DNA from: Betaproteobacteria bacterium
Lineage (GTDB): Bacteria > Pseudomonadota > Gammaproteobacteria > Burkholderiales > SG8-41
Direction of reading: 5' to 3'
NCBI GenBank assembly: GCA_021730905.1
Contig: JAKFYK010000036.1
Coordinates: 227,734-291,733 of the forward strand
Length of the DNA stretch: 64,000 nt
The notes below the pieces were generated by a model. The model was not told the DNA's origin and did not search any database. It saw only the letters and a list, made by a program, of their open reading frames with translations. Every line of letters starts with the position of its first letter. Positions within the stretch are counted from its first letter, which is position 1. This document shows, piece by piece, positions 1 through 64,000 of the stretch. The translations under genes and the position numbers were made by a program.

Positions 1-772
1 CGACTATACCGTACCAGCTTGCGGCCTCGTATCCGGGCAGCGTTTCTGCCAGCGCGGGAATTTCTGGTGCGGCCTGTGAGCGCTGCGTGCCGGTGACCGC
101 CAGTGCTTTCAGCCGTCCGGATCGTATAGTGGGCAGCGCCGCCGCGAGATTGGGAAAATACATCGCCACTTCGCCGGAGATGGTGTCGTTCAGCGCCTGC
201 GCGGTGGCACGGTATGCGACTTCAACGATGTTTACACCGGTCATGGTGCGCATCAGTTCCGCGCTCAAGTGGCTGGCAGTACCGCGTCCGGCAGTCGCGT
301 AGTTGAGTTTGCCCGGTGACGCTTTGGCAAGTTCGAGCAACTCTTTCACCGAGCCTGCTTTGGTCTGCGTACCCACCACCAGCACCGTGGGAAATATCGC
401 CATCAACGCCACCGGCGAAAAATCCCGCCCCACGTCGTACGGCAAGTCCTTGATCAGCAGCGGGCTGACGATGATCGACGGCGACGCAATCAACATGGTG
501 TGCCCGTCGGGCGTGGCGCGTGCGGCCAGTCCCGCGCCGATAGTACCGGCGGCGCCGTCGCGGTTTTCGACTATCACCTGTTTACCCAGCGTGTCGGTGA
601 GCTTCAGTGCGATCTGCCGCGCGACGATGTCCGCCGCCGTACCGGTGGAAAACGCCACGATGATGCGCAGCGGCCGCTCGGGAAATGGCTGTCCTGAGCT
701 TGTCGAAGGGGTCTGCGCGTGCGCATGAGCTGCGCAGAACAACAAGGCGCTGCAGCATATTCGACGGAACAT
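1..772 (-). CDS. Bug/TctC-family tripartite tricarboxylate transporter substrate-binding protein (partial, C-terminus beyond window edge)
   Basis: Reverse translation from ATG 772-770 gives MFRRICCSALLFCAAHAHAQT (signal), then PERPLRIIVAFSTGTAADIVAR, NYATAGRGTASHL. The frame is open to the window edge, so it is absent from the ORF track. The + ORFs 87..728 are its antisense shadows. Confidence 0.85.
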   Translation of the reverse strand, partial: MFRRICCSALLFCAAHAHAQTPSTSSGQPFPERPLRIIVAFSTGTAADIVARQIALKLTDTLGKQVIVENRDGAAGTIGAGLAARATPDGHTMLIASPSIIVSPLLIKDLPYDVGRDFSPVALMAIFPTVLVVGTQTKAGSVKELLELAKASPGKLNYATAGRGTASHLSAELMRTMTGVNIVEVAYRATAQALNDTISGEVAMYFPNLAAALPTIRSGRLKALAVTGTQRSQAAPEIPALAETLPGYEAASWYGIV

Positions 773-874
773 TATTTACTCCGGATGAGTGACAACTACG
801 GACACGGCACGACGGCTATAATTGTAGCCCTTTCCGCTTTTCCCCTTCACCCGCCCCTGCACAGCGAGGAAATC

Positions 875-1780
875 ATGTCTGATCGCGCCCCCGGTGCCGC
901 TTCCCAATTACGCAAACTGTTGTCAAAACCCGGCTGCGTGGTCGCGCCCGGCGTTGCCGATGCGTTCGCCGCGCGGCTGGTAAAGCTCGAAGGTTTTCAG
1001 GCCGTATATATGACCGGCTTCGGCACCAGTCTCACGCGCCTGGGCATGCCCGATGTGGGACTGCTCACCGCCACCGAGATGATCGACAACGCTGGGCGCA
1101 TCGTCGATGCGTCCGAGTTGCCAGTGATCGCCGATGCCGACACCGGCTACGGCAATCCGATCAACACGCGGCGCACCATCCGCGATTACGAGAAAGCCGG
1201 CGTGGCCGGTGTGCACATCGAGGATCAGGCGTGGCCCAAGCGCTGTGGGCATCTTGCGGGCAAGCGCGTGATTCCCACCGCGGAAATGGTGGCCAAGATC
1301 AAGGCCGCGTGCGACGCACGACGCGACGACGATTTTGTGATCATCACGCGCACCGATGCGATTGCGGTCGAAGGACTGGAGTCCGCGCTGGAACGCGGCG
1401 AGCGTTATCGCGAGGCCGGCGCGGATGTGCTGTTCATCGAAGCGCCGGTCGGCCGTGAGCAGGTTGAAATCGTCTCGAAGCGCTTCAAGGGCGTGCCGCT
1501 GCTCTACAACATGGCCGCCAGCGGCAAAACGCCCGATCTGCCTGCGGATGAACTGGGCAGACTCGGCTTCAAGCTGTCGATATATCCGAACTGGGTGATC
1601 CTCGCCGCGATACCGGCGATGCAGAACCTGCTGCGCGAACTGCATAAAACCGGTTCCATCGCGCATATGCGCGACCAGGTGGCTAACTTCAAACAGTTCA
1701 CCGACATCGCGGGACTGCCGGAGATACAGAAGCTTGAAGAAAAATACGGTTTGCCCGAGGATCAGCGGGCGGGACTATGA
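875..1780 (+). CDS. Isocitrate lyase/PEP mutase superfamily enzyme (2-methylisocitrate lyase / phosphorylmutase-like)
   Basis: ORF 719..1780 trimmed to ATG 875 (GAGGA upstream). Motifs AVYMTGFG, VIADADTGYG, GVHIEDQAWPKRCGH. Confidence 0.8.
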   Translation: MSDRAPGAASQLRKLLSKPGCVVAPGVADAFAARLVKLEGFQAVYMTGFGTSLTRLGMPDVGLLTATEMIDNAGRIVDASELPVIADADTGYGNPINTRRTIRDYEKAGVAGVHIEDQAWPKRCGHLAGKRVIPTAEMVAKIKAACDARRDDDFVIITRTDAIAVEGLESALERGERYREAGADVLFIEAPVGREQVEIVSKRFKGVPLLYNMAASGKTPDLPADELGRLGFKLSIYPNWVILAAIPAMQNLLRELHKTGSIAHMRDQVANFKQFTDIAGLPEIQKLEEKYGLPEDQRAGL

Positions 1781-2445
1781 ACTACCAACTCAGCTTATAC
1801 AAGGATGAGGCCACGCCGCAGGCAAAAATTCAACTTCCTGAAGGCAACGGGGTGCGCGCGATTTACGTCATTCACGGCAGCTTGCGCGTACGCGCCGGTA
1901 ATTTCAGCGGCGTGCTCGGCGGCAACAGCGCGTTTCACACCAGCGACGAATTGCACATTTCAGCAGGCCACCTGGTGACGTGGGCATTGCGTTGGGAATT
2001 CTCGCGCGCGGGGGGAGCTGATGCGACGGCCGCTGGCGAAGGCGTCACTAGCCGCAAATTGCTGACCGCTGATATGCAGCTCGATACCGCGCGCGAGTAT
2101 CTGCTGCGCTGCGACCGTGTGGATTTTCCGCCGGACGGCGAGGCGCTGACGCACACGCATCGCGGCGGCGGCATACGCTGCCTGCTGATGGGTGGTATCG
2201 ACATTCATACGCAAATCACCGTGCATCGTTACGCACCGCTGGAGCCCTGGTATGAGGCGGGGCCTGATCCGGTGTACGCCAAAGCAGCGCCTGCAGCGGC
2301 CACCGGCTTTGCGCGGGTGATGATCCTGCCGCGCGAATTGCTCGGCAAATCTTCCATCACTTATGTCAATGCTGAAGATTTAAACAAACCCAAAAATCAG
2401 AAATATCAGGTCTTCATCGATACACCGATCACGCTGCCCGCATGA
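1777..2445 (+). CDS. Hypothetical protein, possibly cupin-like
   Basis: ORF track. ATGA start/stop overlap with the upstream gene suggests translational coupling. I cannot name a secure motif. Confidence 0.5.
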   Translation: MNYQLSLYKDEATPQAKIQLPEGNGVRAIYVIHGSLRVRAGNFSGVLGGNSAFHTSDELHISAGHLVTWALRWEFSRAGGADATAAGEGVTSRKLLTADMQLDTAREYLLRCDRVDFPPDGEALTHTHRGGGIRCLLMGGIDIHTQITVHRYAPLEPWYEAGPDPVYAKAAPAAATGFARVMILPRELLGKSSITYVNAEDLNKPKNQKYQVFIDTPITLPA

Positions 2446-2482
2446 AAGCGCGATACCTTAATCAACTCAGGAGGCATTTGAA

Positions 2483-3439
2483 ATGAATCGGTTGCTGATC
2501 ACGCTGGCGCTGGCATTTGCCGCCCCCGCACACGCGCAAACGTATCCCAACAAAACCATCCGCATCGTCGTGCCTTTCGCGCCCGGCGGCAATGTGGACA
2601 TCAACGCGCGCGCGGTGGCGCCGGGCCTTACCGAACTGCTCGGCCAGCCGGTGGTAGTGGACAACCGCGCCGGCGCGGGCGGCATGATCGGCGGCGAGAT
2701 CGTCGCCAAGGCACCGCCCGACGGCTACACGCTGCTGATGGCGTCGAACAGTGTTTACAGCGTTGCGCCCAATGTATTCGCCAAGCCGCTCTACAATCCG
2801 ATCCGCGATTACGCCGCGATTTCCGGCATCAGCAATGTGCCGTTCGTGTTGATTTCGCATCCCTCGGTGCCGGCGAAGACATTCAAGGAGTTTGTCGCGC
2901 TGGTCAAAACCAAACCGGGGCAGATGACCATGGCGACCGCGGGAACCGGCACTTCGAATCATCTCGTCGGCGAGTTGATACAAATGAACGCGGGCATTCG
3001 CATGACCGGTGTACCGTACAAAGGCAGCGGTCCGGCGCTGATTGATTTGCTCGGCGGACAAGTCGATTCGCACGTTGATCAACTGACGGCGTCGATGGGC
3101 TACATCCGCTCCGGAAAAATTCGCGCGCTGGCCGTTACTACCGACAAGCGCGCGCCGCTGCTGCCCGATGTGCCGACACTCGCCGAGCAAGGTCTGAAAG
3201 GCTTTGATGCCACCACCATCACCGGCCTGCTCGCGCCGGCGGCGACATCAAAAGAAGTCATTGATCGTGTGCATGGCGCATTGGTGAAGGTCACCGCACA
3301 GCAAACGATACGCGACCGCTTTGCCGCGCTGGGCGCCACCACGCTTGGCAACTCACCCGCGGAATTCAGCGAGTACATCAAGCAGGACTACGCCAAGTGG
3401 CAAAAAGTGGTGAAAGCAGCCAACATCAGCGCCAACTAA
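2483..3439 (+). CDS. Bug/TctC-family substrate-binding protein
   Basis: AGGAGG RBS. Signal peptide ending AHAQ, then TYPNKTIRIVVPFAPGGNVD, TSNHL, VPYKGSGPA. Confidence 0.9.
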   Translation: MNRLLITLALAFAAPAHAQTYPNKTIRIVVPFAPGGNVDINARAVAPGLTELLGQPVVVDNRAGAGGMIGGEIVAKAPPDGYTLLMASNSVYSVAPNVFAKPLYNPIRDYAAISGISNVPFVLISHPSVPAKTFKEFVALVKTKPGQMTMATAGTGTSNHLVGELIQMNAGIRMTGVPYKGSGPALIDLLGGQVDSHVDQLTASMGYIRSGKIRALAVTTDKRAPLLPDVPTLAEQGLKGFDATTITGLLAPAATSKEVIDRVHGALVKVTAQQTIRDRFAALGATTLGNSPAEFSEYIKQDYAKWQKVVKAANISAN

Positions 3440-3447
3440 AATAGTGT

Positions 3448-3464
3448 TTAAAAACAAATAGTTA
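3448..3464 (+). repeat. AT-rich box S1 (core WTAAAAACAAATACTTA family)
   Basis: TTAAAAACAAATAGTTA. Starts 9 nt after the TctC stop (3439). Its last base is the A of ATG 3464. Confidence 0.7.
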
Positions 3465-4357
3465 TGTATTTTCGGCCGACCGCTTCTGCACCGCTGTGCG
3501 CGGGACCTGATCCACGTCCGCGCCAGCCATCGTTCACGCTGCCACTGGGAGCGACCGACACGCACTTTCACATTTTCGGGCCGATGACGCAGTACGGCTT
3601 TTCGGAAAAACGCATTTACACGCCGCCCGATGCGCTGCTCGCCGACTGGCAACGGCTTGCCAACACGCTGGGCGTTGAGCGTGGCGTGATCGTGCAGCCG
3701 TCGGTGTACGGCACAGACAATTCAGTGACGCTGGCGAATCTTAAAGCCATGAATGGAAAATGGCGCGCGATAGTCGTAGTTGAAGACAGCATCACCGACA
3801 ACGAACTCGAAGCGATGCACGCACTCGGCGTGCGCGGCATACGCTTCAACGTGGTTGATGTCGCCACCGAGAAAGGCGTGCTGCCGATGCATCTGGTGCG
3901 CGGCCTGGCCGAGCGCATCGCGCCACTGGGCTGGCATGTGCAGTTTTTGATGCACGTGGATGATTATTCCGATCTGGAAAAAATGTTCGACGGCTTTCCG
4001 ACGGATATCGTGATCGATCATTTTGGTTACATGAAAGCTTCCAAGGGTCCAAACCATCCGGGCTTTCGGGCGTTTTTGCGTTTGCTCAAGGGCGGGCGCT
4101 GCTGGTGCAAATTTACCGGCGCGTATCGCATCTCCGCGCATGACATGCCCTATTCCGACGTGACGCCGCTGGCGCATGCCATCATCGATGCCAATCCCGA
4201 CCGCGTGGTGTGGGGTACCGACTGGCCGCATCCCAAACATGAAGGTGCCATGCCCAACGACGGCGAGATGTGCGACCGGCTGCTCGATTGGATTCCCGAT
4301 GCGGCGATTCGCAACCGCGTACTGGCGAAAAATCCGGCACGGCTTTATGGCTTTTAG
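3464..4357 (+). CDS. Amidohydrolase-2 family hydrolase (LigI-like lactonase pattern)
   Basis: GATDTHFHIFGP metal motif and WGTDWPHP near the C-terminus. The ATG abuts AT box S1. Confidence 0.8.
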   Translation: MYFRPTASAPLCAGPDPRPRQPSFTLPLGATDTHFHIFGPMTQYGFSEKRIYTPPDALLADWQRLANTLGVERGVIVQPSVYGTDNSVTLANLKAMNGKWRAIVVVEDSITDNELEAMHALGVRGIRFNVVDVATEKGVLPMHLVRGLAERIAPLGWHVQFLMHVDDYSDLEKMFDGFPTDIVIDHFGYMKASKGPNHPGFRAFLRLLKGGRCWCKFTGAYRISAHDMPYSDVTPLAHAIIDANPDRVVWGTDWPHPKHEGAMPNDGEMCDRLLDWIPDAAIRNRVLAKNPARLYGF

Positions 4358-4392
4358 GAGAAGTATCAGAACATTCAAATAGGGAGATCGTC

Positions 4393-4854
4393 ATGCGTAT
4401 TCATATGCTTTTGGCAATCATGTTTGCCGCATTTTTGTCGTCTTGCGCCAGCAACACAGGTAGTGGCGGCGCCGATCTGGCAGCCAGGGAACAAGTCGTA
4501 GCCGCAGTCGCAGCATGGGTCGCCGCTTACGACAGCCGCGATCCGGCACGAATTTCTGCTCAATACGCGCCTGATGCGGTGTTCTGGGGCACGAGCTCGA
4601 AGACGGTTAGAACAACACCTGCAGCGATTGCCGAGTATTTCCAGGACGCCGCCAAACGTCCGGATGCCAGAGCATCGATCGGCGAGCAGCACATACGCGT
4701 TTATGGAGACGTCGCGATTGCCACCGGCTACAACACTTTTTCAAATGTTCGTGACGGCAAACGTATTCCAAATCCCGCGCGCTTTACCATGGTGTTCCAT
4801 AAGCGCGACGGGAAGTGGATTTTGGTTGACCATCACTCCTCACGGCTTCCGTGA
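4393..4854 (+). CDS. NTF2-fold (DUF4440/SnoaL-like) lipoprotein
   Basis: ORF 4270..4854 trimmed to ATG 4393 (GGGAGA RBS). Lipobox LSSC. Ends ...MVFHKRDGKWILVDHHSS. Confidence 0.7.
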   Translation: MRIHMLLAIMFAAFLSSCASNTGSGGADLAAREQVVAAVAAWVAAYDSRDPARISAQYAPDAVFWGTSSKTVRTTPAAIAEYFQDAAKRPDARASIGEQHIRVYGDVAIATGYNTFSNVRDGKRIPNPARFTMVFHKRDGKWILVDHHSSRLP

Positions 4855-4921
4855 AGACGAGAATTTCCTGACGCACCTGCGCACACTCGGCACAAAAAGT
4901 AAGCGCCGGCTAACTCTATTT

Positions 4922-4938
4922 AAATAATTGTTTTAAAA
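4922..4938 (-). repeat. AT-rich box S2 (degenerate, reverse orientation)
   Basis: TAAATAATTGTTTTAAA has 3 mismatches to TAAGTATTTGTTTTTAW. The flank ...GGATATTTAT resembles the S5 flank. Lies 15 nt upstream of the leuC ATG. Confidence 0.45.
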
Positions 4939-4952
4939 GGATATTTATACAT

Positions 4953-6359
4953 ATGCAGCGAACCCTGTTTGAGAAAATCTGGTCGCAGCACGTGGTAGTG
5001 GACAAAGGTAACGAAGCGCTGCTCTACATTGACCGCAACCTGCTGCACGACGGCGCGTTTCACGCATTCACCGCGCTGGCGAAGGAAGGCCGCAAAGTGC
5101 GCAAGCCGCGCCAGCAACTCGCCACTGCTGATCATTACGTGCCCACGCGCGAACGCGACAAGGGGCTCGAAGCCGTGGTCGATGCGGATGCGCGCGAGAT
5201 GATTCGCCTGTTCGATGCCAACGGTGCCGAGCACGGCATCCGCTGCTTCGGCATGAATGATCCGCAACAGGGCATTGTGCACGTGATCGGTCCCGAAACC
5301 GGTTTCACGCAACCGGGCATCACGCTGACTTGCGGCGATTCGCACACCTCCACCCACGGCGCGCTGGGCGCGTACGCGTTCGGCATCGGCGCCTCGCAAC
5401 TGAAGCAGGTGCTCGCCACGCAATGCCTGTGGCAGAAGAAACCGAAAACGCTGCGCATTACCGTTAACGGTGTGCTCGGCGCCGGCGTTACCGGCAAGGA
5501 TGTGATTCTCGCCATCATCGCAAAAATTGGCACCGCGGGCGCGACAGGGCACGTGATTGAGTACGCGGGCAGCGTATTCCGTGCACTGGCGATGGAAAGC
5601 CGGCTCACCGTGTGCAATATGTCGATCGAAGCCGGCGCACGCGCCGGCATGATCGCGCCGGACGATGTGACGTTTCAGTATCTCGCGGGCCGCGAGTACA
5701 CACCCAAGGGTTCGCAATGGGACACAGCGCTCGCGCAGTGGCGCGCGCTGCCCAGCGATGAAGGTGCGGCATTTGACCGCGAGGTGTCGTTGGCTGGAAA
5801 CGCTATCGAACCCACACTGACCTGGGGTACCAGCCCGGAAGAAGCACTGCCGGTAAGTGCTGCGATTCCCGATCCGGCATCATTTAGCGACGCCAACAAA
5901 CGCGCGCACGCGGAATCCGCGCTGCGTTACATGGATTTGAAACCCGGCACACCGCTCACCGACATCAAAATTGATCGTGTGTTCATCGGCACCTGCACCA
6001 ACGGCCGCATCGCCGATCTGCGCGCGGCGGCATCCGTGCTGAAAGGCCGCAAGGCGACCGTGCAGGGCTGGGTATCACCCGGCTCTACCACGGTAAAGCG
6101 TGACGCTGAGGCCGAAGGCCTGCACCGGATTTTCGAGGAAGCGGGACTCGAATGGCGCGCGTCGGGCTGTTCCGGCTGTGCCGCGATGAACGGCGATTTC
6201 GTGCCGGCCGGCATGCGCTCCGCCTCGACATCCAACCGCAACTTCGAGGGCCGGCAGGGCAAGGGCGCGCGCACGCATTTGATGAGTCCGGCAATGGCGG
6301 CAGCGGCAGCAGTGACAGGACATGTCACCGATGTGCGCACGTTACTGGGAGGGCGCTGA
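4953..6359 (+). CDS. leuC: 3-isopropylmalate dehydratase large subunit-type (aconitase family)
   Basis: Resembles LeuC end to end: YIDRNLLHD, GIVHVIGPE, CGDSHT, CNMSIEAG, GTCTNGR, STSNRNFEGRQG. No leuB in the window, so it could be a catabolic paralog. Confidence 0.75.
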   Translation: MQRTLFEKIWSQHVVVDKGNEALLYIDRNLLHDGAFHAFTALAKEGRKVRKPRQQLATADHYVPTRERDKGLEAVVDADAREMIRLFDANGAEHGIRCFGMNDPQQGIVHVIGPETGFTQPGITLTCGDSHTSTHGALGAYAFGIGASQLKQVLATQCLWQKKPKTLRITVNGVLGAGVTGKDVILAIIAKIGTAGATGHVIEYAGSVFRALAMESRLTVCNMSIEAGARAGMIAPDDVTFQYLAGREYTPKGSQWDTALAQWRALPSDEGAAFDREVSLAGNAIEPTLTWGTSPEEALPVSAAIPDPASFSDANKRAHAESALRYMDLKPGTPLTDIKIDRVFIGTCTNGRIADLRAAASVLKGRKATVQGWVSPGSTTVKRDAEAEGLHRIFEEAGLEWRASGCSGCAAMNGDFVPAGMRSASTSNRNFEGRQGKGARTHLMSPAMAAAAAVTGHVTDVRTLLGGR

Positions 6360-6360
6360 G

Positions 6361-6975
6361 ATGAAACCGTTTACCAAACTCACCGCCGTCGCCGCGCCCT
6401 TCGACATGGCGAATATCGATACCGACAAAATCATACCCGCACGCTATCTGCGCAAACTGCGCAACACGGAAGCAGGCTACGGCCCGTGGCTGTTTTACGA
6501 TATGTGTTTTGATGCAAACGGCAAAGAACGCCCGGAGTTCGTGCTCAATCAAACGCCGTGGCGCGACACCGGCATCATCGTCGCCGCGGAGAACTTCGGC
6601 TGCGGCTCATCGCGCGAAGGCGCGGCCTACGCCATGCTCGACTGGGGCATAAGCGCGGTAATCGCGCCCTCGTTCGGCGACATTCACTACGCCAACGAAA
6701 TCCAGAACGGCATGCTGCCGGCGATACTTGCCGAGGAACACTGCGCCGTGCTGCGCGCACAGCTCAAAGCCACGCCGGGTTCAAGCATCGCCATCGATCT
6801 GGAAACGCAAACCATCACCGGTCCCGACGGCAAGACCTACCGCTTCGACATCGACGCGGTTTACAAGGAGCGCCTGCTGAAAGGCCTCGACGACGTGGGG
6901 CTGGTGTTGCAGGAATTGCCTGCGATAGAGGCGTTCGAAAAGCAGCACCACGAGAAGATGCCATGGCTGGCGTGA
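6361..6975 (+). CDS. leuD: 3-isopropylmalate dehydratase small subunit-type
   Basis: ORF 6322..6975 trimmed to ATG 6361, directly after the leuC stop. Motifs NIDTDKIIPARYL, NFGCGSSREGA. Confidence 0.75.
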   Translation: MKPFTKLTAVAAPFDMANIDTDKIIPARYLRKLRNTEAGYGPWLFYDMCFDANGKERPEFVLNQTPWRDTGIIVAAENFGCGSSREGAAYAMLDWGISAVIAPSFGDIHYANEIQNGMLPAILAEEHCAVLRAQLKATPGSSIAIDLETQTITGPDGKTYRFDIDAVYKERLLKGLDDVGLVLQELPAIEAFEKQHHEKMPWLA

Positions 6976-7445
6976 AATCCCATGAGCTGCATACCATCGG
7001 CTACGAGGGGTTGGATACCGAGGAGTTTTTGAATCTGTTGAGCAAGCACGATATCGAGACCCTGGTGGACATCCGCGAACTTCCGCTGTCGCGCAAATCC
7101 GGCTTCTCGAAGAAAGCGCTGGCAGCTTCAGTCAAGCGCCGGGGAGTCGGTTACATACATCTTCCCCATCTTGGTTGTCCCAAGGCCATTCGCAATCGCT
7201 ATCGCGATGACCGCAACTGGGTGAGATACCAGCGGGATTTTCTGAAATACCTCGCAACGCAGGACGAAGCAATAGCGGACCTGACCACCATGGCCAGAAA
7301 CTCCTGTTGCGCGCTGCTGTGCTTTGAAGCAGATCACAACCTTTGCCACCGTTCGATGGTGGCCGATGCCGTGAAGCAGGTAAGCGGTATGGGCGTTTGC
7401 CACATCCGGGCACCCGGCGAAAGCCAGTGCAATCTGCGAGGGTAA
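6963..7445 (+). CDS. DUF488 family protein
   Basis: ORF 6558..7445 trimmed to ATG 6963, overlapping the leuD end by 13 nt. Motifs HTIGYEG, LVDIRELPLSRK, GYIHLPHLG. The 5' part of the long ORF is a frame shadow of leuD. Confidence 0.75.
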   Translation: MAGVKSHELHTIGYEGLDTEEFLNLLSKHDIETLVDIRELPLSRKSGFSKKALAASVKRRGVGYIHLPHLGCPKAIRNRYRDDRNWVRYQRDFLKYLATQDEAIADLTTMARNSCCALLCFEADHNLCHRSMVADAVKQVSGMGVCHIRAPGESQCNLRG

Positions 7446-7515
7446 TCCGACATTCCGGGGTGCATCGGATGCCCATCATCATTTTTCCATACATCCACTT
7501 CGACAGGTATTCCTC

Positions 7516-8421
7516 ATGGCATCTGGTCTAGCCGCATTACTCGACGATATCGCAACCATAGCCAAAGTCGCCGCTGCCTCTATTGATGATGTTGCCGCGG
7601 CGGCCGGCAAGGCGGGTACAAAGGCCGCGGGCGTGGTGATCGACGACACTGCCGTCACCCCGCAATATGTGACCGGCTTTACCCCCGACCGCGAGCTGCC
7701 GATTATCTGGCGCATTGCCAAGGGGTCGCTGAAGAACAAGTTACTGTTCATCCTGCCCGCGGCGTTGCTGCTCAGTGCGTTCCTGCCTTGGGCGATTACG
7801 CCCATATTGATGATTGGAGGAGCCTACCTGTGCTTTGAAGGCGCGGAAAAGGTGATGGAAAAATTTGCCGATGCGACCGATGGCAAAGAGGAAACCCTGG
7901 CCGAGGAAGTGGTTGAGTTAACCAGCACCGAACATGAGGCTAATATGGTGGGAGGCGCGGTGCGCACCGACTTCATCCTTTCCGCGGAAATCATGGCGAT
8001 TGCGCTGAATGAAGTTTCCAACCAGACGATCTGGATGCAGGCGGGCAGTCTGGTGTTTGTTGCCATCGCAATCACGCTCGCGGTCTACGGCGTTGTTGGC
8101 ATGATCGTGAAGATGGATGATATCGGCCTGCACATGGCACAACGCGAGCACGGCGGGACGCAGGCGATTGGCCGAACACTGGTACGCGGGATGCCGAAGT
8201 TGCTGGCGTTGCTCTCGACCGTCGGTACTGCGGCGATGCTGTGGGTGGGCGGACAGATTATCCTGCACGGCCTGCATGTGTATCCAGCCAAAGCTGTCGG
8301 GCTGACTGACGGCGTCGTGGGATGGATTGCCGATGCAGCGCTATCGGGCGTGTTCGGCCTCGCACTCGGCGCCGTGATCGTGTGGGTGCACCACAAGATC
8401 ATGCATCGCAAAGGGCATTGA
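7516..8421 (+). CDS. DUF808 (YedI-like) inner membrane protein
   Basis: N-terminus MASGLAALLDDIATIAKVAA...RELPIIWRIAKGSLKNK resembles YedI. Multiple hydrophobic segments. Confidence 0.8.
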   Translation: MASGLAALLDDIATIAKVAAASIDDVAAAAGKAGTKAAGVVIDDTAVTPQYVTGFTPDRELPIIWRIAKGSLKNKLLFILPAALLLSAFLPWAITPILMIGGAYLCFEGAEKVMEKFADATDGKEETLAEEVVELTSTEHEANMVGGAVRTDFILSAEIMAIALNEVSNQTIWMQAGSLVFVAIAITLAVYGVVGMIVKMDDIGLHMAQREHGGTQAIGRTLVRGMPKLLALLSTVGTAAMLWVGGQIILHGLHVYPAKAVGLTDGVVGWIADAALSGVFGLALGAVIVWVHHKIMHRKGH

Positions 8422-8426
8422 TGCCA

Positions 8427-8443
8427 CTAAAAACAAATACTTA
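8427..8443 (+). repeat. AT-rich box S3
   Basis: CTAAAAACAAATACTTA. The only copy between convergent gene ends (8421 / 8447). Confidence 0.7.
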
Positions 8444-8446
8444 CAT

Positions 8447-9430
8447 CTATTTCGCCAAACTCAGTTCGGTCAGCGTCTTGAGCTTATCCACACTTTCCTG
8501 ATCGCAGAATTTCAGCGAGTCGCGGCTGTTGAGATAAACGAATTCCTGCAGGCTGCCTTCAACGTCTTTTTTCCATTCCGGCAGTTGCACCATCTTGCCC
8601 AACACGCCGTCCCAGTACTGCGTTTGCGGTGCAGTCATGCCTTTGGGGCCAACCACCATGCGCCAGTTCGACGACACCGAATCCATGCCCTGCTCTTTCA
8701 GCGTCGGTGCGTTGGCCAGCGCGCCGCGCAAGCGCTGCGGCGACGCGATGCCGAGTATGCGCAACTGCCCCGCTTTAGCTTGCGCTATCACCGACGGCAC
8801 CACCGTTACCGCATAATCAACGTGCCCGCCCATCGCGGCAATCACGGCTTCGGGGCCCGATCTGAAAATGACAAGTTTGATCTTGCGCGGATCCCCGTTC
8901 ATGCTTTTGACAGCCTTGCCCAGGGCCACATGGCCGGTACCGCCGCGCGCGTTGATGCCGCCGGACACCGAATTTGGATCTTTGGCTATTTGCTGAACCA
9001 AGTCGCGCGCAGTTTTGAACGGCGAATCGGGTTTCACCACGATGACCAAATAATCGTGCGCGATCAGCGCGAGCGGCGTGATGTGCGTGTAGGACAGCGG
9101 GCTTACGCCGGTGATGCGGTTGGTCACCAGCGTGGCATTGGCCATGGAAATAAAATGCCCATCACCGACATTCTGGTTCATGTAGACCATGCCGACGGTG
9201 CCGTTGGCACCCGGCTTGTTGACCACATGGCTCGACACGTCCAGCAGTTTTTTCTCCTGGAACAAGCGCTGAATGGTGCGCGCGGGCCGGTCGGCCCCGC
9301 CACCCGCACCCGACCAGACGATGATCTCGACATTTTTGTCCGGTTTCCATTGCTGCGCATGCGCGGTAGCCGCGCACCATATGATGGCGAACAGCGCTGC
9401 CAGGTGATTCATTCCGATGCACCGTTTCAT
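8447..9430 (-). CDS. TctC-type (Salmonella TctC-like subtype) substrate-binding protein
   Basis: ORF 8447..9526 trimmed to ATG 9430 (AAGGAG RBS). Signal ...ATAHAQQ, then WKPDKNVEIIVWSGAGGGADR. The C-terminal ...LSLAK resembles the TctC ending. Confidence 0.85.
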   Translation of the reverse strand: MKRCIGMNHLAALFAIIWCAATAHAQQWKPDKNVEIIVWSGAGGGADRPARTIQRLFQEKKLLDVSSHVVNKPGANGTVGMVYMNQNVGDGHFISMANATLVTNRITGVSPLSYTHITPLALIAHDYLVIVVKPDSPFKTARDLVQQIAKDPNSVSGGINARGGTGHVALGKAVKSMNGDPRKIKLVIFRSGPEAVIAAMGGHVDYAVTVVPSVIAQAKAGQLRILGIASPQRLRGALANAPTLKEQGMDSVSSNWRMVVGPKGMTAPQTQYWDGVLGKMVQLPEWKKDVEGSLQEFVYLNSRDSLKFCDQESVDKLKTLTELSLAK

Positions 9431-9458
9431 GCTGGTCACTCCTTTTTGCCCGTCCTTG

Positions 9459-10592
9459 CTACTTAAGCAATAAATTGACCAGAATCTGCCGGTAAATTTT
9501 TTGCAGCGGCTCAATCTCATCCACACCCACGCATTCGTTCAGCTTGTGGATGGTGGCGTTGGTAGGGCCAAACTCCACCACTTGCGGACAGATATCCGCG
9601 ATGAAACGGCCATCCGAAGTGCCGCCGGTGGTTGAAAGTTCGGTGTCGACGCCGGTGACGGATTTGATTGCGCGCGCCACCGCATCTACCAGATCGCCGC
9701 GCTGGGTGAGAAACGGCCGGCCGTCGACGCGCCAGTCCAGGTCGTAGGTCACACCATGCCGGTCCAGAATATTCACCACGCGTGTTTGCAGTGATTCCGT
9801 GGTGCTTGCGGTCGAATGCCGGAAATTGAAGCGAACGTGCGCAGCACCGGGAATCACATTGTTGGCGCCGGTGCCCGAATTGAAATTGGAAATCTGCCAG
9901 GTGGTCGGCGGAAAGTATTCGTTGCCGTTGTCCCATTTGGTTTGCGCCAGTTCGGCGATGGCGGAGGCGATTTCGTGTATCGGGTTGCGCGCCATATCGG
10001 GATAGGCGACGTGGCCCTGCACGCCATTCACGGTGAGGATGCCGGTGAGCGAGCCGCGGCGGCCGTTCTTGATCATGTCGCCTAGTTTTTTCACCGACGT
10101 CGGTTCGCCGACGATGCAGTAATCGAGCTTTTCGCCGCGCGCCGCCAGTGCTTCCACCACGCGCACGGTGCCATCGATGGCCGGGCCTTCTTCGTCCGAG
10201 GTGAACATCACCGCCAGCGAACCCAGGTGATCGGGATGTTCGTTGACGAAATCACGCAGCGCCAGCACGAACGCGGCAAGCGAGGTCTTCATGTCGGATG
10301 CGCCACGCCCATACAGCCAGCCGTCGCGTATCGTCGGCGTGAACGGATCGCTCTTCCATTGATCAAGCGGGCCGGTCGGCACCACGTCGGTGTGTCCAGC
10401 AAAGCAGATGAGCGGTTTTGCCGTGCCGCGCCGCGCCCACAGATTGTCCACGCCGCCCATGGAGATTTTTTCGCACTTGAAGCCCAGTGGCTCCAGAATG
10501 TCGATCAGGATGTCGAGGCAGCCCGCGTCTTCGGGTGATACCGAGTTGCGCGCGATGAGCTGTTTGGCCAGTTCCAGCGTATTGATTTCCAC
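9459..10592 (-). CDS. dapE: Succinyl-diaminopimelate desuccinylase (M20 family)
   Basis: ORF 9459..10949 trimmed to GTG 10592 (AAGGAG upstream), giving 377 aa. Motifs [33 protein letters not shown]. Confidence 0.85.
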
Positions 10593-10698
10593 GGGGTCAA
10601 TTCTCCTTGCGATGCTTGACGAGCAGCGAATCTTATCAAAGAGCGGGTAAAATCCGCAGTGCTTCAACAAATCCGATTCTTCAATTTTTGCGCCTGCC

Positions 10699-11691
10699 AT
10701 GCCTGCTTTGCTGATTTCACACATTTGCCACACGATGTTCGGTGCTGAACTTGCCGCAGCGATTGCCCGTCTCAAATTGCCGCTTGAGGTGCTGGTGTTG
10801 CCGGCAGACAAGGAGGCACGGCTTTCCGCAGCCGACATTGCGCGTATCGAGGTGGCTTTTTTTTCGCAGGATATTGTTCCCGATTTCTCGCGGCAGTTTT
10901 TTTCGGCGGTGCGCAAAGCCCCCAATGTGAAGTGGCTGCATGTTTTCAACGTTGGTGTAGATCATCCGATTTTCACCGAGATGCTGGCGCGCGGCGTGCG
11001 GCTCACCACATCGGCGGGCACCACCGCGGAACCCATTGCGCAAACGGCGTTGACCGGACTGCTGATGCTGGCCCGCGGCTTTCCGCACTGGCTTAAAGCA
11101 CAGGCGGCGCATCGCTGGGAGCCGATCCGACTGCAGGAATCACCGCGCGATCTGTCGGGGCAGACGGTGCTGGTCTATGGTTTGGGTGAAATCGGCAGGG
11201 AATTTGCCCGTCTGGCAAAAGCGTTGGGCATGCGCGTGATCGGCGTGCGTCGCGGCCCGCGCAAGACTGACGATCCGGTGGACGAAATGCACACGCCCGA
11301 TCAACTCGATGCGCTGTTGCCACGCGTCGAATGGCTGATGCTGGCGTGTCCGCTCACGCCGGAAACCCGCGGGCTGATCACAGAAAAGCGGCTGGCGATG
11401 TTGCCGAAGGGCGCTTGCATCATCAATATTGCACGCGGTGAAGTCATCGACGAAGCGGCGATGATAGCCGCGTTGAACGGCGATCATATTGCCGGCGCAT
11501 ATCTCGATGTGTTTGAGCAGGAGCCGCTGCCCGCCGCGTCGCCGTTGTGGAACATGCCCAACGTGATTGTGACGCCACACAATTCTTCTTCCGCACTGGG
11601 CAACGAGCAGCGTGTGTTCGAGGTCTTTGTGCGCAATCTCGAGCGCTGGCAGCGCGGCGAAGCATTGATCAACGAATTCATTTCATCCTAA
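10699..11691 (+). CDS. D-isomer-specific 2-hydroxyacid dehydrogenase family protein
   Basis: [20 protein letters not shown] (GxGxxG), [16 protein letters not shown]. Confidence 0.8.
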
Positions 11692-11713
11692 TAATATTCG
11701 AGGAAAAATCTTT

Positions 11714-12676
11714 ATGAAAGAAATACTAATAGTTGCCGCCTGTGCAGTGCTCGGCCATGCCGCAGCGGCGGTCGCCCAGACTTACCCTGCGAAAACGGTG
11801 CGCATCGTGGTGCCGTTCGTTGCCGGCGGCAACACCGATTTCACCGGCCGCACCATCGGCGCCAAACTCACCGAAGCGCTGGGCCAGCAGTTCATTGTCG
11901 ATAACCGCCCCGGCGGCTACACCAACATCGGCGCCGACTTGGTGGTCAAGTCGCCGCCCGACGGCTACAGCGTGCTGCTGGCGAGTGCGGCGAGCGCCAT
12001 CAACGTTGCCGTAGTGGCAAAAATGCCGTTCGATCTGCAGCGCGATCTGGCGCCGGTCATTCTGTGCGTGAAAGGCGCCAACGTGCTGGTGATACATCCG
12101 TCGCTGCCGGCAAAAAATCTGCAGGAACTGATCGCGCTGGCCAAGACCAGGCCGGGGCAGCTCAATTATGGAACGTCCGGCATCGCCAGCTCCAACCACA
12201 TGGCGGGAGAACTGCTCGTTCACATGTCCGGCATCAAGATCAACCATGTGCCATACAAGGGCAACGCACCCGCGCTTACCGACCTGATCGGCGGCCACAT
12301 CGAAATGAGCATCAGCGGCGTGCCGGTGCTGGTGCCGCACATCAAGAGCGGGCGCATGCGCGCCGTCGGCATTGGCAGCCTGAAACGCTTCCCGGCGATT
12401 CCCGACGTGCCGACCTTCGACGAACAGGGACTCAAAGGCTACGAGGCCTCGACCTGGTTCGGTCTGTTTGCGCCGGCAAAAACGCCGCGCGATATCATCG
12501 TCAAAATTAATACCGAGGTCGGCAAGGTGCTCGCCAGCAAGGACATCCGCGACCGCTACCTGGTGGAGGGACTGGAGCCGCAGGGCGGATCGCCGGAAGA
12601 CTTCGCAAAATTTGTAAGTTCGGAAATCGCGCTTTACGCGCGGCTGGCGAAAGCGGCAAACTTGCCCAAGTTGTAG
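11714..12676 (+). CDS. Bug/TctC-family substrate-binding protein
   Basis: Signal ...AAAVAQ, then TYPAKTVRIVVPFVAGGNTD, SSNHM, VPYKGNAPA. Confidence 0.9.
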   Translation: MKEILIVAACAVLGHAAAAVAQTYPAKTVRIVVPFVAGGNTDFTGRTIGAKLTEALGQQFIVDNRPGGYTNIGADLVVKSPPDGYSVLLASAASAINVAVVAKMPFDLQRDLAPVILCVKGANVLVIHPSLPAKNLQELIALAKTRPGQLNYGTSGIASSNHMAGELLVHMSGIKINHVPYKGNAPALTDLIGGHIEMSISGVPVLVPHIKSGRMRAVGIGSLKRFPAIPDVPTFDEQGLKGYEASTWFGLFAPAKTPRDIIVKINTEVGKVLASKDIRDRYLVEGLEPQGGSPEDFAKFVSSEIALYARLAKAANLPKL

Positions 12677-12753
12677 ACGGCGCCAGAGAGGGAATTTCAT
12701 TGTACTTCGACCACATCGATTAAGCCGAGTTACTCATAGCCTCAGGAGCAAGC

Positions 12754-13101
12754 ATGCGTATCCATAACCTGTACACCGACGCCGATGGAGAATCCCATTT
12801 TCGCAACATCGAAGTCGAGTGGGCCGAAGAGCGGCGCGGCAGCAAACTCTCGAAGCGCCTGCCGGCGACCGGCATTATCTTTCGCGAGACCAAGCCGGAA
12901 AACACGGTCGACTGGCATACAGCGCCACGCCGCCAATACATCGTTAATCTCGAGTCCGGCGTCAAGATCACCGCCAGCGACGGTGAAAGCCGTGTAATCG
13001 GTACCGGCGAAGTTCTTCTGGTGGAGGACACTACCGGTAAGGGGCATGTGTCACAGGGGCTTGGCGCGTTGCGACGCAGTCTTTTTATACCCATCGAATA
13101 G
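12754..13101 (+). CDS. Small cupin-like hypothetical protein
   Basis: ORF track, 115 aa. Beta-rich, ...GEVLLVEDTTGKGH. The family is not securely recognised. Confidence 0.5.
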   Translation: MRIHNLYTDADGESHFRNIEVEWAEERRGSKLSKRLPATGIIFRETKPENTVDWHTAPRRQYIVNLESGVKITASDGESRVIGTGEVLLVEDTTGKGHVSQGLGALRRSLFIPIE

Positions 13102-13161
13102 CGGCATCCGGAGAGCATTTCCGATTGTTATCGGGTTCTCTCTCGTTGCGGACACGAACCA

Positions 13162-14340
13162 TTGTTCTTTGAAAACATAGATTTTTCGTCCCTTGAACTT
13201 CCGCCCGCTGCGCTCAAGCTGCGCGACGAAGTCCGCGCGTTTCTGCGGCAGGAGATCGCTGCAGGCAGCTTTGTGCCGCATCTGGGGCACGCCGAATTCG
13301 ATAGCGCGTTCACGAAGAAGGTCGCGGCGCGCGGCTGGATCGGCCTGACCTGGCCCAAACAATACGGCGGGCAGGAACGCTCGTATCTTGAACGTTTCGT
13401 GATGACTGAGGAAATGCTCGCCGTGGCGGCACCGTGCGCCGCACACTGGTTCGGCGACCGCCAGACCGGGCCGAGTCTGTTGCGCTACGGCAGCGACTAT
13501 CTCAAGGACAAATACTTGCCGGCGATAACGCGCGGCGAAATGGCATTCGCGCTGGGCATGAGCGAGCCGGGTTCCGGTTCCGATCTCGCATCGGTGCGTA
13601 CCCGCGCTGAACCTGTCGATGGCGGCTGGCGGGTCACCGGGCAAAAAGTGTGGACGAGTTGGGCGCACAAAGCTGATGCGTTTTTCGTGCTGTGCCGCAC
13701 CGCGCCGCTGACCGAAGATCGTCACGCAGGATTATCGCAACTGATTGTGGAGATCAAAAATTCGTCCGGCGTCACGGTGCGGCCGATACGTTTCATGAAC
13801 GGCAACCACCATTTCAACGAGGTGTTCCTCGACAACGTGTTCGTGCCTGACGATCACGTGGTGGGCGAAGTCGGCCAAGGGTGGAAGCAGATTACCTCGG
13901 AACTGGCGCTGGAACGCAGCGGCCCGGAACGCTTCATGACCACGTTTCCGCTGCTGGTGGAACTGGTGCGACGACTGGCCAAAAGTGACGATGCCCGGGC
14001 ACAAGAAATGGTCGGCCGCCTCACCGCGCGCCTGTGGACGCTGCGCCGCATGTCGCTGGCCATCGCACTGGCGCTTGACCCGTCATCCGGCAAACAGGGC
14101 TCGGTCGACCTCGCCACCGAAGCCGCGCTGGTAAAGGATATGGGCACGTTCTACGAGCGCGAGATCATCGATGCCGCGCGCGTGCTGGTCACGGTGGAGC
14201 CGACGATGGACGCGGCCGATACCTTCGAACGCTATCTCGCGGAGTGTATTGTCAGCGCGCCGGTTTCCACCATACGTGGCGGCACCACACAGGTACTGCG
14301 CACTTTGATTGCGCGGCGTTTGCTGGGCTCTCTCAAATGA
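13162..14340 (+). CDS. Acyl-CoA dehydrogenase family protein (subunit 1 of a pair)
   Basis: ORF with a TTG start (uncertain). ...GMSEPGSGSDLASVRTRA..., WTSWAH. The expected C-terminal YEGT reads RGGT by eye. Confidence 0.8.
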   Translation: MFFENIDFSSLELPPAALKLRDEVRAFLRQEIAAGSFVPHLGHAEFDSAFTKKVAARGWIGLTWPKQYGGQERSYLERFVMTEEMLAVAAPCAAHWFGDRQTGPSLLRYGSDYLKDKYLPAITRGEMAFALGMSEPGSGSDLASVRTRAEPVDGGWRVTGQKVWTSWAHKADAFFVLCRTAPLTEDRHAGLSQLIVEIKNSSGVTVRPIRFMNGNHHFNEVFLDNVFVPDDHVVGEVGQGWKQITSELALERSGPERFMTTFPLLVELVRRLAKSDDARAQEMVGRLTARLWTLRRMSLAIALALDPSSGKQGSVDLATEAALVKDMGTFYEREIIDAARVLVTVEPTMDAADTFERYLAECIVSAPVSTIRGGTTQVLRTLIARRLLGSLK

Positions 14341-15443
14341 ATAGTGCAACCGAAATCCGCACCATGCTGTGCGACGCGGCGACGCGTTTGTTCGCCGATC
14401 ATGTCGATCAAAAAATGCTGGCCGCAGCCAAACACGATGGCTGGTCGGCAGCGTTGTGGAAGGAACTGGAACAAGCCGAGTTGCCGCTGGTGGGCGTGCC
14501 GGAAGATGCGGGCGGCGCGGGCGGCTCGTTGTCGGATGCCGCTGCAGTGCTGCGCATTTCGGCGCGGCATGCCGCGCCGGTGCCGCTGGCGGAAACCGCG
14601 CTCGCCGGGTGGCTGCTTGCAAGCGTGGGGCTCAAAGTGCCGCGCGGACCACTGACTATTGGCCCGGTGCTGGACGAAAAACTCACGGCCGTGAAAGACG
14701 GTACGGTCTGGCGTGTATCTGGCAAATTGACGCGCGTGCCGTTCGCGCGCATCGCCAAACAACTGGTGCTGCTGGCAGATTCGGCACAGGGCTTGATGGT
14801 GGTCAACATCGATACCACCGAGAAGCACGCCGAGTGCCGCATCACGCCGGGGCGCAATTTGGGTTACGAACCGCGCGACGAGGTCGTGCTCGATAACGTT
14901 GCCGCTCTCGCCGCAGCACCCGCCGCTGCGGGCATCACGCGCGCAAGCCTGCAGGCGCGCGGCGCGCTGCTGCGGGCGGTGCAAATCGGCGGCGCGCTGG
15001 AACAGGCACTGCATCTCTCCTGCGAATATGCCAAACAGCGCGTTCAGTTCGGACGCAAGATCGCGCAGTTTCAGGCGATCCAGCAGGAACTCGCACGTTG
15101 CGGCGGCGAAGTCGCGGCAGCCGTGGCAGCGGCACTGTCGGCAGCGGGCATGGTCGAACGTCTGACAAATGACCACAGAGCCGATGCCGTGCAGCAAACA
15201 TTGATGGCGGCGGCTGCCGCAAAAATTCGCGCGGCCGATGCGGCGCGCGAGGCGGTAGCGATTGCGCATCAGGTACATGGCGCGATTGGCGTGACCGACG
15301 AATACGCGCTGCATCATGTTACCTTGCGCGCACTGGCGTGGCGCGAGGAATTCGGCAATGAAGCATACTGGTCGATGACGTTGGGGCGCGCGATGCTGGC
15401 GGCGGGCGCCGATGCGTATTGGACGGCGCTCAGCGCGGCGTAA
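14337..15443 (+). CDS. Acyl-CoA dehydrogenase family protein (subunit 2 of a pair)
   Basis: ORF 14244..15443 trimmed to ATG 14337. ATGA overlap with the upstream ACAD stop. ...QRVQFGRKIAQFQAIQQELA.... Confidence 0.75.
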   Translation: MNSATEIRTMLCDAATRLFADHVDQKMLAAAKHDGWSAALWKELEQAELPLVGVPEDAGGAGGSLSDAAAVLRISARHAAPVPLAETALAGWLLASVGLKVPRGPLTIGPVLDEKLTAVKDGTVWRVSGKLTRVPFARIAKQLVLLADSAQGLMVVNIDTTEKHAECRITPGRNLGYEPRDEVVLDNVAALAAAPAAAGITRASLQARGALLRAVQIGGALEQALHLSCEYAKQRVQFGRKIAQFQAIQQELARCGGEVAAAVAAALSAAGMVERLTNDHRADAVQQTLMAAAAAKIRAADAAREAVAIAHQVHGAIGVTDEYALHHVTLRALAWREEFGNEAYWSMTLGRAMLAAGADAYWTALSAA

Positions 15444-15519
15444 TGCAGCGGGACGGCGATGCAGTGTAGGATGGACAAAATCCCTAGCGTGAACAACCAT
15501 CTTTCTTACCCTATAAAAT

Positions 15520-16524
15520 ATGTTTAAAAACAAATGCTTACTATATTTCGTGCTGCTGTACCTACCGCATACTGCACCGGCGCTCGCCCAGTCTGCGGCG
15601 GCAGGTGCCGGACAGGCGTGGTCGCCCACCAGGAACGTCGAGATCATCGTCAGTTCGGTGCCCGGCGGCAGCAACGACAAGACCGGCCGCGAGATCGAAA
15701 AGGCGCTCAACGAATTAAAACTCGTGCCTACATCGACGACCATTATCGGTAAACCCGGCGGCGGCGGCGGCATCGCGATGGCTTACACCAATCAGCACGC
15801 GGGCGACGGACATTATCTGATGGTGGCAACCTCGTCGATCAACAGCAACCACATCATCGGCGCGAGCAAATTGACCTACAACGACTTCACGCCGATAGCC
15901 ATGCTGGTCAACGATTACGTGGTATTTGCGGTGAAGGCGGATTCGCCGCTGAAGACCGCTAAAGATGTGATGGCGCAATTCAAGGCCAAACCCCAATCCG
16001 TCGCAATGGGATTCGCCAACACGTTCGGCGGCAGCCGCCACGTTGCGGCCGGGCTGCTGATCAAGGCACTGGGCGGAAATCCACGCGATCTGAAGACCGT
16101 GGTGTTCAAAGGTTCTGCCGAAGCGATTTCCGCGCTGCTCGGCGCACACCTCGAAATGGTAATCATCGGTGCGGTCAACGCGGTGGCGCACGTGCAGAGC
16201 GGACGCATGCGCGTGCTCGCGGTCACCGCACCGCAGCGGCTGACGGGCACGCTATCGTTCGTCCCGACATGGCGTGAACTCGGCGTGGATGTGGTGTCCG
16301 GCAGTTGGCGCGGCGTAATGGGACCGAAAGATCTGCCGCCTGCACAACTCGCGTTCTGGGAAAATGCGATGCGTCAGGTGTCGCAAAATGCCGGCTGGAA
16401 AACCGACCTGGAAAGAAATTACTGGTCGGAAGATTTCGCCGTCGGCGCGCAACTCAGAAAAGATCTTGAAAAAGATTATGTGGATACCAAAAAGATTCTG
16501 GTGGATATTGGACTGGCCAAGTAA
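15520..16524 (+). CDS. TctC-type substrate-binding protein (tandem copy 1)
   Basis: Signal MFKNKCLLYFVLLYLPHTAPALAQ, then QAWSPTRNVEIIVSSVPGGSNDKTGR. Ends ...LVDIGLAK. Codons 2-7 are encoded by AT box S4. Confidence 0.85.
   Translation: MFKNKCLLYFVLLYLPHTAPALAQSAAAGAGQAWSPTRNVEIIVSSVPGGSNDKTGREIEKALNELKLVPTSTTIIGKPGGGGGIAMAYTNQHAGDGHYLMVATSSINSNHIIGASKLTYNDFTPIAMLVNDYVVFAVKADSPLKTAKDVMAQFKAKPQSVAMGFANTFGGSRHVAAGLLIKALGGNPRDLKTVVFKGSAEAISALLGAHLEMVIIGAVNAVAHVQSGRMRVLAVTAPQRLTGTLSFVPTWRELGVDVVSGSWRGVMGPKDLPPAQLAFWENAMRQVSQNAGWKTDLERNYWSEDFAVGAQLRKDLEKDYVDTKKILVDIGLAK
15524..15540 (+). repeat. AT-rich box S4
   Basis: TTAAAAACAAATGCTTA. With its 5' flank AAATATGTT it matches S5 at 24 of 25 positions. 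It overlaps the start codon region of TctC gene 15520. Confidence 0.7.
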
Positions 16525-16550
16525 CAACCCCTTAACCGAGCGAGCATAAA

Positions 16551-17552
16551 TTGTTTAATAAGAAATATTTTCATATTGCCTTTGCATGGGCGGCGTTATG
16601 CAGCACCGCTGTCGCGCAACCCGCTTCGACAGGCTCAGGACAGGCATGGGTACCCACAAAAAATGTCGAGATCGTCGTCGGCTCAGCACCCGGCGGCAGC
16701 AACGACCGGACCGGACGTTCGGTCGAAAAACTGTTGAACGATCTGAAGCTGGTGCCGACTTCGCTCACCGTGGTCAACAAACCCGGCGGCGGCGGCAACA
16801 TCATGTTCAGCTACGTGAACCAGCACGCTGGGGACGCGCACTACCTGATGATAGGCACCACGGCAATGGTGACCAATCACATTGTCGGCTCTAGCAAAAT
16901 AAGCTACCTCGATTTCACGCCGATCGCGTCGCTGTTCAATGACTACGTGGTGTTCGCTGTCAACGCCAACTCACCCAGCAAAACCGGCAAGGATGTGATC
17001 GAGCGCCTGAAAAAAGATCCGCAATCGGTTCCCCTCGGCTTCGCCACGTCGCTCGGCAGCCACAACCACATCGCGGCGGGCCTGTTGATGAAAGCGATGG
17101 GCGCCAACGCGCGCGATCTGAAAGCGGTGGCATTCAAAGGCGCCGCCGAAGCCGTAACGGCATTGATGGGCGGGCATCTGGAACTCGTCACGACAGCAGG
17201 CGGTAACGTCGCCGCGCACGTGCAAAACGGCCGCGTGCGCGTGGTCGCCGTGTCGGCGGACAAACGGCTGCCGGGCTCGCTCGCCAACGTGCCGACATGG
17301 AAAGAGCAGGGCGTGAATCTCGTCTACGGCGGCTGGCGCTCGATCGTCGGGCCTAAAGGTCTTACCGCGCAGCAGGTCGCCTATTGGGAAGGCGCGTTGC
17401 GCAAAGCCTCGCAAAGCGCCGAATGGAAATCAGAGCTTGAACGCAACTACTGGTCGGACGATTTCGTCACCAGCGCGCAGTTTCGCAAAGACCTCGACAA
17501 AGATTATGCAGACATGAAAGCGGTGCTGATGGATCTGGGATTGGCACGATAA
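16551..17552 (+). CDS. TctC-type substrate-binding protein (tandem copy 2)
   Basis: TTG start. MFNKKYFHIAFAWAALCSTAVAQ, then QAWVPTKNVEIVVGSAPGGSNDRTGR. Alignable to the upstream gene along its full length. Confidence 0.85.
   Translation: MFNKKYFHIAFAWAALCSTAVAQPASTGSGQAWVPTKNVEIVVGSAPGGSNDRTGRSVEKLLNDLKLVPTSLTVVNKPGGGGNIMFSYVNQHAGDAHYLMIGTTAMVTNHIVGSSKISYLDFTPIASLFNDYVVFAVNANSPSKTGKDVIERLKKDPQSVPLGFATSLGSHNHIAAGLLMKAMGANARDLKAVAFKGAAEAVTALMGGHLELVTTAGGNVAAHVQNGRVRVVAVSADKRLPGSLANVPTWKEQGVNLVYGGWRSIVGPKGLTAQQVAYWEGALRKASQSAEWKSELERNYWSDDFVTSAQFRKDLDKDYADMKAVLMDLGLAR
16555..16571 (+). repeat. AT-rich box S10 (degenerate)
   Basis: TTAATAAGAAATATTTT has 3-4 mismatches. It occupies the same position in the tandem paralog as S4. 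Confidence 0.35.
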
Positions 17553-17595
17553 GTTTTTCCATGAACCTTCAGATGATCAGGGGAGACACAAGACG

Positions 17596-18813
17596 ATGAA
17601 TTCCGCAGCGTTCGCTTCGTTTGACTTCGCGCCGCTTTTGCCCGCGGGTCTGCCGCCGGCAGTTGCGCGCTGGACCGGGCGTGTCAAATTTGATTTCACC
17701 GGCGGCAACAATGACGCCGACGCGCTGCCGCTCGAGGGACTGGTTGCGGCCGTCACTGCGGTGTTGAGACGCGAGGGACGCTCGCTCTCAACCTATGGGC
17801 TCTCCAGCGGCCCGCAGGGCTACCGGCCACTGCGCGAGTTCCTCGTCGCCAAACTCAAGGCCGATGCGGGTATTGCCTGCACGGCCGACGACATCCTGAT
17901 CACGTCGGGTTCGCTACAGGCGCTCGACCTGGTCAACGCCACGCTGCTCGCGCGCGGCGATACCGTCATCATCGAAGAAGACTGCTATCAGGGATCGATC
18001 AACCGGCTGACCCGTCTCGGCGTCACGCCCATCGGCATCCCGCTCGACCGCGATGGCATGCGCATCGACGCGCTGGCGGCCGCGCTCGGCGATCTCAAGC
18101 GCAAGGGCATACGGCCAAAATACATCTATACCATCCCGACCGTGCAAAATCCGACCGGCACCATCCTGCCTGTCGAACGACGCCAGGATATGCTGCGGTT
18201 GTCAGCCGCGCATGGCGTGCCGATTTTCGAGGACGATTGCTATGCCGACCTGATCTGGTCGGGCGAGCGCCCTCCTGCGCTCCATGCCATGAGCGAGCGC
18301 GGCGGTGTCATCCACATTGGTTCGTTCTCGAAATCGATTGCGCCGGCGCTGCGGGTCGGCTATATCGTGGCGCCGTGGGACGTGATGTCGCGCACGCTTG
18401 CACTCAAAACCGACGGCGGTTCCGGTGCGCTGGAGCAGATGGTGCTGGCCGAATATTGCACGGCCAATTTTTCCAGGCACGTGCCCATGCTGCGGCGCAG
18501 CCTGCGCGCCAAGCTCGAGACGCTGATGGAATCGCTTAAACAGAACTTCGGGGCGTCGGTGGAGTTCGATGATCCCAAGGGCGGTATCTTCCTCTGGGTC
18601 AAGCTCCCTGACGGCGTCGACACATTGAAGCTCTACCAGGCCGCACTCGCTGCAGGCGTCGCGATCAATCCGGGACCCGAGTGGTCGGTGAACAAGAGTC
18701 GCGCCCGCAACCGGTTACGGCTGTGCTTCGCAAGCCCGAGCCACGAGGAAATTAACCAAGGCGTCACGACGCTGGCTGAGGTCTGCCGGCACGAGTTTGG
18801 CGTGCCTGCGTAG
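17596..18813 (+). CDS. PLP-dependent aminotransferase (class I/II fold)
   Basis: SFSKSIAPALRVGY (PLP-lysine motif), NPTGTILP, ...LRLCFASPS.... Confidence 0.8.
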   Translation: MNSAAFASFDFAPLLPAGLPPAVARWTGRVKFDFTGGNNDADALPLEGLVAAVTAVLRREGRSLSTYGLSSGPQGYRPLREFLVAKLKADAGIACTADDILITSGSLQALDLVNATLLARGDTVIIEEDCYQGSINRLTRLGVTPIGIPLDRDGMRIDALAAALGDLKRKGIRPKYIYTIPTVQNPTGTILPVERRQDMLRLSAAHGVPIFEDDCYADLIWSGERPPALHAMSERGGVIHIGSFSKSIAPALRVGYIVAPWDVMSRTLALKTDGGSGALEQMVLAEYCTANFSRHVPMLRRSLRAKLETLMESLKQNFGASVEFDDPKGGIFLWVKLPDGVDTLKLYQAALAAGVAINPGPEWSVNKSRARNRLRLCFASPSHEEINQGVTTLAEVCRHEFGVPA

Positions 18814-18890
18814 CGCAGTAGTGTGGCCGGAGCGCGTTTTCCGGCACCGTTTAAAACCCGCCTGCGCGTCTTACTCAGGAGGTCACGGAT

Positions 18891-19886
18891 ATGGTCAGTC
18901 ACGGTACCGGCAGAATTCAGCCGCCAGGCATTCTCGCTCTGCTATTTGCTGTTGCCATCATGGCAATGCCGGGGCTCGCGCTGGCCCAACAGAAGTTTCC
19001 CACGAAGCCGATTCGTCTGGTGGTGGCGTTCACCGCAGGGGGCACTACGGACATCCTCGCGCGACTGATCACGCCGGGGATGACCGAGGTGTGGGGGCAG
19101 CCGATGGTGATCGAACCGCGCCCCGGCGCAGGCGGCACGCTCGCTGCGGCTATCGTCGCCAAGGCCGCTCCCGACGGCTACACGCTGCTGGCGACTTCGC
19201 CCGCGTTTGCAATCAGCGCGGTGCTGAACACCAACCTTCCCTACGATCCGCTTAAGGATTTCGTGGGTGTCGGCGAGATCGGCTACAGCACCACCGTACT
19301 GGTCGTGTCGCCCTCGCTGGGCGTGAAAACGGTGAAGGAATTTGTTGCGGCTGCGAACACAAGACCCGGCAAGCTTTTATTCGGCTCCACCGGTGCCGCC
19401 ACGTCAACGCACTTCAGCGCCGAGCGGTTTCGAGCGGTCACCGGCATCAGGGCGCAGCATGTGGCGTTTAAGGGCCAGCCGGAATTCCTGATCGAAATCG
19501 TGGCGGACCGCATTCAGTTCGGTGCTCCGGGATTGACGGTTGCGCTGCCGTTGATCAAGGACGGCAAGCTGGTGCCGCTGGCAGTGGCGACACCGCAGCG
19601 CACCCCAGCGCTGCCGGATGTTCCGGCGGCACCGGAAGTGCTGCCGGCGTGGGGGCGGGATGGGTCGCAGGCGTGGTATGCGCCGGCCGGCACACCGCGC
19701 GCCATCCGGCAGCAGATCGGCAGGGAGATAGCGCGCAACCTCGCGCTGCCCGAGGTCAGGCAGCGACTGCAAAACCTCGGATTTCACATCGCGCCAACGA
19801 CACCGGAGGAGCACGACAAAAATCTGCGCGCTGACATCGCGGTGTTTTCCCAGATCGCCAGGGAGTCCGGCCTTAAACCCAAGTGA
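18891..19886 (+). CDS. Bug/TctC-family substrate-binding protein
   Basis: AGGAGG RBS. Signal ...GLALAQQ, then KFPTKPIRLVVAFTAGGTTD. Confidence 0.9.
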   Translation: MVSHGTGRIQPPGILALLFAVAIMAMPGLALAQQKFPTKPIRLVVAFTAGGTTDILARLITPGMTEVWGQPMVIEPRPGAGGTLAAAIVAKAAPDGYTLLATSPAFAISAVLNTNLPYDPLKDFVGVGEIGYSTTVLVVSPSLGVKTVKEFVAAANTRPGKLLFGSTGAATSTHFSAERFRAVTGIRAQHVAFKGQPEFLIEIVADRIQFGAPGLTVALPLIKDGKLVPLAVATPQRTPALPDVPAAPEVLPAWGRDGSQAWYAPAGTPRAIRQQIGREIARNLALPEVRQRLQNLGFHIAPTTPEEHDKNLRADIAVFSQIARESGLKPK

Positions 19887-19900
19887 GACCCAAGTGAGAA

Positions 19901-19922
19901 GCTGGCAGCCAGTCCTGCCAGC
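19901..19922. terminator. Perfect 8-bp hairpin between convergent TctC genes
   Basis: GCTGGCAG-CCAGTC-CTGCCAGC. No clear U-tract on either strand. Confidence 0.3.
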
Positions 19923-19932
19923 AGCCAAACCG

Positions 19933-20928
19933 CTACATCTTGGGAATATTCGCGTCCTTGATCACCTGCGCCCAGCGGTCGATTTCCGCGCGCATGAATT
20001 TGTCGAACTCATCGCGGCTGGTCGGCGCGGGCGGCATCCCCAGCCCGGTCAGGCGCTTCTCGACTTCGGGGATGCGCATTACCGCGTGCAGATCGGCATT
20101 CAGCTTGTCGAGCACGGCCGTGGGTGTAGCGGCCGGCGCACACACGCCGTACCAGGAATTGACCTCGAAGTCAGGCACGCCCGATTCCGCCATCGTCGGC
20201 ACGTTCGGCAGCAGCTCCTGACGCTTTGCACTCGCGACCGCGAGCGCGCGCAAGCGTCCGTCCTGAATCGGCGCTATTACGAGCGGCGTGTTGGTCACAT
20301 TGATCGGGATTTGGCCGGCCATGACATCGCTCGTCCCCTGCCCCGCGTTTTTATAGGGAATGTTGACGATGTCGAACTTCATCCGCAACTTGAGCCACTC
20401 CATGGTCAGCTGCGGCGAGGTGCCGGGCGTCCCCGAAGCATAACTCAGCTTGCCCGGGTTCGCCTTTGCATAAGCCAGGAGCTGCTTGATCGATCGGAAC
20501 GGCGTCGACGGGTGCACGACAATAACGTTGGGCGGCATGCCGATGCGCGTGACCGGCGCGAAATCTTTATGCGCGTAGGGCAGGTCCGCGATCATCGACA
20601 GCGAAATTGCATTCGGGGCAATATTGCAATGGAGCAGCGTGTAGCCGTCGGCTGGCGACCTCGCAACAAATGCCGCGCCTATCGAGCCGGAGGCGCCCCC
20701 CCGGTTGTCAACAATGACCTGCTGGCCCCACAAGCGCGTCAGCGGATCGGAGATGATACGAGCGACAATGTCGTTTCCGGTACCCGCAGCAAACGGCACG
20801 AGGTAGCGGACAGGTTTCACTGGAAAAGTTTGTGCCGACAAAACGGCCGGGTATATCCAGACCGCAACCGCAATAGTGTAGACAAAGGCGTAAATCGACC
20901 CACGATTAGCTCTGATCGCACTGCGCAT
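19933..20928 (-). CDS. Bug/TctC-family substrate-binding protein
   Basis: ORF 19933..21012 trimmed to ATG 20928. ...PAVLSAQ, then TFPVKPVRYLVPFAAGTGND. Confidence 0.9.
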   Translation of the reverse strand: MRSAIRANRGSIYAFVYTIAVAVWIYPAVLSAQTFPVKPVRYLVPFAAGTGNDIVARIISDPLTRLWGQQVIVDNRGGASGSIGAAFVARSPADGYTLLHCNIAPNAISLSMIADLPYAHKDFAPVTRIGMPPNVIVVHPSTPFRSIKQLLAYAKANPGKLSYASGTPGTSPQLTMEWLKLRMKFDIVNIPYKNAGQGTSDVMAGQIPINVTNTPLVIAPIQDGRLRALAVASAKRQELLPNVPTMAESGVPDFEVNSWYGVCAPAATPTAVLDKLNADLHAVMRIPEVEKRLTGLGMPPAPTSRDEFDKFMRAEIDRWAQVIKDANIPKM

Positions 20929-21141
20929 CACGCACCTCCATGAAAAAGGTACCGCAAAGATGTACAGCCTGCTGGTCAACGCTCTGCCGAACTTGCGCGG
21001 CAACCCAAGCAACGCCGAGCGTCCACAAGATGATTATGGCACTCGAACGGTGCCGGGTCCACAAAATGGCGTTATTTCGCGCCGCCTTCCCCACCCGGCA
21101 GAACCGCGACAGGTTAGGGGCTGTTAGTTCCTGGTTGGTAG

Positions 21142-21558
21142 TCAGATCGGCGTCCGCCGCGGTGGCGGGACGCCAACCACGGCCAAACGTATCTTTTCAG
21201 CGCCGTTGTTGAGCAGTTGATGCTCCACCACGCCGGGCGGCATGTGGATCGTGTCTCCGGGACCCACTTGCTGCTCCTGGATCTCGCCGGATTCGGTCTT
21301 CCACTGGATCACGCCCTGCCCGCTGAGTATGAAATAGATCTCCTCGAAATCCGCCGGGTATTCGACTTTGACCCCCTCGTGGGTGTACTGATCGTGCTTG
21401 TGCCAGTGATGCGGACTGTAGCCGGGCGCAATTTCATCCACGTTGAAAAAGAATTTTTCGGTGGCGACGATTCTTCTTATCTGACCTGCTTCTTTGGGCA
21501 GGCCGCGTATGTTCTGCGGCTGAACTGCATCGGACTTTACGATTTTTAGCTGCGCCAT
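21142..21558 (-). CDS. Cupin domain protein
   Basis: ORF 21142..21579 trimmed to ATG 21558 (GGAGAA RBS). HHWHKHDQ...EEIYFILSGQG...GDTIHMPPGVVH. Confidence 0.7.
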   Translation of the reverse strand: MAQLKIVKSDAVQPQNIRGLPKEAGQIRRIVATEKFFFNVDEIAPGYSPHHWHKHDQYTHEGVKVEYPADFEEIYFILSGQGVIQWKTESGEIQEQQVGPGDTIHMPPGVVEHQLLNNGAEKIRLAVVGVPPPRRTPI

Positions 21559-21586
21559 AAATTCTCCACGATCAGGCACCTATAAG

Positions 21587-23299
21587 TTACTGCACTCCCG
21601 CAGCGCTCGATCGCAGCAGTTTTCCGCCCAGCGCGCCGGTATGCTCGCCATTCTTGAAAGCCACTTTGCCGGCCAATATCGTGGCCATGATGCCCTTCGA
21701 CTTCTGCTTGAGCCTGCGCGCGCCTGTTGGCAAGTCATGCTCGATGGTCGGAATCTCCGGCGCAATCGTCGCGGGATCGAAAATGTTCAGATCTGCGATG
21801 CAGCCCTGACGCAACAGGCCGCGATCGGTGAACCCCCAGGCCATTGCCGGCGTGAGGGTGATCATTTTCACACCCTCCTCAAGCGAGAACGCCTTGCGCT
21901 CGCGCACCCAGTAGGCGAGCAGGTGCGTGTGTATGGAAGAATCCATGATCAGACTGACATGCGCACCGGAATCGGAAAATGTCATGACGGTTCGCGGATG
22001 CTTCAAGGTCGCCAGCGCTTCCGCCTCGCTCTTCGGCACGGTCGCGACGTCGAACTGCATGAACAACTGATTGAAGTTGGACTCGAGTGCGAGATCCATC
22101 ATCACTTCTACCGGATCGACGTTGCGCTGCGCCGCCAGCTCGGCAACAGTGGGATTGCGCGACACGGCGCTGTACATGACATACATATTCTGGTAGTTGG
22201 GCTTGCGCGGTTCGCCCCCACCGGTGCGATAGGTGTCGCGCTTGGTGGCATCGACCAAGCGTTTGCGCTCTACCGGATTGCTGAATATCTTGCGCTGTTC
22301 CTCGATCGGCAAGGCGCGGACTTGCGCCCATTCGGGAAAGTCATCGAACTGCAAGCGCCCCTTGAACGACAACACGTGGGAAATCCCGCGCGTATGCGTC
22401 TGTCCGAACATACGGCCGCCGGCCTCGGCAGTGCTGTCCAGCAGCGCTAAGGCATCCTGCGTGCCCGGGCTTCCGGCCGGGATGCCGAAGGTGATGGGAA
22501 CGCCGCTCTTCACTGCGAGTTCACGCAATCTGTCGTTGGCGGCCTTGCGCACCTGTGGATCGGACGAACGGGCTTCTCTCTCGCGGGAATATTCGAATAT
22601 GCCGCGGCCCGTCTTTCCCATGAGACACACGAGTTGGGAAAGCTCCTCCCACGAAGCGTGAACCGATGCGACGGGCCGGTTGTCCGGCTCCGGCAGCTTG
22701 TGCCCCGTCGAACGTGAGCTGGTGAAGCCTATTGCGCCCGCGTCAAGCGCATCGAGCAATTCATGCTCCATCGCGCCAAGATCATCGTTTGATGCCTGCT
22801 GCTCGAACGCTCGCGGCCCCATGACATACGTACGCAGCGCGGAATGCCCGATGTTGGCGGCATAGTTGATCGTCTTCGGCAACTTGTCGATGACGTTCAT
22901 GTAATCCCTGAATGTAGTCCAGTTCCACTGGACTGCAGCCCCAATGGCATCGGGAGAGATGTCTTCTGCCCGCACTATGTTGCTGAGGATCAGATCACGC
23001 TGTTCGGCGGAACCCGGTGCGAGCGTGAATCCGCAGTTGCCCATGACCACGGTGGTGACGCCATGCCAGCACGAGCAGCTACCCAATGGATCCCAGAACA
23101 CCTGGGCATCCATATGCGTGTGCCCGTCGATAAAGCCCGGCGAAACGACGTGCCCGGTGGCGTCTATTTCTTCTTTGCCGCGTTCGGCTATGCGCCCGAT
23201 CGCCGCAATGCGATCACCCTTAACACCAACGTCCCCTCGAAATTTCGGCAGTCCTGTGCCATCGACTATGGTGCCGTTACGGATCACGAGATCGTACAT
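21587..23299 (-). CDS. N-acyl-D-amino-acid deacylase (D-aminoacylase) family amidohydrolase
   Basis: MYDLVIRNGTIVDGTG...VVSPGFIDGHTHMD. 570 aa. Confidence 0.85.
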   Translation of the reverse strand: MYDLVIRNGTIVDGTGLPKFRGDVGVKGDRIAAIGRIAERGKEEIDATGHVVSPGFIDGHTHMDAQVFWDPLGSCSCWHGVTTVVMGNCGFTLAPGSAEQRDLILSNIVRAEDISPDAIGAAVQWNWTTFRDYMNVIDKLPKTINYAANIGHSALRTYVMGPRAFEQQASNDDLGAMEHELLDALDAGAIGFTSSRSTGHKLPEPDNRPVASVHASWEELSQLVCLMGKTGRGIFEYSREREARSSDPQVRKAANDRLRELAVKSGVPITFGIPAGSPGTQDALALLDSTAEAGGRMFGQTHTRGISHVLSFKGRLQFDDFPEWAQVRALPIEEQRKIFSNPVERKRLVDATKRDTYRTGGGEPRKPNYQNMYVMYSAVSRNPTVAELAAQRNVDPVEVMMDLALESNFNQLFMQFDVATVPKSEAEALATLKHPRTVMTFSDSGAHVSLIMDSSIHTHLLAYWVRERKAFSLEEGVKMITLTPAMAWGFTDRGLLRQGCIADLNIFDPATIAPEIPTIEHDLPTGARRLKQKSKGIMATILAGKVAFKNGEHTGALGGKLLRSSAAGVQ

Positions 23300-23460
23300 G
23301 TGGTTTCTCCTGCGTTGATCACCCGTTGCTTGACGCCCCGCCCTGCGGAAATCTGCCGCATCCCATATGAATGTAGACTATCACACCGTCCCACGTTCGT
23401 GCACCGGCGCGTGAACGCGGATGCTTACCCCAACGATTGCTTCAAAACAGGAGACAGCCC

Positions 23461-24018
23461 ATGGCCGAGACCGCCACTTTTGGACGTTATGCCGAAGTTC
23501 CCTATGACCAGATGACACCGGAGCAGCAGGAAGGCTATCAGGTGCTGATGGAGACGCGCGGCCGGTTGCCGGGCCCGGCGAAAATTTATGTGCACAACCC
23601 GAAACTGGCAAAAGTGATGGGGCCGCTGGGGGCGCATTTCCGCACGGGCTACTCACTCAGCGAGCGCGAGCGGGAAATTGCCGTGTGCATCATCAACAGC
23701 AAATTCCATACTGCCTATGCCACCAATGCGCACGAGCGCACCGCCAAGGCGGTCGGACTGCCGAGCGACAAGGTCGAAGCGATACTCTCGGGCCTGCCGA
23801 CGTCGTTCGACGACAAACGCGAACAGATCGTCTACGAAATGGCGATATGCCTCGCCCATGCGCGCTGGGTATCGAAGGGCCTCTATGAGCGCGCCCTCGA
23901 AGCGCTGGGCCATGTCGGCATCACCGACGTAATCGGCCTGATGGGGTTTTATACCGGCGTGGCAATGACGCTGGCCTTTTATGACGTGCCGGCTGGTGCG
24001 GCCGGCTTGGCGCGTTGA
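23461..24018 (+). CDS. Carboxymuconolactone decarboxylase (AhpD-like) family protein
   Basis: ORF 23437..24018 trimmed to ATG 23461 (AGGAGA RBS). Helical, ...REIAVCIINSKFHTAYATNAHE.... The family call is by resemblance only. Confidence 0.6.
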   Translation: MAETATFGRYAEVPYDQMTPEQQEGYQVLMETRGRLPGPAKIYVHNPKLAKVMGPLGAHFRTGYSLSEREREIAVCIINSKFHTAYATNAHERTAKAVGLPSDKVEAILSGLPTSFDDKREQIVYEMAICLAHARWVSKGLYERALEALGHVGITDVIGLMGFYTGVAMTLAFYDVPAGAAGLAR

Positions 24019-24064
24019 AACAGGCTCTGACACAATCACTTTTTCAAACTGGAATGGACAAACC

Positions 24065-24835
24065 ATGACCGAACCCGGAATGCATAAAGGCGACGAGTTC
24101 GCCGGCAAAGTAGCACTGGTCACAGGCGCAGCGCGCAATATCGGACGCGCAATTGCGCTTTCTCTGGCGTCGGGCGGCGCCAAGGTGGCGGTGAACACGC
24201 GCTCGAATATCGGGCAGGCGCACAGCGTTGTCGATGAGATCAAGGCGTTGGGAACCGATGCCGAGGCCTACGTAGCGGACGTCGCTGATCCCGCCCAAGT
24301 GCAGGCTATGGTTGCTGCGGTGCTGAAACGTTTCGGCCGCCTCGACATGCTCGTGCTCAACGCCGCCATACGCGAGCACGTGCATTTCGACGAAATCAGT
24401 TTCGACGACTGGCGTCGCATACTTTCCACCAATCTGGACAGCGCATTCGTCTTCACCAAGGCCTGCCTGCCCGCGCTCAAGCTGGCGGGTGACGGGCGTA
24501 TCGTAACCTTCGCTGGTGTAACTGCGTTGCTGGGTCTCAAGGATCGCGCCCATGTCGCAGCTTCCAAGCACGGGATCGTCGGACTGACCAAAGCGCTGGC
24601 TCAGGATCTGGCCGAGTTTGGTATACGCGTCAATTGCATATCGCCCGGACAGATCGACACTGCACGCGCGCCCGGTCGTGAACTGCCGAACCGATCGAAG
24701 GATATTCCGCTCGGCCGCAGAGGCACGCCATTCGAGATTGCCGGCATGGTGCGCACCCTCTGCGGCCCGGCTGGCGCCTATATGACCGGCCAGACGCTGC
24801 ACATCAACGGCGGGCTTTCAAACTCGGGCGTGTAG
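24065..24835 (+). CDS. SDR family oxidoreductase
   Basis: ORF 23981..24835 trimmed to ATG 24065. GKVALVTGAARNIGRAIA. The expected YxxxK region reads HVAASK by eye, so the Tyr is not evident. Confidence 0.8.
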   Translation: MTEPGMHKGDEFAGKVALVTGAARNIGRAIALSLASGGAKVAVNTRSNIGQAHSVVDEIKALGTDAEAYVADVADPAQVQAMVAAVLKRFGRLDMLVLNAAIREHVHFDEISFDDWRRILSTNLDSAFVFTKACLPALKLAGDGRIVTFAGVTALLGLKDRAHVAASKHGIVGLTKALAQDLAEFGIRVNCISPGQIDTARAPGRELPNRSKDIPLGRRGTPFEIAGMVRTLCGPAGAYMTGQTLHINGGLSNSGV

Positions 24836-24887
24836 TCCGCGGTCACGAACCCGCACACCCGGTTATCGTCAGGGAATACCGGCGCAT

Positions 24888-25991
24888 TCAGGCAACGGTC
24901 AGCGTCCGTCCCGTATCCGACGCCTGCTTGAGGGTGTCAAGGAAACGGTGCAGTTCAACGGCGGTGTCGAATGTCGCGAGGCGGTCGTGCACCTTGCCCG
25001 CGCGTATGCTCTCGGCGAACAATGCGTACATCTGCCCGACGTTGAACGGGTCGCCGCGCGGAAAACTCTCCGGCACATGGATAAAGCGGTCGGGTATCGC
25101 GAGGTCCTTGAGGGTCTGGCTTTTCTGCGCGCCCTGCACGCGCAGCATTTCGCCGCGCTGCGACGAAATGTTGCCAGTGGCAATGATGGCTCCCTCGCGC
25201 CCGAAAATCTCCATGCGAAAGCCCGGCCCGCCCCACGGCACAGCGCCCACGCATACCGATGCCGCCGCACCCCTCGCCAACTGGCCGCTGACCAGGATGT
25301 TGTCGGGCGAGGTCACATCCACCATCTGCTTGGTATCCGTCTCGTACCATTGCTTGACCTGCGTGGACAGCATGCACGCCACGCGCGCGAAATTCCCTGC
25401 GACAAAACGCAGCGCGTCGATCACGTGGCCGTTGGCGATGGTCATCGGGTTCGCGCCGAGATTGGCATCGCGCTGCCAAGTGCGGCTGGAAGGCCGTTCC
25501 AGCGGGCCGTCACGGTGAGTGGAGACGTGACATGCCAGCACCTCGCCCAGGTAGCCGGTATCGATCAGTTCTTTCACATAAAGCAGCGCGGGGCTCACGC
25601 GCGATTGCAGTCCGACTGCGGTTTGCACACCGTTGGCCTTGGCCAGCGCGGTCAGTTCTACCGCTTCGGCAGTCGTGCGGCCGAGCGGCCACTCGGTGTA
25701 AACATGCTTGCCAGCTTCAATGGCGGCCTTGGTCGGCTCGTAGTGCGAGGGCACCCGCACCACCACCGCTACCGCGTCGATCTCCTTTGATGCCACCATC
25801 GCGCGATAATCGGTGAAGGCCAGCTTCGCGCCAAATGCCTTGCGTGCCGCCTCCGCACTCTCAGGATTGCGCGTGCAGACCGCGGCCACCTCAACATCAG
25901 GACTCGCCAGCAGCGCCGGGAAGTGCGACTGCGAGGCCCAGGTCGATTTGACGTTAGCGCCGATAAAGCCCAAACGTATTTTGTTTGCCAT
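24888..25991 (-). CDS. Gfo/Idh/MocA family oxidoreductase
   Basis: MANKIRLGFIGANVKSTWASQSHFPALL...VAAVCTRNPESAEAA. N-terminal Rossmann pattern. Confidence 0.85.
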   Translation of the reverse strand: MANKIRLGFIGANVKSTWASQSHFPALLASPDVEVAAVCTRNPESAEAARKAFGAKLAFTDYRAMVASKEIDAVAVVVRVPSHYEPTKAAIEAGKHVYTEWPLGRTTAEAVELTALAKANGVQTAVGLQSRVSPALLYVKELIDTGYLGEVLACHVSTHRDGPLERPSSRTWQRDANLGANPMTIANGHVIDALRFVAGNFARVACMLSTQVKQWYETDTKQMVDVTSPDNILVSGQLARGAAASVCVGAVPWGGPGFRMEIFGREGAIIATGNISSQRGEMLRVQGAQKSQTLKDLAIPDRFIHVPESFPRGDPFNVGQMYALFAESIRAGKVHDRLATFDTAVELHRFLDTLKQASDTGRTLTVA

Positions 25992-26169
25992 CCTGCATGC
26001 TCCTCAAAGTGATTACACCTTGCATTATTCCAGAGATAGCGCATGCCGATGCAGGTAGTGCTTTTTTAATGGGCCTATTGTTTCCTATAGTTGCGTGACT
26101 GCGAGGTCGCCTCCACCACGCTGTTTCGGGTTAGCATGTTCGAACTTTCCTCGGACCCAAGGAACCGCC

Positions 26170-26460
26170 ATGGCCGTACGACTCGTCGTGACTATCACCG
26201 CCGCCCCAGGCAAGGGCGCAGAACTTGCGCTGGCTTACAAGGCACGCTGCGCGCAGATCATGCAAGAACCGGGCTGCGAACAGTTCGAGGTCTTTCAGAG
26301 TGTCTTGAATGCTGACCGGTTAACGCTGCTTGAACGCTGGGTTGACCAGGCTGCTCTGGATGCACATGCCAAAGTCAATCAATCTCGGCCTCCGCTTCCA
26401 CCCGGACTGCGCGTGGGCGCAGGTGAACGCGAAGACTACGAGTACAAAAGGTCGCGCTAG
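26170..26460 (+). CDS. ABM (antibiotic biosynthesis monooxygenase-like) domain protein
   Basis: ORF 26095..26460 trimmed to ATG 26170. ...VTITAAPGKGAEL...CEQFEVFQS...LLERWVDQAALDAH. Confidence 0.65.
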   Translation: MAVRLVVTITAAPGKGAELALAYKARCAQIMQEPGCEQFEVFQSVLNADRLTLLERWVDQAALDAHAKVNQSRPPLPPGLRVGAGEREDYEYKRSR

Positions 26461-26605
26461 AATCCCGGGATGCAATTCCAGGAACGCCCCTTGCCCATGA
26501 AACCATGAGCCGTTTTCGCATTCTGGCGCCATTGCGGGTATGATTTTGCCATCGTCCGGCAGCACTTAGTCCGGATTTTGGATAACCTTTCCAAGGAGAT
26601 ACGCC

Positions 26606-27484
26606 ATGAGCGCCGTCATGCAAGCAGCCGCCCGGACCATGAAGATCACCAAAGTCAAGGAACACATCGGCGCCATCGTCACCGGCATCGATTTGAGTGA
26701 GCCCGTCGACGACGCAACGCGGAAAAAGTTATACGACGCCGTGGTCGAGAACGTGGTGCTGATAATCCGCGGACAAGCCCATCTTACGCCGGCGCAGGTG
26801 CAGGCCGCAGGCGAACTGTTCGGCGAATTGATGGAAGACCAGAACCGGCGCTATCTCGTGGACGGTTTTCCGCTGATCAGCGTGCTCGACAATTTCCACA
26901 AGGACAGCCAGGGCAAGCCGGCCAAAGTCGGCACGAATTCCACCTGGCATACCGATCACACGAATCAGGAGCTGCCGCCGAAATTCACCATGCTGTATGC
27001 GGTGGCGGTGCCGGACAAAGGCGGCGCCACATCGGTGTGCAACTCGCGCGCAGCCTACGAATCGCTGCCCACGGACCTGAAACAAAAAATCACCGGCATG
27101 AAAACCGAGAACACGCTGATCAGCAGCGCGCGCTTCAAGATCGCCAATCCCGATATTCTGCGCGCGCAACTGGAATCCAAAAAGCCGCCGACGGTACAGC
27201 CGCTGGTGCGCACGCACCCTGAAACCGGCACCAGGGCTGTGTGGTTCCACAAAAGCAAGACCGAAAAAATTATTGGCATGACGCCGGAGGACACGCAGGA
27301 ATTCCTGCAGGAACTCACCGACAAAATCACCCAGCCGCAATTCTGCTATGCGCACGAGTATCAGAAGGGCGACCTGCTGATCATCGACGACCGCCAGTCG
27401 CTGCACAAAGCCGGGTTTGATTTCGATCATAGCCAGCAACGCAGGCTGTATCGCATGTTGGTGCGCGGAGACAGGCCTTATTGA
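26606..27484 (+). CDS. TauD/TfdA family Fe(II)/2-oxoglutarate dioxygenase
   Basis: AAGGAG RBS. ...STWHTDHT (HxD)..., ...DDRQSLHKA.... Confidence 0.85.
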   Translation: MSAVMQAAARTMKITKVKEHIGAIVTGIDLSEPVDDATRKKLYDAVVENVVLIIRGQAHLTPAQVQAAGELFGELMEDQNRRYLVDGFPLISVLDNFHKDSQGKPAKVGTNSTWHTDHTNQELPPKFTMLYAVAVPDKGGATSVCNSRAAYESLPTDLKQKITGMKTENTLISSARFKIANPDILRAQLESKKPPTVQPLVRTHPETGTRAVWFHKSKTEKIIGMTPEDTQEFLQELTDKITQPQFCYAHEYQKGDLLIIDDRQSLHKAGFDFDHSQQRRLYRMLVRGDRPY

Positions 27485-27534
27485 TCGAAGTCCGGTTCGC
27501 GCTCCGCTCCTGCTCACGGTGAGGGATCACACAC

Positions 27535-27680
27535 GCGGTGAATCGAGGACTGCTTCCACACTCTCAGGGTTGCGATTGCAAGCCGCAGCCTGCTCGACAT
27601 CGGGATAGGCCGGCAGCACCGGAAAGTGCGACAGCGAGGCTTACGCCGAACGAACGTTGGCACCGACAAACCTCAAGCAT
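27535..27680 (-). pseudogene. N-terminal fragment of a Gfo/Idh/MocA paralog with an in-frame stop
   Basis: The reverse strand reads LRFVGANVRSA*ASLSHFPVLPAYPDVEQAAACNRNPESVEAV. This aligns in DNA and protein with the first ~50 codons of gene 24888..25991 (IRLGFIGANVKSTWASQSHFPALLASPDVEVAAVCTRNPESAEAA). The rest of the gene is absent. Confidence 0.6.
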
Positions 27681-27690
27681 AGGACAATCA

Positions 27691-28344
27691 ATGATCAACC
27701 GTACCGCACAGTTTCTAATCTTTACGCTTTGCGTCCTGCTGTTAGCCGGGTGTGGGAAAGAAGCGTCCAACGAGATTGATTTTGGTTCGGTTGAAAACTC
27801 CATTTATCGAAACCGATACTTTGGCCTGAGTCTGGCGCTTCCGTCTGAATGGAGTGTGCAGGATCAACAGATGCGTCAACGGCTGGCTGAGACGGGAACA
27901 AAAATGGTGGCCGGTGACGACAAGGGTATGAAAGCCATTCTCAAAGCCTCAGAACTGCGAACGGTTAATCTCCTGGCGGCATTCAAGCATCCTGTTGGAA
28001 CACCTGTTCCGTTTAACCCGAGCATCGCGTGTGCGGCAGAACGGGTCCGCGATATGCCAGGAATACAACGCGGCAAGGATTATCATTTTCACGCCAAGAA
28101 ACTAATGGAGTCGGGTCAGGTAAAATTTGAGTTTCCGAAAGAAATATCAACCGAAAAGCTTGATGGGGTCGACTTTGACGTGATGCATGTATCGATGACC
28201 ATCGGTTCCTCAACTGTGCGGCAGAAGTATTACGCATCCGTCATGAAGGGTTATGTTTTGATCTTGATTGTTTCCTTCACTACCGCCGACGAAGAATCGG
28301 CGCTACAGAAAATTCTTGACGGTGCGTCGTTTAAAAAATCATGA
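27691..28344 (+). CDS. Hypothetical lipoprotein (visibly lower GC than flanks)
   Basis: ORF 27538..28344 trimmed to ATG 27691. Signal plus lipobox LLLAGC. No family recognised. Confidence 0.65.
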   Translation: MINRTAQFLIFTLCVLLLAGCGKEASNEIDFGSVENSIYRNRYFGLSLALPSEWSVQDQQMRQRLAETGTKMVAGDDKGMKAILKASELRTVNLLAAFKHPVGTPVPFNPSIACAAERVRDMPGIQRGKDYHFHAKKLMESGQVKFEFPKEISTEKLDGVDFDVMHVSMTIGSSTVRQKYYASVMKGYVLILIVSFTTADEESALQKILDGASFKKS

Positions 28345-28535
28345 GTCCGCCCAGCAAAACGCCTGCGACGAACCGCCGCCCTGCTTCTGCGCTCGATGCG
28401 GCTCGGGAATTCCAGCGTATCGGTTGCGTGCGGCATTCCACCTGCAGCGGCGGTCGCTTAGCTTTCGTTAGGCGTCACAGGCTGCCCACTCACCAAACGT
28501 GCGCTCGATACCACACTAAACAAGGAGAAAGCACC

Positions 28536-29297
28536 ATGCCGTTCTACGAAAAAGGCAACGTCCGCATCCACTACGAAGAAACCGGCTCCGGCTTCCCGTT
28601 GTTGATCATCGCCGGTGGCGGGTTGAACTCGAACATCTCCTACTTCACCGGTCACGCGCCGTTTAACGCGATGGGGGAGTTCAAGGGCGAGTACCGCTGC
28701 ATCGCGGCGGACCTGCGCAATGCCAACGGCGGCGATTCGTCCGGCCCGCTCGAGATCGACCGGCCGTGGGACTCGTACACCGATGATCATCTCGGCCTGA
28801 TGGATCACCTGGGCATCGATAAGTTCATGGTGATGGGCTTTTGTATCGGTGGCCCCTTCATCTGGAATCTGCTGAAGCGGGCACCCGGACGTGTCGTCGC
28901 CGCAGTGCTGGCGCAGCCCAGCGGGAGCCGTCCGGAAATGCGCGACCTTTTCTACAACAACAACATGACCAAGTGGGGTCCAGGGCTGTGCGAACGCCGT
29001 TCCGATATTACGATGGCGACCGTCGACAAATTCCTCACCAAGATGTACCGCACCAACCCCGACTTCGTGTTCACCGTGACGCGCGATTTCGTGCGCGCCT
29101 GCCAGACGCCCATACTGGTCCTGCCAGACGATGTCCCGTCGCACCCGTACGCCATTGCCATGGAGTCCGTGATGCTCGCGCCGAAATCCGAAGTAAGCCT
29201 CTACCCGTGGCAGGAACCCAAGGAACGAATTCCCGTCGTGGTGCGCCAGGTACGTTCCTTCCTGCGCGCGCATCGACCTGCGGCGGCGGCCCGCTGA
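28536..29297 (+). CDS. Alpha/beta-hydrolase fold protein with Cys in the nucleophile elbow (paralog 1)
   Basis: ORF 28341..29297 trimmed to ATG 28536 (AAGGAG RBS). MPFYEKGNVRIHYEETGSGFPLLIIAGGG. Elbow VMGFCIGGP (GxCxG). ...LVLPDDVPSHP. Confidence 0.8.
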   Translation: MPFYEKGNVRIHYEETGSGFPLLIIAGGGLNSNISYFTGHAPFNAMGEFKGEYRCIAADLRNANGGDSSGPLEIDRPWDSYTDDHLGLMDHLGIDKFMVMGFCIGGPFIWNLLKRAPGRVVAAVLAQPSGSRPEMRDLFYNNNMTKWGPGLCERRSDITMATVDKFLTKMYRTNPDFVFTVTRDFVRACQTPILVLPDDVPSHPYAIAMESVMLAPKSEVSLYPWQEPKERIPVVVRQVRSFLRAHRPAAAAR

Positions 29298-29329
29298 CAC
29301 TGCCAGCCCACGGACAATCCGCTGCGGGT

Positions 29330-30112
29330 TTAGCCCAAGGTCGAGTTAAAGGCACCACCATCCAGCAGCAAGTTTTGCCCGACGATGAATCCCGAGGATG
29401 CCGCGCACAGAAATGCGCATGCCTCGCCGAATTCATACGGATCGCCGACGCGGCCGGCAGGGTTGGTCTTTGCACGCTCGGCAAGGATTTCTTCGAACGG
29501 ACGATTGGCCTTGCGCGCCGCCTCCACCAGTCCTGAGCGCAGCCGGTCGGTCAGGAACGGGCCGGGTAGCAGGCCGTTGATCGTGACATTATGCCGCGCC
29601 ACCTGCCGCGCCAGACCGCCAATGAACCCGGTGAGGCCGGCACGCGCGCCGTTGGACATGCCGAGTTCGGGAATCGGCGACTTCACCGATCCCGAGGTGA
29701 TGTTGACGATGCGGCCAAACTTGCGCGCGATCATGCCATCGACTACGGACTTGATCAGCATGATAGGCGTGATCATGTTGCCGTTTACCGCCTTCATCCA
29801 GTCGGCCTCGCCCCACTCGCGAAAATCCCCGCGCGGGGGGCCACCGGCGTTGTTCACCAGAATGTCCGGGGCCGGGCAGGCCGCCAGCACCTTCGCGCGG
29901 CCTTCCGGCGTGGTGATATCGGCGGCGACCGCTGTGACCATACGCCCCGTCGCGGCACGAATTTCCGCAGCGGTGGCTTCGAGTTCACTCGCCGTACGCG
30001 AATTAATCACTAAATCGACGCCGTTCCTCGCCAGCGACATCGCACAAGCCTTGCCCAGCCCTTTGCTTGCGGCGCAAATGATCGCCTTTTTGTCCTTAAT
30101 GCCTAAATCCAT
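29330..30112 (-). CDS. SDR family oxidoreductase
   Basis: KKAIICAASKGLGKACA glycine-rich motif. ...NNAGGPP.... Confidence 0.85.
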   Translation of the reverse strand: MDLGIKDKKAIICAASKGLGKACAMSLARNGVDLVINSRTASELEATAAEIRAATGRMVTAVAADITTPEGRAKVLAACPAPDILVNNAGGPPRGDFREWGEADWMKAVNGNMITPIMLIKSVVDGMIARKFGRIVNITSGSVKSPIPELGMSNGARAGLTGFIGGLARQVARHNVTINGLLPGPFLTDRLRSGLVEAARKANRPFEEILAERAKTNPAGRVGDPYEFGEACAFLCAASSGFIVGQNLLLDGGAFNSTLG

Positions 30113-30299
30113 GGTTCCGCTCCTTGCTTAATTTTGTATTGCGAAATCCTTCAGTCCAAAAAATGCGCGCGGGTACAGTTTGTTGAGTGTGGTTCGTGAG
30201 CGCGCTGTGCTTTGCCCATCCTCAATAAATCATCGGCCACGGCATCGGTTAACATCTCCATATTAGCTGAAGCGGCTGATGACCGGAGGAAAGTCAGTG

Positions 30300-31286
30300 A
30301 TGAGCATGGTGATCAAGCGATGTCGCGCGTTGACCTTCACGTTGGCAATCATAGCCTGTTACTTCCCCGCAACGTCCCCGGCGCAGGGCTATCCCGCCAA
30401 ACCCGTCCGCTACATCGTGCCCTTTCCCGCAGGGGGATCGCCCGACATCATTGCCCGCACAATCGCTGACCGATTCACACGAATGTGGGGCCAGCAGGTC
30501 CTGGTGGACAACCGGGCAGGGGCGGGCGGGACCGTGGGCGCCACCTTCGCCGCCAAGTCGCCGGCCGACGGCTACACGCTGTTTCAGTGCAACATCGCTT
30601 CCAGCGCGATTGCCGAGTCTCTGTACGTGAAAATGCCGTACGACCACCAGCGCGACTTTGCGCCGCTCTCCCGTATCGGTCTGACCCCGAACGTCCTGGT
30701 CGTGCACCCGTCGCTGCCGGTACGCTCTGTGAAGGAATTCATCACATACGCGAAGGCCAACCCGGGCAAGCTCTCCTACGGCACGTCAGCTGCCGGCAGT
30801 TCGCAACTGCTGACGATGGAGCTGTTCAAGCTCACGGCGAAGATCGATGTCGTGTTCGTCCCTTACAAAGGTGCGCCACAGTCGCTTTCCGACACCATCG
30901 GAGGCCAGATTCCCGCCACCGTGCAGTCGGCACCGGGAGTACTCTCGGTAATTCAGAGTGAGCGCGTGCGTGCGCTCGCGGTGACGAGCCTGAAGCGCAT
31001 ACCGCAGTTGCCTTCGGTGCCGACTGTGCACGAGACTGTGCTCCCCGGATTCGAAGTGAACTCCTGGTACGGACTGTGCGCGCCGGCCGGCACGCCCGCG
31101 CCCATCCTCGACAAGGTTCACGCCGATCTCACCGCGGTGTTGCGCGTGCCGGAGATCCAGCAGCGATTCAAGGAATTGGTGATCGAAGTCGCCCCCACCA
31201 GCCGTGAAGAATTCGCGCGGTTCATTCATGCGGAAGCCGCACGCTGGGGGCGGGTGATCAAAGACGCCGGCATCGCGCAACAGTAG
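30300..31286 (+). CDS. Bug/TctC-family substrate-binding protein
   Basis: ORF 30279..31286 trimmed to ATG 30300 (GGAGGA RBS). ...ATSPAQ, then GYPAKPVRYIVPFPAGGSPD. Confidence 0.9.
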   Translation: MSMVIKRCRALTFTLAIIACYFPATSPAQGYPAKPVRYIVPFPAGGSPDIIARTIADRFTRMWGQQVLVDNRAGAGGTVGATFAAKSPADGYTLFQCNIASSAIAESLYVKMPYDHQRDFAPLSRIGLTPNVLVVHPSLPVRSVKEFITYAKANPGKLSYGTSAAGSSQLLTMELFKLTAKIDVVFVPYKGAPQSLSDTIGGQIPATVQSAPGVLSVIQSERVRALAVTSLKRIPQLPSVPTVHETVLPGFEVNSWYGLCAPAGTPAPILDKVHADLTAVLRVPEIQQRFKELVIEVAPTSREEFARFIHAEAARWGRVIKDAGIAQQ

Positions 31287-31472
31287 CGTGCAGCGGACGA
31301 CCGCAATCGGGAAAATTTGCTTTTGGCCTGCTAGCGCATGCGAAAATTTGCGCGGTTGACCGGTTGCCGGACCACCGCTACATTGTCCGTTCGTGCAAGT
31401 GGTGCGTAGAATTTCTACCCCATACCCCCTTTGCGTTGAATTGTCCTTTCCAAGATCACACGAGGCTCCTTC

Positions 31473-32150
31473 ATGTTCTGCGAAACCAAAGATCTCTCGC
31501 GCGAGGCGCTCAAAGCCCTCGGACTTGCCTTCAATCCCTTTAAAGCCGTGGTCGTGCCGCGGCCGATCGGGTGGGTCACAACCCTGGACCGCAATGGTGT
31601 CGTGAATCTCGCGCCGTACTCCTTTTTCAACGCGGTGTCGTCGGATCCGCCGATGGTGTTCTACGGCGCGAATGGAACCCACGCTGCGGACGATGGAGAA
31701 AAGGATTCTTTACGCAACGTGCGCGAGACCGGCGAGTTTGTATGTAATCTGGTGACCTGGGAGCTGCGCCACCAAATGAACGATACTGCCACGCCTGCGC
31801 CCCACGGCGTGGATGAGATGAAGGAAGTGGGGATCGCCCAGTTGCCGTCCCGCCTCGTCAAACCGCCGCGGGTGGCCGCCTCACCTGCCCATCTGGAATG
31901 CAAGCTGCACCAATTCGTTGAGCTGCCCGCGGATCCGCGCTCGGGCAAACGCAATGTGATGGTGATTGGCCACGTGGTCGCGATACACATTGACGACACA
32001 TTCATCGTCGACGGTCGCTTCGACACCGCCCGCGCCCGGCCTGTCGCCAGACTAGGCTACATGGACTATGCGGTGGTCACGCAATCCTTCGAGATCAAGC
32101 GCCCGAGTTGGCCGCTTGCGCGCAAACCCGAATCGGTTGAGACGTCATAG
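31473..32150 (+). CDS. Flavin reductase-like (FMN-binding split barrel) protein
   Basis: FKAVVVPRPIGWVTTLDRNGVVNLAPYSFFNAVSSDPPMV. Confidence 0.8.
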   Translation: MFCETKDLSREALKALGLAFNPFKAVVVPRPIGWVTTLDRNGVVNLAPYSFFNAVSSDPPMVFYGANGTHAADDGEKDSLRNVRETGEFVCNLVTWELRHQMNDTATPAPHGVDEMKEVGIAQLPSRLVKPPRVAASPAHLECKLHQFVELPADPRSGKRNVMVIGHVVAIHIDDTFIVDGRFDTARARPVARLGYMDYAVVTQSFEIKRPSWPLARKPESVETS

Positions 32151-32212
32151 CTCCGCGCCCGGCGCCTGAGCTTGACGGCATCCCAAGGTAAATCTCAAAA
32201 AAGGTGAACAGG

Positions 32213-33397
32213 ATGATGTTTCCGAAATTAGAAGACGCGCAGAACATTTTCGACCTGCGGGATATCGCCAAGCAGCGCCTGCCAAGGTGGCTGTTCGAAT
32301 TCGTCGACCGCGGCACCGAAGATGAAGTGGCGCTACACAACAACCGCGAGGCGTTCGAACGCATCAAGCTGCGGCCACGCATGCTGGTGGATGTTTCCGG
32401 CCGCAAGCTTGACACCACGATTTACGGCAAAGAGCACAAGATGCCGATAGGCATCGCGCCCACCGGCGCCGCCGGCATGATGTGGTATCGCGGTGAGCTG
32501 GAGCTCGCGCGCGCGGCCAAGGCTGCCGGCATTCCCTTTTCGCTTGCCACCGGTTCCATCACCAGCATGGAGAAAGTCGCCGGCGAAGTCGGCGGCACGC
32601 TGTGGATGCAGCTCTATATGTGGGCCGACCGCAAGCTTTCGCACCAGGTCGTGCGCCGTGCCGAAGCCGCGGGTTTCGAAGCTCTGCTGGTGACGGTGGA
32701 TGGCGCGGTTGCCGGTAACCGCGAGTACAACCGGCGCAACGGCTACTCGGTGCCGTTCAAGTACAACAGCAAGAACACCATCGATGTACTCACGCATCCG
32801 GGCTGGATGATCAACGTGCTGGGGCGTTATATCGCCAACGGCGGCATGCCCACGCGCGAAAATTTTCCCGACGAGTTGAGGGGCAGCAAGATCACCACGG
32901 CCTACGGCGGCACCAAGGAAACCCGCAGCGATTCGCTCAACTGGGACGACTTGAAGGCGCTGCGCGATATCTGGCCCCACAAGCTGCTGGTGAAGGGGCT
33001 GCTGCATCCCGACGATGCGTTGAAGTCGCTGGAATACGGCGCCGACGGCATCATCGTCTCCAACCATGGCGGACGCAACTGCGATGCCGCGCCCGCACCC
33101 ATCGAAGTGTTGCCGGAAATCGTCAAGGCGGTGGGCGATCGCACCACGGTCATCTTTGACAGTGGCGTGCGCCGCGGCAGCGACGTGGTGAAGGCGCTGG
33201 CGCTGGGAGCGAAGATGGTGCTGATCGGACGCAGCACGCTGTATGGCACTGCCGCCGGGGGCGAAGCGGGCGCTGCCCGGGCGCTGGATATCTATCGCGG
33301 CGAAATCAGTCGCGGCATGGCCAATATTTCCTGCACCCGGGTGTCCGAGATCGGACCGCAGCATGTCGCTTTCCAGCGAGACTGGAGCGGCACATGA
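32213..33397 (+). CDS. FMN-dependent alpha-hydroxy acid oxidase/dehydrogenase (LldD/glycolate oxidase family)
   Basis: ORF 32204..33397. ATG 32213 preferred (AAGG 8 nt upstream). ...REAFERIKLRPRML..., VSNHGGRN, FDSGVRRGSDV. Confidence 0.85.
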   Translation: MMFPKLEDAQNIFDLRDIAKQRLPRWLFEFVDRGTEDEVALHNNREAFERIKLRPRMLVDVSGRKLDTTIYGKEHKMPIGIAPTGAAGMMWYRGELELARAAKAAGIPFSLATGSITSMEKVAGEVGGTLWMQLYMWADRKLSHQVVRRAEAAGFEALLVTVDGAVAGNREYNRRNGYSVPFKYNSKNTIDVLTHPGWMINVLGRYIANGGMPTRENFPDELRGSKITTAYGGTKETRSDSLNWDDLKALRDIWPHKLLVKGLLHPDDALKSLEYGADGIIVSNHGGRNCDAAPAPIEVLPEIVKAVGDRTTVIFDSGVRRGSDVVKALALGAKMVLIGRSTLYGTAAGGEAGAARALDIYRGEISRGMANISCTRVSEIGPQHVAFQRDWSGT

Positions 33398-33425
33398 AGA
33401 AGCTATTGGAATAGCCCGGCAGCCA

Positions 33426-35132
33426 TCACCCGCCCGCCAAATCCCTCCCCGCTTCCTCGATCAACGCATCAAATGTTTCCGGCACGCGCACCATGCGGCC
33501 GACGACGGCGGGGCTGTTGCCCTGCAGCCAGAACGAATGCGTCGGATGCCCGCCGCCGGCGACGACGAGTATCAGATTCTCCGGCCTGGAGGTAATCGGC
33601 CACATCTCCCTGTCGATACTGTCGCGCGCGGATTGATCGTGCGCAATTTCAATCCACGCGCGACCACCGGTGCGTTTGATCTGTTCCTGCGGGATGCGCG
33701 AGTGGTTGACGAGAAATTCGCGGATTTTCGGCTTGGTCCAACCCAGGTCCGCGAGCGCCCCGGCGACCACTCGCGTGAGCAGCATGGCGCCCGGGGTGCC
33801 TTCTTCGTAGCCGTGCAGGTAGTGATAGCTGGGCACAGCAAGAAAGCCTGCCATACGATGCAAACCCTGTTCGGCATCTTCCTGCTTGGTTTCCTTTTGC
33901 GCACCGCGCCGCACGATGTTGGTCGCGCCCGTGGAAAAAAACAGCGATACCGAATTGCTGCCCTGGGTAAAACCGTGGCGCTCCTGCGCGTGTGTCGGCC
34001 AGCCTTCGGGCAATCCCGCTTCGTCTTCGGCAAACACAATATTGTTGTAACGGTTGTTGCCCCACGGCGCCATGGTGCCGGTGCCGGGCAGCGCGCCGCC
34101 AAGATTCTGTTGCATCTGGCGCAGCGCGCGGCCTATGCTCGCACCCGCCGGGAATTGCGGATCGGGGCCGAGGCAACCGAAACCGGAATTGAGCTTGATC
34201 TGCCTGGCGATTGGCCCGTTGACCACTACCACCGGAAACGGCGCGCCCGAGGTCGCCTGCGCGAGCTCGCTGCGCAGCGATGGATCGAGAAACGCATCTG
34301 TGGCTGCGATCAGGATCGGCAGATATTCGGGCCGTCCGCCTGCCATCGCCAGCGCGATGGCGCATGCCTCGACCGTGACAATGCCGCCGCGCGGCGGGAA
34401 TTTGCCCAGTACGTGCGTGCGTGGCAGCGGCGTGCCCCGCAGCATCCAGTCCACGCGCTCGCGCGTCGCCGGCCACAGCGGCATGCCGTCGCCCCACAAC
34501 TTTGCGATGAACAGATTGTTGGCCTTGGCCAGCGCGTCCTCGTAGGTCGCCCCTTCGACGCTCAGCATGGCGCTGCCGCCCACTTTGATGGACTTGGCTT
34601 CCGCACGCGTGAGGCCGTCATATAACTCCTGCCTGCGCGCCTTGAGCGGCGCCAGGTCCGCGTCGGGTAAGAATGTCTCGATCGGGAACGTCACCATCGG
34701 TACATTGGGATCAACGTTGAGCCCTGACACCGCGTTTTTCACCACGCCAACAAAATCCTTGCGCGTGATGGTGACAGTGGGTATGCCTTCTGCTTCGATT
34801 CTGGCGGCTGCACGGCCGCACGCTGTGGAGCACGCCCCTCAGGCCGCGTTGCCGATGATCACGGCATCGACGTCGCTCTCCTTGACGAGCTTGGCAACTT
34901 CAGCGTTGCCGATCAGCGTGTTGCCCTGCGGGAAACGGTCGATGGGCAGCACTTCAACGCCGGGATAATCTTCTTCGAGCATGCTCTTGACCAGCGGCAG
35001 CATGCGGTACGCCTGCCATTGCTCGTTGGACACGAAGCCAATGCGCTTGCCGGCAAGCGACGCGAGTCGCGGCGCATGCGGTTTGGCGGTTTCGAGCGCG
35101 CCGGAGGGATCGAAAAATTCGAGTTTGACCAT
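33426..35132 (-). CDS. Candidate selenoprotein: UGSC-type module (Sec at codon 98, TGA 34841-34839) fused to a ~440-aa uncharacterised domain
   Basis: Track ORFs 34839..35132 and 33426..34745 share one frame, with a single TGA and no other stop between them. Reads ...VDAVIIGNAA-U-GACSTACGRAAARIEAEGIPTVTITRKDFVGVVKNAVSG.... AGGAGA RBS before ATG 35132. Confidence 0.65.
34804..34819 (-). other. Weak SECIS-like hairpin downstream of the UGA
   Basis: GCGGC-CGUGCA-GCCGC lies 20-35 nt after the UGA, with GU in the loop. Only 5 bp, so marginal. Confidence 0.3.
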
Positions 35133-35156
35133 AGCTATTTTCTCCTGTTGAATGAA

Positions 35157-35441
35157 TCAGCGCGCCATGTCTTTCAGCCCGGCTGTCCTGAAAAACTTTT
35201 CCCGCTTGCTGAATTCTTCCGTGAATATAGCCCTGAATTCCACCGGAGAGGTGGCCGCACCCGGATCGGAGCCGTCGGGCGCGATGCCGAGAATGATACG
35301 GATCGATTTGACGGGATAGCTGTCGGGACGTTGTGGAGGCAACTGCTGGGCGTGCACAGGCATAGCACATGCCGCGGCAGCCGTCAGGGAAACGACGGCC
35401 GTACGAAATCGAACGTGGTCATATTGCGTGAAGCTTCGCAC
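35157..35441 (-). pseudogene. Internally deleted Bug/TctC remnant (94 codons, frame intact)
   Basis: A signal peptide plus YPVKSIRIILGIAPDGSDPG joins directly to the TctC C-terminal tail TSPVEFRAIFTEEFSKREKFFRTAGLKD. About 250 codons of the fold are missing. Confidence 0.6.
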
Positions 35442-35634
35442 AAACCCTCTTCAATGGCAGCCGATTGCCTTGCGGCTATTTTGCCACGGCGCGGGAAGGA
35501 ACCTCGACAACATCGTTTGCGCCCTGCCCCGCTTTTCCGCGGAACCGCGCGTGCGGCATGCTGCGATGCTGGACGTGCACCTTCGTCAGTGAAATAATTT
35601 CCCGCAGCATCGGCCGTTACACAGAGGAAACATC

Positions 35635-36135
35635 ATGCGCAAATGGAAAGAAATCGCATCGGGTTTGTTCTGGATTGCTGTGGGATCGGGAATCCTGTGG
35701 GCTACGTGGAGCGGTTGGCAGGATTTTGCGCAACTTGAATCCGGCGAGCTCAAATCGATGAAAATCTGGGCGCCGCTGGCATGGATATACAACCTCGGCG
35801 GCACCTGGGCATTCATCGCCAAATGGGCCTTTCTTGCGATGGTGGGGCTCACCGGATTGGCATTGACGCTTGCGGGTGTCATGTCATTTTTCCCTGCCAA
35901 GGAACACGAATCCCCGGATCAGCAGGCCGTTTCGCAAAACGACGCGAGATACGATCTTGAAGTAACAGCAGCGCAGATCGCCAATGAGGACGAGATCGTC
36001 ATTCGCGGACCCAATGGCACCCTCGCTATAAAACTGCAAAAAACAATGCTCGAAGATCATTACTTGCGGTATCCGGGCGAAGGTTTCGAGGGCAAAGGCG
36101 ATCTTTACGTATTGATCAAGGTTCACAATGCCTGA
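35635..36135 (+). CDS. Membrane protein with a DnaJ C-terminal-domain-like tail (no J domain)
   Basis: Two to three N-terminal hydrophobic segments. The tail YDLEVTAAQIANEDEIVIRGPNGTLAIKLQKTMLEDHYLRYPGEGFEGKGDLYVLIKV resembles a DnaJ CTD repeat. Confidence 0.6.
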   Translation: MRKWKEIASGLFWIAVGSGILWATWSGWQDFAQLESGELKSMKIWAPLAWIYNLGGTWAFIAKWAFLAMVGLTGLALTLAGVMSFFPAKEHESPDQQAVSQNDARYDLEVTAAQIANEDEIVIRGPNGTLAIKLQKTMLEDHYLRYPGEGFEGKGDLYVLIKVHNA

Positions 36136-36160
36136 CTGGAACCCATTTCAAAAATGAGTT

Positions 36161-37144
36161 TTAATCAACGCCGATTTTCCCTGCCTTGATCACCTTCGCA
36201 TAACGCGCGATTTCGCTGGCGAGATGATTGCCGAGCTCTTCGGGCGTGCTGCCGACCGGCTCGCCGCCTTCGCGCGCGATAAAGTCGCGGATGTCGGGCG
36301 ATTTGAGTGCATCGACGGTGACGCCGTTCAGCCGGGTGACGATATCGCGCGGCGTTTTCGCAGGGAGAAACAGACCGAACCAGTTATCCGATTCGAAATC
36401 CGCATACATCGACAGCATGGTCGGCAGCTGCGGATACACGCTTGACGGATTGCGCGTGGTGACTGCAAGCCCGCGCAACTTGCCATTGTCGAGATGCTGC
36501 TTGATAGTGGTGAGCGTGGAAAAAGTGAAATCGACTTCGCCGCCAAGTATCGCCGTGGTGCCGTGCCCGCCGCCCTTGTAGGCAATGGCCACCACGTTGA
36601 TTCCGGTCATTTGTTTGAGCATTTCGAGCGCGATGTGGCTGGTGGTGCCGGCGCCGTTATGCCCGCCGTTCAGTCCGGTCTTGCTGCGCTTGGCAAGTGC
36701 CACCAGTTCACGCACCGATCGCGCAGGCACGCTCGGATGCACTGTCACCACCAGCGGCGATGACGAGAGCCATGTGACCGGCACCAGATCGCGCAGCGGA
36801 TCGAACTTGGTGCGCGCGGCAAACAACGTGGCGTTCACCGACAGCGACGCCGACGTGAGCAACACGGTGTAGCCGTCGGCGGGCGCGCGCGCGACAAGTT
36901 CGGCGCCGATCATGCCGCTGGCGCCGACCCGGTTGTCCACCACGAACGGCTGGCCCAGCGTTTCGTGAAACTTTTTCGACAGCAGCCGCCCCTGGATATC
37001 GCTGCTGCCGCCGGGCGTAAACGGTACGACGATGCGCACGGTTTTCGCGGGCCAGTTTTGCGCGGCTGCAGGTACTGCGATGGCTGCCGTAACCATCGCG
37101 ACGGCTGCCACGCGCAGCAGGGCTAACTTCAGATCATTTTGCAA
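36161..37144 (-). CDS. Bug/TctC-family substrate-binding protein
   Basis: Signal ...VPAAAQ, then NWPAKTVRIVVPFTPGGSSD. Confidence 0.9.
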   Translation of the reverse strand: MQNDLKLALLRVAAVAMVTAAIAVPAAAQNWPAKTVRIVVPFTPGGSSDIQGRLLSKKFHETLGQPFVVDNRVGASGMIGAELVARAPADGYTVLLTSASLSVNATLFAARTKFDPLRDLVPVTWLSSSPLVVTVHPSVPARSVRELVALAKRSKTGLNGGHNGAGTTSHIALEMLKQMTGINVVAIAYKGGGHGTTAILGGEVDFTFSTLTTIKQHLDNGKLRGLAVTTRNPSSVYPQLPTMLSMYADFESDNWFGLFLPAKTPRDIVTRLNGVTVDALKSPDIRDFIAREGGEPVGSTPEELGNHLASEIARYAKVIKAGKIGVD

Positions 37145-37253
37145 GGCCGCCTCCGGGGATACGCGCTGCGCCAGTTCGTGGCACGGTGGAACATTCTACG
37201 TCTGCATGGCAGCTGCCACATGAGCCCTCGGTGCGTATTGACAAGGATAACAA

Positions 37254-37270
37254 TAAGTATTTGTTTTTAA
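37254..37270 (-). repeat. AT-rich box S5 (reverse orientation)
   Basis: TAAGTATTTGTTTTTAA in the divergent region between TctC (start 37144) and the pilin-like gene (37377). Confidence 0.7.
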
Positions 37271-37280
37271 ACATATTTAT

Positions 37281-37296
37281 TGGATCGCGCCCTTGC
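37281..37296 (+). promoter_or_regulatory. Degenerate sigma-54-like element (GG-N11-GC, one nt too long)
   Basis: TGGATCGCGCCCTTGC. It is alignable to P1 (TGGCACGCGACTTGC) with a 1-nt insertion. It sits downstream of AT box S5 and a UAS-like TGCGTATTGAC (37232-37242). Confidence 0.25.
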
Positions 37297-37376
37297 AATC
37301 ATGACCCCGGATAAATCCCTGCATAATTCATTTGCACTGGAATTTCGCTTAGCACCTGCACACGGAGATTTCTTTC

Positions 37377-38216
37377 TTGAACACGCATCAAATTCCGCAA
37401 GCGGCGCGCTGTGCATGTGCCTGCATGCTGCTCGCGCCATCGGCGGCGCTTGCCAATTCCGGCATCGGCTATTTCATGGTGCTACTGCCGGTGATGATTG
37501 TCGCGTTGTTGCCGGTCATTCCGCTTGAAGCGGTCGTGCTCGCGCGCCTGCTCAAACTGCCGTTCAAGCGTGCGTTATATCTGGCATTCATCGCAAATCT
37601 GTGGTCAACGCTTGCCGGCATCGTGCTTGGTATTGTCATCGATGTGACACTGATGGGGTTGACGGGCTCATCGGGCGCGGAGTTTACGCGCGGAGCGGCG
37701 TTGGTCATGCTGGTGCCAATGTTCTTCATCACCTGGGGGCTTGAATACCGCTTGCTCAAGAAACATGTCGTCGCGTTGCCCGCGACGCGCGTACGCAGGT
37801 CTGTGTTTGCCGCCAATCTGCTTTCGTACGCGGCCATGATGGCGTGCGTGTTGATATTTCTGCCCGAGCGAAGCCCGACCATGCTGCGCGCCTACCTGTC
37901 CGAGGCGCTGCTTGTCACGTCAGCACTCAGAACGCCGGTAGAGGAATTCTGGCGGCTGCATAAACGCTTTCCGGCCGACCTCAAGGAACTCGGCAACCCC
38001 GGCATCACTCCTCCGATAGATCCGAAGCACAGCATAAGTCTCGAGTCGAACGGGCGTATCACATCGCACATTCATCGCCCGGAAATCACGGAACTGCATG
38101 GCAAGCGCGTGCAATCATGGCCCGTGGTGCAAGACGACACGTTGATATGGAAGTGCGGGTCACCCGACCTCGATCCACGCCTGTTGCCGCTGGCGTGCCG
38201 CGAGCGAGCACCATGA
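37377..38216 (+). CDS. Polytopic membrane domain fused to a type IV pilin-like globular domain
   Basis: TTG start (uncertain). About 5 hydrophobic segments. Then ...IFLPERSPTMLRAYLSEALLVTSALRTPVEEFWRLHKRFP...LHGKRVQSWPVVQDDTLIWKCGSPDLDPRLLPLACRE, which mirrors the pilin alpha1-C, beta-sheet and C-terminal disulfide loop. No G/FTLIE prepilin leader. Confidence 0.65.
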   Translation: MNTHQIPQAARCACACMLLAPSAALANSGIGYFMVLLPVMIVALLPVIPLEAVVLARLLKLPFKRALYLAFIANLWSTLAGIVLGIVIDVTLMGLTGSSGAEFTRGAALVMLVPMFFITWGLEYRLLKKHVVALPATRVRRSVFAANLLSYAAMMACVLIFLPERSPTMLRAYLSEALLVTSALRTPVEEFWRLHKRFPADLKELGNPGITPPIDPKHSISLESNGRITSHIHRPEITELHGKRVQSWPVVQDDTLIWKCGSPDLDPRLLPLACRERAP

Positions 38217-38311
38217 ACAGTATCGTCCGCTTCCCGCGGCACAGTGATTTCCACCGCGCAAACAGGTATTCTTCGCGTTCCCGTTCGGCCTGACTATTTC
38301 AAGGAATCGTT

Positions 38312-39088
38312 ATGACTGCTCCCGTAGTACTTGCCGAGCGCCCTGCCGACGGCGTGGGCCTGGTTCGCATCAACCGTCCGGATGCGCGCAACGCGCTCAA
38401 TCTCGAGGTGCGCAAGCTGCTGGCAAAACACCTTGTGGAAATGGGCGACGATCCGGCGATACGCTGCATCGTGCTCACCGGCAACGAAAAATCATTCGCC
38501 GCCGGTGCGGATATCAAGGAAATGGCCAATGCCGGCACCATCGAAATGCTGTTGCGCGGCACGCACAAATTGTGGCGCACAATCTACTCGTGCCCGAAAC
38601 CGGTGATCGCGGCGGTGAATGGATTCGCGCTGGGCGGCGGCTGCGAGCTTGCAATGACCTGCGACATCATCATCGCGGGCGAAGGAGCGCGCTTCGGTCA
38701 ACCGGAGGTAAAGATCGGCATCATCCCCGGCGGCGGCGGCACCCAGCGCCTGCCGCGCGCGGTCGGGAAATACAAGGCGATGCGTTATTTGCTGACGGGT
38801 GATTTGATCAGTGCCAAAGAAGCGCTCGACATGGGACTGGTGAGCGAAATCGTGCCGGATGCTGAAGTCGAAAAACGCGCTATCGCAATGGCGCAGCAAA
38901 TCGCGGAACTGCCGCCGCTCGCCATCGAACAGGTGAAGGAATGTGTGCTGCGCGGCATGGATGCCTCGCTCGACACCGGCCTCGCGCTGGAAACCAAGGC
39001 GATCCAAATGTTGTTTGCCTCGCTGGACCAGAAAGAAGGCATGGCGGCATTTATCGAGAAGCGCAAACCGAAATTCACGGGGAAATAG
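38312..39088 (+). CDS. Enoyl-CoA hydratase/isomerase (crotonase) family protein
   Basis: ...VLTGNEKSFAAGADIKEM..., AAVNGFALGGGCELAMTCD, ...FGQPEVKIGIIPGGGGTQRL. Confidence 0.9.
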   Translation: MTAPVVLAERPADGVGLVRINRPDARNALNLEVRKLLAKHLVEMGDDPAIRCIVLTGNEKSFAAGADIKEMANAGTIEMLLRGTHKLWRTIYSCPKPVIAAVNGFALGGGCELAMTCDIIIAGEGARFGQPEVKIGIIPGGGGTQRLPRAVGKYKAMRYLLTGDLISAKEALDMGLVSEIVPDAEVEKRAIAMAQQIAELPPLAIEQVKECVLRGMDASLDTGLALETKAIQMLFASLDQKEGMAAFIEKRKPKFTGK

Positions 39089-39089
39089 C

Positions 39090-39482
39090 ATGAGCAACGA
39101 GGTCACGCTGGGGCTGCTTAAAAAACTGGGCAAGGCATTCAATGCAGGCGATGTCGAAGCCGTACTCGAATGCGTCACCGATGATTTCGAGTGGATATTG
39201 GCGACGGGCCCCGATGCGCCGCATGGAAAAACGGTGCGCGGCCGCGACGCGGTTGCCGCCACGCTGGCCGAGCGAGCGCGCGATATTCCGGAATTGCGCT
39301 TTTCCGAGACGGAAGTCATGTATGCCGGAGACCGCGTAATCGGCACGTATCGCGCCACTGGCCGCTATGCCGATGGCCGGCCCATCGACGCAAGAGGCTG
39401 CGATGTCTACGTTATCCGCGACGGGAAAATAGCGCGCAAGGACAGCTACTGGAAGCAAATCAGTGGCGGCAATGCACGCTGA
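39090..39482 (+). CDS. SnoaL-like / NTF2-fold protein
   Basis: ORF 38943..39482 trimmed to ATG 39090 (2 nt after the crotonase stop). ...FNAGDVEAVLECVTDDFEW...VYVIRDGKIARKDSYWK. Confidence 0.7.
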   Translation: MSNEVTLGLLKKLGKAFNAGDVEAVLECVTDDFEWILATGPDAPHGKTVRGRDAVAATLAERARDIPELRFSETEVMYAGDRVIGTYRATGRYADGRPIDARGCDVYVIRDGKIARKDSYWKQISGGNAR

Positions 39483-39534
39483 ACGACAAACATCGGCGCA
39501 TTTGCTGCGCTAGCTTCGCGGCATCCGCCATTTC

Positions 39535-40422
39535 ATGTCAGCCGCAGACTCCCGCGCCCGCACGCTTGCCGTTGTCGCGTTGCTCGCCGGCGCCACGTGC
39601 ATCGGCACCTCGGCGCTGTTCGTCAAGGTGAGCGAAACCGGACCGATATCCACCGCGTTCTGGCGCGTGCTCTTGGCACTGCCATTCTTGTGGGCGTGGG
39701 CATGGATGGATCAACGCAAATTCACGACCGTGCAAGCCAGCCCACGCGGCTTGATGTTCGCTGCGGGATTTTTCTTCGCAGGCGATCTGGCGGTATGGCA
39801 CTGGTCGATTGTGCTGACCTCGGTCGCCAACGCGGTGCTGCTCGCCAATCTCGCGCCGATATTCGTCACGCTGGTGGTGTGGCTGCTATGGCGCAAGAAA
39901 CCAACGCTGATGTTTCTCGCCGGGCTCGCAGCAGCGCTGGCAGGTGTAATGCTGATGGTTGGCGGTGATTTCTCGCACACCGATGGTCGCGCGCTGCTGG
40001 GAGATGCGCTGGGCGTGGTGACCGCGATGTTTTACGCTGCGTATCAACTGACGGTGAAGCGGCTACGCGGCACGGTGAGCACGGCGCGCATCATGGCAAC
40101 GACCAGTGTGGTGACCGCGGCAATTTTGCTGCCGCTTGCGTGGCTGTCGGGCGAACTGTTTTTCCCGGTCTCCACGACGGGTTGGTTGAAAGTATTCGGC
40201 CTTGCGCTGATTTCACAAGTTGCCGGGCAAAGCCTGATCGCTTATGCGATGGCGCATTTACCGGCGACGCTGTCTTCGGTGGGGCTGCTTTTGCAGCCGG
40301 TGATGGCCGGCCTGTTTGCGTGGATACTATTGGGCGAGACGCTGGGCGCCGTTGCGATAGCCGGTGCTGTGCTGGTGCTGATCGGCATACGCATCGCTAC
40401 GCAGGCTGAAAGCAGGATTTAA
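39535..40422 (+). CDS. DMT superfamily (EamA-like) transporter
   Basis: Ten hydrophobic segments in two EamA-like halves. Confidence 0.85.
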   Translation: MSAADSRARTLAVVALLAGATCIGTSALFVKVSETGPISTAFWRVLLALPFLWAWAWMDQRKFTTVQASPRGLMFAAGFFFAGDLAVWHWSIVLTSVANAVLLANLAPIFVTLVVWLLWRKKPTLMFLAGLAAALAGVMLMVGGDFSHTDGRALLGDALGVVTAMFYAAYQLTVKRLRGTVSTARIMATTSVVTAAILLPLAWLSGELFFPVSTTGWLKVFGLALISQVAGQSLIAYAMAHLPATLSSVGLLLQPVMAGLFAWILLGETLGAVAIAGAVLVLIGIRIATQAESRI

Positions 40423-40430
40423 ATTTATCA

Positions 40431-40447
40431 ATAAAAACAAATATTTA
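40431..40447 (+). repeat. AT-rich box S6
   Basis: ATAAAAACAAATATTTA. Starts 9 nt after the EamA stop (40422) and ends 14 nt before GTG 40461. Confidence 0.7.
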
Positions 40448-40460
40448 TAAAGGATTCACC

Positions 40461-41630
40461 GTGAAAATCGTTCGCGTACACGCTATTCCCATGTCCGACC
40501 CGGTGCCGCCGGAGCGACGTCACCGCACGGATCTCGGCACCAAGGTGAAAAGCGATGCGACGCTGATCCTCGTCGAAACCGACAACGGTTTGACCGGCAT
40601 GGGCGCAGCACTCGGCACGCCGCCGATCGTCGCCGCCATCGTCGAACATGAACTGGCGCCGGAAGTGGTCGGCGAAGATCCGATGTTCTCCGAGCGCATA
40701 TTTGAAAAAATGTACAACGGTTCGCGCGCCAAACCCGCGCTGGAGCGCGGCGTGCCGCAGGCCGAAACCAGCCGCCGCAACGGCATGGTGATGGAAGCGA
40801 TTTCCGGCGTGGACATCGCGATTTGGGATGTGAAGGCAAAAGCGCTGGGCATACCGGTGTATCAGGCGCTGGGCGCGGTGCGAAGTTCGGTGCGCGCGTA
40901 TGGCAGTGGCGGCTGGGCGCCGGGCAACGAGGCCGAAGCGGAGTTGGGCGGTTATGCAGCAAAGGGTTTTACCGCGGTGAAAATGCGCGTGGTGGGCCGT
41001 GACGGATTTTCCATCGAGAACTGCGTGCGCAGAGTCGAAGCCGCGCGACGCGGCATCGGCCCCAATGTCGAACTCATGGTTGACGCGCACGCCTCGCTGG
41101 AAACGCCAGTGGCGATACGCCTCGCCAAGGCGCTGGAACCGTACAACATCGCGTGGTTCGAAGAGCCGGTGTCGCCCGACAATCACGCCGGCATGGCGGA
41201 AGTGCGCGCCTCGACACGCATCCCCATCGCGTCGGGCGAGCGCGAGTTTTCGCGTTACGGTTTTCGCAGCATGATTGAGCACAAGGCCATCGACATCGCG
41301 CAGCCCGACGTGGCGCGTGCCGGCGGCCTTACCGAAATCCGCCGCATCGCTGCGCTCACAGCCGCATATGACCTGCGTCTTGCGCCACATGCGTGGGGCG
41401 CCGGCGTGCTGTTCGCCGCCAGCATTCATGTAGCAATGGCCGCCGCAAATTGCCACATCCTTGAAGTCAGCCAAGGCTACATGCCGATGATGAACGAGCT
41501 GTTCAACGAGCCGTACGACATCCGCGACGGTTATGTGCATGCGCCGGAGCGGCCGGGGCTGGGCTTTACCCTGCGCAAGGATGCACTCGAACGATTCAAA
41601 TATGTGGACGGGCCGGAGTATGCATTTTAG
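40461..41630 (+). CDS. Enolase superfamily enzyme (mandelate racemase/muconate lactonizing enzyme family)
   Basis: GTG start after AAGGA. ...AISGVDIAIWDVKAKALG..., ...VDAHAS..., WFEEP, ...ASGEREF.... Confidence 0.85.
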   Translation: MKIVRVHAIPMSDPVPPERRHRTDLGTKVKSDATLILVETDNGLTGMGAALGTPPIVAAIVEHELAPEVVGEDPMFSERIFEKMYNGSRAKPALERGVPQAETSRRNGMVMEAISGVDIAIWDVKAKALGIPVYQALGAVRSSVRAYGSGGWAPGNEAEAELGGYAAKGFTAVKMRVVGRDGFSIENCVRRVEAARRGIGPNVELMVDAHASLETPVAIRLAKALEPYNIAWFEEPVSPDNHAGMAEVRASTRIPIASGEREFSRYGFRSMIEHKAIDIAQPDVARAGGLTEIRRIAALTAAYDLRLAPHAWGAGVLFAASIHVAMAAANCHILEVSQGYMPMMNELFNEPYDIRDGYVHAPERPGLGFTLRKDALERFKYVDGPEYAF

Positions 41631-41686
41631 CGCTTCGCCGGTTTGATGTTAAATTTCATCCTCTTCACCCATACACGGAGAACGCC

Positions 41687-42421
41687 ATGATCGAACTGCA
41701 CTCGTCCCCCACCCCCAACGGCCAGAAAGTCATGATCATGCTTGAGGAGCTGGGCATCGAATGGAAGCACATCGACGTCAACATCCGGCTCGGCGAGCAA
41801 TTCACGCCGCAGTACCTGAAGCTCTCCCCCAACAACCGCATCCCGACCATCGTCGATAGCGACGGCCCCGGCGGCGGACGCTACACCATGATGGAATCGG
41901 GTGCGATCCTGTTTTATCTCGCCGAGAAAAGCGGAAAATTTCTGCCGAAGGATGCGCGCAAGCGTTACGACGTGATGCAATGGCTGATATTCCAGATGGC
42001 GCACGTCGGCCCGATGTTCGGCCAGGCCAATCACTTCAACAACTACGTCAAGGAAAATACCAACGCGCCGCAGCAGTACGCGCAGGACCGCTACAACAAT
42101 GAATCGATCCGCCTTTACCGCGTGCTCGACAACCGCGCGCGCGAAAGCACGTGGATGGGCTGCGATGAATACACCATCGCCGACATGGCGATCTACCCGT
42201 GGACCAAGATGCACAAGGACCGCGGCATCACCGAGGCCGAGTATCCGAATTTCATGCGCTGGTACAAGGCGATGGAAGCGCGGCCCGCCGTTCAACGCAA
42301 CAACAAGATGGCCGCGGAAATCCGCGAACGCATGACCAAGGCGATGGAAGGCAAAAAAGCCATCAGCCTTTACGACACCAAGGACAACGCCGCGCGGCTG
42401 GCAGGCGCGACCAAAGCCTGA
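41687..42421 (+). CDS. Glutathione S-transferase (Nu-class, YfcG-like)
   Basis: MIELHSSPTPNGQKV...LSPNNRIPTIVD...ESGAILFYLAEKSG resembles YfcG. Confidence 0.85.
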   Translation: MIELHSSPTPNGQKVMIMLEELGIEWKHIDVNIRLGEQFTPQYLKLSPNNRIPTIVDSDGPGGGRYTMMESGAILFYLAEKSGKFLPKDARKRYDVMQWLIFQMAHVGPMFGQANHFNNYVKENTNAPQQYAQDRYNNESIRLYRVLDNRARESTWMGCDEYTIADMAIYPWTKMHKDRGITEAEYPNFMRWYKAMEARPAVQRNNKMAAEIRERMTKAMEGKKAISLYDTKDNAARLAGATKA

Positions 42422-42436
42422 CGCACGGAGGTCACC

Positions 42437-42850
42437 ATGCACATCGACGGCGCTTGTCATTGCGGCAATATCAGCTACGAAGCGGAGATCGACCCCGGCG
42501 CGGTGAGCATCTGCCATTGCGCCGATTGCCAGACGCTCACCGGCACGGCGTACCGCGTCAACGTGCGCGTGAAGAAGCAGGATTTCAAGCTGCGCGGCGG
42601 CGCACCGAAGATTTACGTAAAAACCGCCGAGAGCGGCAACAAACGTGCGCACGCATTCTGCCCCGAGTGCGGCACACCGATGTATTCGAGTTCGGTAGAT
42701 GCTGACCCGCAGGAATATGGCCTGCGCGTGGGCACCGCGCGGCAGCGCGCACAGTTGCCTCCGAAGAAACAGGGCTGGTGCCGCTCGGCGATGCCGTGGT
42801 CGGCGAACATCGAAGCGCTGCCCAAAACCATGACGCAGTTGCAGCGATGA
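42437..42850 (+). CDS. GFA (glutathione-dependent formaldehyde-activating / CENP-V) family protein
   Basis: GACHCGNISYE...ICHCADCQ...FCPECG. Zinc-cysteine pattern. Confidence 0.8.
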   Translation: MHIDGACHCGNISYEAEIDPGAVSICHCADCQTLTGTAYRVNVRVKKQDFKLRGGAPKIYVKTAESGNKRAHAFCPECGTPMYSSSVDADPQEYGLRVGTARQRAQLPPKKQGWCRSAMPWSANIEALPKTMTQLQR

Positions 42851-43539
42851 CAAAAGACATTGCTTTGATCGTCGGCGCCGGCAGCGGCCTCTCTGCTTCC
42901 ATCGCGCACGCGTTCACGCTCGAAGGCCTGAACTGCGTGCTCGCCGCACGCCGCACTGACAAACTGAAATCATTGTGCGACGAAATCAATGCCACCGCCA
43001 TCGCCTGCGACAGCGCACAGCCCGATCAGGTCAGCGCGCTATTCGCGCAACTCGATACGCTGTGCGATGCACCGGCGGTGGTGGTGTACAACGCCAGCGC
43101 CCGCGTGCGCGGCCCGCTGGTCGAACTGGACGCCAAGGCGGTGACAGACGCGATCAACGTGACCGCCTTGGGCGGTTTTCACGTCGCGCAGGCCGCCACC
43201 AAACGCATGCTGAAAAAAGGCGCCGGCACCATCATCTTCACCGGTGCATCGGCGAGTGTGAAAGGCTACGCGCAGTCGGCGACGTTTGCGATGGGGAAAT
43301 TCGCGCTGCGCGGGCTGGCGCAAAGCATGGCGCGCGAACTCGCGCCGCAAAATATCCATGTCGCGCACGTCGTGATTGACGGCGGTATCAGTTCGGCGCA
43401 ACGTCCAGTGCCAACGGATAAACCGGACAGCCTGCTCGATCCGGATGCCATCGCGCAGAGCTATGTGCACCTGCTCAAGCAACAGCGCAGCGCATGGACC
43501 TGGGAGATCGAAGTCAGGCCGTGGGTGGAGCGGTTCTAA
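42847..43539 (+). CDS. SDR family oxidoreductase
   Basis: ORF 42778..43539 trimmed to ATG 42847 (ATGA overlap with the GFA stop). ALIVGAGSGLSASIA. Confidence 0.85.
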   Translation: MTKDIALIVGAGSGLSASIAHAFTLEGLNCVLAARRTDKLKSLCDEINATAIACDSAQPDQVSALFAQLDTLCDAPAVVVYNASARVRGPLVELDAKAVTDAINVTALGGFHVAQAATKRMLKKGAGTIIFTGASASVKGYAQSATFAMGKFALRGLAQSMARELAPQNIHVAHVVIDGGISSAQRPVPTDKPDSLLDPDAIAQSYVHLLKQQRSAWTWEIEVRPWVERF

Positions 43540-43594
43540 GCGCGTAGCTCGCGCGCGCAAAGGGCACCATACTGCCTTACCAAGGGGGATAGCC

Positions 43595-44341
43595 ATGCCG
43601 TTCTACGAAAAGGGAAACGTCCGCATCCGCTACGAAGAGGCCGGCTCCGGCTTTCCTTTGTTCATCATTTACGGCGGAGGACTCAACTCAGGCGTGAACT
43701 ATCCCAAAGCACCATTCGACGCGATGGCGGAGTTCAAATCGGAATACCGCTGCATCGCGATGGACCTGCGCAACGCCAACGGCGGGCAATCCACCGGCCC
43801 GCTGGATTTCGATTCGCCGTGGGACGCGCACACCGGCGACCAGCTCGGTGTGCTCGATCACCTGGGCGTCGACAAATTCATGGTGATGGGGTTTTGCATC
43901 GGCAATCCGCTGATCTGGAACATGCAGAGACGCGCGCCCGGACGCATCGTCGCATCAGTGCATGCGCAGCCCAGCGGCGTCGATCCCAATTACCCGGACT
44001 ACTTCATCAAGAACAATTTGAAAATCTGGGCGCCGGGCCTCGTCGCCAGCCGGCCGGACATCAACATGGAGATGGTCAACCGATTCCTCAACAAGATGTA
44101 CGGCGGCGTCGATTTCGTGCTCACCGTGCCGCGCGCTTTCGTCAGCGCCTGCCAGACGCCCATACTCGTGCTGCCGGACAACGTGCCGTCACACCCGTAC
44201 GCCACGGCAATGGAAATGGCGCATCTCGCGCCGAATTCGCAAGTGAGCCTGTTTCCGTGGAAGGACAAGCCGGAGAATGTGAAGCTGGCGGTGCGGCACA
44301 TACGCACGTTTCTTAAGGCGAATCGACCGGATGCAGTTTGA
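43595..44341 (+). CDS. Alpha/beta-hydrolase fold protein with Cys in the nucleophile elbow (paralog 2)
   Basis: ORF 43376..44341 trimmed to ATG 43595. MPFYEKGNVRIRYEEAGSGFPLFIIYGGG. Elbow VMGFCIGNP. ...LVLPDNVPSHP. Confidence 0.8.
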   Translation: MPFYEKGNVRIRYEEAGSGFPLFIIYGGGLNSGVNYPKAPFDAMAEFKSEYRCIAMDLRNANGGQSTGPLDFDSPWDAHTGDQLGVLDHLGVDKFMVMGFCIGNPLIWNMQRRAPGRIVASVHAQPSGVDPNYPDYFIKNNLKIWAPGLVASRPDINMEMVNRFLNKMYGGVDFVLTVPRAFVSACQTPILVLPDNVPSHPYATAMEMAHLAPNSQVSLFPWKDKPENVKLAVRHIRTFLKANRPDAV

Positions 44342-44704
44342 GCGAAGCGCCGATTGATTATTACTCACGCGAAGATTTAACAGAGCGAGGTTTTTTGGTA
44401 CCGCTTTTGTAGTCCAAGAAATCAAAATTTGACAAGCCTTATCGACTACTCTTTTTAGTATGCACCGCTTTCCAAAAAGGATATTTAAACAAATTCCAAG
44501 CAAGTGAAATATTGAGCCGGGGTTACTCCAAGCATTAGGGCCTTTCCGATATGTGTAGACGCTAGACGTTTCTAAACCTTTTTCGGCGCGTTTAATTAAT
44601 TCTTCAAGAAAAGCGTCTCGATTGTCCTCATTGTTTGGAGTTTGTATCATCGAACGTAACCATCTATTGTGAGCAAAACTCGAAGAACTTGATTTTTCTG
44701 TAAA

Positions 44705-45007
44705 TTACGCTTCGACCAGTTCCGTATGCAACTTCAATCCCAGTGCCTTACAAACTTTCATCACCATCGCAAAACTCGGATTTCCCTCCGGTGACAATGC
44801 CTTGTAAAGCCCCTCGCGCGTAAGTCCAGTTTCGCGTGCGAGATGCAACATGCCGCGCGCGCGGGCGATATCGGCGAGCGCTGCGACTACCTGTGTCGGT
44901 TCACCGTCAGACTCGTCGATCACCGCTTGCAGATAGAGCGCGCAATCCTGTTTCGTTTGCAGGTAAGCGACCGCGTCGTACGAACGTGTAGTCAGTTTTT
45001 TAGCCAT
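44705..45007 (-). CDS. Addiction-module antidote protein (HigA-like HTH antitoxin), no cognate toxin gene upstream
   Basis: ...YLQAVIDESDGEPTQVVAALADIARARGMLHLARETGLTREGLYKALSPEGNPSFAMVMKVCKALGLKLH matches the antidote family pattern as I recall it. Confidence 0.8.
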   Translation of the reverse strand: MAKKLTTRSYDAVAYLQTKQDCALYLQAVIDESDGEPTQVVAALADIARARGMLHLARETGLTREGLYKALSPEGNPSFAMVMKVCKALGLKLHTELVEA

Positions 45008-45019
45008 GACTCACTCCAG

Positions 45020-45050
45020 CAACCGCACGTTAACCGGTGGTTTGCGGTTG
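45020..45050 (-). promoter_or_regulatory. Operator-like inverted repeat upstream of the antitoxin gene
   Basis: CAACCGCA-N15-TGCGGTTG, with an inner ACCGGT palindrome. Lies 13 nt upstream of ATG 45007. Confidence 0.3.
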
Positions 45051-45096
45051 TCAATGTTGGTTGTGCAAGCCCCACTTCAGCATATAAAAATATGTA

Positions 45097-45113
45097 ATAA
45101 AAACAAATACTTA
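45097..45113 (+). repeat. AT-rich box S7
   Basis: ATAAAAACAAATACTTA at the right edge of the low-GC islet, between the antitoxin start (45007) and hydrolase paralog 3. Confidence 0.7.
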
Positions 45114-45281
45114 CAAACATCATGGTTCACGGTCACGTAAATCTCATGTCGCGGCCTAGATACGCAGCCAACTTGACTCCGCATCTACGTAAGTAGAATC
45201 TTCTTACCCTTGCAGGTCCGGCTCCGGCAAGCCGCGCAGATGATGCCGCCGGTCCTCGCGTCCAACAAAAGAGAGCCCACG

Positions 45282-46139
45282 ATGGATACCACCAGACGCA
45301 CTTTGCTGACCACCGGCGCCGCAGCAATTGCCGCCGCCGCCGCACCGCAGGCTTTTGCGCAACAAACCGCAAAAGGAGATACCGCAATGCAGTTTTACCA
45401 GAGGGGGAATGTTCGCATCCGCTATCAGGAGATTGGTTCGGGTTTTCCGGTATTGATCATTCCCGGCGGCGGGCAGAACTCCACCATCGCATGGGGCTCG
45501 AACAATGCGCCGTTTAATTCCACCGAGGAATTCAAAAACGAATACCGCTGCATCACTGCTGATTTGCGCAACGCGCACAGCGGAGAATCCTTCGGCCCGC
45601 TGGAAATCGACCGGCCTTGGGATTCGTACACCGACGATCACCTCGGCCTGATGGATCACCTCGGGGCCAAGCGTTTCATGGTGATCGGCTACTGCATCGG
45701 CGGCCCGTTCATCGCCAACCTGATCAAGCGCGCGCCGGAGCGCGTGGTTGCGGCGGTGATCGCGCAACCCGTCGGCTTCAACAAGAAAACACCGTACATG
45801 TACGACGCCAGCATGAAAAACTGGGCACCCGGGCTGCTCAAGCGCAGGCCCGACCTGACGATGGACATGATCGACAAGTTCCTCACGCGCATGTACCTCA
45901 CCGACGCCGACTTTCTATTCACGGTAACACGCGATTTCATGCGCGCATGCCAGACGCCCGTGCTGGTGCTGCCGGACGATACACCGGCGCATCCGTACGA
46001 CGTCTCGATCGACTGCGCCATGCTCGCGCCCAGGGCTGAGATGACTTTTTATCCGTGGAAAGACACCAAGGACAAGATTCCACTCGCGGTGCGCCACGTG
46101 CGCTCGTTCATGCGCGCACATCGGCCGGCAACGGCTTGA
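45282..46139 (+). CDS. Alpha/beta-hydrolase fold protein with Cys in the nucleophile elbow (paralog 3, Tat signal)
   Basis: ORF 45210..46139 trimmed to ATG 45282. MDTTRRTLLTTGAAAIAAAAAPQAFA (twin-Arg). Then MQFYQRGNVRIRYQEIGSGFPVLIIPGGG aligns to residue 1 of paralogs 1 and 2. Elbow VIGYCIGGP. Confidence 0.8.
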   Translation: MDTTRRTLLTTGAAAIAAAAAPQAFAQQTAKGDTAMQFYQRGNVRIRYQEIGSGFPVLIIPGGGQNSTIAWGSNNAPFNSTEEFKNEYRCITADLRNAHSGESFGPLEIDRPWDSYTDDHLGLMDHLGAKRFMVIGYCIGGPFIANLIKRAPERVVAAVIAQPVGFNKKTPYMYDASMKNWAPGLLKRRPDLTMDMIDKFLTRMYLTDADFLFTVTRDFMRACQTPVLVLPDDTPAHPYDVSIDCAMLAPRAEMTFYPWKDTKDKIPLAVRHVRSFMRAHRPATA

Positions 46140-46169
46140 TTGTCGTCGAACGAAATTGAAGGAGCGATC

Positions 46170-47132
46170 ATGACTGTCGGTGTACTGGCTCTCGTGGGAC
46201 TCAGCCCCGAACGCCTGGCTGCCCTTACTGCTGCCGGCTACGCCGTTCGCGAGGGGAAGCCGTATCCAAACCGGATAGACGCCATTCGCGAAGCAGGCGA
46301 GACCGTCAGGGCCGTTCTGACCAACGGCCGTGGCGGTTTGAGCGGCGAAGAGATGACATTGCTGCCGAAACTCGAAATCGTCTGCGCTGTCGGCGCGGGC
46401 TATGAAGCTGTTGACCTTGACACGGCGCGCAGCCGAAGCATCGCAGTCGCCAACTGTCCCGACACGAACGCATCTGCCGTTGCCGACTCCGCCATGATGC
46501 TGTTGATGGCGGCCACCCGCCATCTGCGCGCAGCCGATCGTCACGTACACGCCGGCGGATGGCAGGACCAATGGGCGGTCGCCACGCCGACCATTTCCGG
46601 CAAGCGTCTGGGGATTCTCGGCATGGGGACCATCGGCAGCAAGATTGCACACCGCGGCGTGCGCGGCTTCGACATGGAGGTCAGTTATCACAACCGCAAG
46701 GCCGTCGCCGGAACTTCCTATCGATATTTCGAGAACCTGATCGAACTGGCGACGTGGGCCGATTTCCTGGTGTGCGCTGCGCCAGGTGGCGCGGGGACGC
46801 GACACCTCGTCAACGCGGACGTACTCACCGCGCTCGGACCGAAAGGTTATCTCGTCAACGTCGGACGCGGTACGGTGGTGGACACGGCGGCACTGATCGA
46901 CGCTCTGCGAACAAAGCGCATAGCGGGGGCAGGCCTGGATGTCGTCGAGGGCGAACCGGCCGTACCGCCGATCCTTCCGGAACTTCTGCAATTCGACAAC
47001 GTGGTGATCACGCCGCACTGCGCGGGACGCGCGCCGGAAGCGCGCACCGCAGCGACGGCGTTGATACTCGCCAATTTGAACGCGTATTTTTCCGGGAAGC
47101 CGCTACCGTCGCCGGTTTCATTCAAAGTCTGA
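46170..47132 (+). CDS. D-isomer-specific 2-hydroxyacid dehydrogenase (glyoxylate/hydroxypyruvate reductase-like)
   Basis: ORF 46140..47132 trimmed to ATG 46170 (GAAGGAG RBS). GILGMGTIGSKIA, NVGRGTVVD, ITPHCAG. Confidence 0.85.
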   Translation: MTVGVLALVGLSPERLAALTAAGYAVREGKPYPNRIDAIREAGETVRAVLTNGRGGLSGEEMTLLPKLEIVCAVGAGYEAVDLDTARSRSIAVANCPDTNASAVADSAMMLLMAATRHLRAADRHVHAGGWQDQWAVATPTISGKRLGILGMGTIGSKIAHRGVRGFDMEVSYHNRKAVAGTSYRYFENLIELATWADFLVCAAPGGAGTRHLVNADVLTALGPKGYLVNVGRGTVVDTAALIDALRTKRIAGAGLDVVEGEPAVPPILPELLQFDNVVITPHCAGRAPEARTAATALILANLNAYFSGKPLPSPVSFKV

Positions 47133-47297
47133 GGTCGCATCCAGGTTTCATTGCCGGTATCGCTGGTAGCCTGATCCGTAATTTGGGCTTGTCGTTTCGA
47201 CCTGTCATGCTCATGCGCCATGCTGTCCGGCGTTGGTGAGAGCAGTGGCAGGCAAGATTGCCAACACGTATGCTGCAACAGACTTACAGGAGGAGGC

Positions 47298-50228
47298 GTG
47301 AGCGTCGGTCGGGCAAAAAAGGGGGCGAATAAACGCGGCCGTGCGCACGACCTGACCGAGGAGGCCCTCGAACAGCAGGCCGCCACGGCCGAGATCCTGC
47401 ATGTGATAGGCAACTCGCCGGCGGATTTGGAGCCGGTATTCCGCACCATATTGTCGAATGCCTCGCGCCTGTGCCAGGCGAGCGTGGGCGCCGTGTTCCT
47501 GTTCGATGGCGAGGTGCTGACGAATGTCGCGCACCAGAATGCATCCCCCGAATTTGTACAATTCCTGAATCGTTCTGGCCGGCGACCGAGCCGCGAAACG
47601 ACCACACGGCGGTGCGCGCTCGAGCGGTGCACGGTTCACACCGCCGACCTGCTGAATGATCCCGATTACGCGCCTCCCGAATTCCAGCGGCGCGAGAACG
47701 TACGCGCGGCGCTTTCGGTTCCGATGATACGCGATGGCGTTTTGATCGGCGTCATCACGCTGTGGCGGCATGTAACGACACCCTTTACCGACAGGCAGAT
47801 CGCACTGGTGCAGACCTTCGCCGACGAGGCAGTGATTGCCATCGAGAACGTGCGGCTATTCAGGGAACTCCAGGCGCGCAATGTCGAAATCACGGAGTCG
47901 CTGGAACAGCAGACGGCTACGGCAGACATCCTGAGCGTCATCAACAGCTCACCGACGGATCTGCAGCCGGTGTTCGACGCGATTCTGGAAAAGGCGATCC
48001 GCCTGTGCGACGCGCATATGGGCCACCTGCGGTTATACGACGGGGAAAGGTTTCTGGACGTCACGCAGCGAGGCGCCAAAGCTGAATACGCCAGGTTTCT
48101 CAGCGAAAGAGGCTCATTTCGACCGCCCCCCGGCGGGGTCTATGCACGCATGACGGACGAACGGCAACCCCTTCAGATCGCGGATATCAGGAATTCATCC
48201 GAGTACCGTGATGGCCTTAAGGGCGTAACCGCGCTGGTCGAACTGGGCGGCGCACGGACTTTTATGGTAGTGCCCATGCTCAGGGACGGACGTGTCGTCG
48301 GTGGCATCTCCATTTACCGCCCCGAGGTGCGCCCGTTTACGCAGAGGCAGATAGCCCTGGTAAGCACGTTTGCGAATCAGGCGGTGATCGCGATTGAGAA
48401 CGTGCGCTTGTTCAAGGAACTCGAAATACGCAACAAGGATCTGTCTGAAACGCTGGAACAACAGACCGCAACCGCCGAGATCCTGCGGGTAATGTCGAAC
48501 TCGCCGGCTGACGTGCAGCCGGTGTTCGAGGCGATCGTGCGCAGCGGAATCCGCCTGTTCGAGGGCGCAGGCGTGACGTTGTCCCGTCCCGAGAATGGAC
48601 AGGTACGACTGATGGCGATCGCCGAGCGCGATCCGCAGCGCGTGCGTCTGTGGAATGCGCGCTTTCCCTTTCCGCTGACGCGCGAGTACATGCATGGTGC
48701 GGCTATCCTTGATTGCCGCATGGTCGATATGCCGGACGTTGAGCAAATGGACGAGCACTTCGCGGCCGGTAAGCGCAATTTCGCCGCCTCAGGATACCGC
48801 GCCATGACGGTCGTGCCGATGGTCAAGGAGGGTGCTGCAATCGGTACGATTTCAGTGGTGCGCGACGCGGCAGGGCCATTGAGCGACAAGAAAATCGCGC
48901 TGCTGAAGACGTTCGCCGATCAGGCGGTGATCGCCATCGAGAACGTGCGGTTGTTCAATGAAACCAAAGAGGCGCTCGAACAGCAGACGGCCATCAGCGA
49001 AATCCTGCACGTGATCTCGGGTTCTCCTGGCGACGTGGCACGAATGCTCGAGGCCGTGGCGCTACGCGCCGTGAAACTCTGCGAGTCGGGCGAAGCAGGC
49101 ATCTTCCTGCTTGACGGTGAGCGGCTGAAATTCGCGGCCGGCTGCCAGAGCGGGGAGACCTTCAGGCCGGGCGAAACCATACCGCTAAGCCGCGGCAGCG
49201 TGCTGGGACGCGCCGTCATCGACCGTGAGACCGTGCATGTTGTCGACCTGGCAGCCACCGCCGCCGGGGATTTTCCATTAGGCATCGAGTATCAAAAACG
49301 GTTTGGGCACCGCAGCCTCGTCGCCGTGCCGCTCATGCAAAAGGACCGTGCCATCGGCGTGATCGGACTGTGGCGTTTCGAGGTGCGGGAGTTCAGCGAA
49401 AAGCATATTGCGCTGGTCCGGACTTTTGCCGACCAGGCGGCGATTGCGATAGAGAATGTGTCGCTGTTCAACGAGATTCAGGAGAAGAGCCGACAGCTTG
49501 AGATCGCCAGCCGCCACAAGTCCGAGTTCCTCGCCAACATGTCGCACGAACTGAGGACGCCGCTCAACGCGGTCATCGGCTTTACGCGCATCGTCATGCG
49601 TCGCTCCCGCGAACAAATCGAGACCCGGCAATACGAGAATCTGGAAAAGATACTCTCGAGCGGGCAGCACCTGCTTGCGCTCATCAACTCGATCCTCGAC
49701 CTCGCCAAGGTGGAGGCAGGGCGCGTCGAGATCAATGCAACGCAGATCGGCCTTGCGTCAGTGCTTGAAAGCTGCGCGCGCACCATCGAACCGCTGGTAA
49801 AGGCCGAGGCTGTGACGCTGGTGAAGGAGTTCGGCGATACCCTGCCGCAGATGTACGTCGACGAAGAAAAACTGCGGCAGATCGTGATCAACCTGCTGAG
49901 CAATGCCGCCAAATTTACTGCGCACGGCAGCATCCGGCTGCGGGCGCGGGCACTGAACGACTCCGTCGTGATTGCCGTTACCGACACCGGTATCGGCATT
50001 GCCCCCGACAAGCTCGACGTGGTCTTCGAGGAGTTCGCGCAAGCCGATGCAAGCAGCACACGCGTCTATGGCGGCACGGGGCTCGGCCTTACCATCGCGC
50101 GCCGCCTCGCCCGGCTCATGGCCGGAGAAATAACGGCGGAGAGCACGATCGGCAGCGGCTCGACATTCACGCTGATCCTACCGCTGCGCTATGGTTCGTC
50201 TGGCCCGTCCAAGGCATCCGGCGTATGA
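47298..50228 (+). CDS. Cytoplasmic sensor histidine kinase with four tandem GAF modules
   Basis: ORF 47220..50228. GTG 47298 follows AGGAGG. There are four repeats of LEQQTA(T/I)(A/S)(E/D)IL...SP.D..PVF...FA(D/N)(E/Q)A(V/A)IAIENV(R/S)LF. Then the H-box SHELRTPLN and an HATPase (GTGLGL). No TM segment. Confidence 0.85.
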   Translation: MSVGRAKKGANKRGRAHDLTEEALEQQAATAEILHVIGNSPADLEPVFRTILSNASRLCQASVGAVFLFDGEVLTNVAHQNASPEFVQFLNRSGRRPSRETTTRRCALERCTVHTADLLNDPDYAPPEFQRRENVRAALSVPMIRDGVLIGVITLWRHVTTPFTDRQIALVQTFADEAVIAIENVRLFRELQARNVEITESLEQQTATADILSVINSSPTDLQPVFDAILEKAIRLCDAHMGHLRLYDGERFLDVTQRGAKAEYARFLSERGSFRPPPGGVYARMTDERQPLQIADIRNSSEYRDGLKGVTALVELGGARTFMVVPMLRDGRVVGGISIYRPEVRPFTQRQIALVSTFANQAVIAIENVRLFKELEIRNKDLSETLEQQTATAEILRVMSNSPADVQPVFEAIVRSGIRLFEGAGVTLSRPENGQVRLMAIAERDPQRVRLWNARFPFPLTREYMHGAAILDCRMVDMPDVEQMDEHFAAGKRNFAASGYRAMTVVPMVKEGAAIGTISVVRDAAGPLSDKKIALLKTFADQAVIAIENVRLFNETKEALEQQTAISEILHVISGSPGDVARMLEAVALRAVKLCESGEAGIFLLDGERLKFAAGCQSGETFRPGETIPLSRGSVLGRAVIDRETVHVVDLAATAAGDFPLGIEYQKRFGHRSLVAVPLMQKDRAIGVIGLWRFEVREFSEKHIALVRTFADQAAIAIENVSLFNEIQEKSRQLEIASRHKSEFLANMSHELRTPLNAVIGFTRIVMRRSREQIETRQYENLEKILSSGQHLLALINSILDLAKVEAGRVEINATQIGLASVLESCARTIEPLVKAEAVTLVKEFGDTLPQMYVDEEKLRQIVINLLSNAAKFTAHGSIRLRARALNDSVVIAVTDTGIGIAPDKLDVVFEEFAQADASSTRVYGGTGLGLTIARRLARLMAGEITAESTIGSGSTFTLILPLRYGSSGPSKASGV

Positions 50229-50587
50229 AGTCCATACTCATAGTCGAAGATGTCGAACTGAACCGTGATCTATTGGTACAGTTGCTCGAGGACAGTTACC
50301 AGTTGGTGCTTGCCGCGGACGGTGTAACCGCACTTGAGCGCGCAGCCGAGGTAAAGCCAGACCTGATACTCATGGATCTTTCTCTTCCGCGCATGGACGG
50401 CTGGGAAGCCACGCGGATACTGAAGGCGGATGCGGCGCTCTCGCACATACCTGTGATCGCACTTTCGGCCCATGCCATGCGCAGCCACGAGGCGCGTGCA
50501 CGGGCGAGCGGTTGCGACGATTTTCTCACCAAGCCGATCGACGAAACACTGCTCTTCAAGAAAATAGCGAGTTACCTTGGCAACTGA
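50225..50587 (+). CDS. Single-domain response regulator (REC only)
   Basis: ATGA overlap with the kinase stop. ILIVEDVELN...LILMDLSLPRMDG...KP. Confidence 0.85.
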   Translation: MKSILIVEDVELNRDLLVQLLEDSYQLVLAADGVTALERAAEVKPDLILMDLSLPRMDGWEATRILKADAALSHIPVIALSAHAMRSHEARARASGCDDFLTKPIDETLLFKKIASYLGN

Positions 50588-50597
50588 ACCGTCATCC

Positions 50598-51983
50598 ATG
50601 GTTGCTACCGTCCTCATCGTCGACGACGAGCCGTTGAACGTCGATCTGCTCGAGCAGGAGCTCGCGGCAGCGGGATATCGGACGCTGTCGGCTGCGAACG
50701 GCGAAGAAGCGCTGACCGTGGCGAAGGCGCTGCCCGACCTGGTGCTCCTCGACGTGATGATGGAAGGCCTTGATGGCTACGCGGTGTGCGAGCGGCTGAA
50801 GGCCAACGATGCCACGCGTACGATTCCGGTGATCTTCCTGACAGCGCTGACGGATTCATTCGAGAAAGTGCGCGCTTTTTCAGTCGGCGCGGTGGACTAC
50901 GTGACCAAGCCTTTCGAGACCGGGGAGCTGCTGGCGCGCGTCGGCACCCATATCGCCTTGCGCAGGGAAATCGAAGCACACCGCAAGTCGAGATCGACAA
51001 TTCAGTATCTGGTGGAGGAAATCCGCTCGGATCGCGACGCGATGGTGGGCGAATCGCCGGCGCTGAGACATGTCCGGGAGCAGATCGCACAGGTCGCGCC
51101 CACCGACAGCACCGTGTTGATTCAGGGCGAGACCGGCACGGGAAAGGAGTTGGTCGCGCGCGCAATCCACGAACTCAGCTTGCGTCGCGAGCGGCCGCTG
51201 ATTAAAGTCAATTGCGCCGCACTGCCGCGCGATCTGGTGGAAAGCGAACTGTTCGGCCATGAAAAAGGTGCGTTCACCGGCGCCACCCAGCAACGCCGCG
51301 GGCGCTTTGAGCTTGCCGACGGCGGCACGCTGTTTCTCGACGAAGCGGGCGAGCTTCCGCTCGACACCCAGGCCAAACTGCTGCGCGTGCTGCAAGAGCG
51401 CGAGTTCGACCGCGTCGGCGGCACACGCAGCCTGCGCACCGATGTGCGGGTAATCGCCGCCACAAACCGCGATCTGCACGCACGCGTCGAGGATGGCGGC
51501 TTTCGCGCCGATCTCTACTACCGGCTCAACGTATTTCCGATTGTGGTGCCGCCGTTGCGCGAGCGCCGCGACGACATTCCCGGCCTGGTGCGGCACTTCG
51601 TGGCAAAGGCCGCGCGCAAACTCGGGCGCACACTAGACGGAATCTCTCCTGCTTTCGTCGAACGCGCATGTGCCTACGCGTGGCCGGGTAATATCCGCGA
51701 ACTGGAAAATCTTGTCGAACGCGCGGCCATTATGTCGCGCGGCGCAGTGCTCGATGCCGTCGATCTTTTCTCGTCAGCTTCTGCAACTGCATCTGAAAAA
51801 ACGCCCGCTGTAATGGCGGGCGACGCCATGCTCGAAGCTGTCGAACGCGCGCACATACAGCAGGTGTTGGAACGCACGCGCTGGGTAATCGAAGGCGAGC
51901 GAGGCGCGGCTCGCATTCTTGGTCTCAATCCCAGCACACTACGCGGCCGACTGCGCAAGCTCGGCATTCGCAAGACCTCTTAA
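50598..51983 (+). CDS. Sigma-54-dependent response regulator (NtrC family: REC + AAA+ + Fis-type HTH)
   Basis: ORF 50577..51983 (TTG). ATG 50598 preferred. VLIVDDEPLN...LLDVMMEGLDG. Walker A GETGTGKE. GAFTGA loop in HEKGAFTGA. C-terminal ...AARILGLNPSTLRGRLRKLGI. Confidence 0.9.
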   Translation: MVATVLIVDDEPLNVDLLEQELAAAGYRTLSAANGEEALTVAKALPDLVLLDVMMEGLDGYAVCERLKANDATRTIPVIFLTALTDSFEKVRAFSVGAVDYVTKPFETGELLARVGTHIALRREIEAHRKSRSTIQYLVEEIRSDRDAMVGESPALRHVREQIAQVAPTDSTVLIQGETGTGKELVARAIHELSLRRERPLIKVNCAALPRDLVESELFGHEKGAFTGATQQRRGRFELADGGTLFLDEAGELPLDTQAKLLRVLQEREFDRVGGTRSLRTDVRVIAATNRDLHARVEDGGFRADLYYRLNVFPIVVPPLRERRDDIPGLVRHFVAKAARKLGRTLDGISPAFVERACAYAWPGNIRELENLVERAAIMSRGAVLDAVDLFSSASATASEKTPAVMAGDAMLEAVERAHIQQVLERTRWVIEGERGAARILGLNPSTLRGRLRKLGIRKTS

Positions 51984-51985
51984 GT

Positions 51986-52039
51986 CGTCGTATTTCGCGG
52001 ATTTCCCCCGTCATATTTGACAGTGCCGTCATATTTGAC
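51986..52039 (+). promoter_or_regulatory. Upstream activator sites of cassette P1 (three related sites, two GTCA-N4-TGAC dyads)
   Basis: CGTCGTATTTCGC (51986), CCGTCATATTTGAC (52008) and CCGTCATATTTGAC (52026). Offsets are 23 and 18 bp. Centres lie roughly -118, -95 and -77 relative to the predicted start. Confidence 0.5.
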
Positions 52040-52054
52040 GACCTTATAAATTTA

Positions 52055-52071
52055 TAAGTATTTGTTTTTAT
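52055..52071 (-). repeat. AT-rich box S8 (reverse orientation, inside sigma-54 cassette P1)
   Basis: TAAGTATTTGTTTTTAT. TGGCAC begins 31 nt after the ATAA that precedes the core. It overlaps the perfect 16-bp palindrome CTTATAAATTTATAAG (52043-52058). Confidence 0.75.
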
Positions 52072-52084
52072 TCATTTTTTTGTT

Positions 52085-52099
52085 TGGCACGCGACTTGC
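52085..52099 (+). promoter_or_regulatory. Sigma-54 (-24/-12) promoter P1
   Basis: TGGCACGCGACTTGC has the canonical GG-N10-GC spacing. It lies 43 nt upstream of ATG 52142, downstream of the UAS and AT box S8. Confidence 0.7.
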
Positions 52100-52141
52100 C
52101 ATAAGTCAAGCTCCGATAAATCATTTTTTCAACAAAGGAGC

Positions 52142-53011
52142 ATGATCATGACCACCGCATTGCAAACCCGTAAGTCCGTCTCTTCCAACCAAGCGCCATC
52201 CACCAGTGCACCGGTGAATTTCGACGCCATCAAGCAAAAACAGCAAGCCACGTGGGCGAGCGGCGATTTCGCCATCATCGGCACCACGCTGCAAATCGTC
52301 GGCGAGACCCTGGCGGAAGCCGCCGACGTGCGTGCCGGCGAACGTGTATTGGACGTAGCTGCCGGCAACGGCAACGCCACGCTCGCTGCCGCACGGCGCT
52401 TTGCGCAGGTGACTTCCACCGATTACGTGCCGCACCTGCTGGAAAAAGGCGCCGCGCGCGCTAGGGCCGAGGGACTCGAGGTGCGCTTCGAGGTCGCGGA
52501 CGCCGAAGCCCTGCCCTACGCAGGTGAATCCTTCGACGTTGTACTGTCCTCCTTCGGCGCGATGTTCACGCCGCAACACAGCCGCACCGCGCTCGAACTG
52601 CTGCGCGTCACGCGCCGCGGCGGGCGCATTGGCCTCGCGAACTGGACACCCGAAGGCTTCATCGGGCAACTGTTCCGCGTCATCGGTGCTTATGTGCCGC
52701 CGCCCGCCGGCATGCAGTCGCCGGCGTTGTGGGGCACCGAGTCGCACATCGCGAAGCTGTTTGGCACGCAGGTCTCCGACATCCGTTGCGTGCGGCGCAA
52801 CTTCAACTTCCGCTACCGTTCAGCGCAGCACTGGATTGACGTATTCCGCGCTTTCTACGGACCTACGCACAAGACATTCGCGGCACTCGATTCGGCAAAC
52901 CAGGTGAGCCTTGCGGCAAGCATCACCGCCCTGCTCGACAAGCTGAACGTGGGCGGGCCGGGCTCGCTGGTAGTACCGAGCGAGTACCTCGAAGTCGTCA
53001 TCACCAGATAA
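52142..53011 (+). CDS. Class I SAM-dependent methyltransferase
   Basis: AAAGGAG RBS. VLDVAAGNGNATL (motif I), ...FDVVLSSFGAMF..., ...GGRIGLANW.... Confidence 0.85.
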   Translation: MIMTTALQTRKSVSSNQAPSTSAPVNFDAIKQKQQATWASGDFAIIGTTLQIVGETLAEAADVRAGERVLDVAAGNGNATLAAARRFAQVTSTDYVPHLLEKGAARARAEGLEVRFEVADAEALPYAGESFDVVLSSFGAMFTPQHSRTALELLRVTRRGGRIGLANWTPEGFIGQLFRVIGAYVPPPAGMQSPALWGTESHIAKLFGTQVSDIRCVRRNFNFRYRSAQHWIDVFRAFYGPTHKTFAALDSANQVSLAASITALLDKLNVGGPGSLVVPSEYLEVVITR

Positions 53012-53037
53012 CCATCACACCTCTCAAGGAGAATGCC

Positions 53038-54180
53038 ATGAAAAAATTGATTTGCGCCGCCACGCTGGCGGCAATTATTGGCGCGGCCACTACGGCACAT
53101 GCCGAAACCGGCAGCGCCGCACCCACGCAGGAATCGGCCACTTTAACGTGGAACAAAATCGCGCTGGAGTCTATCGAGCGCGCCAAGCCCACGCAGCATC
53201 AGGCGATACGGCTACTCACGCATGTGTCGCTGGCGCAGTACGCGGCACTCGCCGCGGCAAACGAGGCAGCGGCGCGCGATGCCGTGGCCGCGGCATCGGC
53301 GCGTGTCATCGCCGAACTGATGCCCACGCAGGCATCATTTGCACAGGAACGTTATCGTCAGTCGCAAGCCGGTACAATCGATGCCGGGGTGCGCGCCGCG
53401 CAACGCGTGCTCGATGAGGCGCGCAGTGATGGCTTTGGCACGGCCTGGAACGGCCAGGCGCCGCAAGCGGCTTGGGCATGGCGCAGCCTGGCGAATCCGC
53501 CAGCGCCGGCAGCGTATCCAGCGATCGGCGGCATGCGCACCTTCTTCGCCGAGTCCGGCAATAGCTTTCGGCCCGTAACCGCTCCCGCGCCCGGCACTAC
53601 ACGCTTTACCACCGATATCACGGAAGTGCGTTCCTATACCGACGCGCCGACGGCGGAAACCACGCGCATTGCAAAGTTCTACGACATGACCACCGGCACG
53701 CTGGCAGGCGGCTTCTGGAACGAACGCGTAGCGGAACTGATACGCAGGCACGCAACCGGTGAGCGGCAAACGGCAACCGTTCTGGTCACACTCAACGCCG
53801 CGATGATGGATGCGCTTGTCGCGTGCCACGACGCAAAGTACGTCTACTGGGTACCACGCCCGTCGCAGGCAGACCCGTCGATCAAGCCGCTGATCGATGT
53901 GCCCAATCATCCGTCGTATCCGAGCAACCATTCATGTCTTTCCACCGCGGCCGCGTTGGTACTCGCGCACTTCTTTCCACAGGAACGTCCGCGTATGGAA
54001 AGCATTGCAACGGAAGCGGGCGTCTCCAGAATCTACGCCGGCCTGCACTACCGTTTCGACGTGGAGGCAGGTGAAGACATCGGCCGCAAAGTGGCGAACG
54101 TGGCGATTGCGCGCCATGCGCAAATGCTGGCGAAGTGGGCACAACCCGAAGCCGTCGCAAGGCAGGCAGCGCGGGAGTAA
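53038..54180 (+). CDS. Secreted PAP2-superfamily protein (vanadium-haloperoxidase / acid-phosphatase-like)
   Basis: Signal ...TTAHAE. The full PAP2 signature is present: KYVYWVPRP (Kx6RP), PSNH (PSGH-like), SRIYAGLHYRFD (SRx5Hx3D). Confidence 0.8.
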   Translation: MKKLICAATLAAIIGAATTAHAETGSAAPTQESATLTWNKIALESIERAKPTQHQAIRLLTHVSLAQYAALAAANEAAARDAVAAASARVIAELMPTQASFAQERYRQSQAGTIDAGVRAAQRVLDEARSDGFGTAWNGQAPQAAWAWRSLANPPAPAAYPAIGGMRTFFAESGNSFRPVTAPAPGTTRFTTDITEVRSYTDAPTAETTRIAKFYDMTTGTLAGGFWNERVAELIRRHATGERQTATVLVTLNAAMMDALVACHDAKYVYWVPRPSQADPSIKPLIDVPNHPSYPSNHSCLSTAAALVLAHFFPQERPRMESIATEAGVSRIYAGLHYRFDVEAGEDIGRKVANVAIARHAQMLAKWAQPEAVARQAARE

Positions 54181-54204
54181 TTGCCTACACAAAATACCCG
54201 ACAG

Positions 54205-54231
54205 CCGGCGGACTGAATGTCCGCCGGTTTT
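54205..54231 (+). terminator. Rho-independent terminator
   Basis: CCGGCGGAC-TGAAT-GTCCGCCGG followed by TTTT, starting 25 nt after the stop at 54180. Confidence 0.7.
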
Positions 54232-54236
54232 GCTTG

Positions 54237-54865
54237 TCGGGGCCAAGGGCGGCGAGGTCGTGTTGCAATGCGCAGGTACCGACCTGCATCGCGTACATCA
54301 CTCGGCCGTCTATAACTAGAACCTATTTCATGATTATTCGCGTGATGCGTTGTGGCCCAAACACGATGGATGCAAGGAGCGCGGCAGTCCCAGCTTCGAA
54401 TAGGGGCAAGCCGTGCGACGCCGCAGACGCGTGTTTGGGCCACAACCCTTCGGGACGGGGCACTGCGGGCGCGCTGCTTTGTCGGCCTCGCTTGCCATAT
54501 TCGCGATATGGCTGCGCGAGTCCTCCTCGCATCGCATCCCGCATTGCCGCCGTCGCACACGTGAATAATCATGAAATAGGTTCTAGTCATCGAGCAACGT
54601 CGGATTCAACCTACCGTACTGGGATCGACTGTGCGGCACGCATCTCGCGCAACCGGCTGCTGGTGCAGCCGTTCCGCGACACGCCTGGGACTCACCCGAT
54701 CAACCTGCGCCAGGAGGCGCCGTGAGCGTTTGGCGCGCGCTGATCCCGCACTTGCTTGATCGCTTCTGAAATCAAATTCTGAAGTGGGTCAATATTCAAT
54801 CAGCGCCAACATTGCAGCTCGCTCGCGGCCGGCTACGCAAGCTCGGCATCCGCAAGACTTCCTGA
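54237..54865 (+). pseudogene. Decayed paralog of the NtrC-type activator (REC missing, internal deletions, frame changes, MITE insertion)
   Basis: Frame-hopping remnants, each compared with gene 50598..51983: VLLVGAKGGEVV...HRVHHSA (cf VLIQGETGTGKELVARAIHELS); IDCAA (cf VNCAA); RLLVQPF...INLRQE (cf RLNVFPIVVPPLRER); LIPHLLDRF (cf DIPGLVRHF); ...GRLRKLGIRKTS* (identical C-terminus). Confidence 0.55.
54315..54587. mobile_element. 273-bp MITE-like non-autonomous element
   Basis: The 30-bp terminal inverted repeats ACTAGAACCTATTTCATGATTATTCGCGTG (54315-54344) and 54558-54587 are 29/30 complementary. The GC-rich interior holds a perfect 17-bp stem (54349-54365 / 54430-54446) and the hairpin GCCATAT-TCGCG-ATATGGC. 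No plausible ORF. Target-site duplication not identifiable. Confidence 0.6.
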
Positions 54866-54866
54866 A

Positions 54867-54921
54867 CCGTCGTATTCAGCGGATTTGCACCGTCATATTT
54901 GACGGCACCGTCGTATTCAAC
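54867..54921 (+). promoter_or_regulatory. Upstream activator sites of cassette P2
   Basis: CCGTCGTATTCAGC (54867), CCGTCATATTTGACGG (54890, a perfect 6-N4-6 dyad) and CCGTCGTATTCAAC (54908). The 23/18-bp offsets match P1. Confidence 0.5.
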
Positions 54922-54936
54922 AGCGTTAAATATGTA

Positions 54937-54953
54937 TAACTATTTGATTTTAT
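54937..54953 (-). repeat. AT-rich box S9 (reverse orientation, inside sigma-54 cassette P2)
   Basis: TAACTATTTGATTTTAT. Its reverse complement contains AATCAAATAGTTA, a perfect match to the IHF consensus WATCAANNNNTTR. The 31-nt offset to TGGCAT matches P1. Confidence 0.75.
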
Positions 54954-54966
54954 TAAATTTTTATAT

Positions 54967-54981
54967 TGGCATGCGTCTTGC
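54967..54981 (+). promoter_or_regulatory. Sigma-54 (-24/-12) promoter P2
   Basis: TGGCATGCGTCTTGC has GG-N10-GC spacing. It lies 54 nt upstream of ATG 55035, downstream of the UAS and AT box S9. Confidence 0.7.
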
Positions 54982-55034
54982 GATATATCGGTTGCCAGCG
55001 GGGAATTTGGTCCTCGCCAGAAAAGGAAACCGAC

Positions 55035-55676
55035 ATGAAAACTGAAACGAACAAGCTACTTACACAGGCCGCTCATCAATCGCAAATTGCTGCCCGTTAC
55101 GTCATTGCTGCTTCGATTACGCTGACCGCGCTCACAGTTGCCAGCTGTGCCAGCGTGGGCGCCTTGGAAAACACTGCAATCGTTCCCGCCACGCTCCATC
55201 CAGGTGCAAACGAGTTGTTGACCAACGTCGTTCCTGCGAACGGCGTGCAAATTTACGAATGCCGCGCGCGCAAGGATCAGCCTGATGCGTACGAATGGGC
55301 GTTCGTCGCACCTGAAGCTACTTTGTTCGATGAGCGTGGAAACCGCATTGGTCGCCATTACGGCGGGCCGCATTGGGAATCGAACGATGGCAGCAAGATC
55401 GTGGGTGCGGTCAAGGAACGCGCCGATGCGCCGGCGACCCATGCAATCCCGTGGCTGCTGCTTGCCGCGAAATCCGTTGGTCCACAAGGCTCGTTCAGCA
55501 AAGTAACCAGCATCCAGCGCGTGAATACCGCGGGCGGCACAGCGCCCCAAGATGGCTGTTCGCGGGAGCTCGCAGGCACGACGACACGTGTTGGTTACTC
55601 GGCCGACTACTACTTTTTCAGTGCGAAGCAAACCGGCCAGCGCGCGAGCAATCAGGTAGCGCAGCCGCGCTATTGA
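55035..55676 (+). CDS. DUF3455 domain protein (exported, possible lipoprotein)
   Basis: ORF 54966..55676 trimmed to ATG 55035 (AAGGAAA RBS). ...LTVASC.... IYECRA...YEWAFVAPEATLFDERGNRIGRHYGGPHWESNDGSKIVG...IPWLLL...IQRVNTAGG. Confidence 0.75.
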   Translation: MKTETNKLLTQAAHQSQIAARYVIAASITLTALTVASCASVGALENTAIVPATLHPGANELLTNVVPANGVQIYECRARKDQPDAYEWAFVAPEATLFDERGNRIGRHYGGPHWESNDGSKIVGAVKERADAPATHAIPWLLLAAKSVGPQGSFSKVTSIQRVNTAGGTAPQDGCSRELAGTTTRVGYSADYYFFSAKQTGQRASNQVAQPRY

Positions 55677-55719
55677 TGCCCCAGGCAATCGCAGAGTCCC
55701 AGGCCAAAGGGAAATCAAC

Positions 55720-55935
55720 ATGAAAAACCTCACCTACGAAATCTATCTCGCCCACCCGGAGATCCGGGACCAGATCGAACGGGAGGTGCGCCGCGCGCGC
55801 GCCGAAGCATTCGACCAGTACGTCATAGCACCGCTGATAAATGCATTCCGCAAGTTGTTCAGGTGCGCCGCGCTTCCATTCGCCGGGCCGGATGTCCGGA
55901 ACGGCATTCACTTCAACCCCCAATCAAGGAGTTAA
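55720..55935 (+). CDS. Small hypothetical protein (71 aa)
   Basis: ORF track. AAGGGA RBS. The stop lies 2 nt before the next start. No family recognised. Confidence 0.45.
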   Translation: MKNLTYEIYLAHPEIRDQIEREVRRARAEAFDQYVIAPLINAFRKLFRCAALPFAGPDVRNGIHFNPQSRS

Positions 55936-55937
55936 TC

Positions 55938-56873
55938 ATGCAAACCATGCAACACAATGAAGCACACGATCGGTATGCCAAGTGCATCGAAGTCTCCAAG
56001 CGCATCCGCTGGGAGATCGACCGCGACGTGATCCGCGGGCGCAGCTTCGACGTATCGAAGAAATTCCTGCCTGACGGCCTGTGCAGGATCGGCAAACTAG
56101 ATTTTCTCGGCGCCGCAGAGAAGCGCCTGGTGAGCCAGATACAGGGCCGCACCTACGCCAACATGTTCGGCCTGGTAGAACGTTTCATCGGTGCCAAGAT
56201 GCTCGAGATCAGCCGCGAACACTGGCTCGGCGACCAAACCGCGCTCGAGGCGCTGGTGCGTTTTACCGACGAGGAACTCAAGCACCAGGAGCTGTTCCGC
56301 CGCATCGAGCAAATGGTTGCTCCAGACATGCCCGCAGGCTACAGTTTTATGCCGCAGCCCAACGACGTTGCAACGGCGGTGCTGGGAAAATGCACTTGGG
56401 CTGTCCTCGCGCTGACCTGCCACATCGAACTTTTCACGCAGGCGCATTACCGGCAGAGCATCGAGCCTGACTCCGATCTTTCCGATCTGTGGAAGGATGT
56501 GTTCCTGTTCCACTGGAAGGAGGAGTCGCAGCATGCGATCCTCGACGAGCTGGAATGGAAGCGCGAGGATGCAAAGCTGACACCGCAGCAACGCGACCAG
56601 GCTGTTTCCGACCTCATTGATCTCGTCGCCGCCGTGGACGGCATCCTGCAATTGCAGGCCGCCGCTGACACAGACTATTTCCTGCGCATATGCGGCAGAA
56701 TTTTCCAGAAAGCACAGGTAACCGCGATAGGCGACGCAATGCTCGCTGCGTACCGCTGGCAGTACATCACCTCGGGCGTACAGGACGAGCGCTTCGGCAA
56801 GATCCTGAGCGGCATGATCACTGGCGCGCAGATGGAGCGTATCGGTGCCGCACTTGCGCCTATCGTCAACTGA
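55938..56873 (+). CDS. Ferritin-like di-iron oxygenase (AurF-like)
   Basis: ORF 55863..56873 trimmed to ATG 55938 (AAGGAG RBS). Two ExxH motifs (TDEELKHQE, WKEESQHAILDE) plus upstream Glu residues (LVERF, HIELF). Confidence 0.7.
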   Translation: MQTMQHNEAHDRYAKCIEVSKRIRWEIDRDVIRGRSFDVSKKFLPDGLCRIGKLDFLGAAEKRLVSQIQGRTYANMFGLVERFIGAKMLEISREHWLGDQTALEALVRFTDEELKHQELFRRIEQMVAPDMPAGYSFMPQPNDVATAVLGKCTWAVLALTCHIELFTQAHYRQSIEPDSDLSDLWKDVFLFHWKEESQHAILDELEWKREDAKLTPQQRDQAVSDLIDLVAAVDGILQLQAAADTDYFLRICGRIFQKAQVTAIGDAMLAAYRWQYITSGVQDERFGKILSGMITGAQMERIGAALAPIVN

Positions 56874-56881
56874 AACAAGCG

Positions 56882-56919
56882 GAAAAAGCGAGGGGCCTTA
56901 TGGGTATTTATGGCCTCTC
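56882..56919 (-). terminator. Candidate terminator for the minus-strand protease-like gene
   Basis: The minus strand reads GAGAGGCC-N14-GGCCCCTC followed by GCTTTTTCC. About 130 nt beyond the stop at 57051. Confidence 0.35.
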
Positions 56920-57050
56920 GTCGACATCTATCCGTTCGTCGATGCATGGTGACACGCAACATGGATGAACGAATCAGACCAGGGTAACGCCCTATCGACG
57001 ACTCTGTGTTGCCCTGCCCGCGCGGAAAAGCGGTACAGCGGTTTCGGACC

Positions 57051-58025
57051 TCAATGCATATTCGGCTTTTTGAGAAAGTCATCGCGGTCGGCCGACTTGA
57101 CTGTGACACTAAACACCTCGCCCGCGCGTGCGAGGGTGAGCGGCACCTCAACGCCAGCCGGGCCGAGGTGCCGCACGACCCGGAACAATTCCGCCAGCCC
57201 ATGCACACGCCGGGTGCCAACAGCCATTACCATGTCGCCCGCCTGAATACCGGCGCGCTCGGCCGGGCCGCCAGCGGCGGCTCTTCCCACGACCAGATTG
57301 CCTTCCGCTTCCAGTGTGCGCATACCCAGCCATGGACTCGGCGGATGCGGACTACGGCCGGTTTGTAACATCCCGTCGAGGATGGGACTGAGCAGGTCGA
57401 TCGGCACGAACATGTTGACGTGGACGGATTTGCCGTTTACCTCTTGCTCCACCAACAGCGAACCGATGCCGACGAGTTCACCTCCCGCATCGAGCAGCGC
57501 GGCGCCGCCCCATTGTGGATGCGCCGGCACGGTGAAAAGCGCTTCTTCGAGCAGGTATTCCCAGGGGCCGGCAAACTCGCTTTTCGCGACGACTTGCGTC
57601 TTGAGCGCATGCGCGCGGCCGCCGTGGCCGATCACAAATGAGGAATCACCGACGTTCACATCCGATGCGAGACCGCGCCGCAGAGAGGGCGCATCCAGTT
57701 TTCCGAGCGGCTGGATCAGGGCAAAGCCGGTGGTTCGGTCATAGGCAAGCGGATAGCCGCCCACCACGGCTCCGCGATTGGTAGTAAGCCAGATTTGCGT
57801 CGCTTCGGTAATCAAATAGCCGATGGTGAGCACGAGGCCGTCCTCGCGGATCACCGCACCGTAGCCCCCGCGCTCGGTGCCGAGGTTGGATGCGGTGTAT
57901 CCATCCTCCGGCACTTCCGCACGGATCAATACCATCGCGTCGAGCGCGCGCTCGAGGTCAAACTGGGTTTCACCGGCCTTCGGTTGCAGCGACTCCCGGA
58001 AGGCCCATTGTTGGGGTTCGGACAT
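57051..58025 (-). CDS. HtrA/S1C-like trypsin-fold + PDZ protein lacking recognisable catalytic His/Asp/Ser
   Basis: ORF 57051..58496 trimmed to ATG 58025; the longer version overlaps the selW-like gene antisense. The expected TNxHV, DxAxL and GNSGG regions read TIGYLI, TGFALI and QWGGAA. PDZ-like tail ...PAERAGIQAGDMVMAVG.... Confidence 0.7.
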   Translation of the reverse strand: MSEPQQWAFRESLQPKAGETQFDLERALDAMVLIRAEVPEDGYTASNLGTERGGYGAVIREDGLVLTIGYLITEATQIWLTTNRGAVVGGYPLAYDRTTGFALIQPLGKLDAPSLRRGLASDVNVGDSSFVIGHGGRAHALKTQVVAKSEFAGPWEYLLEEALFTVPAHPQWGGAALLDAGGELVGIGSLLVEQEVNGKSVHVNMFVPIDLLSPILDGMLQTGRSPHPPSPWLGMRTLEAEGNLVVGRAAAGGPAERAGIQAGDMVMAVGTRRVHGLAELFRVVRHLGPAGVEVPLTLARAGEVFSVTVKSADRDDFLKKPNMH

Positions 58026-58115
58026 GCGGCAATTCTGACACGATACCCAGCCGGCAAGGAAATCCGGGGTTGTCGAGGTATCCGCTATCATTGTGATTCT
58101 TATAGGAGCCTTGCC

Positions 58116-58346
58116 ATGCGCATCTCCATCAAGTACTGCGTGAGCTGAAATTACCTGCCCCGGGCCGCCAGTCTGGCGGCCGAGATCTCCGCGCAGTTCA
58201 GCGTACAGGCCGAACTCATCAAGGGTAGCGGCGGTGTGTTCGACGTCACCGCGGACAGCGCATTGATCTACTCCAAGCACCACACAGGGCGCTTTCCGGA
58301 CAACGCCGAGGTGCTGCAGACCTTGCGCAGTCTGCCGAAGCGTTGA
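58116..58346 (+). CDS. SelW/Rdx-family selenoprotein (CxxU; Sec at codon 11, TGA 58146-58148)
   Basis: TAGGAG RBS. Reads MRISIKYCVS-U-NYLPRAASLAAEISAQFSVQAELIKGSGGVFDVTADSALIYSKHHTGRFPDNAEVLQTLRSLPKR*. The frame stays open 65 codons past the TGA. The YCxxU...GGxFxV...GRFP pattern is typical of bacterial SelW-like proteins. Confidence 0.75.
58163..58181 (+). other. SECIS-like hairpin
   Basis: GGCCGCCA-GUC-UGGCGGCC is a perfect 8-bp stem starting 15 nt after the UGA. The GU in the apical loop is about 23-24 nt downstream. Confidence 0.55.
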
Positions 58347-58586
58347 ATCGGTCGGCTGGGGTTTGATGAGCGCTATCCAGGCAGTGGAGCCGCAGACCAG
58401 ACTGTAGACGCGCAGCGCTATCCTTGCGCCAGGGTTCGCGTGATCGCCGTGATTGGCTTCGCGTTTTTCCATGCTGCCACGGACACCTGTCGGCAACGAG
58501 CAGGATGCCGAGTCCGGGTTTGTAGATTAATATCTGTGGTTCCCGACCTTAGTCCACCTAGAAGACTCGCCACTGGAGGAAACCTG

Positions 58587-59825
58587 ATGAATGCTCAATC
58601 CGTGCCTGCGCCCGCGGGTAAACCTGCGCTCGCCGGCATCCGTGTTGTCGATCTCACCCAATTCGAAGCCGGCACCTCGATTACGGAGACGCTGGCCTGG
58701 CTCGGCGCCGATGTGATCAAGGTCGAGAACCCTGTCGGCGGCGAGCAAGGCCGCAACGCGTCCTCGGATCGCAAGGACGCCGACAGCTACTACTTCATGC
58801 TGCTGAACGCCAACAAGCGCTCGGTGACGCTCAACCTCAAGGACGAGCGCGGCAAGAAGATGCTGCGCGACATGATCGCCAAGGCCGACATCTTCGCGGA
58901 GAACTTCGCGCCGGGCGTTATCGAGAAGCTCGGCTTCTCCTACGAGGAGGTGGCGAAGATCAACCCGCGCATCATTTATGCGACAGTAAAAGGGTTTGGC
59001 AAGGGCGGCCCCTTCGAATCGAATCTCGCCTTCGACATGATCGCCCAGGCGGCCGGCGGTGTGATGAGCATCACCGGCGAACCCAACGGACCGCCGATCA
59101 AGCCCGGCGTCACCCTCGGCGACACCGGCACCGGCCTGCACGCCTGCATCGGTGTGCTTGCCGCGCTGTTCCAGCGCACCATCACCGGTCGCGGCCAGAA
59201 AGTGGAGGTCGCCATGCAGGACGCGATGGTGAACTACTGCCGCATCGCCTATTCACACCAACTCGCCACCAACAAGGCCTGCGAACGCAAGGGCAACCGC
59301 GTGGTGCTTGGCAACGCGCCGTGCGACGTTTTCAAATGTAAGCCGGGCGGCCACAACGACTATGTCTACATTTACACCAGCCGCGCTACCAATTCGCACT
59401 GGGAGCGGCTGTGCGAAGTGATTGGACGTGAGGACCTCAAGGCCGACAAACGCCTCGCGACGCCGCCGATGAGGGCGAACCACGTCGACGAGATCAACGG
59501 CTGCATCGAGGCCTGGACCCAGCAGTTCACCAAGCACGAGGCGATGGAAAAGCTCGGCAAGGCCGGTGTGCCGTGCGGGGCCGTGCTCGATACGATGGAG
59601 CTATCCGAGGATCCGTCGATGCGCAAACGCGAGATATTCGCTGAGATCGACCATCCCGTCCGCGGCAAGGTTGTCATCCCCGGCTGGCCGGTGAAGATGT
59701 CGGACAGCTACGTCAAGGTGACGTCGTCGCCCATCCTTGGCGCGGACAACGCAGATGTCTACCGCGACATGCTCGGACTCTCTGAGGCCGACATCGCGGC
59801 CTTGAAAGCAGACAGAGTAGTCTAG
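58587..59825 (+). CDS. Class III (CaiB/BaiF) CoA-transferase, formyl-CoA transferase-like
   Basis: ORF 58440..59825 trimmed to ATG 58587 (TGGAGGA RBS). GIRVVDLTQFEAGTS...GADVIKVE...ENFAPG...GDTGTGLH. Confidence 0.85.
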   Translation: MNAQSVPAPAGKPALAGIRVVDLTQFEAGTSITETLAWLGADVIKVENPVGGEQGRNASSDRKDADSYYFMLLNANKRSVTLNLKDERGKKMLRDMIAKADIFAENFAPGVIEKLGFSYEEVAKINPRIIYATVKGFGKGGPFESNLAFDMIAQAAGGVMSITGEPNGPPIKPGVTLGDTGTGLHACIGVLAALFQRTITGRGQKVEVAMQDAMVNYCRIAYSHQLATNKACERKGNRVVLGNAPCDVFKCKPGGHNDYVYIYTSRATNSHWERLCEVIGREDLKADKRLATPPMRANHVDEINGCIEAWTQQFTKHEAMEKLGKAGVPCGAVLDTMELSEDPSMRKREIFAEIDHPVRGKVVIPGWPVKMSDSYVKVTSSPILGADNADVYRDMLGLSEADIAALKADRVV

Positions 59826-59929
59826 CCCAGTAGCTCTTACTAACCCCTGCCGCCAAAGAGGGTTGGGCCGCGAACGCGCGACGTAGCTGTACGAAACGAC
59901 TATGCGCTAGTACCCTGGGAGTCACGAAA

Positions 59930-60415
59930 ATGACCAAACGCATCAATGTCGAGACGCTGCCGGCGATCTCAGGAACACTATATCCAGCACCCTTCGACGA
60001 GCCATGCCGGGCGCGGGAGCGAACCCGGCTCGCTGACGCCGCAGGCCTCACGCAATACGGGGTCAACCTGGTGCGCCTCAAGCCCGGAGCGTGGTCGAGC
60101 CAGCGCCACTGGCACATCGAGCAGGACGAATTCATCTATATCCTGTCTGGCGAACTCACGCTGGTGACGGACGTTGGGGCCGAAACCCTGCGCGCTGGCG
60201 ATTGCGCCGGGTTCAAGGCCGGCGACGGCGATGGCCATCACCTGCAGAACCGCTCGAACGCCGATGCCACGTTCCTCGAGATGGGCACGCGGCTGTCGGG
60301 CGACGGCGCTTATTATTCTGACATCGACATGATCGCGCCACCCGGCGGCAAGCCCGCACAATACTGCCACCGTGACGGCACGCCTTATCCGAAACAGAAA
60401 CGGCGCGGGCCTTAA
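59930..60415 (+). CDS. Cupin domain protein
   Basis: ...SQRHWHIEQDEFIYILSGELTLV...GDCAGFKAGDGDGHHLQN. Confidence 0.7.
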   Translation: MTKRINVETLPAISGTLYPAPFDEPCRARERTRLADAAGLTQYGVNLVRLKPGAWSSQRHWHIEQDEFIYILSGELTLVTDVGAETLRAGDCAGFKAGDGDGHHLQNRSNADATFLEMGTRLSGDGAYYSDIDMIAPPGGKPAQYCHRDGTPYPKQKRRGP

Positions 60416-60431
60416 GGCTACGGATCGGAAG

Positions 60432-60657
60432 CTATCCAACAAACCGCTCCAGCCGACGCGCTAAAGCACGCGGCGCTCTGAGCATAAACAGCGCGCCCAG
60501 CGCCAGCAGCGAAAACCCGCCTGAAACCACCAGCGCTGCTGTACCGCCCCGCACCGTCGAGCACCAGTCCGAACACATAAGGCGCGAGCGCCTGCATGGT
60601 ACGTGCCGCCCGAGGTCTACACCCGCTGAATCGCGAATTCTGACCTTTTCTTTGCAC
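60432..60657 (-). pseudogene. 3' fragment of an MFS-type transporter gene with a frameshift
   Basis: Two overlapping minus-strand ORFs together read ...RAARTMQALAPYVFGLVLDGAG / GTAALVVSGGFSLLALGALFMLRAPRALARRLERFVG*. The remaining upstream TM segments are absent. Confidence 0.5.
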
Positions 60658-60755
60658 CTATGTGTCCCAACGCACGGATGCCGCGAGATGGACGGCACAT
60701 CCCGTCAGCGCGCTTAGCCACGAAGCGAGCATCGTGGTTCATTCAGGAAATCACG

Positions 60756-60926
60756 ATGACTTATGAAAAAACCATTGGACCGCCGCCATCAAGCGGCATA
60801 GCAAGGCTAGGTCGCTTTGCACTATTCTTTGCGAGCGCCGGTTTCGCCTATCCCAACGTGTTTAGCGAAAATATTGATTTCGCCAAGCTCGCTGCCAAGC
60901 ACAAAATCAACGCCGCAAAGCCGTAG
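60756..60926 (+). CDS. Small hypothetical ORF (56 aa), doubtful
   Basis: ORF 60660..60926 trimmed to ATG 60756 (AGGAA RBS). One hydrophobic stretch. Lower GC. No homolog recognised. Confidence 0.3.
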   Translation: MTYEKTIGPPPSSGIARLGRFALFFASAGFAYPNVFSENIDFAKLAAKHKINAAKP

Positions 60927-60960
60927 TTGAACCGCTGAATCGCGTCCCACGCGGTTCGCC

Positions 60961-61005
60961 TTGAAACGGGTAATGCGTTTCTGCGCAGATTGTTAACCGC
61001 ATTAC
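60961..61005 (-). terminator. Candidate terminator / structured element after the TctC triple array
   Basis: GTAATGCG...CGCATTAC is an 8-bp stem (60970-60977 / 60998-61005) enclosing the 10-bp palindrome TCTGCGCAGA. GUUUC follows on the minus strand. Confidence 0.3.
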
Positions 61006-61040
61006 GTTATCACCGTCGTGCGGTGCAATCAGCCGCGGCA

Positions 61041-62027
61041 TCAGTCGAGAGCACCGGACTCGCGCAACTGGGAAATGATCTTCCGCCACTTTGTGGCCTC
61101 CGTCCGCTGAAACTCGGCGAGCGCCTTCGGTCCGTCGACCGCGAGCAACTGGCCTTCCTGGTCAAGAATCGCCGTCGTGCCCGGCTTATTCACCGCCACG
61201 CGTACTTCCTTGTAGAACTTTTCCCTGACGGCTCCCGGCGTGTTCCTGGGCGTGAAGATTCCGAACCACTGATGAGACTCGAATCCCTGCACGCCCGACT
61301 CCGCGACAGTCGGAACGTCGGGATACACGCTCGTGCGCTTTGCGCTGGTGACGGCTATCGCCCGCAGGCGCGCGGCCTTGATGTGAGGCGCAACCGGGAT
61401 AACGGTGGTAATGACGAGCTGCACGCGGCCGGCTATCGTGTCTATCACCGCCGGCGGCCCCCCTTTGTAGGGAACGTGCATCAGGCTGATGCCGGCGGCG
61501 CGGTTCAGCATCTCGATCGTGAGATGGTGGATTCCACCGGCGCCGGGAGTGCCATAGAGCAGGTCTTTGGGCTTTGCCTTGGAGAGGCTGATCAGCTCCT
61601 GCACCGTTTTGACGGGCAGCGAAGGATTGCTCGCCAGCACGAGCGGCGCGAGCGAGACGAGCGTCACGGGCGTAAAATCCGCGACCGGGTCGTAGGGAGG
61701 CGTTTTCGTGAGGAATGGAACGATCACGAGGCTGCCGCCACCGACGATGAGCACGGTGTAGCCGTCGGCAGCAGCGGCGGCGGTGATCTGCGCCCCCAGC
61801 AGTCCGGCCCCGCCGCCGCGATTGTCGAGGATGAGGGACTGCCCCATAGACTCTGACATGCCTGGGCCAATGAGGCGCGCTATGATGTCGGGCGCCGTGC
61901 CCGGCAACCCCCCGATAATGAGCCTGACCGGCTTGGTAGGATAAGCCTGACCCCACGCAGAGCCGCCCGCAACAAGCACGATCGATACGATGAAAAGTAC
62001 AGCCACTTGAGACAATTTCGTTTTCAT
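61041..62027 (-). CDS. Bug/TctC-family substrate-binding protein
   Basis: ORF 61041..62072 trimmed to ATG 62027 (GGGAGGAG RBS). ...GSAWGQ, then AYPTKPVRLIIGGLPGTAPD. Confidence 0.9.
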   Translation of the reverse strand: MKTKLSQVAVLFIVSIVLVAGGSAWGQAYPTKPVRLIIGGLPGTAPDIIARLIGPGMSESMGQSLILDNRGGGAGLLGAQITAAAAADGYTVLIVGGGSLVIVPFLTKTPPYDPVADFTPVTLVSLAPLVLASNPSLPVKTVQELISLSKAKPKDLLYGTPGAGGIHHLTIEMLNRAAGISLMHVPYKGGPPAVIDTIAGRVQLVITTVIPVAPHIKAARLRAIAVTSAKRTSVYPDVPTVAESGVQGFESHQWFGIFTPRNTPGAVREKFYKEVRVAVNKPGTTAILDQEGQLLAVDGPKALAEFQRTEATKWRKIISQLRESGALD

Positions 62028-62154
62028 ACGCAGCTCCTCCCTGTGATTCATCCTGCGTTCAACAATCCGCATCCTTCACTGAAAGCACTCACTGTCGTTC
62101 GAACACATTGATCGCCCACCCCCGGTGTGGCGGTAATCTTCACCAGAACGGCCG

Positions 62155-63135
62155 TCACTGCGGTTTGATGCCGGCGTCCTTTACCACCTTGGCATACTTG
62201 TCCCGCTCAGCGCGGATGAACACAGCGAACTTCTCGGCCGTCAGTTCGTTGGGCTGCATACCCTGAACCGCCAGTTGCTTTTTCATCTCCGGCAAAGCGA
62301 GCACCTTGCCAAGTGCGCCGCGAATGCGCTCAAGCTCCGCTTGCGGCACGCCCGCTGGCGTGCACAAGCCCTGCCACGAAACGACCTCGAAGCCCGGCAT
62401 GCCGGACTCGGCAAAGGTCGGTACGTCGGGCAGATCGGGGTGGCGCGTCGTCGACGTCACAGCGAGCATGTGTATCTTGCCGGCGCGAGCCGCCCCGAGG
62501 AACGACGGCACGGTGGAAGCCATCGCCTCAACGTGGCCTCCCATCAGCTCCACCAGTGCCGGCCCGGCGCCCTTGTACGGTACGTGGATGAGTCGGATGC
62601 CGGTGGCTGTCCTGAGCATCTCCATCGAGAGTTGCGGCGAAGTTCCCACACCGGGCGATGCGTAGTTGATCTTGCCCGGGCTCGCTTTCGCCAGAGCAAT
62701 GAATTGTGCGATCGTCTTCGCCGGCACCGCGGGGTTGACGACGAGGGCGTTGGCCGTGCTGCCAATCAGGCCGATCGGCGCAAAACCGGCCACAGGATCG
62801 TAGCCGAGCTTCTTGTAGAGCGCCGGGCTTACCGCAAGCGATCCGATATTGCAGGCGAAGAGGGTGTAGCCGTCCGGTGTCGTGTGGGCCGCGATCTCGG
62901 CGCCGAGGGTTCCGCCCGCCCCTCCGCGATTGTCGATGACGACCTGCTGGCCGAACAATTCGGCCAGCCCGGCGGCCACGATGCGCGCGACGATGTCGGT
63001 CGAGCCGCCCGGCGGGAAGGGCACGATGTAGCGCAGCGGCCGGTCCGGAAACCCCTGTCCCGTACGCTGCGCCAGCGCGGCGCACGGGATAACCAGCAAT
63101 AGGACAGCGACGAAAACACGAGTGCTGCGGTTCAT
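62155..63135 (-). CDS. Bug/TctC-family substrate-binding protein
   Basis: AAGGAGGAG RBS. ...CAALAQ, then ...FPDRPLRYIVPFPPGGSTD. Confidence 0.9.
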   Translation of the reverse strand: MNRSTRVFVAVLLLVIPCAALAQRTGQGFPDRPLRYIVPFPPGGSTDIVARIVAAGLAELFGQQVVIDNRGGAGGTLGAEIAAHTTPDGYTLFACNIGSLAVSPALYKKLGYDPVAGFAPIGLIGSTANALVVNPAVPAKTIAQFIALAKASPGKINYASPGVGTSPQLSMEMLRTATGIRLIHVPYKGAGPALVELMGGHVEAMASTVPSFLGAARAGKIHMLAVTSTTRHPDLPDVPTFAESGMPGFEVVSWQGLCTPAGVPQAELERIRGALGKVLALPEMKKQLAVQGMQPNELTAEKFAVFIRAERDKYAKVVKDAGIKPQ

Positions 63136-63169
63136 GGGCTCCTCCTTAATAGGTTTGTTCCGCTGCGAC

Positions 63170-64000
63170 TCACTGCGCCTGCGCGCCGGTTGAACGGATG
63201 AGTTTTTCGTATTTGCCGTAGTCCGATTTCAGGCGTGCGGCGAACTCATCCGCTGTCATGTGCATCGGGTCAAGCGCCTGCACGCCGAGGATTTTTGTCG
63301 ACTCGGGATGATCCAGCGCCTTCCTGAACTCGGTGTTGAGGCGCTCCACGATCGCACGCGGTGTCGCCGATGGCACGAAAGAACCGATCCACGCGGTGAG
63401 CTCGTACCCGGGCACCGTTTCCGCGATCGTCGGAATATCGGGGAACTGCTTCAGCCGCTTGTCGGACGCGACACCCAGCGGGCGCACGCGCTTCGCCGGG
63501 AGGGCTGAGGTCAGTGAACCGATGCCCACGAAAAACACCTGTGTTTCTCCGGCCATGAGCGCAATCACAGCGGGGCCACCACCCTTGTAAGGGATCTCCA
63601 GCATCTTCGTCCCGGTCATCTGGAGTAGCTGCGCCATGGTGAGCCAGGTGTAGCTGCCGGTGCCGGTGGAAGCCCAGGCGATCTGGTCCGGTTTCGATTT
63701 TGCGAGCGCTATCAGTTCCTTCACCGAATTCGCTGGCAGTGCCGGATGCACGACGAGCATGCCGACCTGCACCGCGAGCGGCATGACTCCGGTCAGGTCC
63801 CTCATCGTGTCATACGGCAGATTCTTGTAGGTATGCGCGTTCGCGACGTGGGTAGCGGAGGTGACCAGGATGGTGTAGCCGTCAGGCGGGCTCTTCGCAA
63901 CGATGTCGGTTCCGATGACGCCTGTCGCACCGCCCCGGTTGTCAATCACGAAGGCCTGCCCCAGCGCTTCCGTAAGCTGCTGGGCCATCACGCGCGCAAC
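63170..64000 (-). CDS. Bug/TctC-family substrate-binding protein (partial, N-terminus beyond window end)
   Basis: ORF 63170..63991. The frame stays open to the window edge. ...FVIDNRGGATGVIGTD...PPDGYT...IPYKGGGPA. Confidence 0.85.
   Translation of the reverse strand, partial: VARVMAQQLTEALGQAFVIDNRGGATGVIGTDIVAKSPPDGYTILVTSATHVANAHTYKNLPYDTMRDLTGVMPLAVQVGMLVVHPALPANSVKELIALAKSKPDQIAWASTGTGSYTWLTMAQLLQMTGTKMLEIPYKGGGPAVIALMAGETQVFFVGIGSLTSALPAKRVRPLGVASDKRLKQFPDIPTIAETVPGYELTAWIGSFVPSATPRAIVERLNTEFRKALDHPESTKILGVQALDPMHMTADEFAARLKSDYGKYEKLIRSTGAQAQ

Follow-up and report, generated by a model that had tools for sequence, protein, structure and literature searches.

An AT-rich box with the anatomy of an IHF-type site recurs at gene boundaries in GC-rich Burkholderiales DNA

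The Locus and Its Boxes

The window, that is, the whole stretch of 64,000 nucleotides analysed here (contig JAKFYK010000036.1, positions 227,734 to 291,733), belongs to a betaproteobacterium of the order Burkholderiales. Its genes for TctC-family proteins, metabolic enzymes and a two-component system are interspersed with an AT-rich box whose recurrence had been pointed out in a preliminary description. This recurrence is real: a search of the window with WTAAAAACAAATACTTA, allowing up to 3 mismatches, returned nine matches, whereas 100 dinucleotide shuffles gave an expectation of 0.04 and never (0/100) reached that number. The matches start at 3448, 8427, 15524, 40431 and 45097 on the plus strand and at 4921, 37254, 52055 and 54937 on the minus strand, and what looks like a decayed tenth copy (S10) adds to them. 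The same search reproduces the reported count of eight copies with two or fewer mismatches. Ten of the 15 strongly AT-rich islands in the window are boxes:

3438–3473, plus strand: S1, 17-mer at 3448–3464, 54 bits on the extended matrix
4912–4947, minus strand: S2, 17-mer at 4921–4937 with 3 mismatches, 42.7 bits
8417–8452, plus strand: S3, 17-mer at 8427–8443, 30 bits
15514–15549, plus strand: S4, 17-mer at 15524–15540
16545–16580, plus strand: S10, 16555–16571 with 4 mismatches, 23.6 bits on the extended matrix
37229–37280, minus strand: S5, 17-mer at 37254–37270
40421–40456, plus strand: S6, 17-mer at 40431–40447, 54.6 bits
45087–45122, plus strand: S7, 17-mer at 45097–45113
52030–52081, minus strand: S8, 17-mer at 52055–52071, in cassette P1, 60.9 bits, the best score in the window
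54912–54963, minus strand: S9, 17-mer at 54937–54953, in cassette P2

The contexts described earlier, at start codons for S1, S2, S4, S6 and S10 and between convergent gene ends for S3, agree with the gene coordinates. S1 occupies the gap between the stop codon of a TctC-family gene (3437–3439) and the ATG of an Amidohydro_2 gene (3464), which overlaps the final A of the box and has no ribosome-binding site. S2, whose minus-strand orientation had not been given before, runs opposite to the aconitase-family (LeuC-like) gene that begins downstream at 4953, and its low-information spacer supplies the AGGA ribosome-binding site of that gene. S3, between the stops of a DUF808 gene ending at 8421 and a minus-strand TctC gene ending at 8447, consists of the 3' half of the motif only, without the upstream A-tract. 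S4 is also coding sequence: read in frame from position 15520, where the ATG of a TctC-family gene lies, it gives MFKNKCL, and this stretch forms the n-region of the protein's signal peptide. S10 opens a tandem TctC paralogue, where it is read as (M)FNKKYF; with the invariant C missing and TTT in place of TTA, it looks like a decayed copy. S6 separates an EamA gene (stop at 40422) from an enolase-superfamily gene (GTG at 40461) and precedes the AAGGA ribosome-binding site of the latter. Two further copies are found in divergent regions, S5 between a minus-strand TctC gene (36161–37144) and a pilin-like gene, and S7 between an antitoxin-like gene (44705–45007, minus strand) and a hydrolase gene from about 45210 (plus strand).

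Anatomy of the Motif

The motif anatomy and the extended matrix are based on 131 copies in 503 kb, comprising the 10 of the window and 121 from other loci; 62 copies that had not been selected by an exact 16-mer form a non-ascertained subset. The complete motif, about 36 bp long, extends beyond the 17-mer on both sides: counted from the first base of the latter, it reaches from about −10 to about +25. The flanks that several copies had been noted to share are real. An A-rich stretch at −10 to −5 (A 0.52–0.93) is followed by 8 bases and then by the slot that corresponds to WATCAA. This slot reads AAACAA in 102 of the 131 copies, AATCAA in 11, TATCAA in two and GATCAA in one (33 AAACAA, 11 AATCAA and two TATCAA in the non-ascertained subset), with C-A-A and the preceding A nearly invariant. 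The TTR slot is TTA in 114 copies and TTG in seven (45 and seven, respectively, in the subset). Variation had been said to concentrate in four bases, and these prove to be the N4 between CAA and TTA, the most variable part of the core. The TAA at +1 to +3, the AT-rich tail and, in part, ATAC are also conserved.

Two kink steps are set 9 bp apart, the upstream one (−1/0) being AA or TT and the second one AA at +8/+9 of CAA. The choice between AA and TT at −1/0 covaries strongly (MI 0.675, reached by 0/500 shuffles) and is the sole strong coupling among the positions, the remainder being confined to neighbours. The covariation analysis of the copies found no linkage between distant positions that would indicate subfamilies.

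Placement and Spread

The copies keep no fixed orientation or position relative to a downstream gene, and they also occur between convergent genes. Of the copies between co-directional genes, the sense orientation accounts for 21 and the inverted one for 34; a further 14 copies are convergent and 13 divergent. The box occupies 21% of co-directional, 26% of divergent and 24% of convergent gaps; with non-ascertained copies, the values are 7.9% for co-directional and 9.5% for convergent gaps. Some copies fill entire intergenic gaps of 30–40 bp, and the box is also found where convergent gene ends are about 31 bp apart. In at least 13 copies the box is read in frame as MFKNKYL at the signal-peptide start of unrelated proteins. 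Neither sigma-70-like hexamer pairs nor terminators coincide with the boxes, save for one weak match at S4, and the search of the window against Rfam gave no match at the gathering threshold.

The box is not strain-specific, as it is found in dozens of GC-rich Burkholderiales metagenome-assembled genomes (MAGs) at a density of about one per 7–8 kb, and it makes up 61% of the non-ascertained AT-rich islands. A density of one per 6–8 kb is comparable with that of the roughly 1,040 IHF-bound regions of Escherichia coli, where less than 10% of the motifs are upstream of operons (PMC3333857). S1 and S2 recur at orthologous sites in genomes 74–80% identical to the window. The S1 counterpart in locus L071 is identical at 16 of 17 core bases and overlaps the same ATG, again without a ribosome-binding site; S2 has counterparts in L071 and L044. 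The SnoaL-like gene between S1 and S2 in the window is missing from L071.

The Sigma-54 Cassettes P1 and P2

In the window, S8 and S9 appear to be the only two of the ten boxes that form part of sigma-54 cassettes, in which enhancer sites are followed by an IHF-type box and then by the GG-N10-GC promoter of a gene. The relevant features are as follows:

47220–50228: GAF histidine kinase gene, upstream of the activator gene
50225–50587: single-domain response regulator gene, upstream of the activator gene
50577–51983, plus strand: NtrC-type sigma-54 activator gene (receiver domain, AAA+ domain, Fis-type HTH)
52085–52100, plus strand: sigma-54 promoter of P1, TGGCACgcgacTTGCc, GG/GC at 52086-87/52098-99
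54824–54866, plus strand: activator-gene relic, the last 13 codons, RGRLRKLGIRKTS plus stop
54967–54982, plus strand: sigma-54 promoter of P2, TGGCATgcgtcTTGCg, GG/GC at 54968-69/54980-81

Both promoters have the form TGGCAC/TGGCAT-N5-TTGC. S8 is located between CGTCATATTTGAC(A/G) enhancer repeats (about 52009–52040) and the promoter of P1, which is predicted to drive the downstream methyltransferase (52142–53011) and PAP2 (53038–54180) genes. P2 is predicted to drive the gene of a DUF3455 protein (ATG 55035, end 55676). The boxes of both cassettes had been placed between the upstream activating sequences and the −24/−12 element at about −47, and the GG/GC positions uphold this, with the 17-mer covering about −56 to −40. 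The activator's final 13 codons survive as a relic ahead of P2, which marks this cassette as a segmental duplicate of P1 and the adjoining end of the activator gene; S8 and S9 are therefore not independent. Adjacency suggests that the repeats pair with the NtrC-type activator, which probably binds the enhancers of both cassettes.

A third cassette may exist at S5. A possible sigma-54 promoter, TGGCAGctgccATGCA, lies about 35 nt downstream of this box (minus strand); no enhancer was identified there. Among the 131 copies, 17 have a sigma-54-like match within 200 bp, mostly weak and at scattered distances, and most copies are far from recognisable sigma-54 promoters. The proposed role of the box as an IHF site in sigma-54 activation stands for S8 and S9, with their enhancer repeats and promoters, and falls for the other copies, S5 being a possible exception.

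The Box as a Probable IHF-Type Site

The leading idea of the preliminary description, an IHF-type site, gains support from the motif anatomy, and with a probability of about 0.75 the box would be a complete, high-affinity site of this kind. Four canonical recognition elements have been described for IHF (PMC1874591). The motif aligns without gaps to all of them, that is, the A-tract, the AA/TT steps, the WATCAA slot (here mostly AAACAA) and TTR after N4, and likewise to lambda attP H' ATAAAAAAGCATTGCTTATCAATTTGTTG (A6, N3, TT, N3, TATCAA, N4, TTG), with the same A-tract-to-WATCAA spacing as in attP H' ATAAAAAAGCATTGCTTATCAA. The substitutions tolerated are those that the consensus permits: the third base of WATCAA may be A or T, TTR may end in A or G, and the upstream step may be AA or TT. 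When all 96,940 lambda positions were scanned with the box matrix, cos I1 (lambda bp 65–90; PMC4856287) ranked second, with the match core at 74–89. attP H2 ranked ninth, in register, and H' and H1 were not among the top 20. Ranks 1 and 3 fall upstream of pL, a region of known IHF action. In the window, the generic four-element pattern AAAW-N3-WW-N3-WAWCAA-N4-TTR has four matches against 0 expected, all four being boxes.

The window shows no enrichment of the strict consensus WATCAANNNNTTR (three matches versus 0.96 expected), and S9 is, as had been claimed, an exact match and the only box among them. Most copies are one base off the consensus because A replaces T: about 80–87% have A where E. 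coli has T (AAACAA, not ATCAA). Conservation here extends to positions left unspecified by E. coli IHF, namely the TAA preceding the WATCAA slot, the AT-rich tail and, to some extent, ATAC. Possible reasons for this additional conservation are a clade-specific IHF, indirect readout, a second factor, or the way in which copies were ascertained with the exact 16-mer.

In the mechanism proposed, IHF would recognise the box, made up in order of A-tract, N3, AA/TT, TAA, AAACAA/AATCAA, N4, TTA/TTG and AT-rich tail, and about 35 bp would be wrapped and sharply bent. In P1 and P2 the bend would be centred near −44; the NtrC-type activator at the neighbouring CGTCATATTTGACG repeats would thereby be brought into contact with sigma-54 RNA polymerase, as in the classical arrangement. 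The eight copies outside P1 and P2 would be ordinary chromosomal IHF sites, persisting where AT-richness is tolerated, as in short intergenic gaps of all types and lysine-rich signal-peptide starts. Their candidate local roles include nucleoid architecture, insulation of transcription units and modulation of nearby promoters. What the analysis demonstrates is the motif with its statistics, its agreement with the architecture of IHF sites, its distribution and its conservation; IHF as the protein that binds the boxes, and all functions that follow from it, are inferred.

Alternative Explanations

The preliminary description had also considered a site for another nucleoid protein. A protein specific to this clade, such as an H-NS-like silencer, another HU/IHF-family paralogue or a global regulator of another kind, might bind the box, its likeness to IHF sites being partial or coincidental. 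The conserved TAA and AT-rich tail, which E. coli IHF leaves free, and the rarity of the strict IHF consensus among the copies are in line with this, as is the 5' part of the box, TCAATAAAAA, which shares 7 of 10 bases with the H-NS nucleation motif TCGATAAATT. However, the four asymmetric elements at exact IHF spacing, the AA/TT alternation at the kink and the recovery of cos I1 and attP H2 indicate IHF-type recognition; moreover, an AT island of 36 bp, surrounded by GC-rich DNA, is ill suited to H-NS filaments, and the GTTT variant matches the H-NS motif poorly. Another protein therefore seems improbable as the cognate factor.

The remaining alternatives are explanations by transcript, promoter or repeat. 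As an RNA-level element, the box would act as a leader rich in A and U and free of structure, to which ribosomal protein S1 or Hfq binds and which drives translation of the downstream gene without a ribosome-binding site; as a DNA cassette, it would be a portable promoter. Start codons 0–20 nt from many copies, the ATG overlapping S1 and its L071 orthologue, the MFKNKYL codons (the first seven of secreted proteins) and the ARN-type repeat AAA-AAC-AAA of the sense reading all speak for such a role. Yet inverted copies outnumber sense ones between co-directional genes, convergent gaps are occupied no less often than co-directional ones, S8 and S9 are upstream of the transcription start, and neither the promoter and terminator comparison nor Rfam offers more than the weak match at S4. 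The mobile promoter, translation-initiation cassette or A/U-rich enhancer once suggested thus fails as a general explanation, and we regard this whole group as very unlikely, even though some copies may bring a side benefit for translation. A miniature repeat spread by mobility or gene conversion, or a DNA-uptake signal, in which the IHF-like sequence is incidental, is likewise very unlikely. It could draw on the many near-identical copies, some filling whole gaps, on the SnoaL-like gene that separates S1 and S2 in the window and is absent in L071, on the use of both orientations, as with uptake sequences, and on the IHF sites that E. coli RIP/BIME-1 and Neisseria Correia elements carry. Against it, conservation ends at about 36 bp, the aligned copies display no inverted repeat or further common flank, no distant-position linkage marks subfamilies, and the same box is present at orthologous sites in genomes 74–80% identical and in many MAGs. 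Known uptake sequences are also far denser than the one box per 7 kb. Given both orientations, roughly equal frequency in all gap types and the lack of subfamilies, it is unlikely that the boxes are in general promoter cassettes, translation cassettes or mobile elements.

Comparison with Known Systems

Compared with lambda attP H' and cos I1, the box appears to have the same elements in the same order and spacing over about 35 bp, and differs in its A at the third base of WATCAA and in the conserved TAA and 3' tail. IHF-assisted sigma-54 promoters are exemplified by nifH, glnHp2 and Pu (PMC2709558). S8 and S9 resemble them in their position between enhancer repeats and −24/−12, with an NtrC-type activator gene adjoining; unlike in that set, this applies to only two of ten boxes, possibly three, and the two are mutual duplicates. 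In both cassettes the site abuts the −24 element, and its bend centre near −44 is closer to the promoter than that of the textbook examples.

RIP/BIME-1 of E. coli are repeated extragenic IHF sites flanked by REP palindromes. The box is likewise a repeated intergenic IHF-type site, often at gene ends and without an obvious promoter role, but it is solitary and shorter, lacks flanking REP palindromes and may overlap start or stop codons. Correia elements, MITEs of Neisseria about 100–150 bp long, carry an IHF site in their interior and have terminal inverted repeats as well as TA duplications. The box shares with them its betaproteobacterial host, abundance, intergenic location and IHF-type site, but its short span sets it apart, and the aligned copies show neither inverted repeats nor TA duplications.

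Implications

In E. coli, IHF motifs are degenerate, and most of them lie elsewhere than upstream of operons (PMC3333857). Should IHF bind the boxes, this clade would provide a natural collection of strong IHF sites of unusual clarity, whose placement can be read directly from sequence because they stand out singly in GC-rich DNA. Two questions that are blurred in E. coli would then become testable: the purpose of the many non-promoter IHF sites, and the coexistence of a DNA-level constraint with coding, seen in the MFKNKYL starts and where boxes overlap ribosome-binding sites or stop codons. The box may also help annotation, as a practical marker of gene boundaries and IHF-assisted sigma-54 promoters in lineages dominated by MAGs. 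A more speculative and rather doubtful idea is that one stereotyped IHF-type box, as the dominant AT-rich island, has been retained by selection as chromosomal punctuation at all types of gene boundary, closely spaced convergent gene ends and the MFKNKYL codons of signal peptides among them. Were this so, sharp bends would insulate transcription units or organise the nucleoid, and the boxes would amount to a genome-wide architectural code instead of separate local regulatory sites.

Box Copies in the Window

The AT-rich box that recurs in the window, ~36 bp long with a 17-mer core, is probably a full-length, high-affinity site for integration host factor (IHF), a DNA-bending protein; on its sequence we give this reading a probability of about three in four. 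The 17-mer WTAAAAACAAATACTTA has nine matches with three or fewer mismatches in the 64 kb, compared with 0.04 in dinucleotide shuffles, and G+C content is ~60% all along the window. A tenth copy, S10, has four mismatches to the 17-mer, yet is recovered by the extended matrix. Fifteen islands reach 20 A/T or more per 25 bp, and ten of them are boxes. The coordinates and strands assigned to the copies in the preliminary description were all correct (S2 lies on the minus strand), as was its placement of S3 between convergent gene ends; the coding starts that it had read in S4 and S10 (MFKNK... and MFNKK...) are in frame.

Contexts of the ten window copies
S1: takes up the 24 bp that separate a TctC gene from an amidohydrolase gene, the ATG of the latter sharing the final base of the box
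S2: inverted ahead of a LeuC-like gene; a weakly specified spacer provides the AGGA ribosome-binding site of the gene
S3: flanked by the stop codons of two convergent genes
S4: opening codons of the first of two tandem TctC genes, MFKNKCL
S10: opening codons of the other tandem TctC gene, MFNKKYF
S5 and S7: divergent regions
S6: after a stop codon and ahead of a ribosome-binding site
S8 and S9: one in each of two sigma-54 cassettes that follow an NtrC-type activator gene

The window covers a catabolic region, with many hydrolase and dehydrogenase genes, from a genome of Burkholderiales type. TctC/Bug-family periplasmic receptors account for ~13 of its ~60 genes, and the family is greatly expanded, with at least 13 receptor genes in 64 kb. 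A tie between the box and these genes was rejected: five of the ten boxes adjoin one, which is unremarkable since TctC genes are so common here.

TctC/Bug genes in the window
2-772, 2483-3439, 8447-9526, 11714-12676, 15520-16524
16551-17552, 18891-19886, 19933-21012, 30279-31286
36161-37144, 61041-62072, 62155-63135, 63170-63991

Several smaller features lie near the boxes. A HigA-type antitoxin gene (PF21716; 44705-45007, minus strand) adjoins S7 and has no recognisable intact toxin partner, and an 84-codon open reading frame nearby (45133-45387) overlaps a hydrolase gene on the other strand. The AT island at 44469-44499, AAAAAGGATATTTAAACAAATTCCAA, resembles the 5' two-thirds of the box (ATATTTAAACAAAT) without the TTA, and may be a decayed copy. 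On the minus strand from 37274 down, S5 also opens a 54-codon frame (MFKNKYLLLSLSIRTEG...) other than the one used by the TctC gene; this could be a chance open reading frame or what is left of an earlier signal-peptide start.

The Box in Other Genomes

Scanning one genome per species for the exact 16-mer TAAAAACAAATACTTA returned at least 116 loci. Among the matches listed, more than 60 loci belong to MAGs of Burkholderiales or Betaproteobacteria that are GC-rich (56-69%), and several such MAGs have many matches each. In these MAGs, the 16-mer always lies within an AT island of ~36 bp whose 5' flank, AAAATATCAA or AAAATATGTT, is conserved; where the genome is AT-rich, the flanks of the 16-mer are unrelated. 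Sixty-three of the GC-rich loci listed (439 kb) contain 39 more copies with one to three mismatches. The wider pattern and matrix search that the preliminary description had proposed bears out the recurrence of the box: with an iterated matrix, the count in 503 kb comes to 131 copies, of which 62 fall outside the exact 16-mer selection (non-ascertained copies). This density, ~1 per 7-8 kb, is close to the 1 per 6.4 kb of the window, and among AT-rich islands that the search had not ascertained, 61% are boxes.

Among the genomes compared, the window, of Burkholderiales type, comes closest to the MAG HER22_SIP_1000_bin_49, at ~80% nucleotide identity. Two loci are syntenic with the window, L071 (window 903-4357, 80% identity) and L044 (window 4917-6975, 74% identity). 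S1 is found at the orthologous position in L071 and S2 in both, and the S1 orthologue keeps 16 of 17 core bases plus the overlapping ATG. The S1-S2 spacing is 951 bp in L071 versus 1473 bp in the window; the SnoaL/DUF4440-like gene between the two boxes (window 4270-4854) has no room in L071 (6877-7828), which indicates an indel directly beside a box.

A BLAST search of the 35-mer consensus against plasmids gave matches dominated by AT-rich genomes. A single strong intergenic copy, ATCAAATCAAATACTTA, which has the canonical T (AATCAAATACTTA), lies at 25055-25071 of L119, from plasmid pPNAP03 (record position ~110055) of the cultured Comamonadaceae strain Polaromonas naphthalenivorans CJ2. The scan of viral contigs gave only three GC-rich matches. 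At three places, two in viral contigs and one in a genomic locus, a box comes immediately after the 3' end of a tRNA gene (tRNA-Lys in L136) or a tRNA-like 3' fragment. The idea that such boxes are phage att arms is unsupported, since no integrase was found near them.

Boxes at tRNA 3' ends
L136: 10755-10847
L185: 4370-4415
L092: 1-53

Within the library searched, no relevant paper turned up on the box sequence, the MFKNKYL peptide or IHF motifs in Burkholderiales.

Comparison with the Canonical IHF Site

In coordinates relative to where the 17-mer starts, the matrix reads as an A-tract (-10 to -5), three bases with little specificity, WW at -1/0, TAA (+1 to +3), AAACAA (+4 to +9), four bases (+10 to +13), TTA (+14 to +16) and an AT-rich tail as far as ~+25. 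The canonical site has four elements: WATCAA near the centre, TTR four bp further 3', two AA steps nine bp apart, the places of proline intercalation, and, in the 5' half, an A-tract of 4-6 (PMC1874591). By its matrix, the box has counterparts of all four, the WATCAA slot being mostly AAACAA, one base off. Lambda attP H' (lambda record) reads A6, GCA, TT, GCT, TATCAA, TTTG, TTG, with a spacing identical to that of the box.

Among the 62 copies that were not ascertained, AAACAA (33), AATCAA (11) and TATCAA (2) stand in the WATCAA slot and TTA (45) and TTG (7) in the TTR slot, while the four bases between them vary (ATAC 14, ATAG 9, TTAG 6, ATAT 5 and others). Compared slot by slot, these substitutions are those that the IHF consensus permits. 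The sole strong coupling between positions is AA or TT at -1/0 (MI 0.675), as predicted for an ApA step usable on either strand. The generic IHF pattern AAAW-N3-WW-N3-WAWCAA-N4-TTR has four matches in the window versus none expected, all of them boxes. For the strict E. coli consensus WATCAANNNNTTR, no enrichment is seen there (3 versus 0.96 expected); S9, earlier said to fit it exactly, does so and is the only box among the three.

The box matrix was also run over all 96,940 positions of phage lambda. Ranks 1 and 3 fall at 35745-35777 and 35647-35685, upstream of pL, a promoter reported to be stimulated by IHF (Giladi et al. 1998), and may be the IHF sites of that region. The attP H2 site is recovered in register at rank 9, and rank 2 (core bp 74-89) lies inside the cos I1 IHF site, bp 65-90, between R3 and R2 (PMC4856287). 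H' and H1 are absent from the top 20. A matrix built from intergenic boxes of Burkholderiales thus picks out some, but not all, of the documented IHF sites of E. coli.

Distribution, Orientation and Alternative Readings

Contexts of the 131 copies were assigned with a simple codon-model gene finder. Co-directional gaps hold 21 copies in sense and 34 inverted, convergent gaps 14 and divergent gaps 13; about 20 copies lie within called genes, at least nine of these starting at the fifth nucleotide of the open reading frame. A box occupies 21% of co-directional, 26% of divergent and 24% of convergent gaps (7.9%, 15% and 9.5% for non-ascertained copies). For convergent gaps that bear a box, the median is 31 bp, and the box makes up essentially the entire gap. 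The tabulation by position and orientation suggested in the preliminary description thus places boxes in gaps of every type; a preferred orientation or an avoidance of convergent ends did not emerge. IHF ChIP-seq in E. coli gave ~1,040 bound regions, and fewer than 10% of the motifs lay upstream of operons (PMC3333857); the density of the boxes and their missing promoter bias are what IHF sites look like in that species.

The same distribution speaks against the mobile-promoter, translation-initiation and A/U-rich enhancer cassettes that had been raised earlier. An unstructured A/U-rich start might help translation, but a promoter, translation enhancer or RNA element should prefer one orientation and avoid convergent ends, and the box does neither; an Rfam search across the window gave no match either, and an RNA, translation or promoter cassette is accordingly quite improbable. 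A mobile repeat or uptake signal is about as improbable; the long-range linkage between positions that mobile-element subfamilies would leave was not found. Next to the agreement in anatomy and in lambda, recognition by another nucleoid or global DNA-binding protein seems unlikely.

Two further candidates were rejected. A single weak sigma-70 promoter-like match touches a box (S4), and no terminator-like hairpin coincides with one; overall counts of both are at or below shuffle expectation.

The Sigma-54 Cassettes

Both cassettes, P1 (with S8) and P2 (with S9), run from CGTCATATTTGAC(A/G) repeats through a reversed box to TGGCAC/TGGCAT-N5-TTGC, with the start codon 31-42 nt on. The 17-mer covers about -56 to -40, in line with the earlier estimate of about -47. 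P1 and P2 are 82% identical across ~165 bp, and P2 retains the 13 codons with which the activator gene ends (RGRLRKLGIRKTS plus stop; 100% amino-acid identity) as a non-coding relic. Judged by this resemblance, P2 is a segmental duplicate of the activator gene end plus P1, so S8 and S9 represent one invention copied once and not two independent cases.

Features of the sigma-54 regions
54824-54866: activator-end relic, matching 51942-51983
51984-52040 and 54867-54922: putative enhancer repeats, 2-3 copies per cassette of the 14-bp near-palindrome CGTCATATTTGACG
~37203-37218, minus strand: weaker GG-N10-GC element TGGCAGctgccATGCA, 35 nt downstream of S5

The near-palindrome also occurs in the weaker forms CGTCGTATTTCGCG and CGTCGTATTCAACA; these 14-bp repeats are presumably binding sites of the neighbouring NtrC-type activator. 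The similar TTGTCAAAT was seen 35-40 bp from boxes in two loci of other genomes (L083 and L106).

Only P1 and P2 combine a good sigma-54 promoter with a fixed box geometry. S5 and a locus from elsewhere, L096, share another geometry, with weaker sigma-54-like promoters ~50 nt downstream of the box. The element near S5, which precedes the TTG start of the TctC gene 36161-37144 by ~60 nt, may act as a third sigma-54 promoter whose IHF-type site would lie near -70; enhancer repeats were not recognised near it.

Overlap with Coding Sequence

At least 13 copies are in frame as ATG/GTG-TTT-AAA-AAC-AAA-TAC-TTA, encoding MFKNKYL, followed by a hydrophobic stretch and an AxA-type cleavage site. The proteins clearly differ: TctC receptors, two 557-residue proteins, a 272-residue binding-protein-like sequence and lipoproteins. 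Variant starts (MIKNKYL, MNKNKYL) also precede a normal signal peptide.

In-frame box starts
Window: 15520-15540
Other loci: L002, L017, L041, L068, L077, L097 (three copies), L099, L101 (two copies)

The MFKNKYL copies carry the GTTT form at -2 to +1, which supplies the ATG and TTT codons and retains the TT step at the kink position; such starts make up about half of the copies with the GTTT form. Signal-peptide n-regions require lysines and little else. The overlap is read as a DNA-level constraint fitted into the few coding or signal positions able to tolerate the box. A gain in translation from an unstructured A/U-rich start is possible; it cannot account for the motif as a whole.

Outlook

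As IHF-type sites, S8 and S9, of common origin, would be the bending element of sigma-54 promoters, and the remaining boxes would be general chromosomal sites. The kind of element is already known. Less familiar is that, in this clade, the box is so stereotyped and dominant, that it sits between convergent genes 31 bp apart, and that it repeatedly doubles as MFKNKYL.

Follow-up and report, generated by a model that had tools for sequence, protein, structure and literature searches.

Three paralogs with the α/β-hydrolase fold

Which catalytic center, if any, operates in an α/β-hydrolase that carries Cys in place of its nucleophile Ser? The question is raised by three genes in the 64,000-nt stretch of DNA analyzed here (the window), all on the forward strand and all uninterrupted open reading frames on translation. 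Paralog 1 (positions 28536 to 29297; 253 amino acids) and paralog 2 (43595 to 44341; 248 amino acids) lack a signal peptide, and paralog 3 (45282 to 46139) encodes a 285-amino-acid precursor. The initial annotation had these genes aligning end to end, and this was borne out: pairwise identity is 65% across the full-length alignment, with 104 invariant columns, a likeness far beyond chance. Exactly these three copies were identified in the window by tblastn. The ATG of paralog 1 at 28536 is preceded by a GGAG ribosome-binding site; homologs open with MPFYEKG, and relatives at 93% identity share the same start Met. Paralog 2 falls into a 90%-identity cluster of its own with 16 members. Residue numbers below refer to paralog 1 unless stated.

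All three proteins are members of the α/β-hydrolase-fold superfamily, as the initial annotation had it, their Pfam Abhydrolase_1 (PF00561) scores, 44.5, 33.7, and 46.5 bits, all exceeding the 25.8-bit cut-off. The AlphaFold model of paralog 1 (pLDDT 95.8) has a canonical eight-strand core and a four-helix cap (residues about 131 to 190), with the GGG loop after β3 and Ile104, the residue after Cys103, located at the usual oxyanion-hole site. In the model of paralog 3 the fold begins at residue 37, and residues 1 to 34 have pLDDT values below 50. Fold matches were cap-bearing Abhydrolase_1 enzymes, and dienelactone hydrolase (DLH) was absent from the top 50. The nearest partial matches were lactonases, esterases, and C-C hydrolases for carboxylated substrates (PcaD, BphD, HsaD, and Est816). 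NCBIfam models for C-C hydrolases and enol-lactonases (TIGR03343, NF045632, and TIGR02427) gave 17 to 28 bits against cut-offs of 255 to 462, and no PhaC model was found among the Pfam or NCBIfam matches to the three paralogs.

A cysteine at the nucleophile elbow

The elbow reads G-(F/Y)-C-I-G in all three paralogs, the Cys being Cys103 in paralog 1 (codon TGT, 28842 to 28844), Cys101 in paralog 2 (43895 to 43897), and Cys138 in paralog 3 (45693 to 45695). In alignments with solved hydrolases, Cys103 falls on the nucleophile Ser: on Ser103 in CumD (which is Ala in the S103A crystal), on the nucleophile in BphD, and, using hhalign, on the nucleophile Ser of the P. fluorescens esterase (PFE). 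In the AlphaFold model of paralog 1 it lies between a strand (residues 97 to 102) and a helix (residues 105 to 115), as G101-F-C103-I-G105. The proposed replacement of Ser by Cys is thus upheld by both alignment and modeled position. The Cys is kept in all 294 aligned relatives and in 360 of 360 elbows. The only conserved Ser residues in the alignment of relatives, Ser32 and Ser68, each sit in an ordinary loop motif, so no conserved Ser is able to replace Cys103 at the catalytic position.

Loss of the canonical histidine

Downstream of the elbow, all three paralogs carry the motifs LPD(D/N)xPxHP and (Y/F)PW(Q/K). The first includes the β7-loop motif D198-D-V-P-S-H203-P204 (29127 to 29147, forward strand), which holds the candidate acid as well as the sole candidate for a general base; its counterparts are Asp195 to His200 in paralog 2 (44177 to 44194) and Asp232 to His237 in paralog 3 (45975 to 45992). 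The second contains Pro224-Trp225 (29205 to 29210, forward strand), which occupies the loop after β8, the site of the canonical catalytic His; the Trp is Trp222 in paralog 2 and Trp259 in paralog 3. No conserved His was found in residues 215 to 232, after the last strand, among the relatives aligned, and Trp225 is present in 285 of 288 sequences. His203 is retained in 286 and Pro204 in 285 of the same 288, and the His of the β7-loop motif in 314 of 317 motifs. Conservation of the Cys and His spans representatives of 50%-identity clusters as well as a sister clade at 39 to 50% identity. The only other conserved His, His91, ends helix αB, and the same EHL is found in PFE.

An Asp is always found in the β7 loop, but its position depends on the clade: core-clade members have it at residue 198, sister-clade members at residue 200. 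Only the second of these, Asp200, matches the canonical acid in alignments, pairing with the catalytic Asp in the PhaZ structure 8ynv and in 7yii, and this places His203 at acid+3. The initial annotation had proposed this His as a candidate catalytic residue, but it is not the canonical one and shares the β7 loop with the Asp. As for the candidate Asp, the loop never lacks one, but the position is not conserved between clades and the residue may not be catalytic. With His203 in the acid loop and no His in the β8 loop, a classical Cys-His-Asp triad of the DLH or PhaC type is not present. Conservation instead points to loss of the canonical His, leaving His203 as the only candidate base. To our knowledge, a catalytic His outside the β8 loop is without precedent in this fold.

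Covariation within the sister clade, a weak signal drawn from about 118 effective sequences, placed pair 199-224 in the top 20 and pairs 102-199 and 102-224 at ranks 93 and 125 of 15459. Position 224 thus covaries with both 102 and 199, couplings that weakly suggest contacts of the kind expected among the elbow, the acid loop, and the His loop. Two positions close to the elbow and pocket, 36 and 106, couple with position 202 beside His203, at ranks 6 and 449 respectively.

Tat signal and internal start of paralog 3

A 35-residue extension, MDTTRRTLLTTGAAAIAAAAAPQAFA-QQTAKGDTA, opens paralog 3; it contains a twin-arginine motif followed by a hydrophobic core and a cleavage motif, AFA. The predicted Tat signal peptide, MDTTRRTLLTTGAAAIAAAAAPQAFA, spans 45282 to 45359 on the forward strand and runs from T-R-R-T-L-L through TGAAAIAAAAAP to the AxA site, AFA-QQ. 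Pfam TAT_signal (PF10518) scored 14.5 bits, short of its 22.7-bit cut-off, and no match to TIGR01409 was obtained at E ≤ 1. A signal of the same design was identified in 63 of 163 core-clade relatives and at 58 of 80 genome loci, and that of paralog 3 is plausible, as previously proposed; the signal is missing from about 60% of the core clade and from nearly every sister-clade member.

The proposal that one copy is periplasmic and two are cytoplasmic may nevertheless be too simple, as paralog 3 keeps an internal Shine-Dalgarno sequence (AAAGGAG, 45372 to 45378) and an in-frame ATG (45387 to 45389) at the start point of the signal-less paralogs. Among Tat-bearing relatives, the Shine-Dalgarno sequence was kept along with the ATG in 32 of 38, compared with 7 of 20 lacking the ATG (P = 3e−4); linker codons were strongly biased towards GGA and CAA. 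In paralog 3 and many exported relatives, a single gene may therefore give two isoforms.

Gene neighborhood and spread of the family

Each paralog lies beside a dehydrogenase gene. A short-chain dehydrogenase/reductase (SDR) gene (Pfam adh_short; 29330 to 30112, reverse strand) is convergent with paralog 1, and another (adh_short; 42778 to 43539, forward strand) ends 56 nt upstream of paralog 2. A D-2-hydroxyacid dehydrogenase gene (2-Hacid_dh_C; 46170 to 47132, forward strand) lies 30 nt downstream of paralog 3; its likely start is the ATG at 46170, with GAAGGAG as the ribosome-binding site, and the two genes are probably cotranscribed. Genes related to glutathione, GST and GFA, were also found near paralog 2 (41687 to 42850).

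The association of each copy with an SDR or 2-hydroxyacid dehydrogenase, noted in the initial annotation, is true in the window but is not a feature of the family. A 2-Hacid_dh neighbor also occurs in the closest relative (L001), but not in the family in general: 138 Pfam families are represented among the 131 immediate neighbors of relatives, and the recurrent ones include neither dehydrogenase family. As the neighborhood is not conserved, the dehydrogenases say little about function, and gene context among the relatives offers no independent pointer to hydrolysis or substrate class. In Rhizobium indicum, a cultured host, the homolog lies within a LysR-controlled unit together with a TRAP carboxylate transporter.

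With more than 8000 relatives, the paralogs belong to a very large, uncharacterized clade of soil-bacterial α/β-hydrolases. No curated model covering it was found in Pfam or NCBIfam, no close solved structure was identified, and a literature search returned neither a characterized member nor a paper on the family. Members from different phyla share 78 to 90% identity, which implies horizontal spread.

Possible mechanism and alternatives

The reading we favor, to which we give slightly less than an even chance, is that the three proteins are thiol-dependent hydrolases with a rearranged catalytic center and a relocated base. The Cys103 thiolate would attack the carbonyl of a small ester, lactone, or thioester to form a thioester acyl-enzyme. 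His203, oriented by Asp198 (Asp200 in the sister clade), would act as general base in place of the lost canonical His, activating Cys103 and then the hydrolytic water. The substrate would probably bear a carboxylate; the pocket appears to be polar and anionic, judging from Asn62, Gln127, and two conserved cap residues, Arg155 and Trp147. Many relatives would be exported in folded form via the Tat pathway, as would paralog 3, whose internal start may give a cytoplasmic isoform as well; paralogs 1 and 2 would be cytoplasmic versions.

Several other explanations were weighed. Non-hydrolytic thiol chemistry, with a Cys103 adduct serving PHA-synthase-like acyl transfer or a Michael-addition isomerase, lyase, or decarboxylase and His203 acting as acid/base, appears unlikely. 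The α/β-hydrolase fold also hosts lyases, decarboxylases, and dioxygenases, the G-F-C-I-G-G elbow is of the PhaC/DLH type, and loss of the canonical water-activating His might be expected if hydrolysis of the adduct were not the goal. The GST and GFA genes would fit such chemistry as well. However, the proteins, of 250 amino acids, lack PhaC-specific domains, partner genes that could supply an acyl donor are not conserved among relatives, and hydrolases are the closest matches in both structure and profile searches.

Broken canonical triads and frequent Tat signals could also be accounted for if Cys103, His203, and the loop Asp, all conserved and all typical metal ligands, bound a metal ion or cofactor. 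The Tat pathway commonly carries cofactor-containing proteins, and here it would export a loaded, folded metalloenzyme or metal/ligand-binding protein. This is improbable, given that so many members lack the signal, that only three candidate ligands are available, one of which shifts position between clades, and that searches of Pfam and NCBIfam turned up neither a metal-site motif nor a metalloprotein family. We also know of no metal site at the nucleophile elbow in this fold.

It is less probable still that the proteins are pseudoenzymes or binding proteins with no catalytic activity. The missing canonical His and a weak Pfam match (E = 0.011) to Ndr, a non-catalytic family, would agree with loss of the triad, but that match is well under threshold, and chemistry at this site is favored by the fact that Cys103, His203, and the elbow glycines stay invariant even between clades sharing as little as 39% identity. 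That these are ordinary DLHs with a classical Cys-His-Asp triad, the model implied by the initial annotation, is very hard to sustain: beyond the G-x-C-x-G-G elbow and partial matches to Pfam DLH (PF01738) of 17.8, 12.7, and 20.5 bits, all below the gathering cut-off of 21 bits and confined to the elbow stretch (about 38 of 217 profile positions), it is contradicted by the absent His after the last strand and by the fold matches.

A wider version of the favored thiol-hydrolase reading is put forward more tentatively, as a possibility about which we are rather doubtful. The family could represent an unrecognized design, in which a Cys nucleophile is combined with a base His moved from the β8 to the β7 loop, that has spread horizontally among dominant soil phyla and often yields a Tat-exported and a cytoplasmic isoform from one gene via an internal ribosome-binding site and start codon. 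If so, the enzymes would encounter an abundant substrate in both the cytoplasm and the periplasm.

Comparison with known systems

The best sequence and fold matches, BphD, CumD, HsaD, MhpC, and PcaD, share with the paralogs a common core, a helical cap, and the GGG loop after β3, at 16 to 21% identity. Both groups have a Trp in the β8 loop; in BphD, the Trp follows the catalytic His. These C-C hydrolases and enol-lactonases use a Ser nucleophile in a Ser-His-Asp triad, whereas in the paralogs the nucleophile is Cys, the catalytic His is replaced by Pro224, and the C-terminal half has diverged too far for alignment.

Dienelactone hydrolase (carboxymethylenebutenolidase), which acts on small carboxylated lactones, has the same fold and a Cys nucleophile in a G-x-C-x-G-G elbow. 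It lacks the four-helix cap, and its His follows the last strand, whereas the conserved His of the paralogs is at acid+3 in the β7 loop. PhaC and Cys-type intracellular PHB depolymerases carry a Cys nucleophile in a G-F-C-(V/I)-G-G elbow. PhaC has about 560 to 590 amino acids, an N-terminal domain, and the canonical Cys-Asp-His order, compared with 248 to 285 amino acids and no PhaC match for the paralogs.

We know of no report of a relocated catalytic His in the α/β-hydrolase fold, and the relocation proposed for the three paralogs is inferred from conservation. Haloalkane dehalogenases and lipases place the catalytic acid after β6 instead of β7 with the geometry kept, and so provide a precedent within the fold for a triad member changing loop; there it is the acid that has moved, and here it would be the His.

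Three family members in the window

Paralog 1 (28536-29297), paralog 2 (43595-44341), and paralog 3 (45282-46139), all on the forward strand, are ORFs with uninterrupted translation, and tblastn identified exactly three copies of the family in the 64-kb window. As the initial annotation had proposed, they align end to end; they share 65% amino acid identity, 104 invariant columns, and the elbow motif G-(F/Y)-C-I-G, together with LPD(D/N)xPxHP and (Y/F)PW(Q/K); nucleotide identities were 66 to 74%. The start codons originally chosen were correct, as relatives start with MPFYEKG, and the upstream in-frame extensions of paralogs 1 and 2 were not signal-like. The closest loci were found in Burkholderiales and Betaproteobacteria metagenome-assembled genomes (MAGs), with 85 to 88% identity. 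Together with the many TctC genes of the window, these loci point to a betaproteobacterial (Burkholderiales) MAG as the most likely source. The window has a G+C content of 60%, and an Rfam scan of it gave no match to a regulatory RNA.

Fold and nucleophile

All three paralogs passed the Pfam Abhydrolase_1 threshold. The match to the Pfam dienelactone hydrolase (DLH) model was confined to the elbow and below the cut-off, and NCBIfam matches (PcaD, BphD, HsaD, haloalkane dehalogenase, and a PHB depolymerase) were far sub-threshold. Using phmmer against solved structures, Cys103 (paralog 1 numbering is used throughout) aligned with the nucleophiles of BphD and CumD (GNSFGG; GNAFGG in the S103A crystal form). 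With hhalign it fell on the Ser of G-F-S-M-G-G in the Pseudomonas fluorescens esterase (PFE), and the N-terminal alignment agreed with an independent PDB search. An AlphaFold2 model built from 85 diverse relatives (mean pLDDT, 95.8; pTM, 0.93) placed beta5 at residues 97 to 102, followed by Cys103 and a helix at 105 to 115. Beta6 (120-126), a four-helix cap (138-188), beta7 (193-196), a further helix (205-214), beta8 (218-220), and the last helix (229-245) complete the predicted fold. The alignments and this strand-Cys-helix arrangement bear out the assignment of the Cys to the nucleophile elbow. Foldseek searches of the PDB with the model returned only generic cap-bearing alpha/beta-hydrolases (Est816, PcaD 2xua, CumD, HsaD, and valacyclovir hydrolase) at TM-scores of 0.64 to 0.74 and ≤21% identity, and no close relative with a solved structure was found.

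Conserved residues of the catalytic centre

Judged from sequence conservation, the catalytic centre of this family is not canonical. Conservation was assessed across 295 full-length members, including a sister clade of divergent relatives (39 to 50% identity) from Dormibacterota, Solirubrobacterales, Dehalococcoidia, and Rhizobium; the window genes belong to the core clade. Cys103 was present in 294/294 sequences, His203 in 286/288 (with Pro204 in 285 of the same alignment), and Trp225 in 285/288. When every retrieved sequence and fragment was included, the Cys occurred in 360/360 elbows and the His in 314/317 beta7-loop motifs. Only two His residues are conserved in the family, His91 and His203. 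The former ends helix alpha-B within a D-H-L motif, and ordinary esterases have a His likewise (E-H-L in PFE). In classical members the catalytic His always lies in the loop that joins beta8 to the last helix, and no conserved His could be identified in that loop (L-Y-P-W-Q-E-P-K) in the family alignment. The classical Cys-His-Asp triad suggested by the initial annotation was therefore not upheld, as the conserved His203 lies in the beta7 loop and none follows beta8.

Alignments to solved enzymes (profile and hhalign) ended after beta6 or just past the beta7 loop. As the C-terminal half could not be aligned, the canonical His position was set from secondary structure, these partial alignments, and covariation. 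In the partial alignments, Asp200 of the sister clade fell on the canonical acid of PhaZ 8ynv ('GDrDyvVP') and 7yii ('HGTeDsvvd'), and His203 matched a hydrophobic residue three positions past the canonical acid, directly before the conserved Pro. The core-clade Asp has moved to position 198 (LPDDxPxHP versus LPGxDxxHP in the sister clade). Covariation within the sister clade was weak (∼118 effective sequences). Position 102, next to the Cys, coupled with 199 (rank 93 of 15459) and 224 (rank 125), the pair 199-224 was in the top 20, and position 202, next to His203, coupled with 36 (rank 6) and 106 (rank 449); these weak signals fit the expected contacts. Lys226 was considered as a substitute base and rejected because paralog 1 has Gln at this position.

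Distribution of the family

A word-indexed search returned at least 8000 matches, and all of the best 120 listed had ≥78% identity to paralog 1. Among 50%-identity cluster representatives, searched exhaustively, 285 matched at E ≤ 1e-30, mostly fragments of one tight cluster with a few full-length sequences at 39 to 47% identity. One-genome-per-species data contained 558 matching stretches, of which the best 80 were all from MAGs of Acidobacteriota, Alpha- and Betaproteobacteria, and Acidimicrobiia, on contigs that were in some cases megabase-length (up to 5 Mb). Among these 80 loci, median identities between phyla were 78 to 90%, with a maximum of 93.6% between Acidobacteriota and Acidimicrobiia; such values exclude vertical descent and imply horizontal exchange together with strong constraint. 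Several genomes carried more than one copy (L019/L020, L052/L060, and L061/L074). PLSDB gave no match at ≥60% identity, and the identities between phyla, on contigs of this length, imply a chromosomal, non-plasmid gene subject to extensive horizontal transfer. Three proteins predicted from metagenome contigs (P0001, P0006, and P0122) contain one and a half or two family copies head to tail, and could be read-through tandem paralogs or assembly chimeras.

Putative Tat signal and possible internal start site

The N-terminal extension of paralog 3 carries a T-R-R-T-L-L motif, an Ala-rich core, and an A-F-A site, and residues 1 to 34 were unstructured in the AlphaFold prediction. Signals of this design were found in 63/163 core-clade proteins and at 58/80 genome loci (the best 80 of 558). 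These motifs, their recurrence in relatives, and the unstructured N terminus make Tat export of paralog 3 likely. The signal proposed in the initial annotation was supported in these respects, although its Pfam Tat score (14.5 bits) was below the 22.7 threshold.

The linker between signal and fold (T-G-Q-G-G-A-A-M) is encoded by ACYGGGCAAGGAGGAGCTGCCATG, which provides a near-perfect Shine-Dalgarno (SD) sequence 7 to 8 nt before an in-frame ATG, exactly at the residue with which signal-less copies begin. In paralog 3 the corresponding elements are AAAGGAG (45372-45378, + strand) and the ATG at 45387-45389 (+ strand). Paralog 1 has a 5′ leader, ACTAAACAAGGAGAAAGCACCATG, homologous to this linker. 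An SD sequence (AAGGAGG) and in-frame ATG are conserved at the signal/fold junction of Tat-bearing loci (L002 to L078). The internal ATG was kept in 38/58 Tat-bearing genes, 32 of which (32/38) had a strong SD, compared with only 7/20 genes lacking the ATG (Fisher p = 3e-4) and a background rate of 6.4% of in-frame positions. Linker codons were also skewed, with GGA used for 58% of Gly (13% elsewhere; p = 1e-30) and CAA for 61% of Gln (17% elsewhere; p = 5e-10). The joint retention of SD and ATG suggests that one gene could yield two isoforms, exported and cytoplasmic. Either many Tat-bearing genes produce both, or signals have often been gained and lost around a fixed start. In an acidobacterial relative (L013, ∼5980-6003), an in-frame TGA in the linker CAATGAGGAG cuts off the signal region and leaves the short-form SD and ATG, an arrangement suggestive of signal loss in progress.

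Gene neighborhoods

Clustering of flanking genes at 80 loci revealed no conserved partner, with none present in more than six. Of the 138 Pfam families represented among the 131 immediate neighbors, the most frequent were Lactamase_B (7), TctC (6), and Flavin_Reduct (5); these counts were too low, and partly from related genomes, to guide interpretation. Neighbor strand was random, median gaps were ∼160 bp, and sister-clade contexts were equally heterogeneous. The SDR or 2-hydroxyacid dehydrogenase genes noted beside the paralogs are present in the window, but the 131 neighbors scanned gave no such family signature, and reading function from this adjacency was rejected as neighborhoods vary.

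In cultured Rhizobium indicum, plasmid pPR12A201, whose PLSDB record is unannotated, carries a family gene flanked by a divergent LysR regulator and a TRAP transporter. At this locus (L085, 1832-7748), the homolog (33% identity) has GGCIG, LMPGDDKMHP, and APWKG motifs, and the LysR/hydrolase/TRAP DctQM-DctP unit adjoins a GFO/IDH/MocA oxidoreductase gene. This locus is a possible genetic entry point.

Within the window, at least eight genes encode TctC/Bug-family periplasmic receptors (15520-21012, 30279-31286, 36161-37144, and 62155-63991), an expansion typical of Burkholderiales genomes. Two ORFs had no Pfam match, 33426-34745 (− strand; 439 amino acids, coding-like GC3) and 27538-28344 (+ strand; 268 amino acids), the latter ending 192 nt before paralog 1. 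The 279-amino-acid ORF at 37377-38216 is atypical of a pilin in that its type IV pilin domain is C-terminal and preceded by a long N-terminal extension. Paralog 3 is closely preceded by an AT-rich 160-nt stretch (45050-45210), which may be an insertion junction or promoter region and which comes after an addiction-module antidote-like gene (44705-45007, − strand). Directly downstream of the paralog 3/2-hydroxyacid dehydrogenase pair, 47220-51983 encodes a 1,002-amino-acid, four-GAF-domain histidine kinase and a sigma-54-dependent response regulator; by eye, no −24/−12 promoter was seen upstream of paralog 3.

Proposed mechanism and relationship to known systems

Our tentative preference, at somewhat under an even chance, is that the family comprises thiol hydrolases. 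The Cys103 thiolate would form a thioester with a small, probably carboxylate-bearing substrate, the GGG loop and Ile104 would stabilise the oxyanion, and His203, assisted by the loop Asp, would substitute for the lost canonical His. Thiol chemistry other than hydrolysis, for instance transfer or isomerisation, is an unlikely alternative. A metal or cofactor site would account for Tat export, and we consider it improbable; that these proteins are pseudoenzymes is more doubtful still. An ordinary dienelactone hydrolase, whose defining tests failed, is very improbable.

The alpha/beta-hydrolase fold is among the best-studied enzyme scaffolds, and its nucleophile-acid-His order is regarded as nearly universal. 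An invariant Cys and a new invariant His, without the canonical His, across thousands of members would represent a clear relocation of a catalytic residue and extend the short list of Cys-type alpha/beta-hydrolases. Dual localisation of a Tat substrate can be put to the test here through the internal start signal. Uncultured soil Acidobacteriota, Proteobacteria, and Actinobacteriota carry the family in abundance and exchange it among themselves, which makes an ecologically common substrate likely. Current pipelines label members 'alpha/beta hydrolase' or 'pimeloyl-ACP methyl ester carboxylesterase'; the latter is almost certainly wrong.

No description of the family was found in Pfam, NCBIfam, solved structures, or the literature, where searches for GxCxG, Cys-nucleophile, or Cys-His-Asp alpha/beta-hydrolases yielded nothing beyond papers on DLH, PhaC, and thioesterases. 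It is a genuine clade of the Cys type, very large and uncharacterised, in which the catalytic His has apparently been relocated and dual localisation is possible. It resembles DLH in its Cys elbow and the BphD/PcaD type in its scaffold, and belongs to neither group, as curated thresholds, nucleophile type, or His position fail. Overall, the family works most like a DLH Cys elbow grafted onto a BphD/PcaD-type scaffold.

Follow-up and report, generated by a model that had tools for sequence, protein, structure and literature searches.

Two diverged copies of a sigma-54 enhancer-promoter cassette, probably read by one activator, in front of two neighbouring operons of a Betaproteobacteria bacterium

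In a 64,000-nucleotide stretch of a Betaproteobacteria bacterium genome (contig JAKFYK010000036.1; the whole stretch is referred to as the window), the end of an NtrC-type activator gene and the promoter region that follows it occur twice, which raises the questions of what was duplicated, how, and whether one regulator now acts at both copies. The activator gene lies in a regulatory module with the following genes:

47220-50228, + strand: sensor histidine kinase with four GAF domains, HisKA and HATPase_c (Pfam), first gene of the module
50225-50587, + strand: single-domain response regulator, receiver domain alone (Pfam)
50577-51983, + strand: NtrC-type sigma-54 activator with a receiver domain, an AAA+ domain with GAFTGA motif, and HTH_8

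The activator probably starts at the ATG at 50598, from which the same protein is called as P0001. Its domains include those for sigma-54 interaction (Sigma54_activat, E=3e-74, with the GAFTGA loop present in the translation as HEKGAFTGATQQ), the AAA+ lid and HTH_8. No RpoN-box peptide is encoded in the 64-kb window, and rpoN is not in it. The two copies of the region behind the activator form a direct repeat (51932-52107 and 54815-54985), referred to as cassette copies A and B, with these parts:

51932-52107, + strand: copy A, the 176-bp unit, continuous on its left side with the intact activator gene
51942-51983, + strand: copy A, end of the functional activator coding sequence (13 codons plus stop)
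51987-52039, + strand: copy A, three dyad sites, GTCGTATTTCGC at 51987 and GTCATATTTGAC at 52010 and 52028
52055-52067, + strand: copy A, IHF-like site TAAGTATTTGTTT, one mismatch against YAANNNNTTGATW
52085-52099, + strand: copy A, predicted sigma-54 promoter TGGCACGCGACTTGC, with a predicted transcription start at about 52111
54815-54985, + strand: copy B, continuous on its right side with the ancestral 5' leader and operon
54824-54865, + strand: copy B, the same 13 codons and stop of the activator as a non-coding fossil, without a usable upstream reading frame
54869-54921, + strand: copy B, three dyad sites, GTCGTATTCAGC, GTCATATTTGAC and GTCGTATTCAAC
54937-54949, + strand: copy B, IHF-like site TAACTATTTGATT, matching YAANNNNTTGATW exactly
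54967-54981, + strand: copy B, predicted sigma-54 promoter TGGCATGCGTCTTGC

Both copies have the same architecture: the final 13 activator codons with their stop, then three dyads, an IHF-like site and a canonical GG-N10-GC promoter. The dyads are of the GTC-N6-GAC type, with centers about 77, 95 and 118 nt 5' of the predicted start, and the distances between centers (23 and 18 bp) are the same in both copies. Dyad matches with at most two mismatches number 10 in the window versus 3.0 expected, a count reached by no shuffle. Promoters were recognized by GG and GC 10 nt apart, fitting TGGCAC-N5-TTGCW; the pattern TGGCAY-N5-TTGC has only two matches in the 64 kb, one in each copy. The IHF consensus WATCAANNNNTTR has three exact matches in the window versus 0.8 expected, and 6 of 100 shuffles also reach three.

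The claim of the earlier note that these segments are duplicated was borne out by a repeat search (family D1), which aligned 51942-52103 with 54824-54985 without gaps over 162 nt (79% identity, spacing 2882), and by blastn against the window, in which a single gap lengthened the match to 51932-52103 and 54815-54985 (E=2.9e-27; 78.7% over 174 columns). As to its coordinates, 51941-52100 does lie in the repeat, but the true partner at an offset of 2882 is 54823-54982, and the stretch 54815-54823 can be aligned only with a 1-nt gap. Similarity is not confined to AT-rich tracts in the pairwise alignment, and extends over the G+C-rich coding tail (36 of 42 nt identical), the site region (44/57), the AT-rich region (32/44) and the -24/-12 element (13/16). 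The internal offsets of 23, 18, 14 and 31 nt that had been described as conserved were all found on the sequence, although they follow automatically from a gapless alignment. Promoters of one regulon frequently share motifs, and the two regions could in principle have converged through binding the same proteins. This has practically no chance of being correct and was rejected, as it is already refuted by the alignment: the gapless similarity of 162 nt takes in the spacers (E=3e-27), and 42 nt of activator coding sequence, which have no role 5' of the gene for a DUF3455 protein, are repeated. The data therefore support a true duplication of the activator 3' end together with a complete sigma-54 enhancer-promoter cassette.

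The ancestral arrangement can be approached through ten related loci with a single cassette, nine with activators 80-89% identical to the one in the window and a tenth, L082, at 83%. In all ten, the cassette directly follows the activator stop and has the same sites, IHF-like site, promoter and leader; the -24/-12 element is kept in every related cassette, and the IHF-like site stands at the same position between enhancer and promoter in all relatives. Homology to L082 sets the duplicated unit at 176 bp (L082 5991-6166), as copy A matches L082 as far as 52107 and copy B matches from 54815 on. The following features lie between and after the copies:

52148-53011, + strand: class I SAM-dependent methyltransferase (Pfam), first gene after copy A, with an alternative ATG at 52142
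53038-54180, + strand: PAP2/vanadium-haloperoxidase-like protein, second gene after copy A
54203-54229, + strand: intrinsic terminator-like hairpin of 11 pairs (8 G-C) followed by a T run
54273-54316, + strand: fatty-acid-hydroxylase-family relic, 3' end of a gene, part 1 (ending in TDLHRVHHSAVYN)
54317-54594, no strand assigned: MITE-like insertion with 36-nt terminal inverted repeats, not at the same site in the relative L173
54595-54769, + strand: hydroxylase relic, part 2 (beginning with FGFNLPYWDRLCGT), stop at 54767-54769, adjoining copy B
54986-55034, + strand: conserved 5' leader after copy B, common to all single-cassette relatives and lacking after copy A
55035-55676, + strand: DUF3455 protein (Pfam), first gene after copy B
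55720-55935, + strand: 71-residue protein (MKNLTYEIYL...), orthologous to the gene that comes first behind the cassette in most relatives
55938-56873, + strand: 311-residue protein that matches no family confidently (weak AurF-like match), conserved last gene of the target operon

The leader is identical to that of L082 at 33 of 40 positions after copy B, versus 15 of 40 after copy A. No recombinase was found in the inserted block, which in the window encodes the methyltransferase and PAP2; in L173, a globin gene and small reading frames accompany PAP2 in the insert. One and the same nucleotide, at about -5/-4 relative to the promoter, marks both the boundary of the duplicated unit in the window, where the methyltransferase block would have been captured, and the left end of the later loss of the methyltransferase gene in L173. 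In the closed complex, sigma-54 polymerase reaches downstream to roughly this position.

The earlier note had further proposed that the activator gene and its target promoter were duplicated as a unit. On such an account, the whole activator, or even the whole two-component module, was copied along with the promoter, and the second activator was later deleted down to 13 codons. Copy B does start within coding sequence, and its tail encodes the same 13-residue peptide RGRLRKLGIRKTS as copy A with 100% identity in tblastn. All six nucleotide differences between the two tails are silent or exchange one stop for another, and the truncated gene in the spacer 5' of copy B indicates that deletions have occurred at the locus. 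However, tblastn of the activator against the window found only residues 456-468 at copy B (54824-54862), no activator remnant beyond this tail. The DNA directly 5' of copy B is instead the hydroxylase-family relic with its own stop, split by the MITE, and no other activator, kinase or receiver remnant is present there in the window or in L173. Polarization with outgroups assigns only two to three of the silent changes to the B lineage, for which the likelihood by chance is roughly 3-10%, and the all-silent differences do not demonstrate past coding of this tail. The orthologous copy-B tail of L173 has Gly to Ser and Arg to Pro changes, a 2-nt insertion and a damaged stop; these missense changes and indels argue that the tail is non-coding. 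Further, the two B tails share no changes older than the split between the window and L173 lineages, leaving little time for a coding phase, and extra events would be required to place the methyltransferase/PAP2 block. We therefore consider duplication of a whole activator unlikely, with a small probability left for an early and complete loss of a second one.

Our preferred scenario, duplication of the cassette alone, starts from the order activator, cassette, 5' leader and operon, as in the ten relatives. A block with the methyltransferase gene, the PAP2 gene and the hydroxylase gene end would have been inserted at about -5 of the promoter, with the 176-bp cassette duplicated to both sides of it. 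Each copy would thereby have kept one ancestral junction, that to the activator gene in copy A and that to the leader and operon in copy B, and the 13 codons in copy B would be a non-coding fossil of the insertion event, not the remains of a second activator. Part of this scenario is directly shown, and part of it we infer. Candidate mechanisms include template switching during replication, recombination of the unequal or Campbell type, and homology-facilitated illegitimate recombination in which a near-identical donor took part. Of 80 methyltransferase loci, none showed the activator-cassette-methyltransferase layout of such a donor, and sliding identity against relatives gave no clear recombination breakpoint in the activator gene. 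A far more speculative idea, to which we give very little credence, is that the promoter-proximal junction is a recurrent breakpoint, at which stably bound sigma-54 polymerase could stall replication and trigger template switching. If this were true, sigma-54 promoters would be preferred sites for gene insertion with simultaneous promoter duplication, and the nested duplication that surrounds DUF3455, of leader and start codon, would have arisen in a further event of this kind.

Both copies are also present in the syntenic, diverged relative L173/L174, with the same junction between hydroxylase relic and activator tail, which argues that the duplication is old and has been retained. Cassette DNA of the window lineage is about 20% different from that of the L173 lineage, and copies A and B were nearly identical when these lineages split. 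Orthologous pairs (81% for the A copies, 80% for the B copies) are no closer than paralogous ones (77-82%); the cassette tree is star-like and poorly resolves the age and direction of the duplication. Of the 84 columns invariant in eight orthologous cassettes, 78 are retained in copy A and 79 in copy B (about 94%), whereas A and B agree at just 57 of 82 variable columns (Fisher p=0.008); for the non-coding part alone, agreement is 44/52 versus 50/72, which is borderline (p=0.058). Lineage-private changes number 9-12 in each of the two window and two L173 copies, versus 11 in the single-copy L082 cassette. Across 12 aligned cassettes, site 2 reads CCGCC..GGCGG in five and CCGTC..GACGG in the others, with two mixed, so that its half-sites change together, although few independent events lie behind this pattern.

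The earlier suggestion that both cassettes are under selection thus fits what we found, as both look maintained in two lineages, with about 94% of invariant columns kept and a rate of change like that of L082. It is conceivable that only one copy functions and the other is a decaying by-product of rearrangement, its genes being expressed in another way. The right half of site 3 in copy B is weakened and differs at three otherwise invariant positions, and copy B may be the weaker one for this reason; the IHF-like site of copy A has its one mismatch. Against decay, both copies persist in two lineages, where their GG-N10-GC elements are intact and every copy has two or more good dyads, each retains about 94% of the constrained columns, and both change at the rate of the single-copy cassette of L082. 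No sigma-70-like promoter was found 5' of DUF3455, and the sole candidate near the methyltransferase (52096-52124, 9/12 match) is of a kind expected at chance frequency. Finally, the terminator-like hairpin at 54203-54229 sits between the two transcription units. A single functional copy is accordingly, in our view, quite improbable.

Taken together, we regard it as probable that these are paralogous copies of one sigma-54 enhancer-promoter cassette, with a predicted shared activator and an origin by insertion; most likely, one regulator drives two neighbouring operons. The GAF-domain kinase would phosphorylate the activator, which would bind both sets of dyads, loop the DNA and open sigma-54 RNA polymerase at both promoters. 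Copy A would give a methyltransferase and PAP2 transcript ending at the hairpin, and copy B a transcript of the DUF3455, 71-residue and 311-residue protein genes. By acting at both copies, the activator would place two transcription units under one signalling pathway. PAP2 is fused to DUF3455 in homologues elsewhere, and a methyltransferase gene lies directly 3' of homologues of the 311-residue protein gene in three loci (L122, L134 and L138), suggesting that the captured genes are functionally coherent with the older ones.

As an instance of gene capture through a duplicated promoter the locus is clear but ordinary, and reveals no new mechanism. Its value is that it documents the growth of a bacterial regulon in good preservation: genes with functional links to the older ones in other taxa appear to have been recruited into a two-component/sigma-54 circuit that already existed, with duplication of the whole enhancer-promoter as the means, and the fossil of the activator 3' end in copy B makes the source of the copy evident. 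It also provides a defined predicted binding-site model (three dyads, IHF-like site and -24/-12 element) for an uncharacterised activator family that is widespread in soil bacteria, with target genes without known function (encoding DUF3455, DUF2917, AurF-like, haloperoxidase-like PAP2 and methyltransferase proteins).

Classical enhancer-dependent sigma-54 promoters (glnAp2, nifH and Pu types) have an adjacent NtrC-family activator and IHF-assisted looping. The cassettes resemble them in the GG-N10-GC element, the dyads about 70-120 bp upstream, the AT-rich IHF-like site in between, and the neighbouring gene for a receiver/AAA+ (GAFTGA)/HTH_8 activator, but here the cassette is present twice in tandem orientation. 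In the reiterated nif/fix promoter regions of rhizobia, about 160 bp are common to the Sinorhizobium meliloti nifH and fixA promoters. There, too, an enhancer and sigma-54 promoter block of about 160 bp stands before different operons of one activator's regulon, although the activator is another member of the family, the organism is different, and the copy described here carries a fragment of the activator gene.

Putative mobile promoters, i.e., promoter regions found 5' of non-homologous genes in one genome, rewire regulation with no known mobile element as carrier (Nijveen, Matus-Garcia and van Passel 2012, PMC3575422). Copies A and B likewise precede non-homologous genes of one genome, the methyltransferase and DUF3455 genes. 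Unlike those 'highly similar' promoters, they are 79% identical and old. The duplicate lies only 2.9 kb from the original and comprises, besides the full enhancer, a fossil of the gene next to it, which reveals its source; the window and L173 have two copies each.

Tandem duplication led to promoter capture in the rnk-citT event of the E. coli long-term experiment (summarised in PMC3575422), and tandem duplications that activate transferred genes are described in PMC11111574. The resemblance is that a rearrangement junction sets a promoter directly before genes lacking one and that gene fragments are left at junctions. Starting from the single-cassette ancestor, however, the present layout requires two new junctions, for which a simple tandem duplication would be insufficient without subsequent deletions.

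[quoted passage not shown] 2017, PMC5361080). The locus shares with them an intact upstream gene, an orphan 3' end and older genes shifted beyond a new block. It differs in showing a single round, in the near identity of copies A and B at the window/L173 split, and in that the displaced unit holds the promoter, by which the older genes are predicted to stay expressed.

A repeat search of the window recovered a gap-free direct repeat of 162 nt at 51942-52103 and 54824-54985, with 79% identity and a spacing of 2882 nt. With one gap, blastn extends this repeat to 51932/54815 (174 columns at 78.7%, E=2.9e-27), and a MAFFT alignment of the two copies is consistent with the blastn result. The repeated unit (referred to here as the cassette, 176 bp) consists of the last 13 codons and stop of an activator gene (the tail), three dyad sites, an IHF-like site, and a predicted sigma-54 promoter. 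Copy A (51932-52107) begins within the last 13 codons of the intact activator gene, and copy B (54815-54985) lies before a DUF3455 gene. The two segments that an earlier note described as duplicated therefore form a genuine direct repeat, and their similarity is not limited to AT tracts: it extends from the G+C-rich coding tail through the site and AT-rich regions to the promoter. The cassette can be described by a pattern such as CCGTCRTATTYRAC, followed about 50 nt downstream by TGGCAY-N5-TTGC. Only two sigma-54 consensus matches occur in the 64 kb, one per copy; the GTC-N6-GAC-type dyad motif is commoner than expected in the window, and no Rfam match was found across 50000-57000. The features of the region are as follows:

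47220-50228, histidine kinase with four GAF domains
50225-50587, receiver-only protein
50577-51983, NtrC-type activator with receiver, AAA+ (GAFTGA) and HTH_8 domains
51987, 52010 and 52028, three dyad sites of copy A, GTC-N6-GAC type
52055-52067, IHF-like site of copy A
52085-52099, predicted sigma-54 promoter of copy A, TGGCAC-N5-TTGC
54273-54316 and 54595-54769, hydroxylase relic (13982-14190 in the related metagenome locus L173), directly upstream of the tail in both genomes
54317-54594, MITE-like element of 278 bp, with terminal inverted repeats of 36 nt at 54309-54344 and 54558-54593
54869, 54892 and 54910, dyad sites of copy B, offsets equal to those of copy A
54937-54949, IHF-like site of copy B, offset equal to that of copy A
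54967-54981, predicted sigma-54 promoter of copy B, offset equal to that of copy A

Copy A is followed by genes encoding a class I methyltransferase and a PAP2/haloperoxidase-like protein and then by a strong terminator-like hairpin, and copy B by the genes of DUF3455 and of two further proteins, one of 71 and one of 311 residues, the latter with a weak AurF-like match.

Activator homologues at 75-90% identity are numerous in soil metagenomes; a scan of the genome collection with the activator was dominated by generic sigma-54 activators (best 41-57% identity) and yielded no orthologues. In nine metagenome loci (L081, L083-L087, L168-L170), the kinase, receiver, and activator genes are followed by one cassette, in which the three sites, the IHF-like site, and the promoter recur and to which a conserved 5′ leader is attached. 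Genes for a small protein and DUF2917 come next, in most cases together with that for the 311-residue protein. L083 also carries a second small-protein/DUF2917/311-residue cluster (19609-21166), 8 kb 3′ of the activator's target operon, without a recognisable cassette and behind two GerE-type regulator genes. In a further relative, L082, the single cassette and leader precede DUF3455, the small protein, and the 311-residue protein. L082 5991-6166 matches copy A as far as window 52107, and copy B starting at 54815. The leader is present in the window 3′ of copy B and absent after copy A (33/40 vs. 15/40 positions matching L082). By these alignments, the junction of copy A with the activator gene and that of copy B with the leader and operon are both ancestral; the new junctions are promoter (-5)/methyltransferase leader and spacer/tail. 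Insertion of a lone cassette copy between PAP2 and DUF3455 is rejected, because the junction of copy B with the leader is ancestral. The layout appears to be one in which a block was inserted into the cassette and now has a copy of it on either side.

The earlier note had also proposed that the whole activator gene and its target promoter were duplicated as one unit; this part of its interpretation is not supported, although the observation of the repeat is confirmed. A tblastn search with the activator matched only residues 456-468 at copy B, and upstream of this tail are the last ~40 codons of a fatty-acid-hydroxylase/sterol-desaturase-family gene with its own stop (54767-54769), containing the third histidine box and WDRLFGT motif (HRVHH...NFGFNLPxWDRLFGT) and matching the last 28 profile positions of Pfam PF04116 (E=1e-5 and 4e-6). 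A small reading frame across the copy-B tail was considered and rejected, as no more than a possible 17-codon TTG frame is left after the in-frame stop at 54767-54769. The six differences between the two tails are all silent; polarised by outgroups, three fall on copy A, which is coding, and two or perhaps three on copy B. The tail of the L173 copy B carries Gly to Ser and Arg to Pro changes, an insertion, and a damaged stop, and the two B copies have no derived tail change in common. Judged from these sequences, the copy-B tail does not point to a second activator, and appears to be a freely drifting fossil.

A second genome with both copies (L173/L174) was found via a PAP2 homologue (P0124, 89%). 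It is syntenic with the window, with copy A′ before PAP2 and copy B′ before DUF3455; its two metagenome contigs are 99.99% identical apart from a block immediately 5′ of the kinase gene (L174 2715-5027), which encodes an IS1595-family transposase and a PIN-domain protein. The presence of both copies, together with the same DNA 5′ of the B and B′ tails, argues that the duplication is older than the split of the two lineages. L173 lacks the MITE-like element and has an empty site there. In the window this element splits the relic, and its predicted fold is an extended hairpin (-95.5 kcal/mol, z=-10.9); neither a clean target-site duplication nor a further copy in the window or fetched loci was seen. 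The PAP2-to-spacer interval is 2.8 kb longer in L173, and its methyltransferase gene is lost but for the last 15 codons, now fused to the promoter before PAP2. The left end of this deletion (window 52106/52107; L173 9929/9930) is the nucleotide that ends the duplicated cassette, about -5 of the promoter; the breakpoints of two independent events thus coincide, which is an oddity of the locus. Window/L173 identity ranges from 78 to 92% by block, a background too uneven for a replaced segment to be called.

Both copies appear to be maintained. Among eight orthologous cassettes (166 columns, 84 invariant), the invariant columns are kept at 78/84 in copy A and 79/84 in copy B, and the two copies agree at 57 of the 82 variable columns (p=0.008; non-coding alone p=0.058). 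A, A′, B, and B′ all retain GG-N10-GC along with the IHF-like site and two or more good dyads, with site 3 weakened in window copy B. Lineage-private changes are similar in number (A 9, A′ 11, B 12, B′ 9, and single-copy L082 11). Only 1-2 changes are common to A and A′, or to B and B′, and all pairwise identities, L082 included, are 76-82%; A and B were thus near-identical when the lineages split, and the copy came from the same or a near-identical genome. Comparison of the four copies gave no sign of later gene conversion, the A-B identity (78%) being no higher than A-B′ (81%).

Fusions of PAP2 and DUF3455 (55035-55676 in the window) in one polypeptide occur in several other organisms (P0134, P0153, P0154, P0173, P0185, P0191, P0213), so that the two operons' products are likely to act together. 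In other taxa, the methyltransferase gene directly follows a gene homologous to that of the 311-residue protein (L122 1-1431, L134 5837-8795, L138 6-1135; in L134 with an alpha/beta-hydrolase gene between them), which points to a conserved functional module. Given these fusions and neighbours, the captured methyltransferase and PAP2 genes would fit the resident operon. The PAP2 protein (53038-54180) has a second domain of vanadium-haloperoxidase type (precomputed Pfam hits), and the 311-residue protein (55938-56873) contains two E-x-x-H motifs, weakly matches the Pfam family of AurF, a di-iron N-oxygenase (E=0.012), and matches no NCBIfam model. A second, nested insertion-like flanking duplication is present at 55005-55045, before DUF3455, and 55695-55735, before the 71-residue gene, each comprising the final ~30 nt of the conserved leader together with the start codon and two further codons; DUF3455 appears to have entered by an insertion like that of the methyltransferase block.

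Replication template switching, Campbell-type or unequal recombination, or homology-facilitated illegitimate recombination could each give rise to this layout. No recombinase is present in the inserted block, and no donor was found: none of 80 metagenome loci retrieved with the methyltransferase has the cassette upstream. A search of a plasmid collection matched only stand-alone methyltransferase genes (Burkholderiales). Sigma-54-like matches inside the methyltransferase genes of the 80 loci were dismissed, being on the wrong strand in a conserved coding motif. The spacer (54181-54823) has no second copy in the window or fetched loci, so that nothing of a tandem-duplication partner is seen 3′ of the operon; no clear recombination breakpoint was detected in the activator gene.

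[quoted passage not shown] The case is one of promoter reuse or capture (PMC3575422) in which a complete sigma-54 enhancer-promoter is affected.
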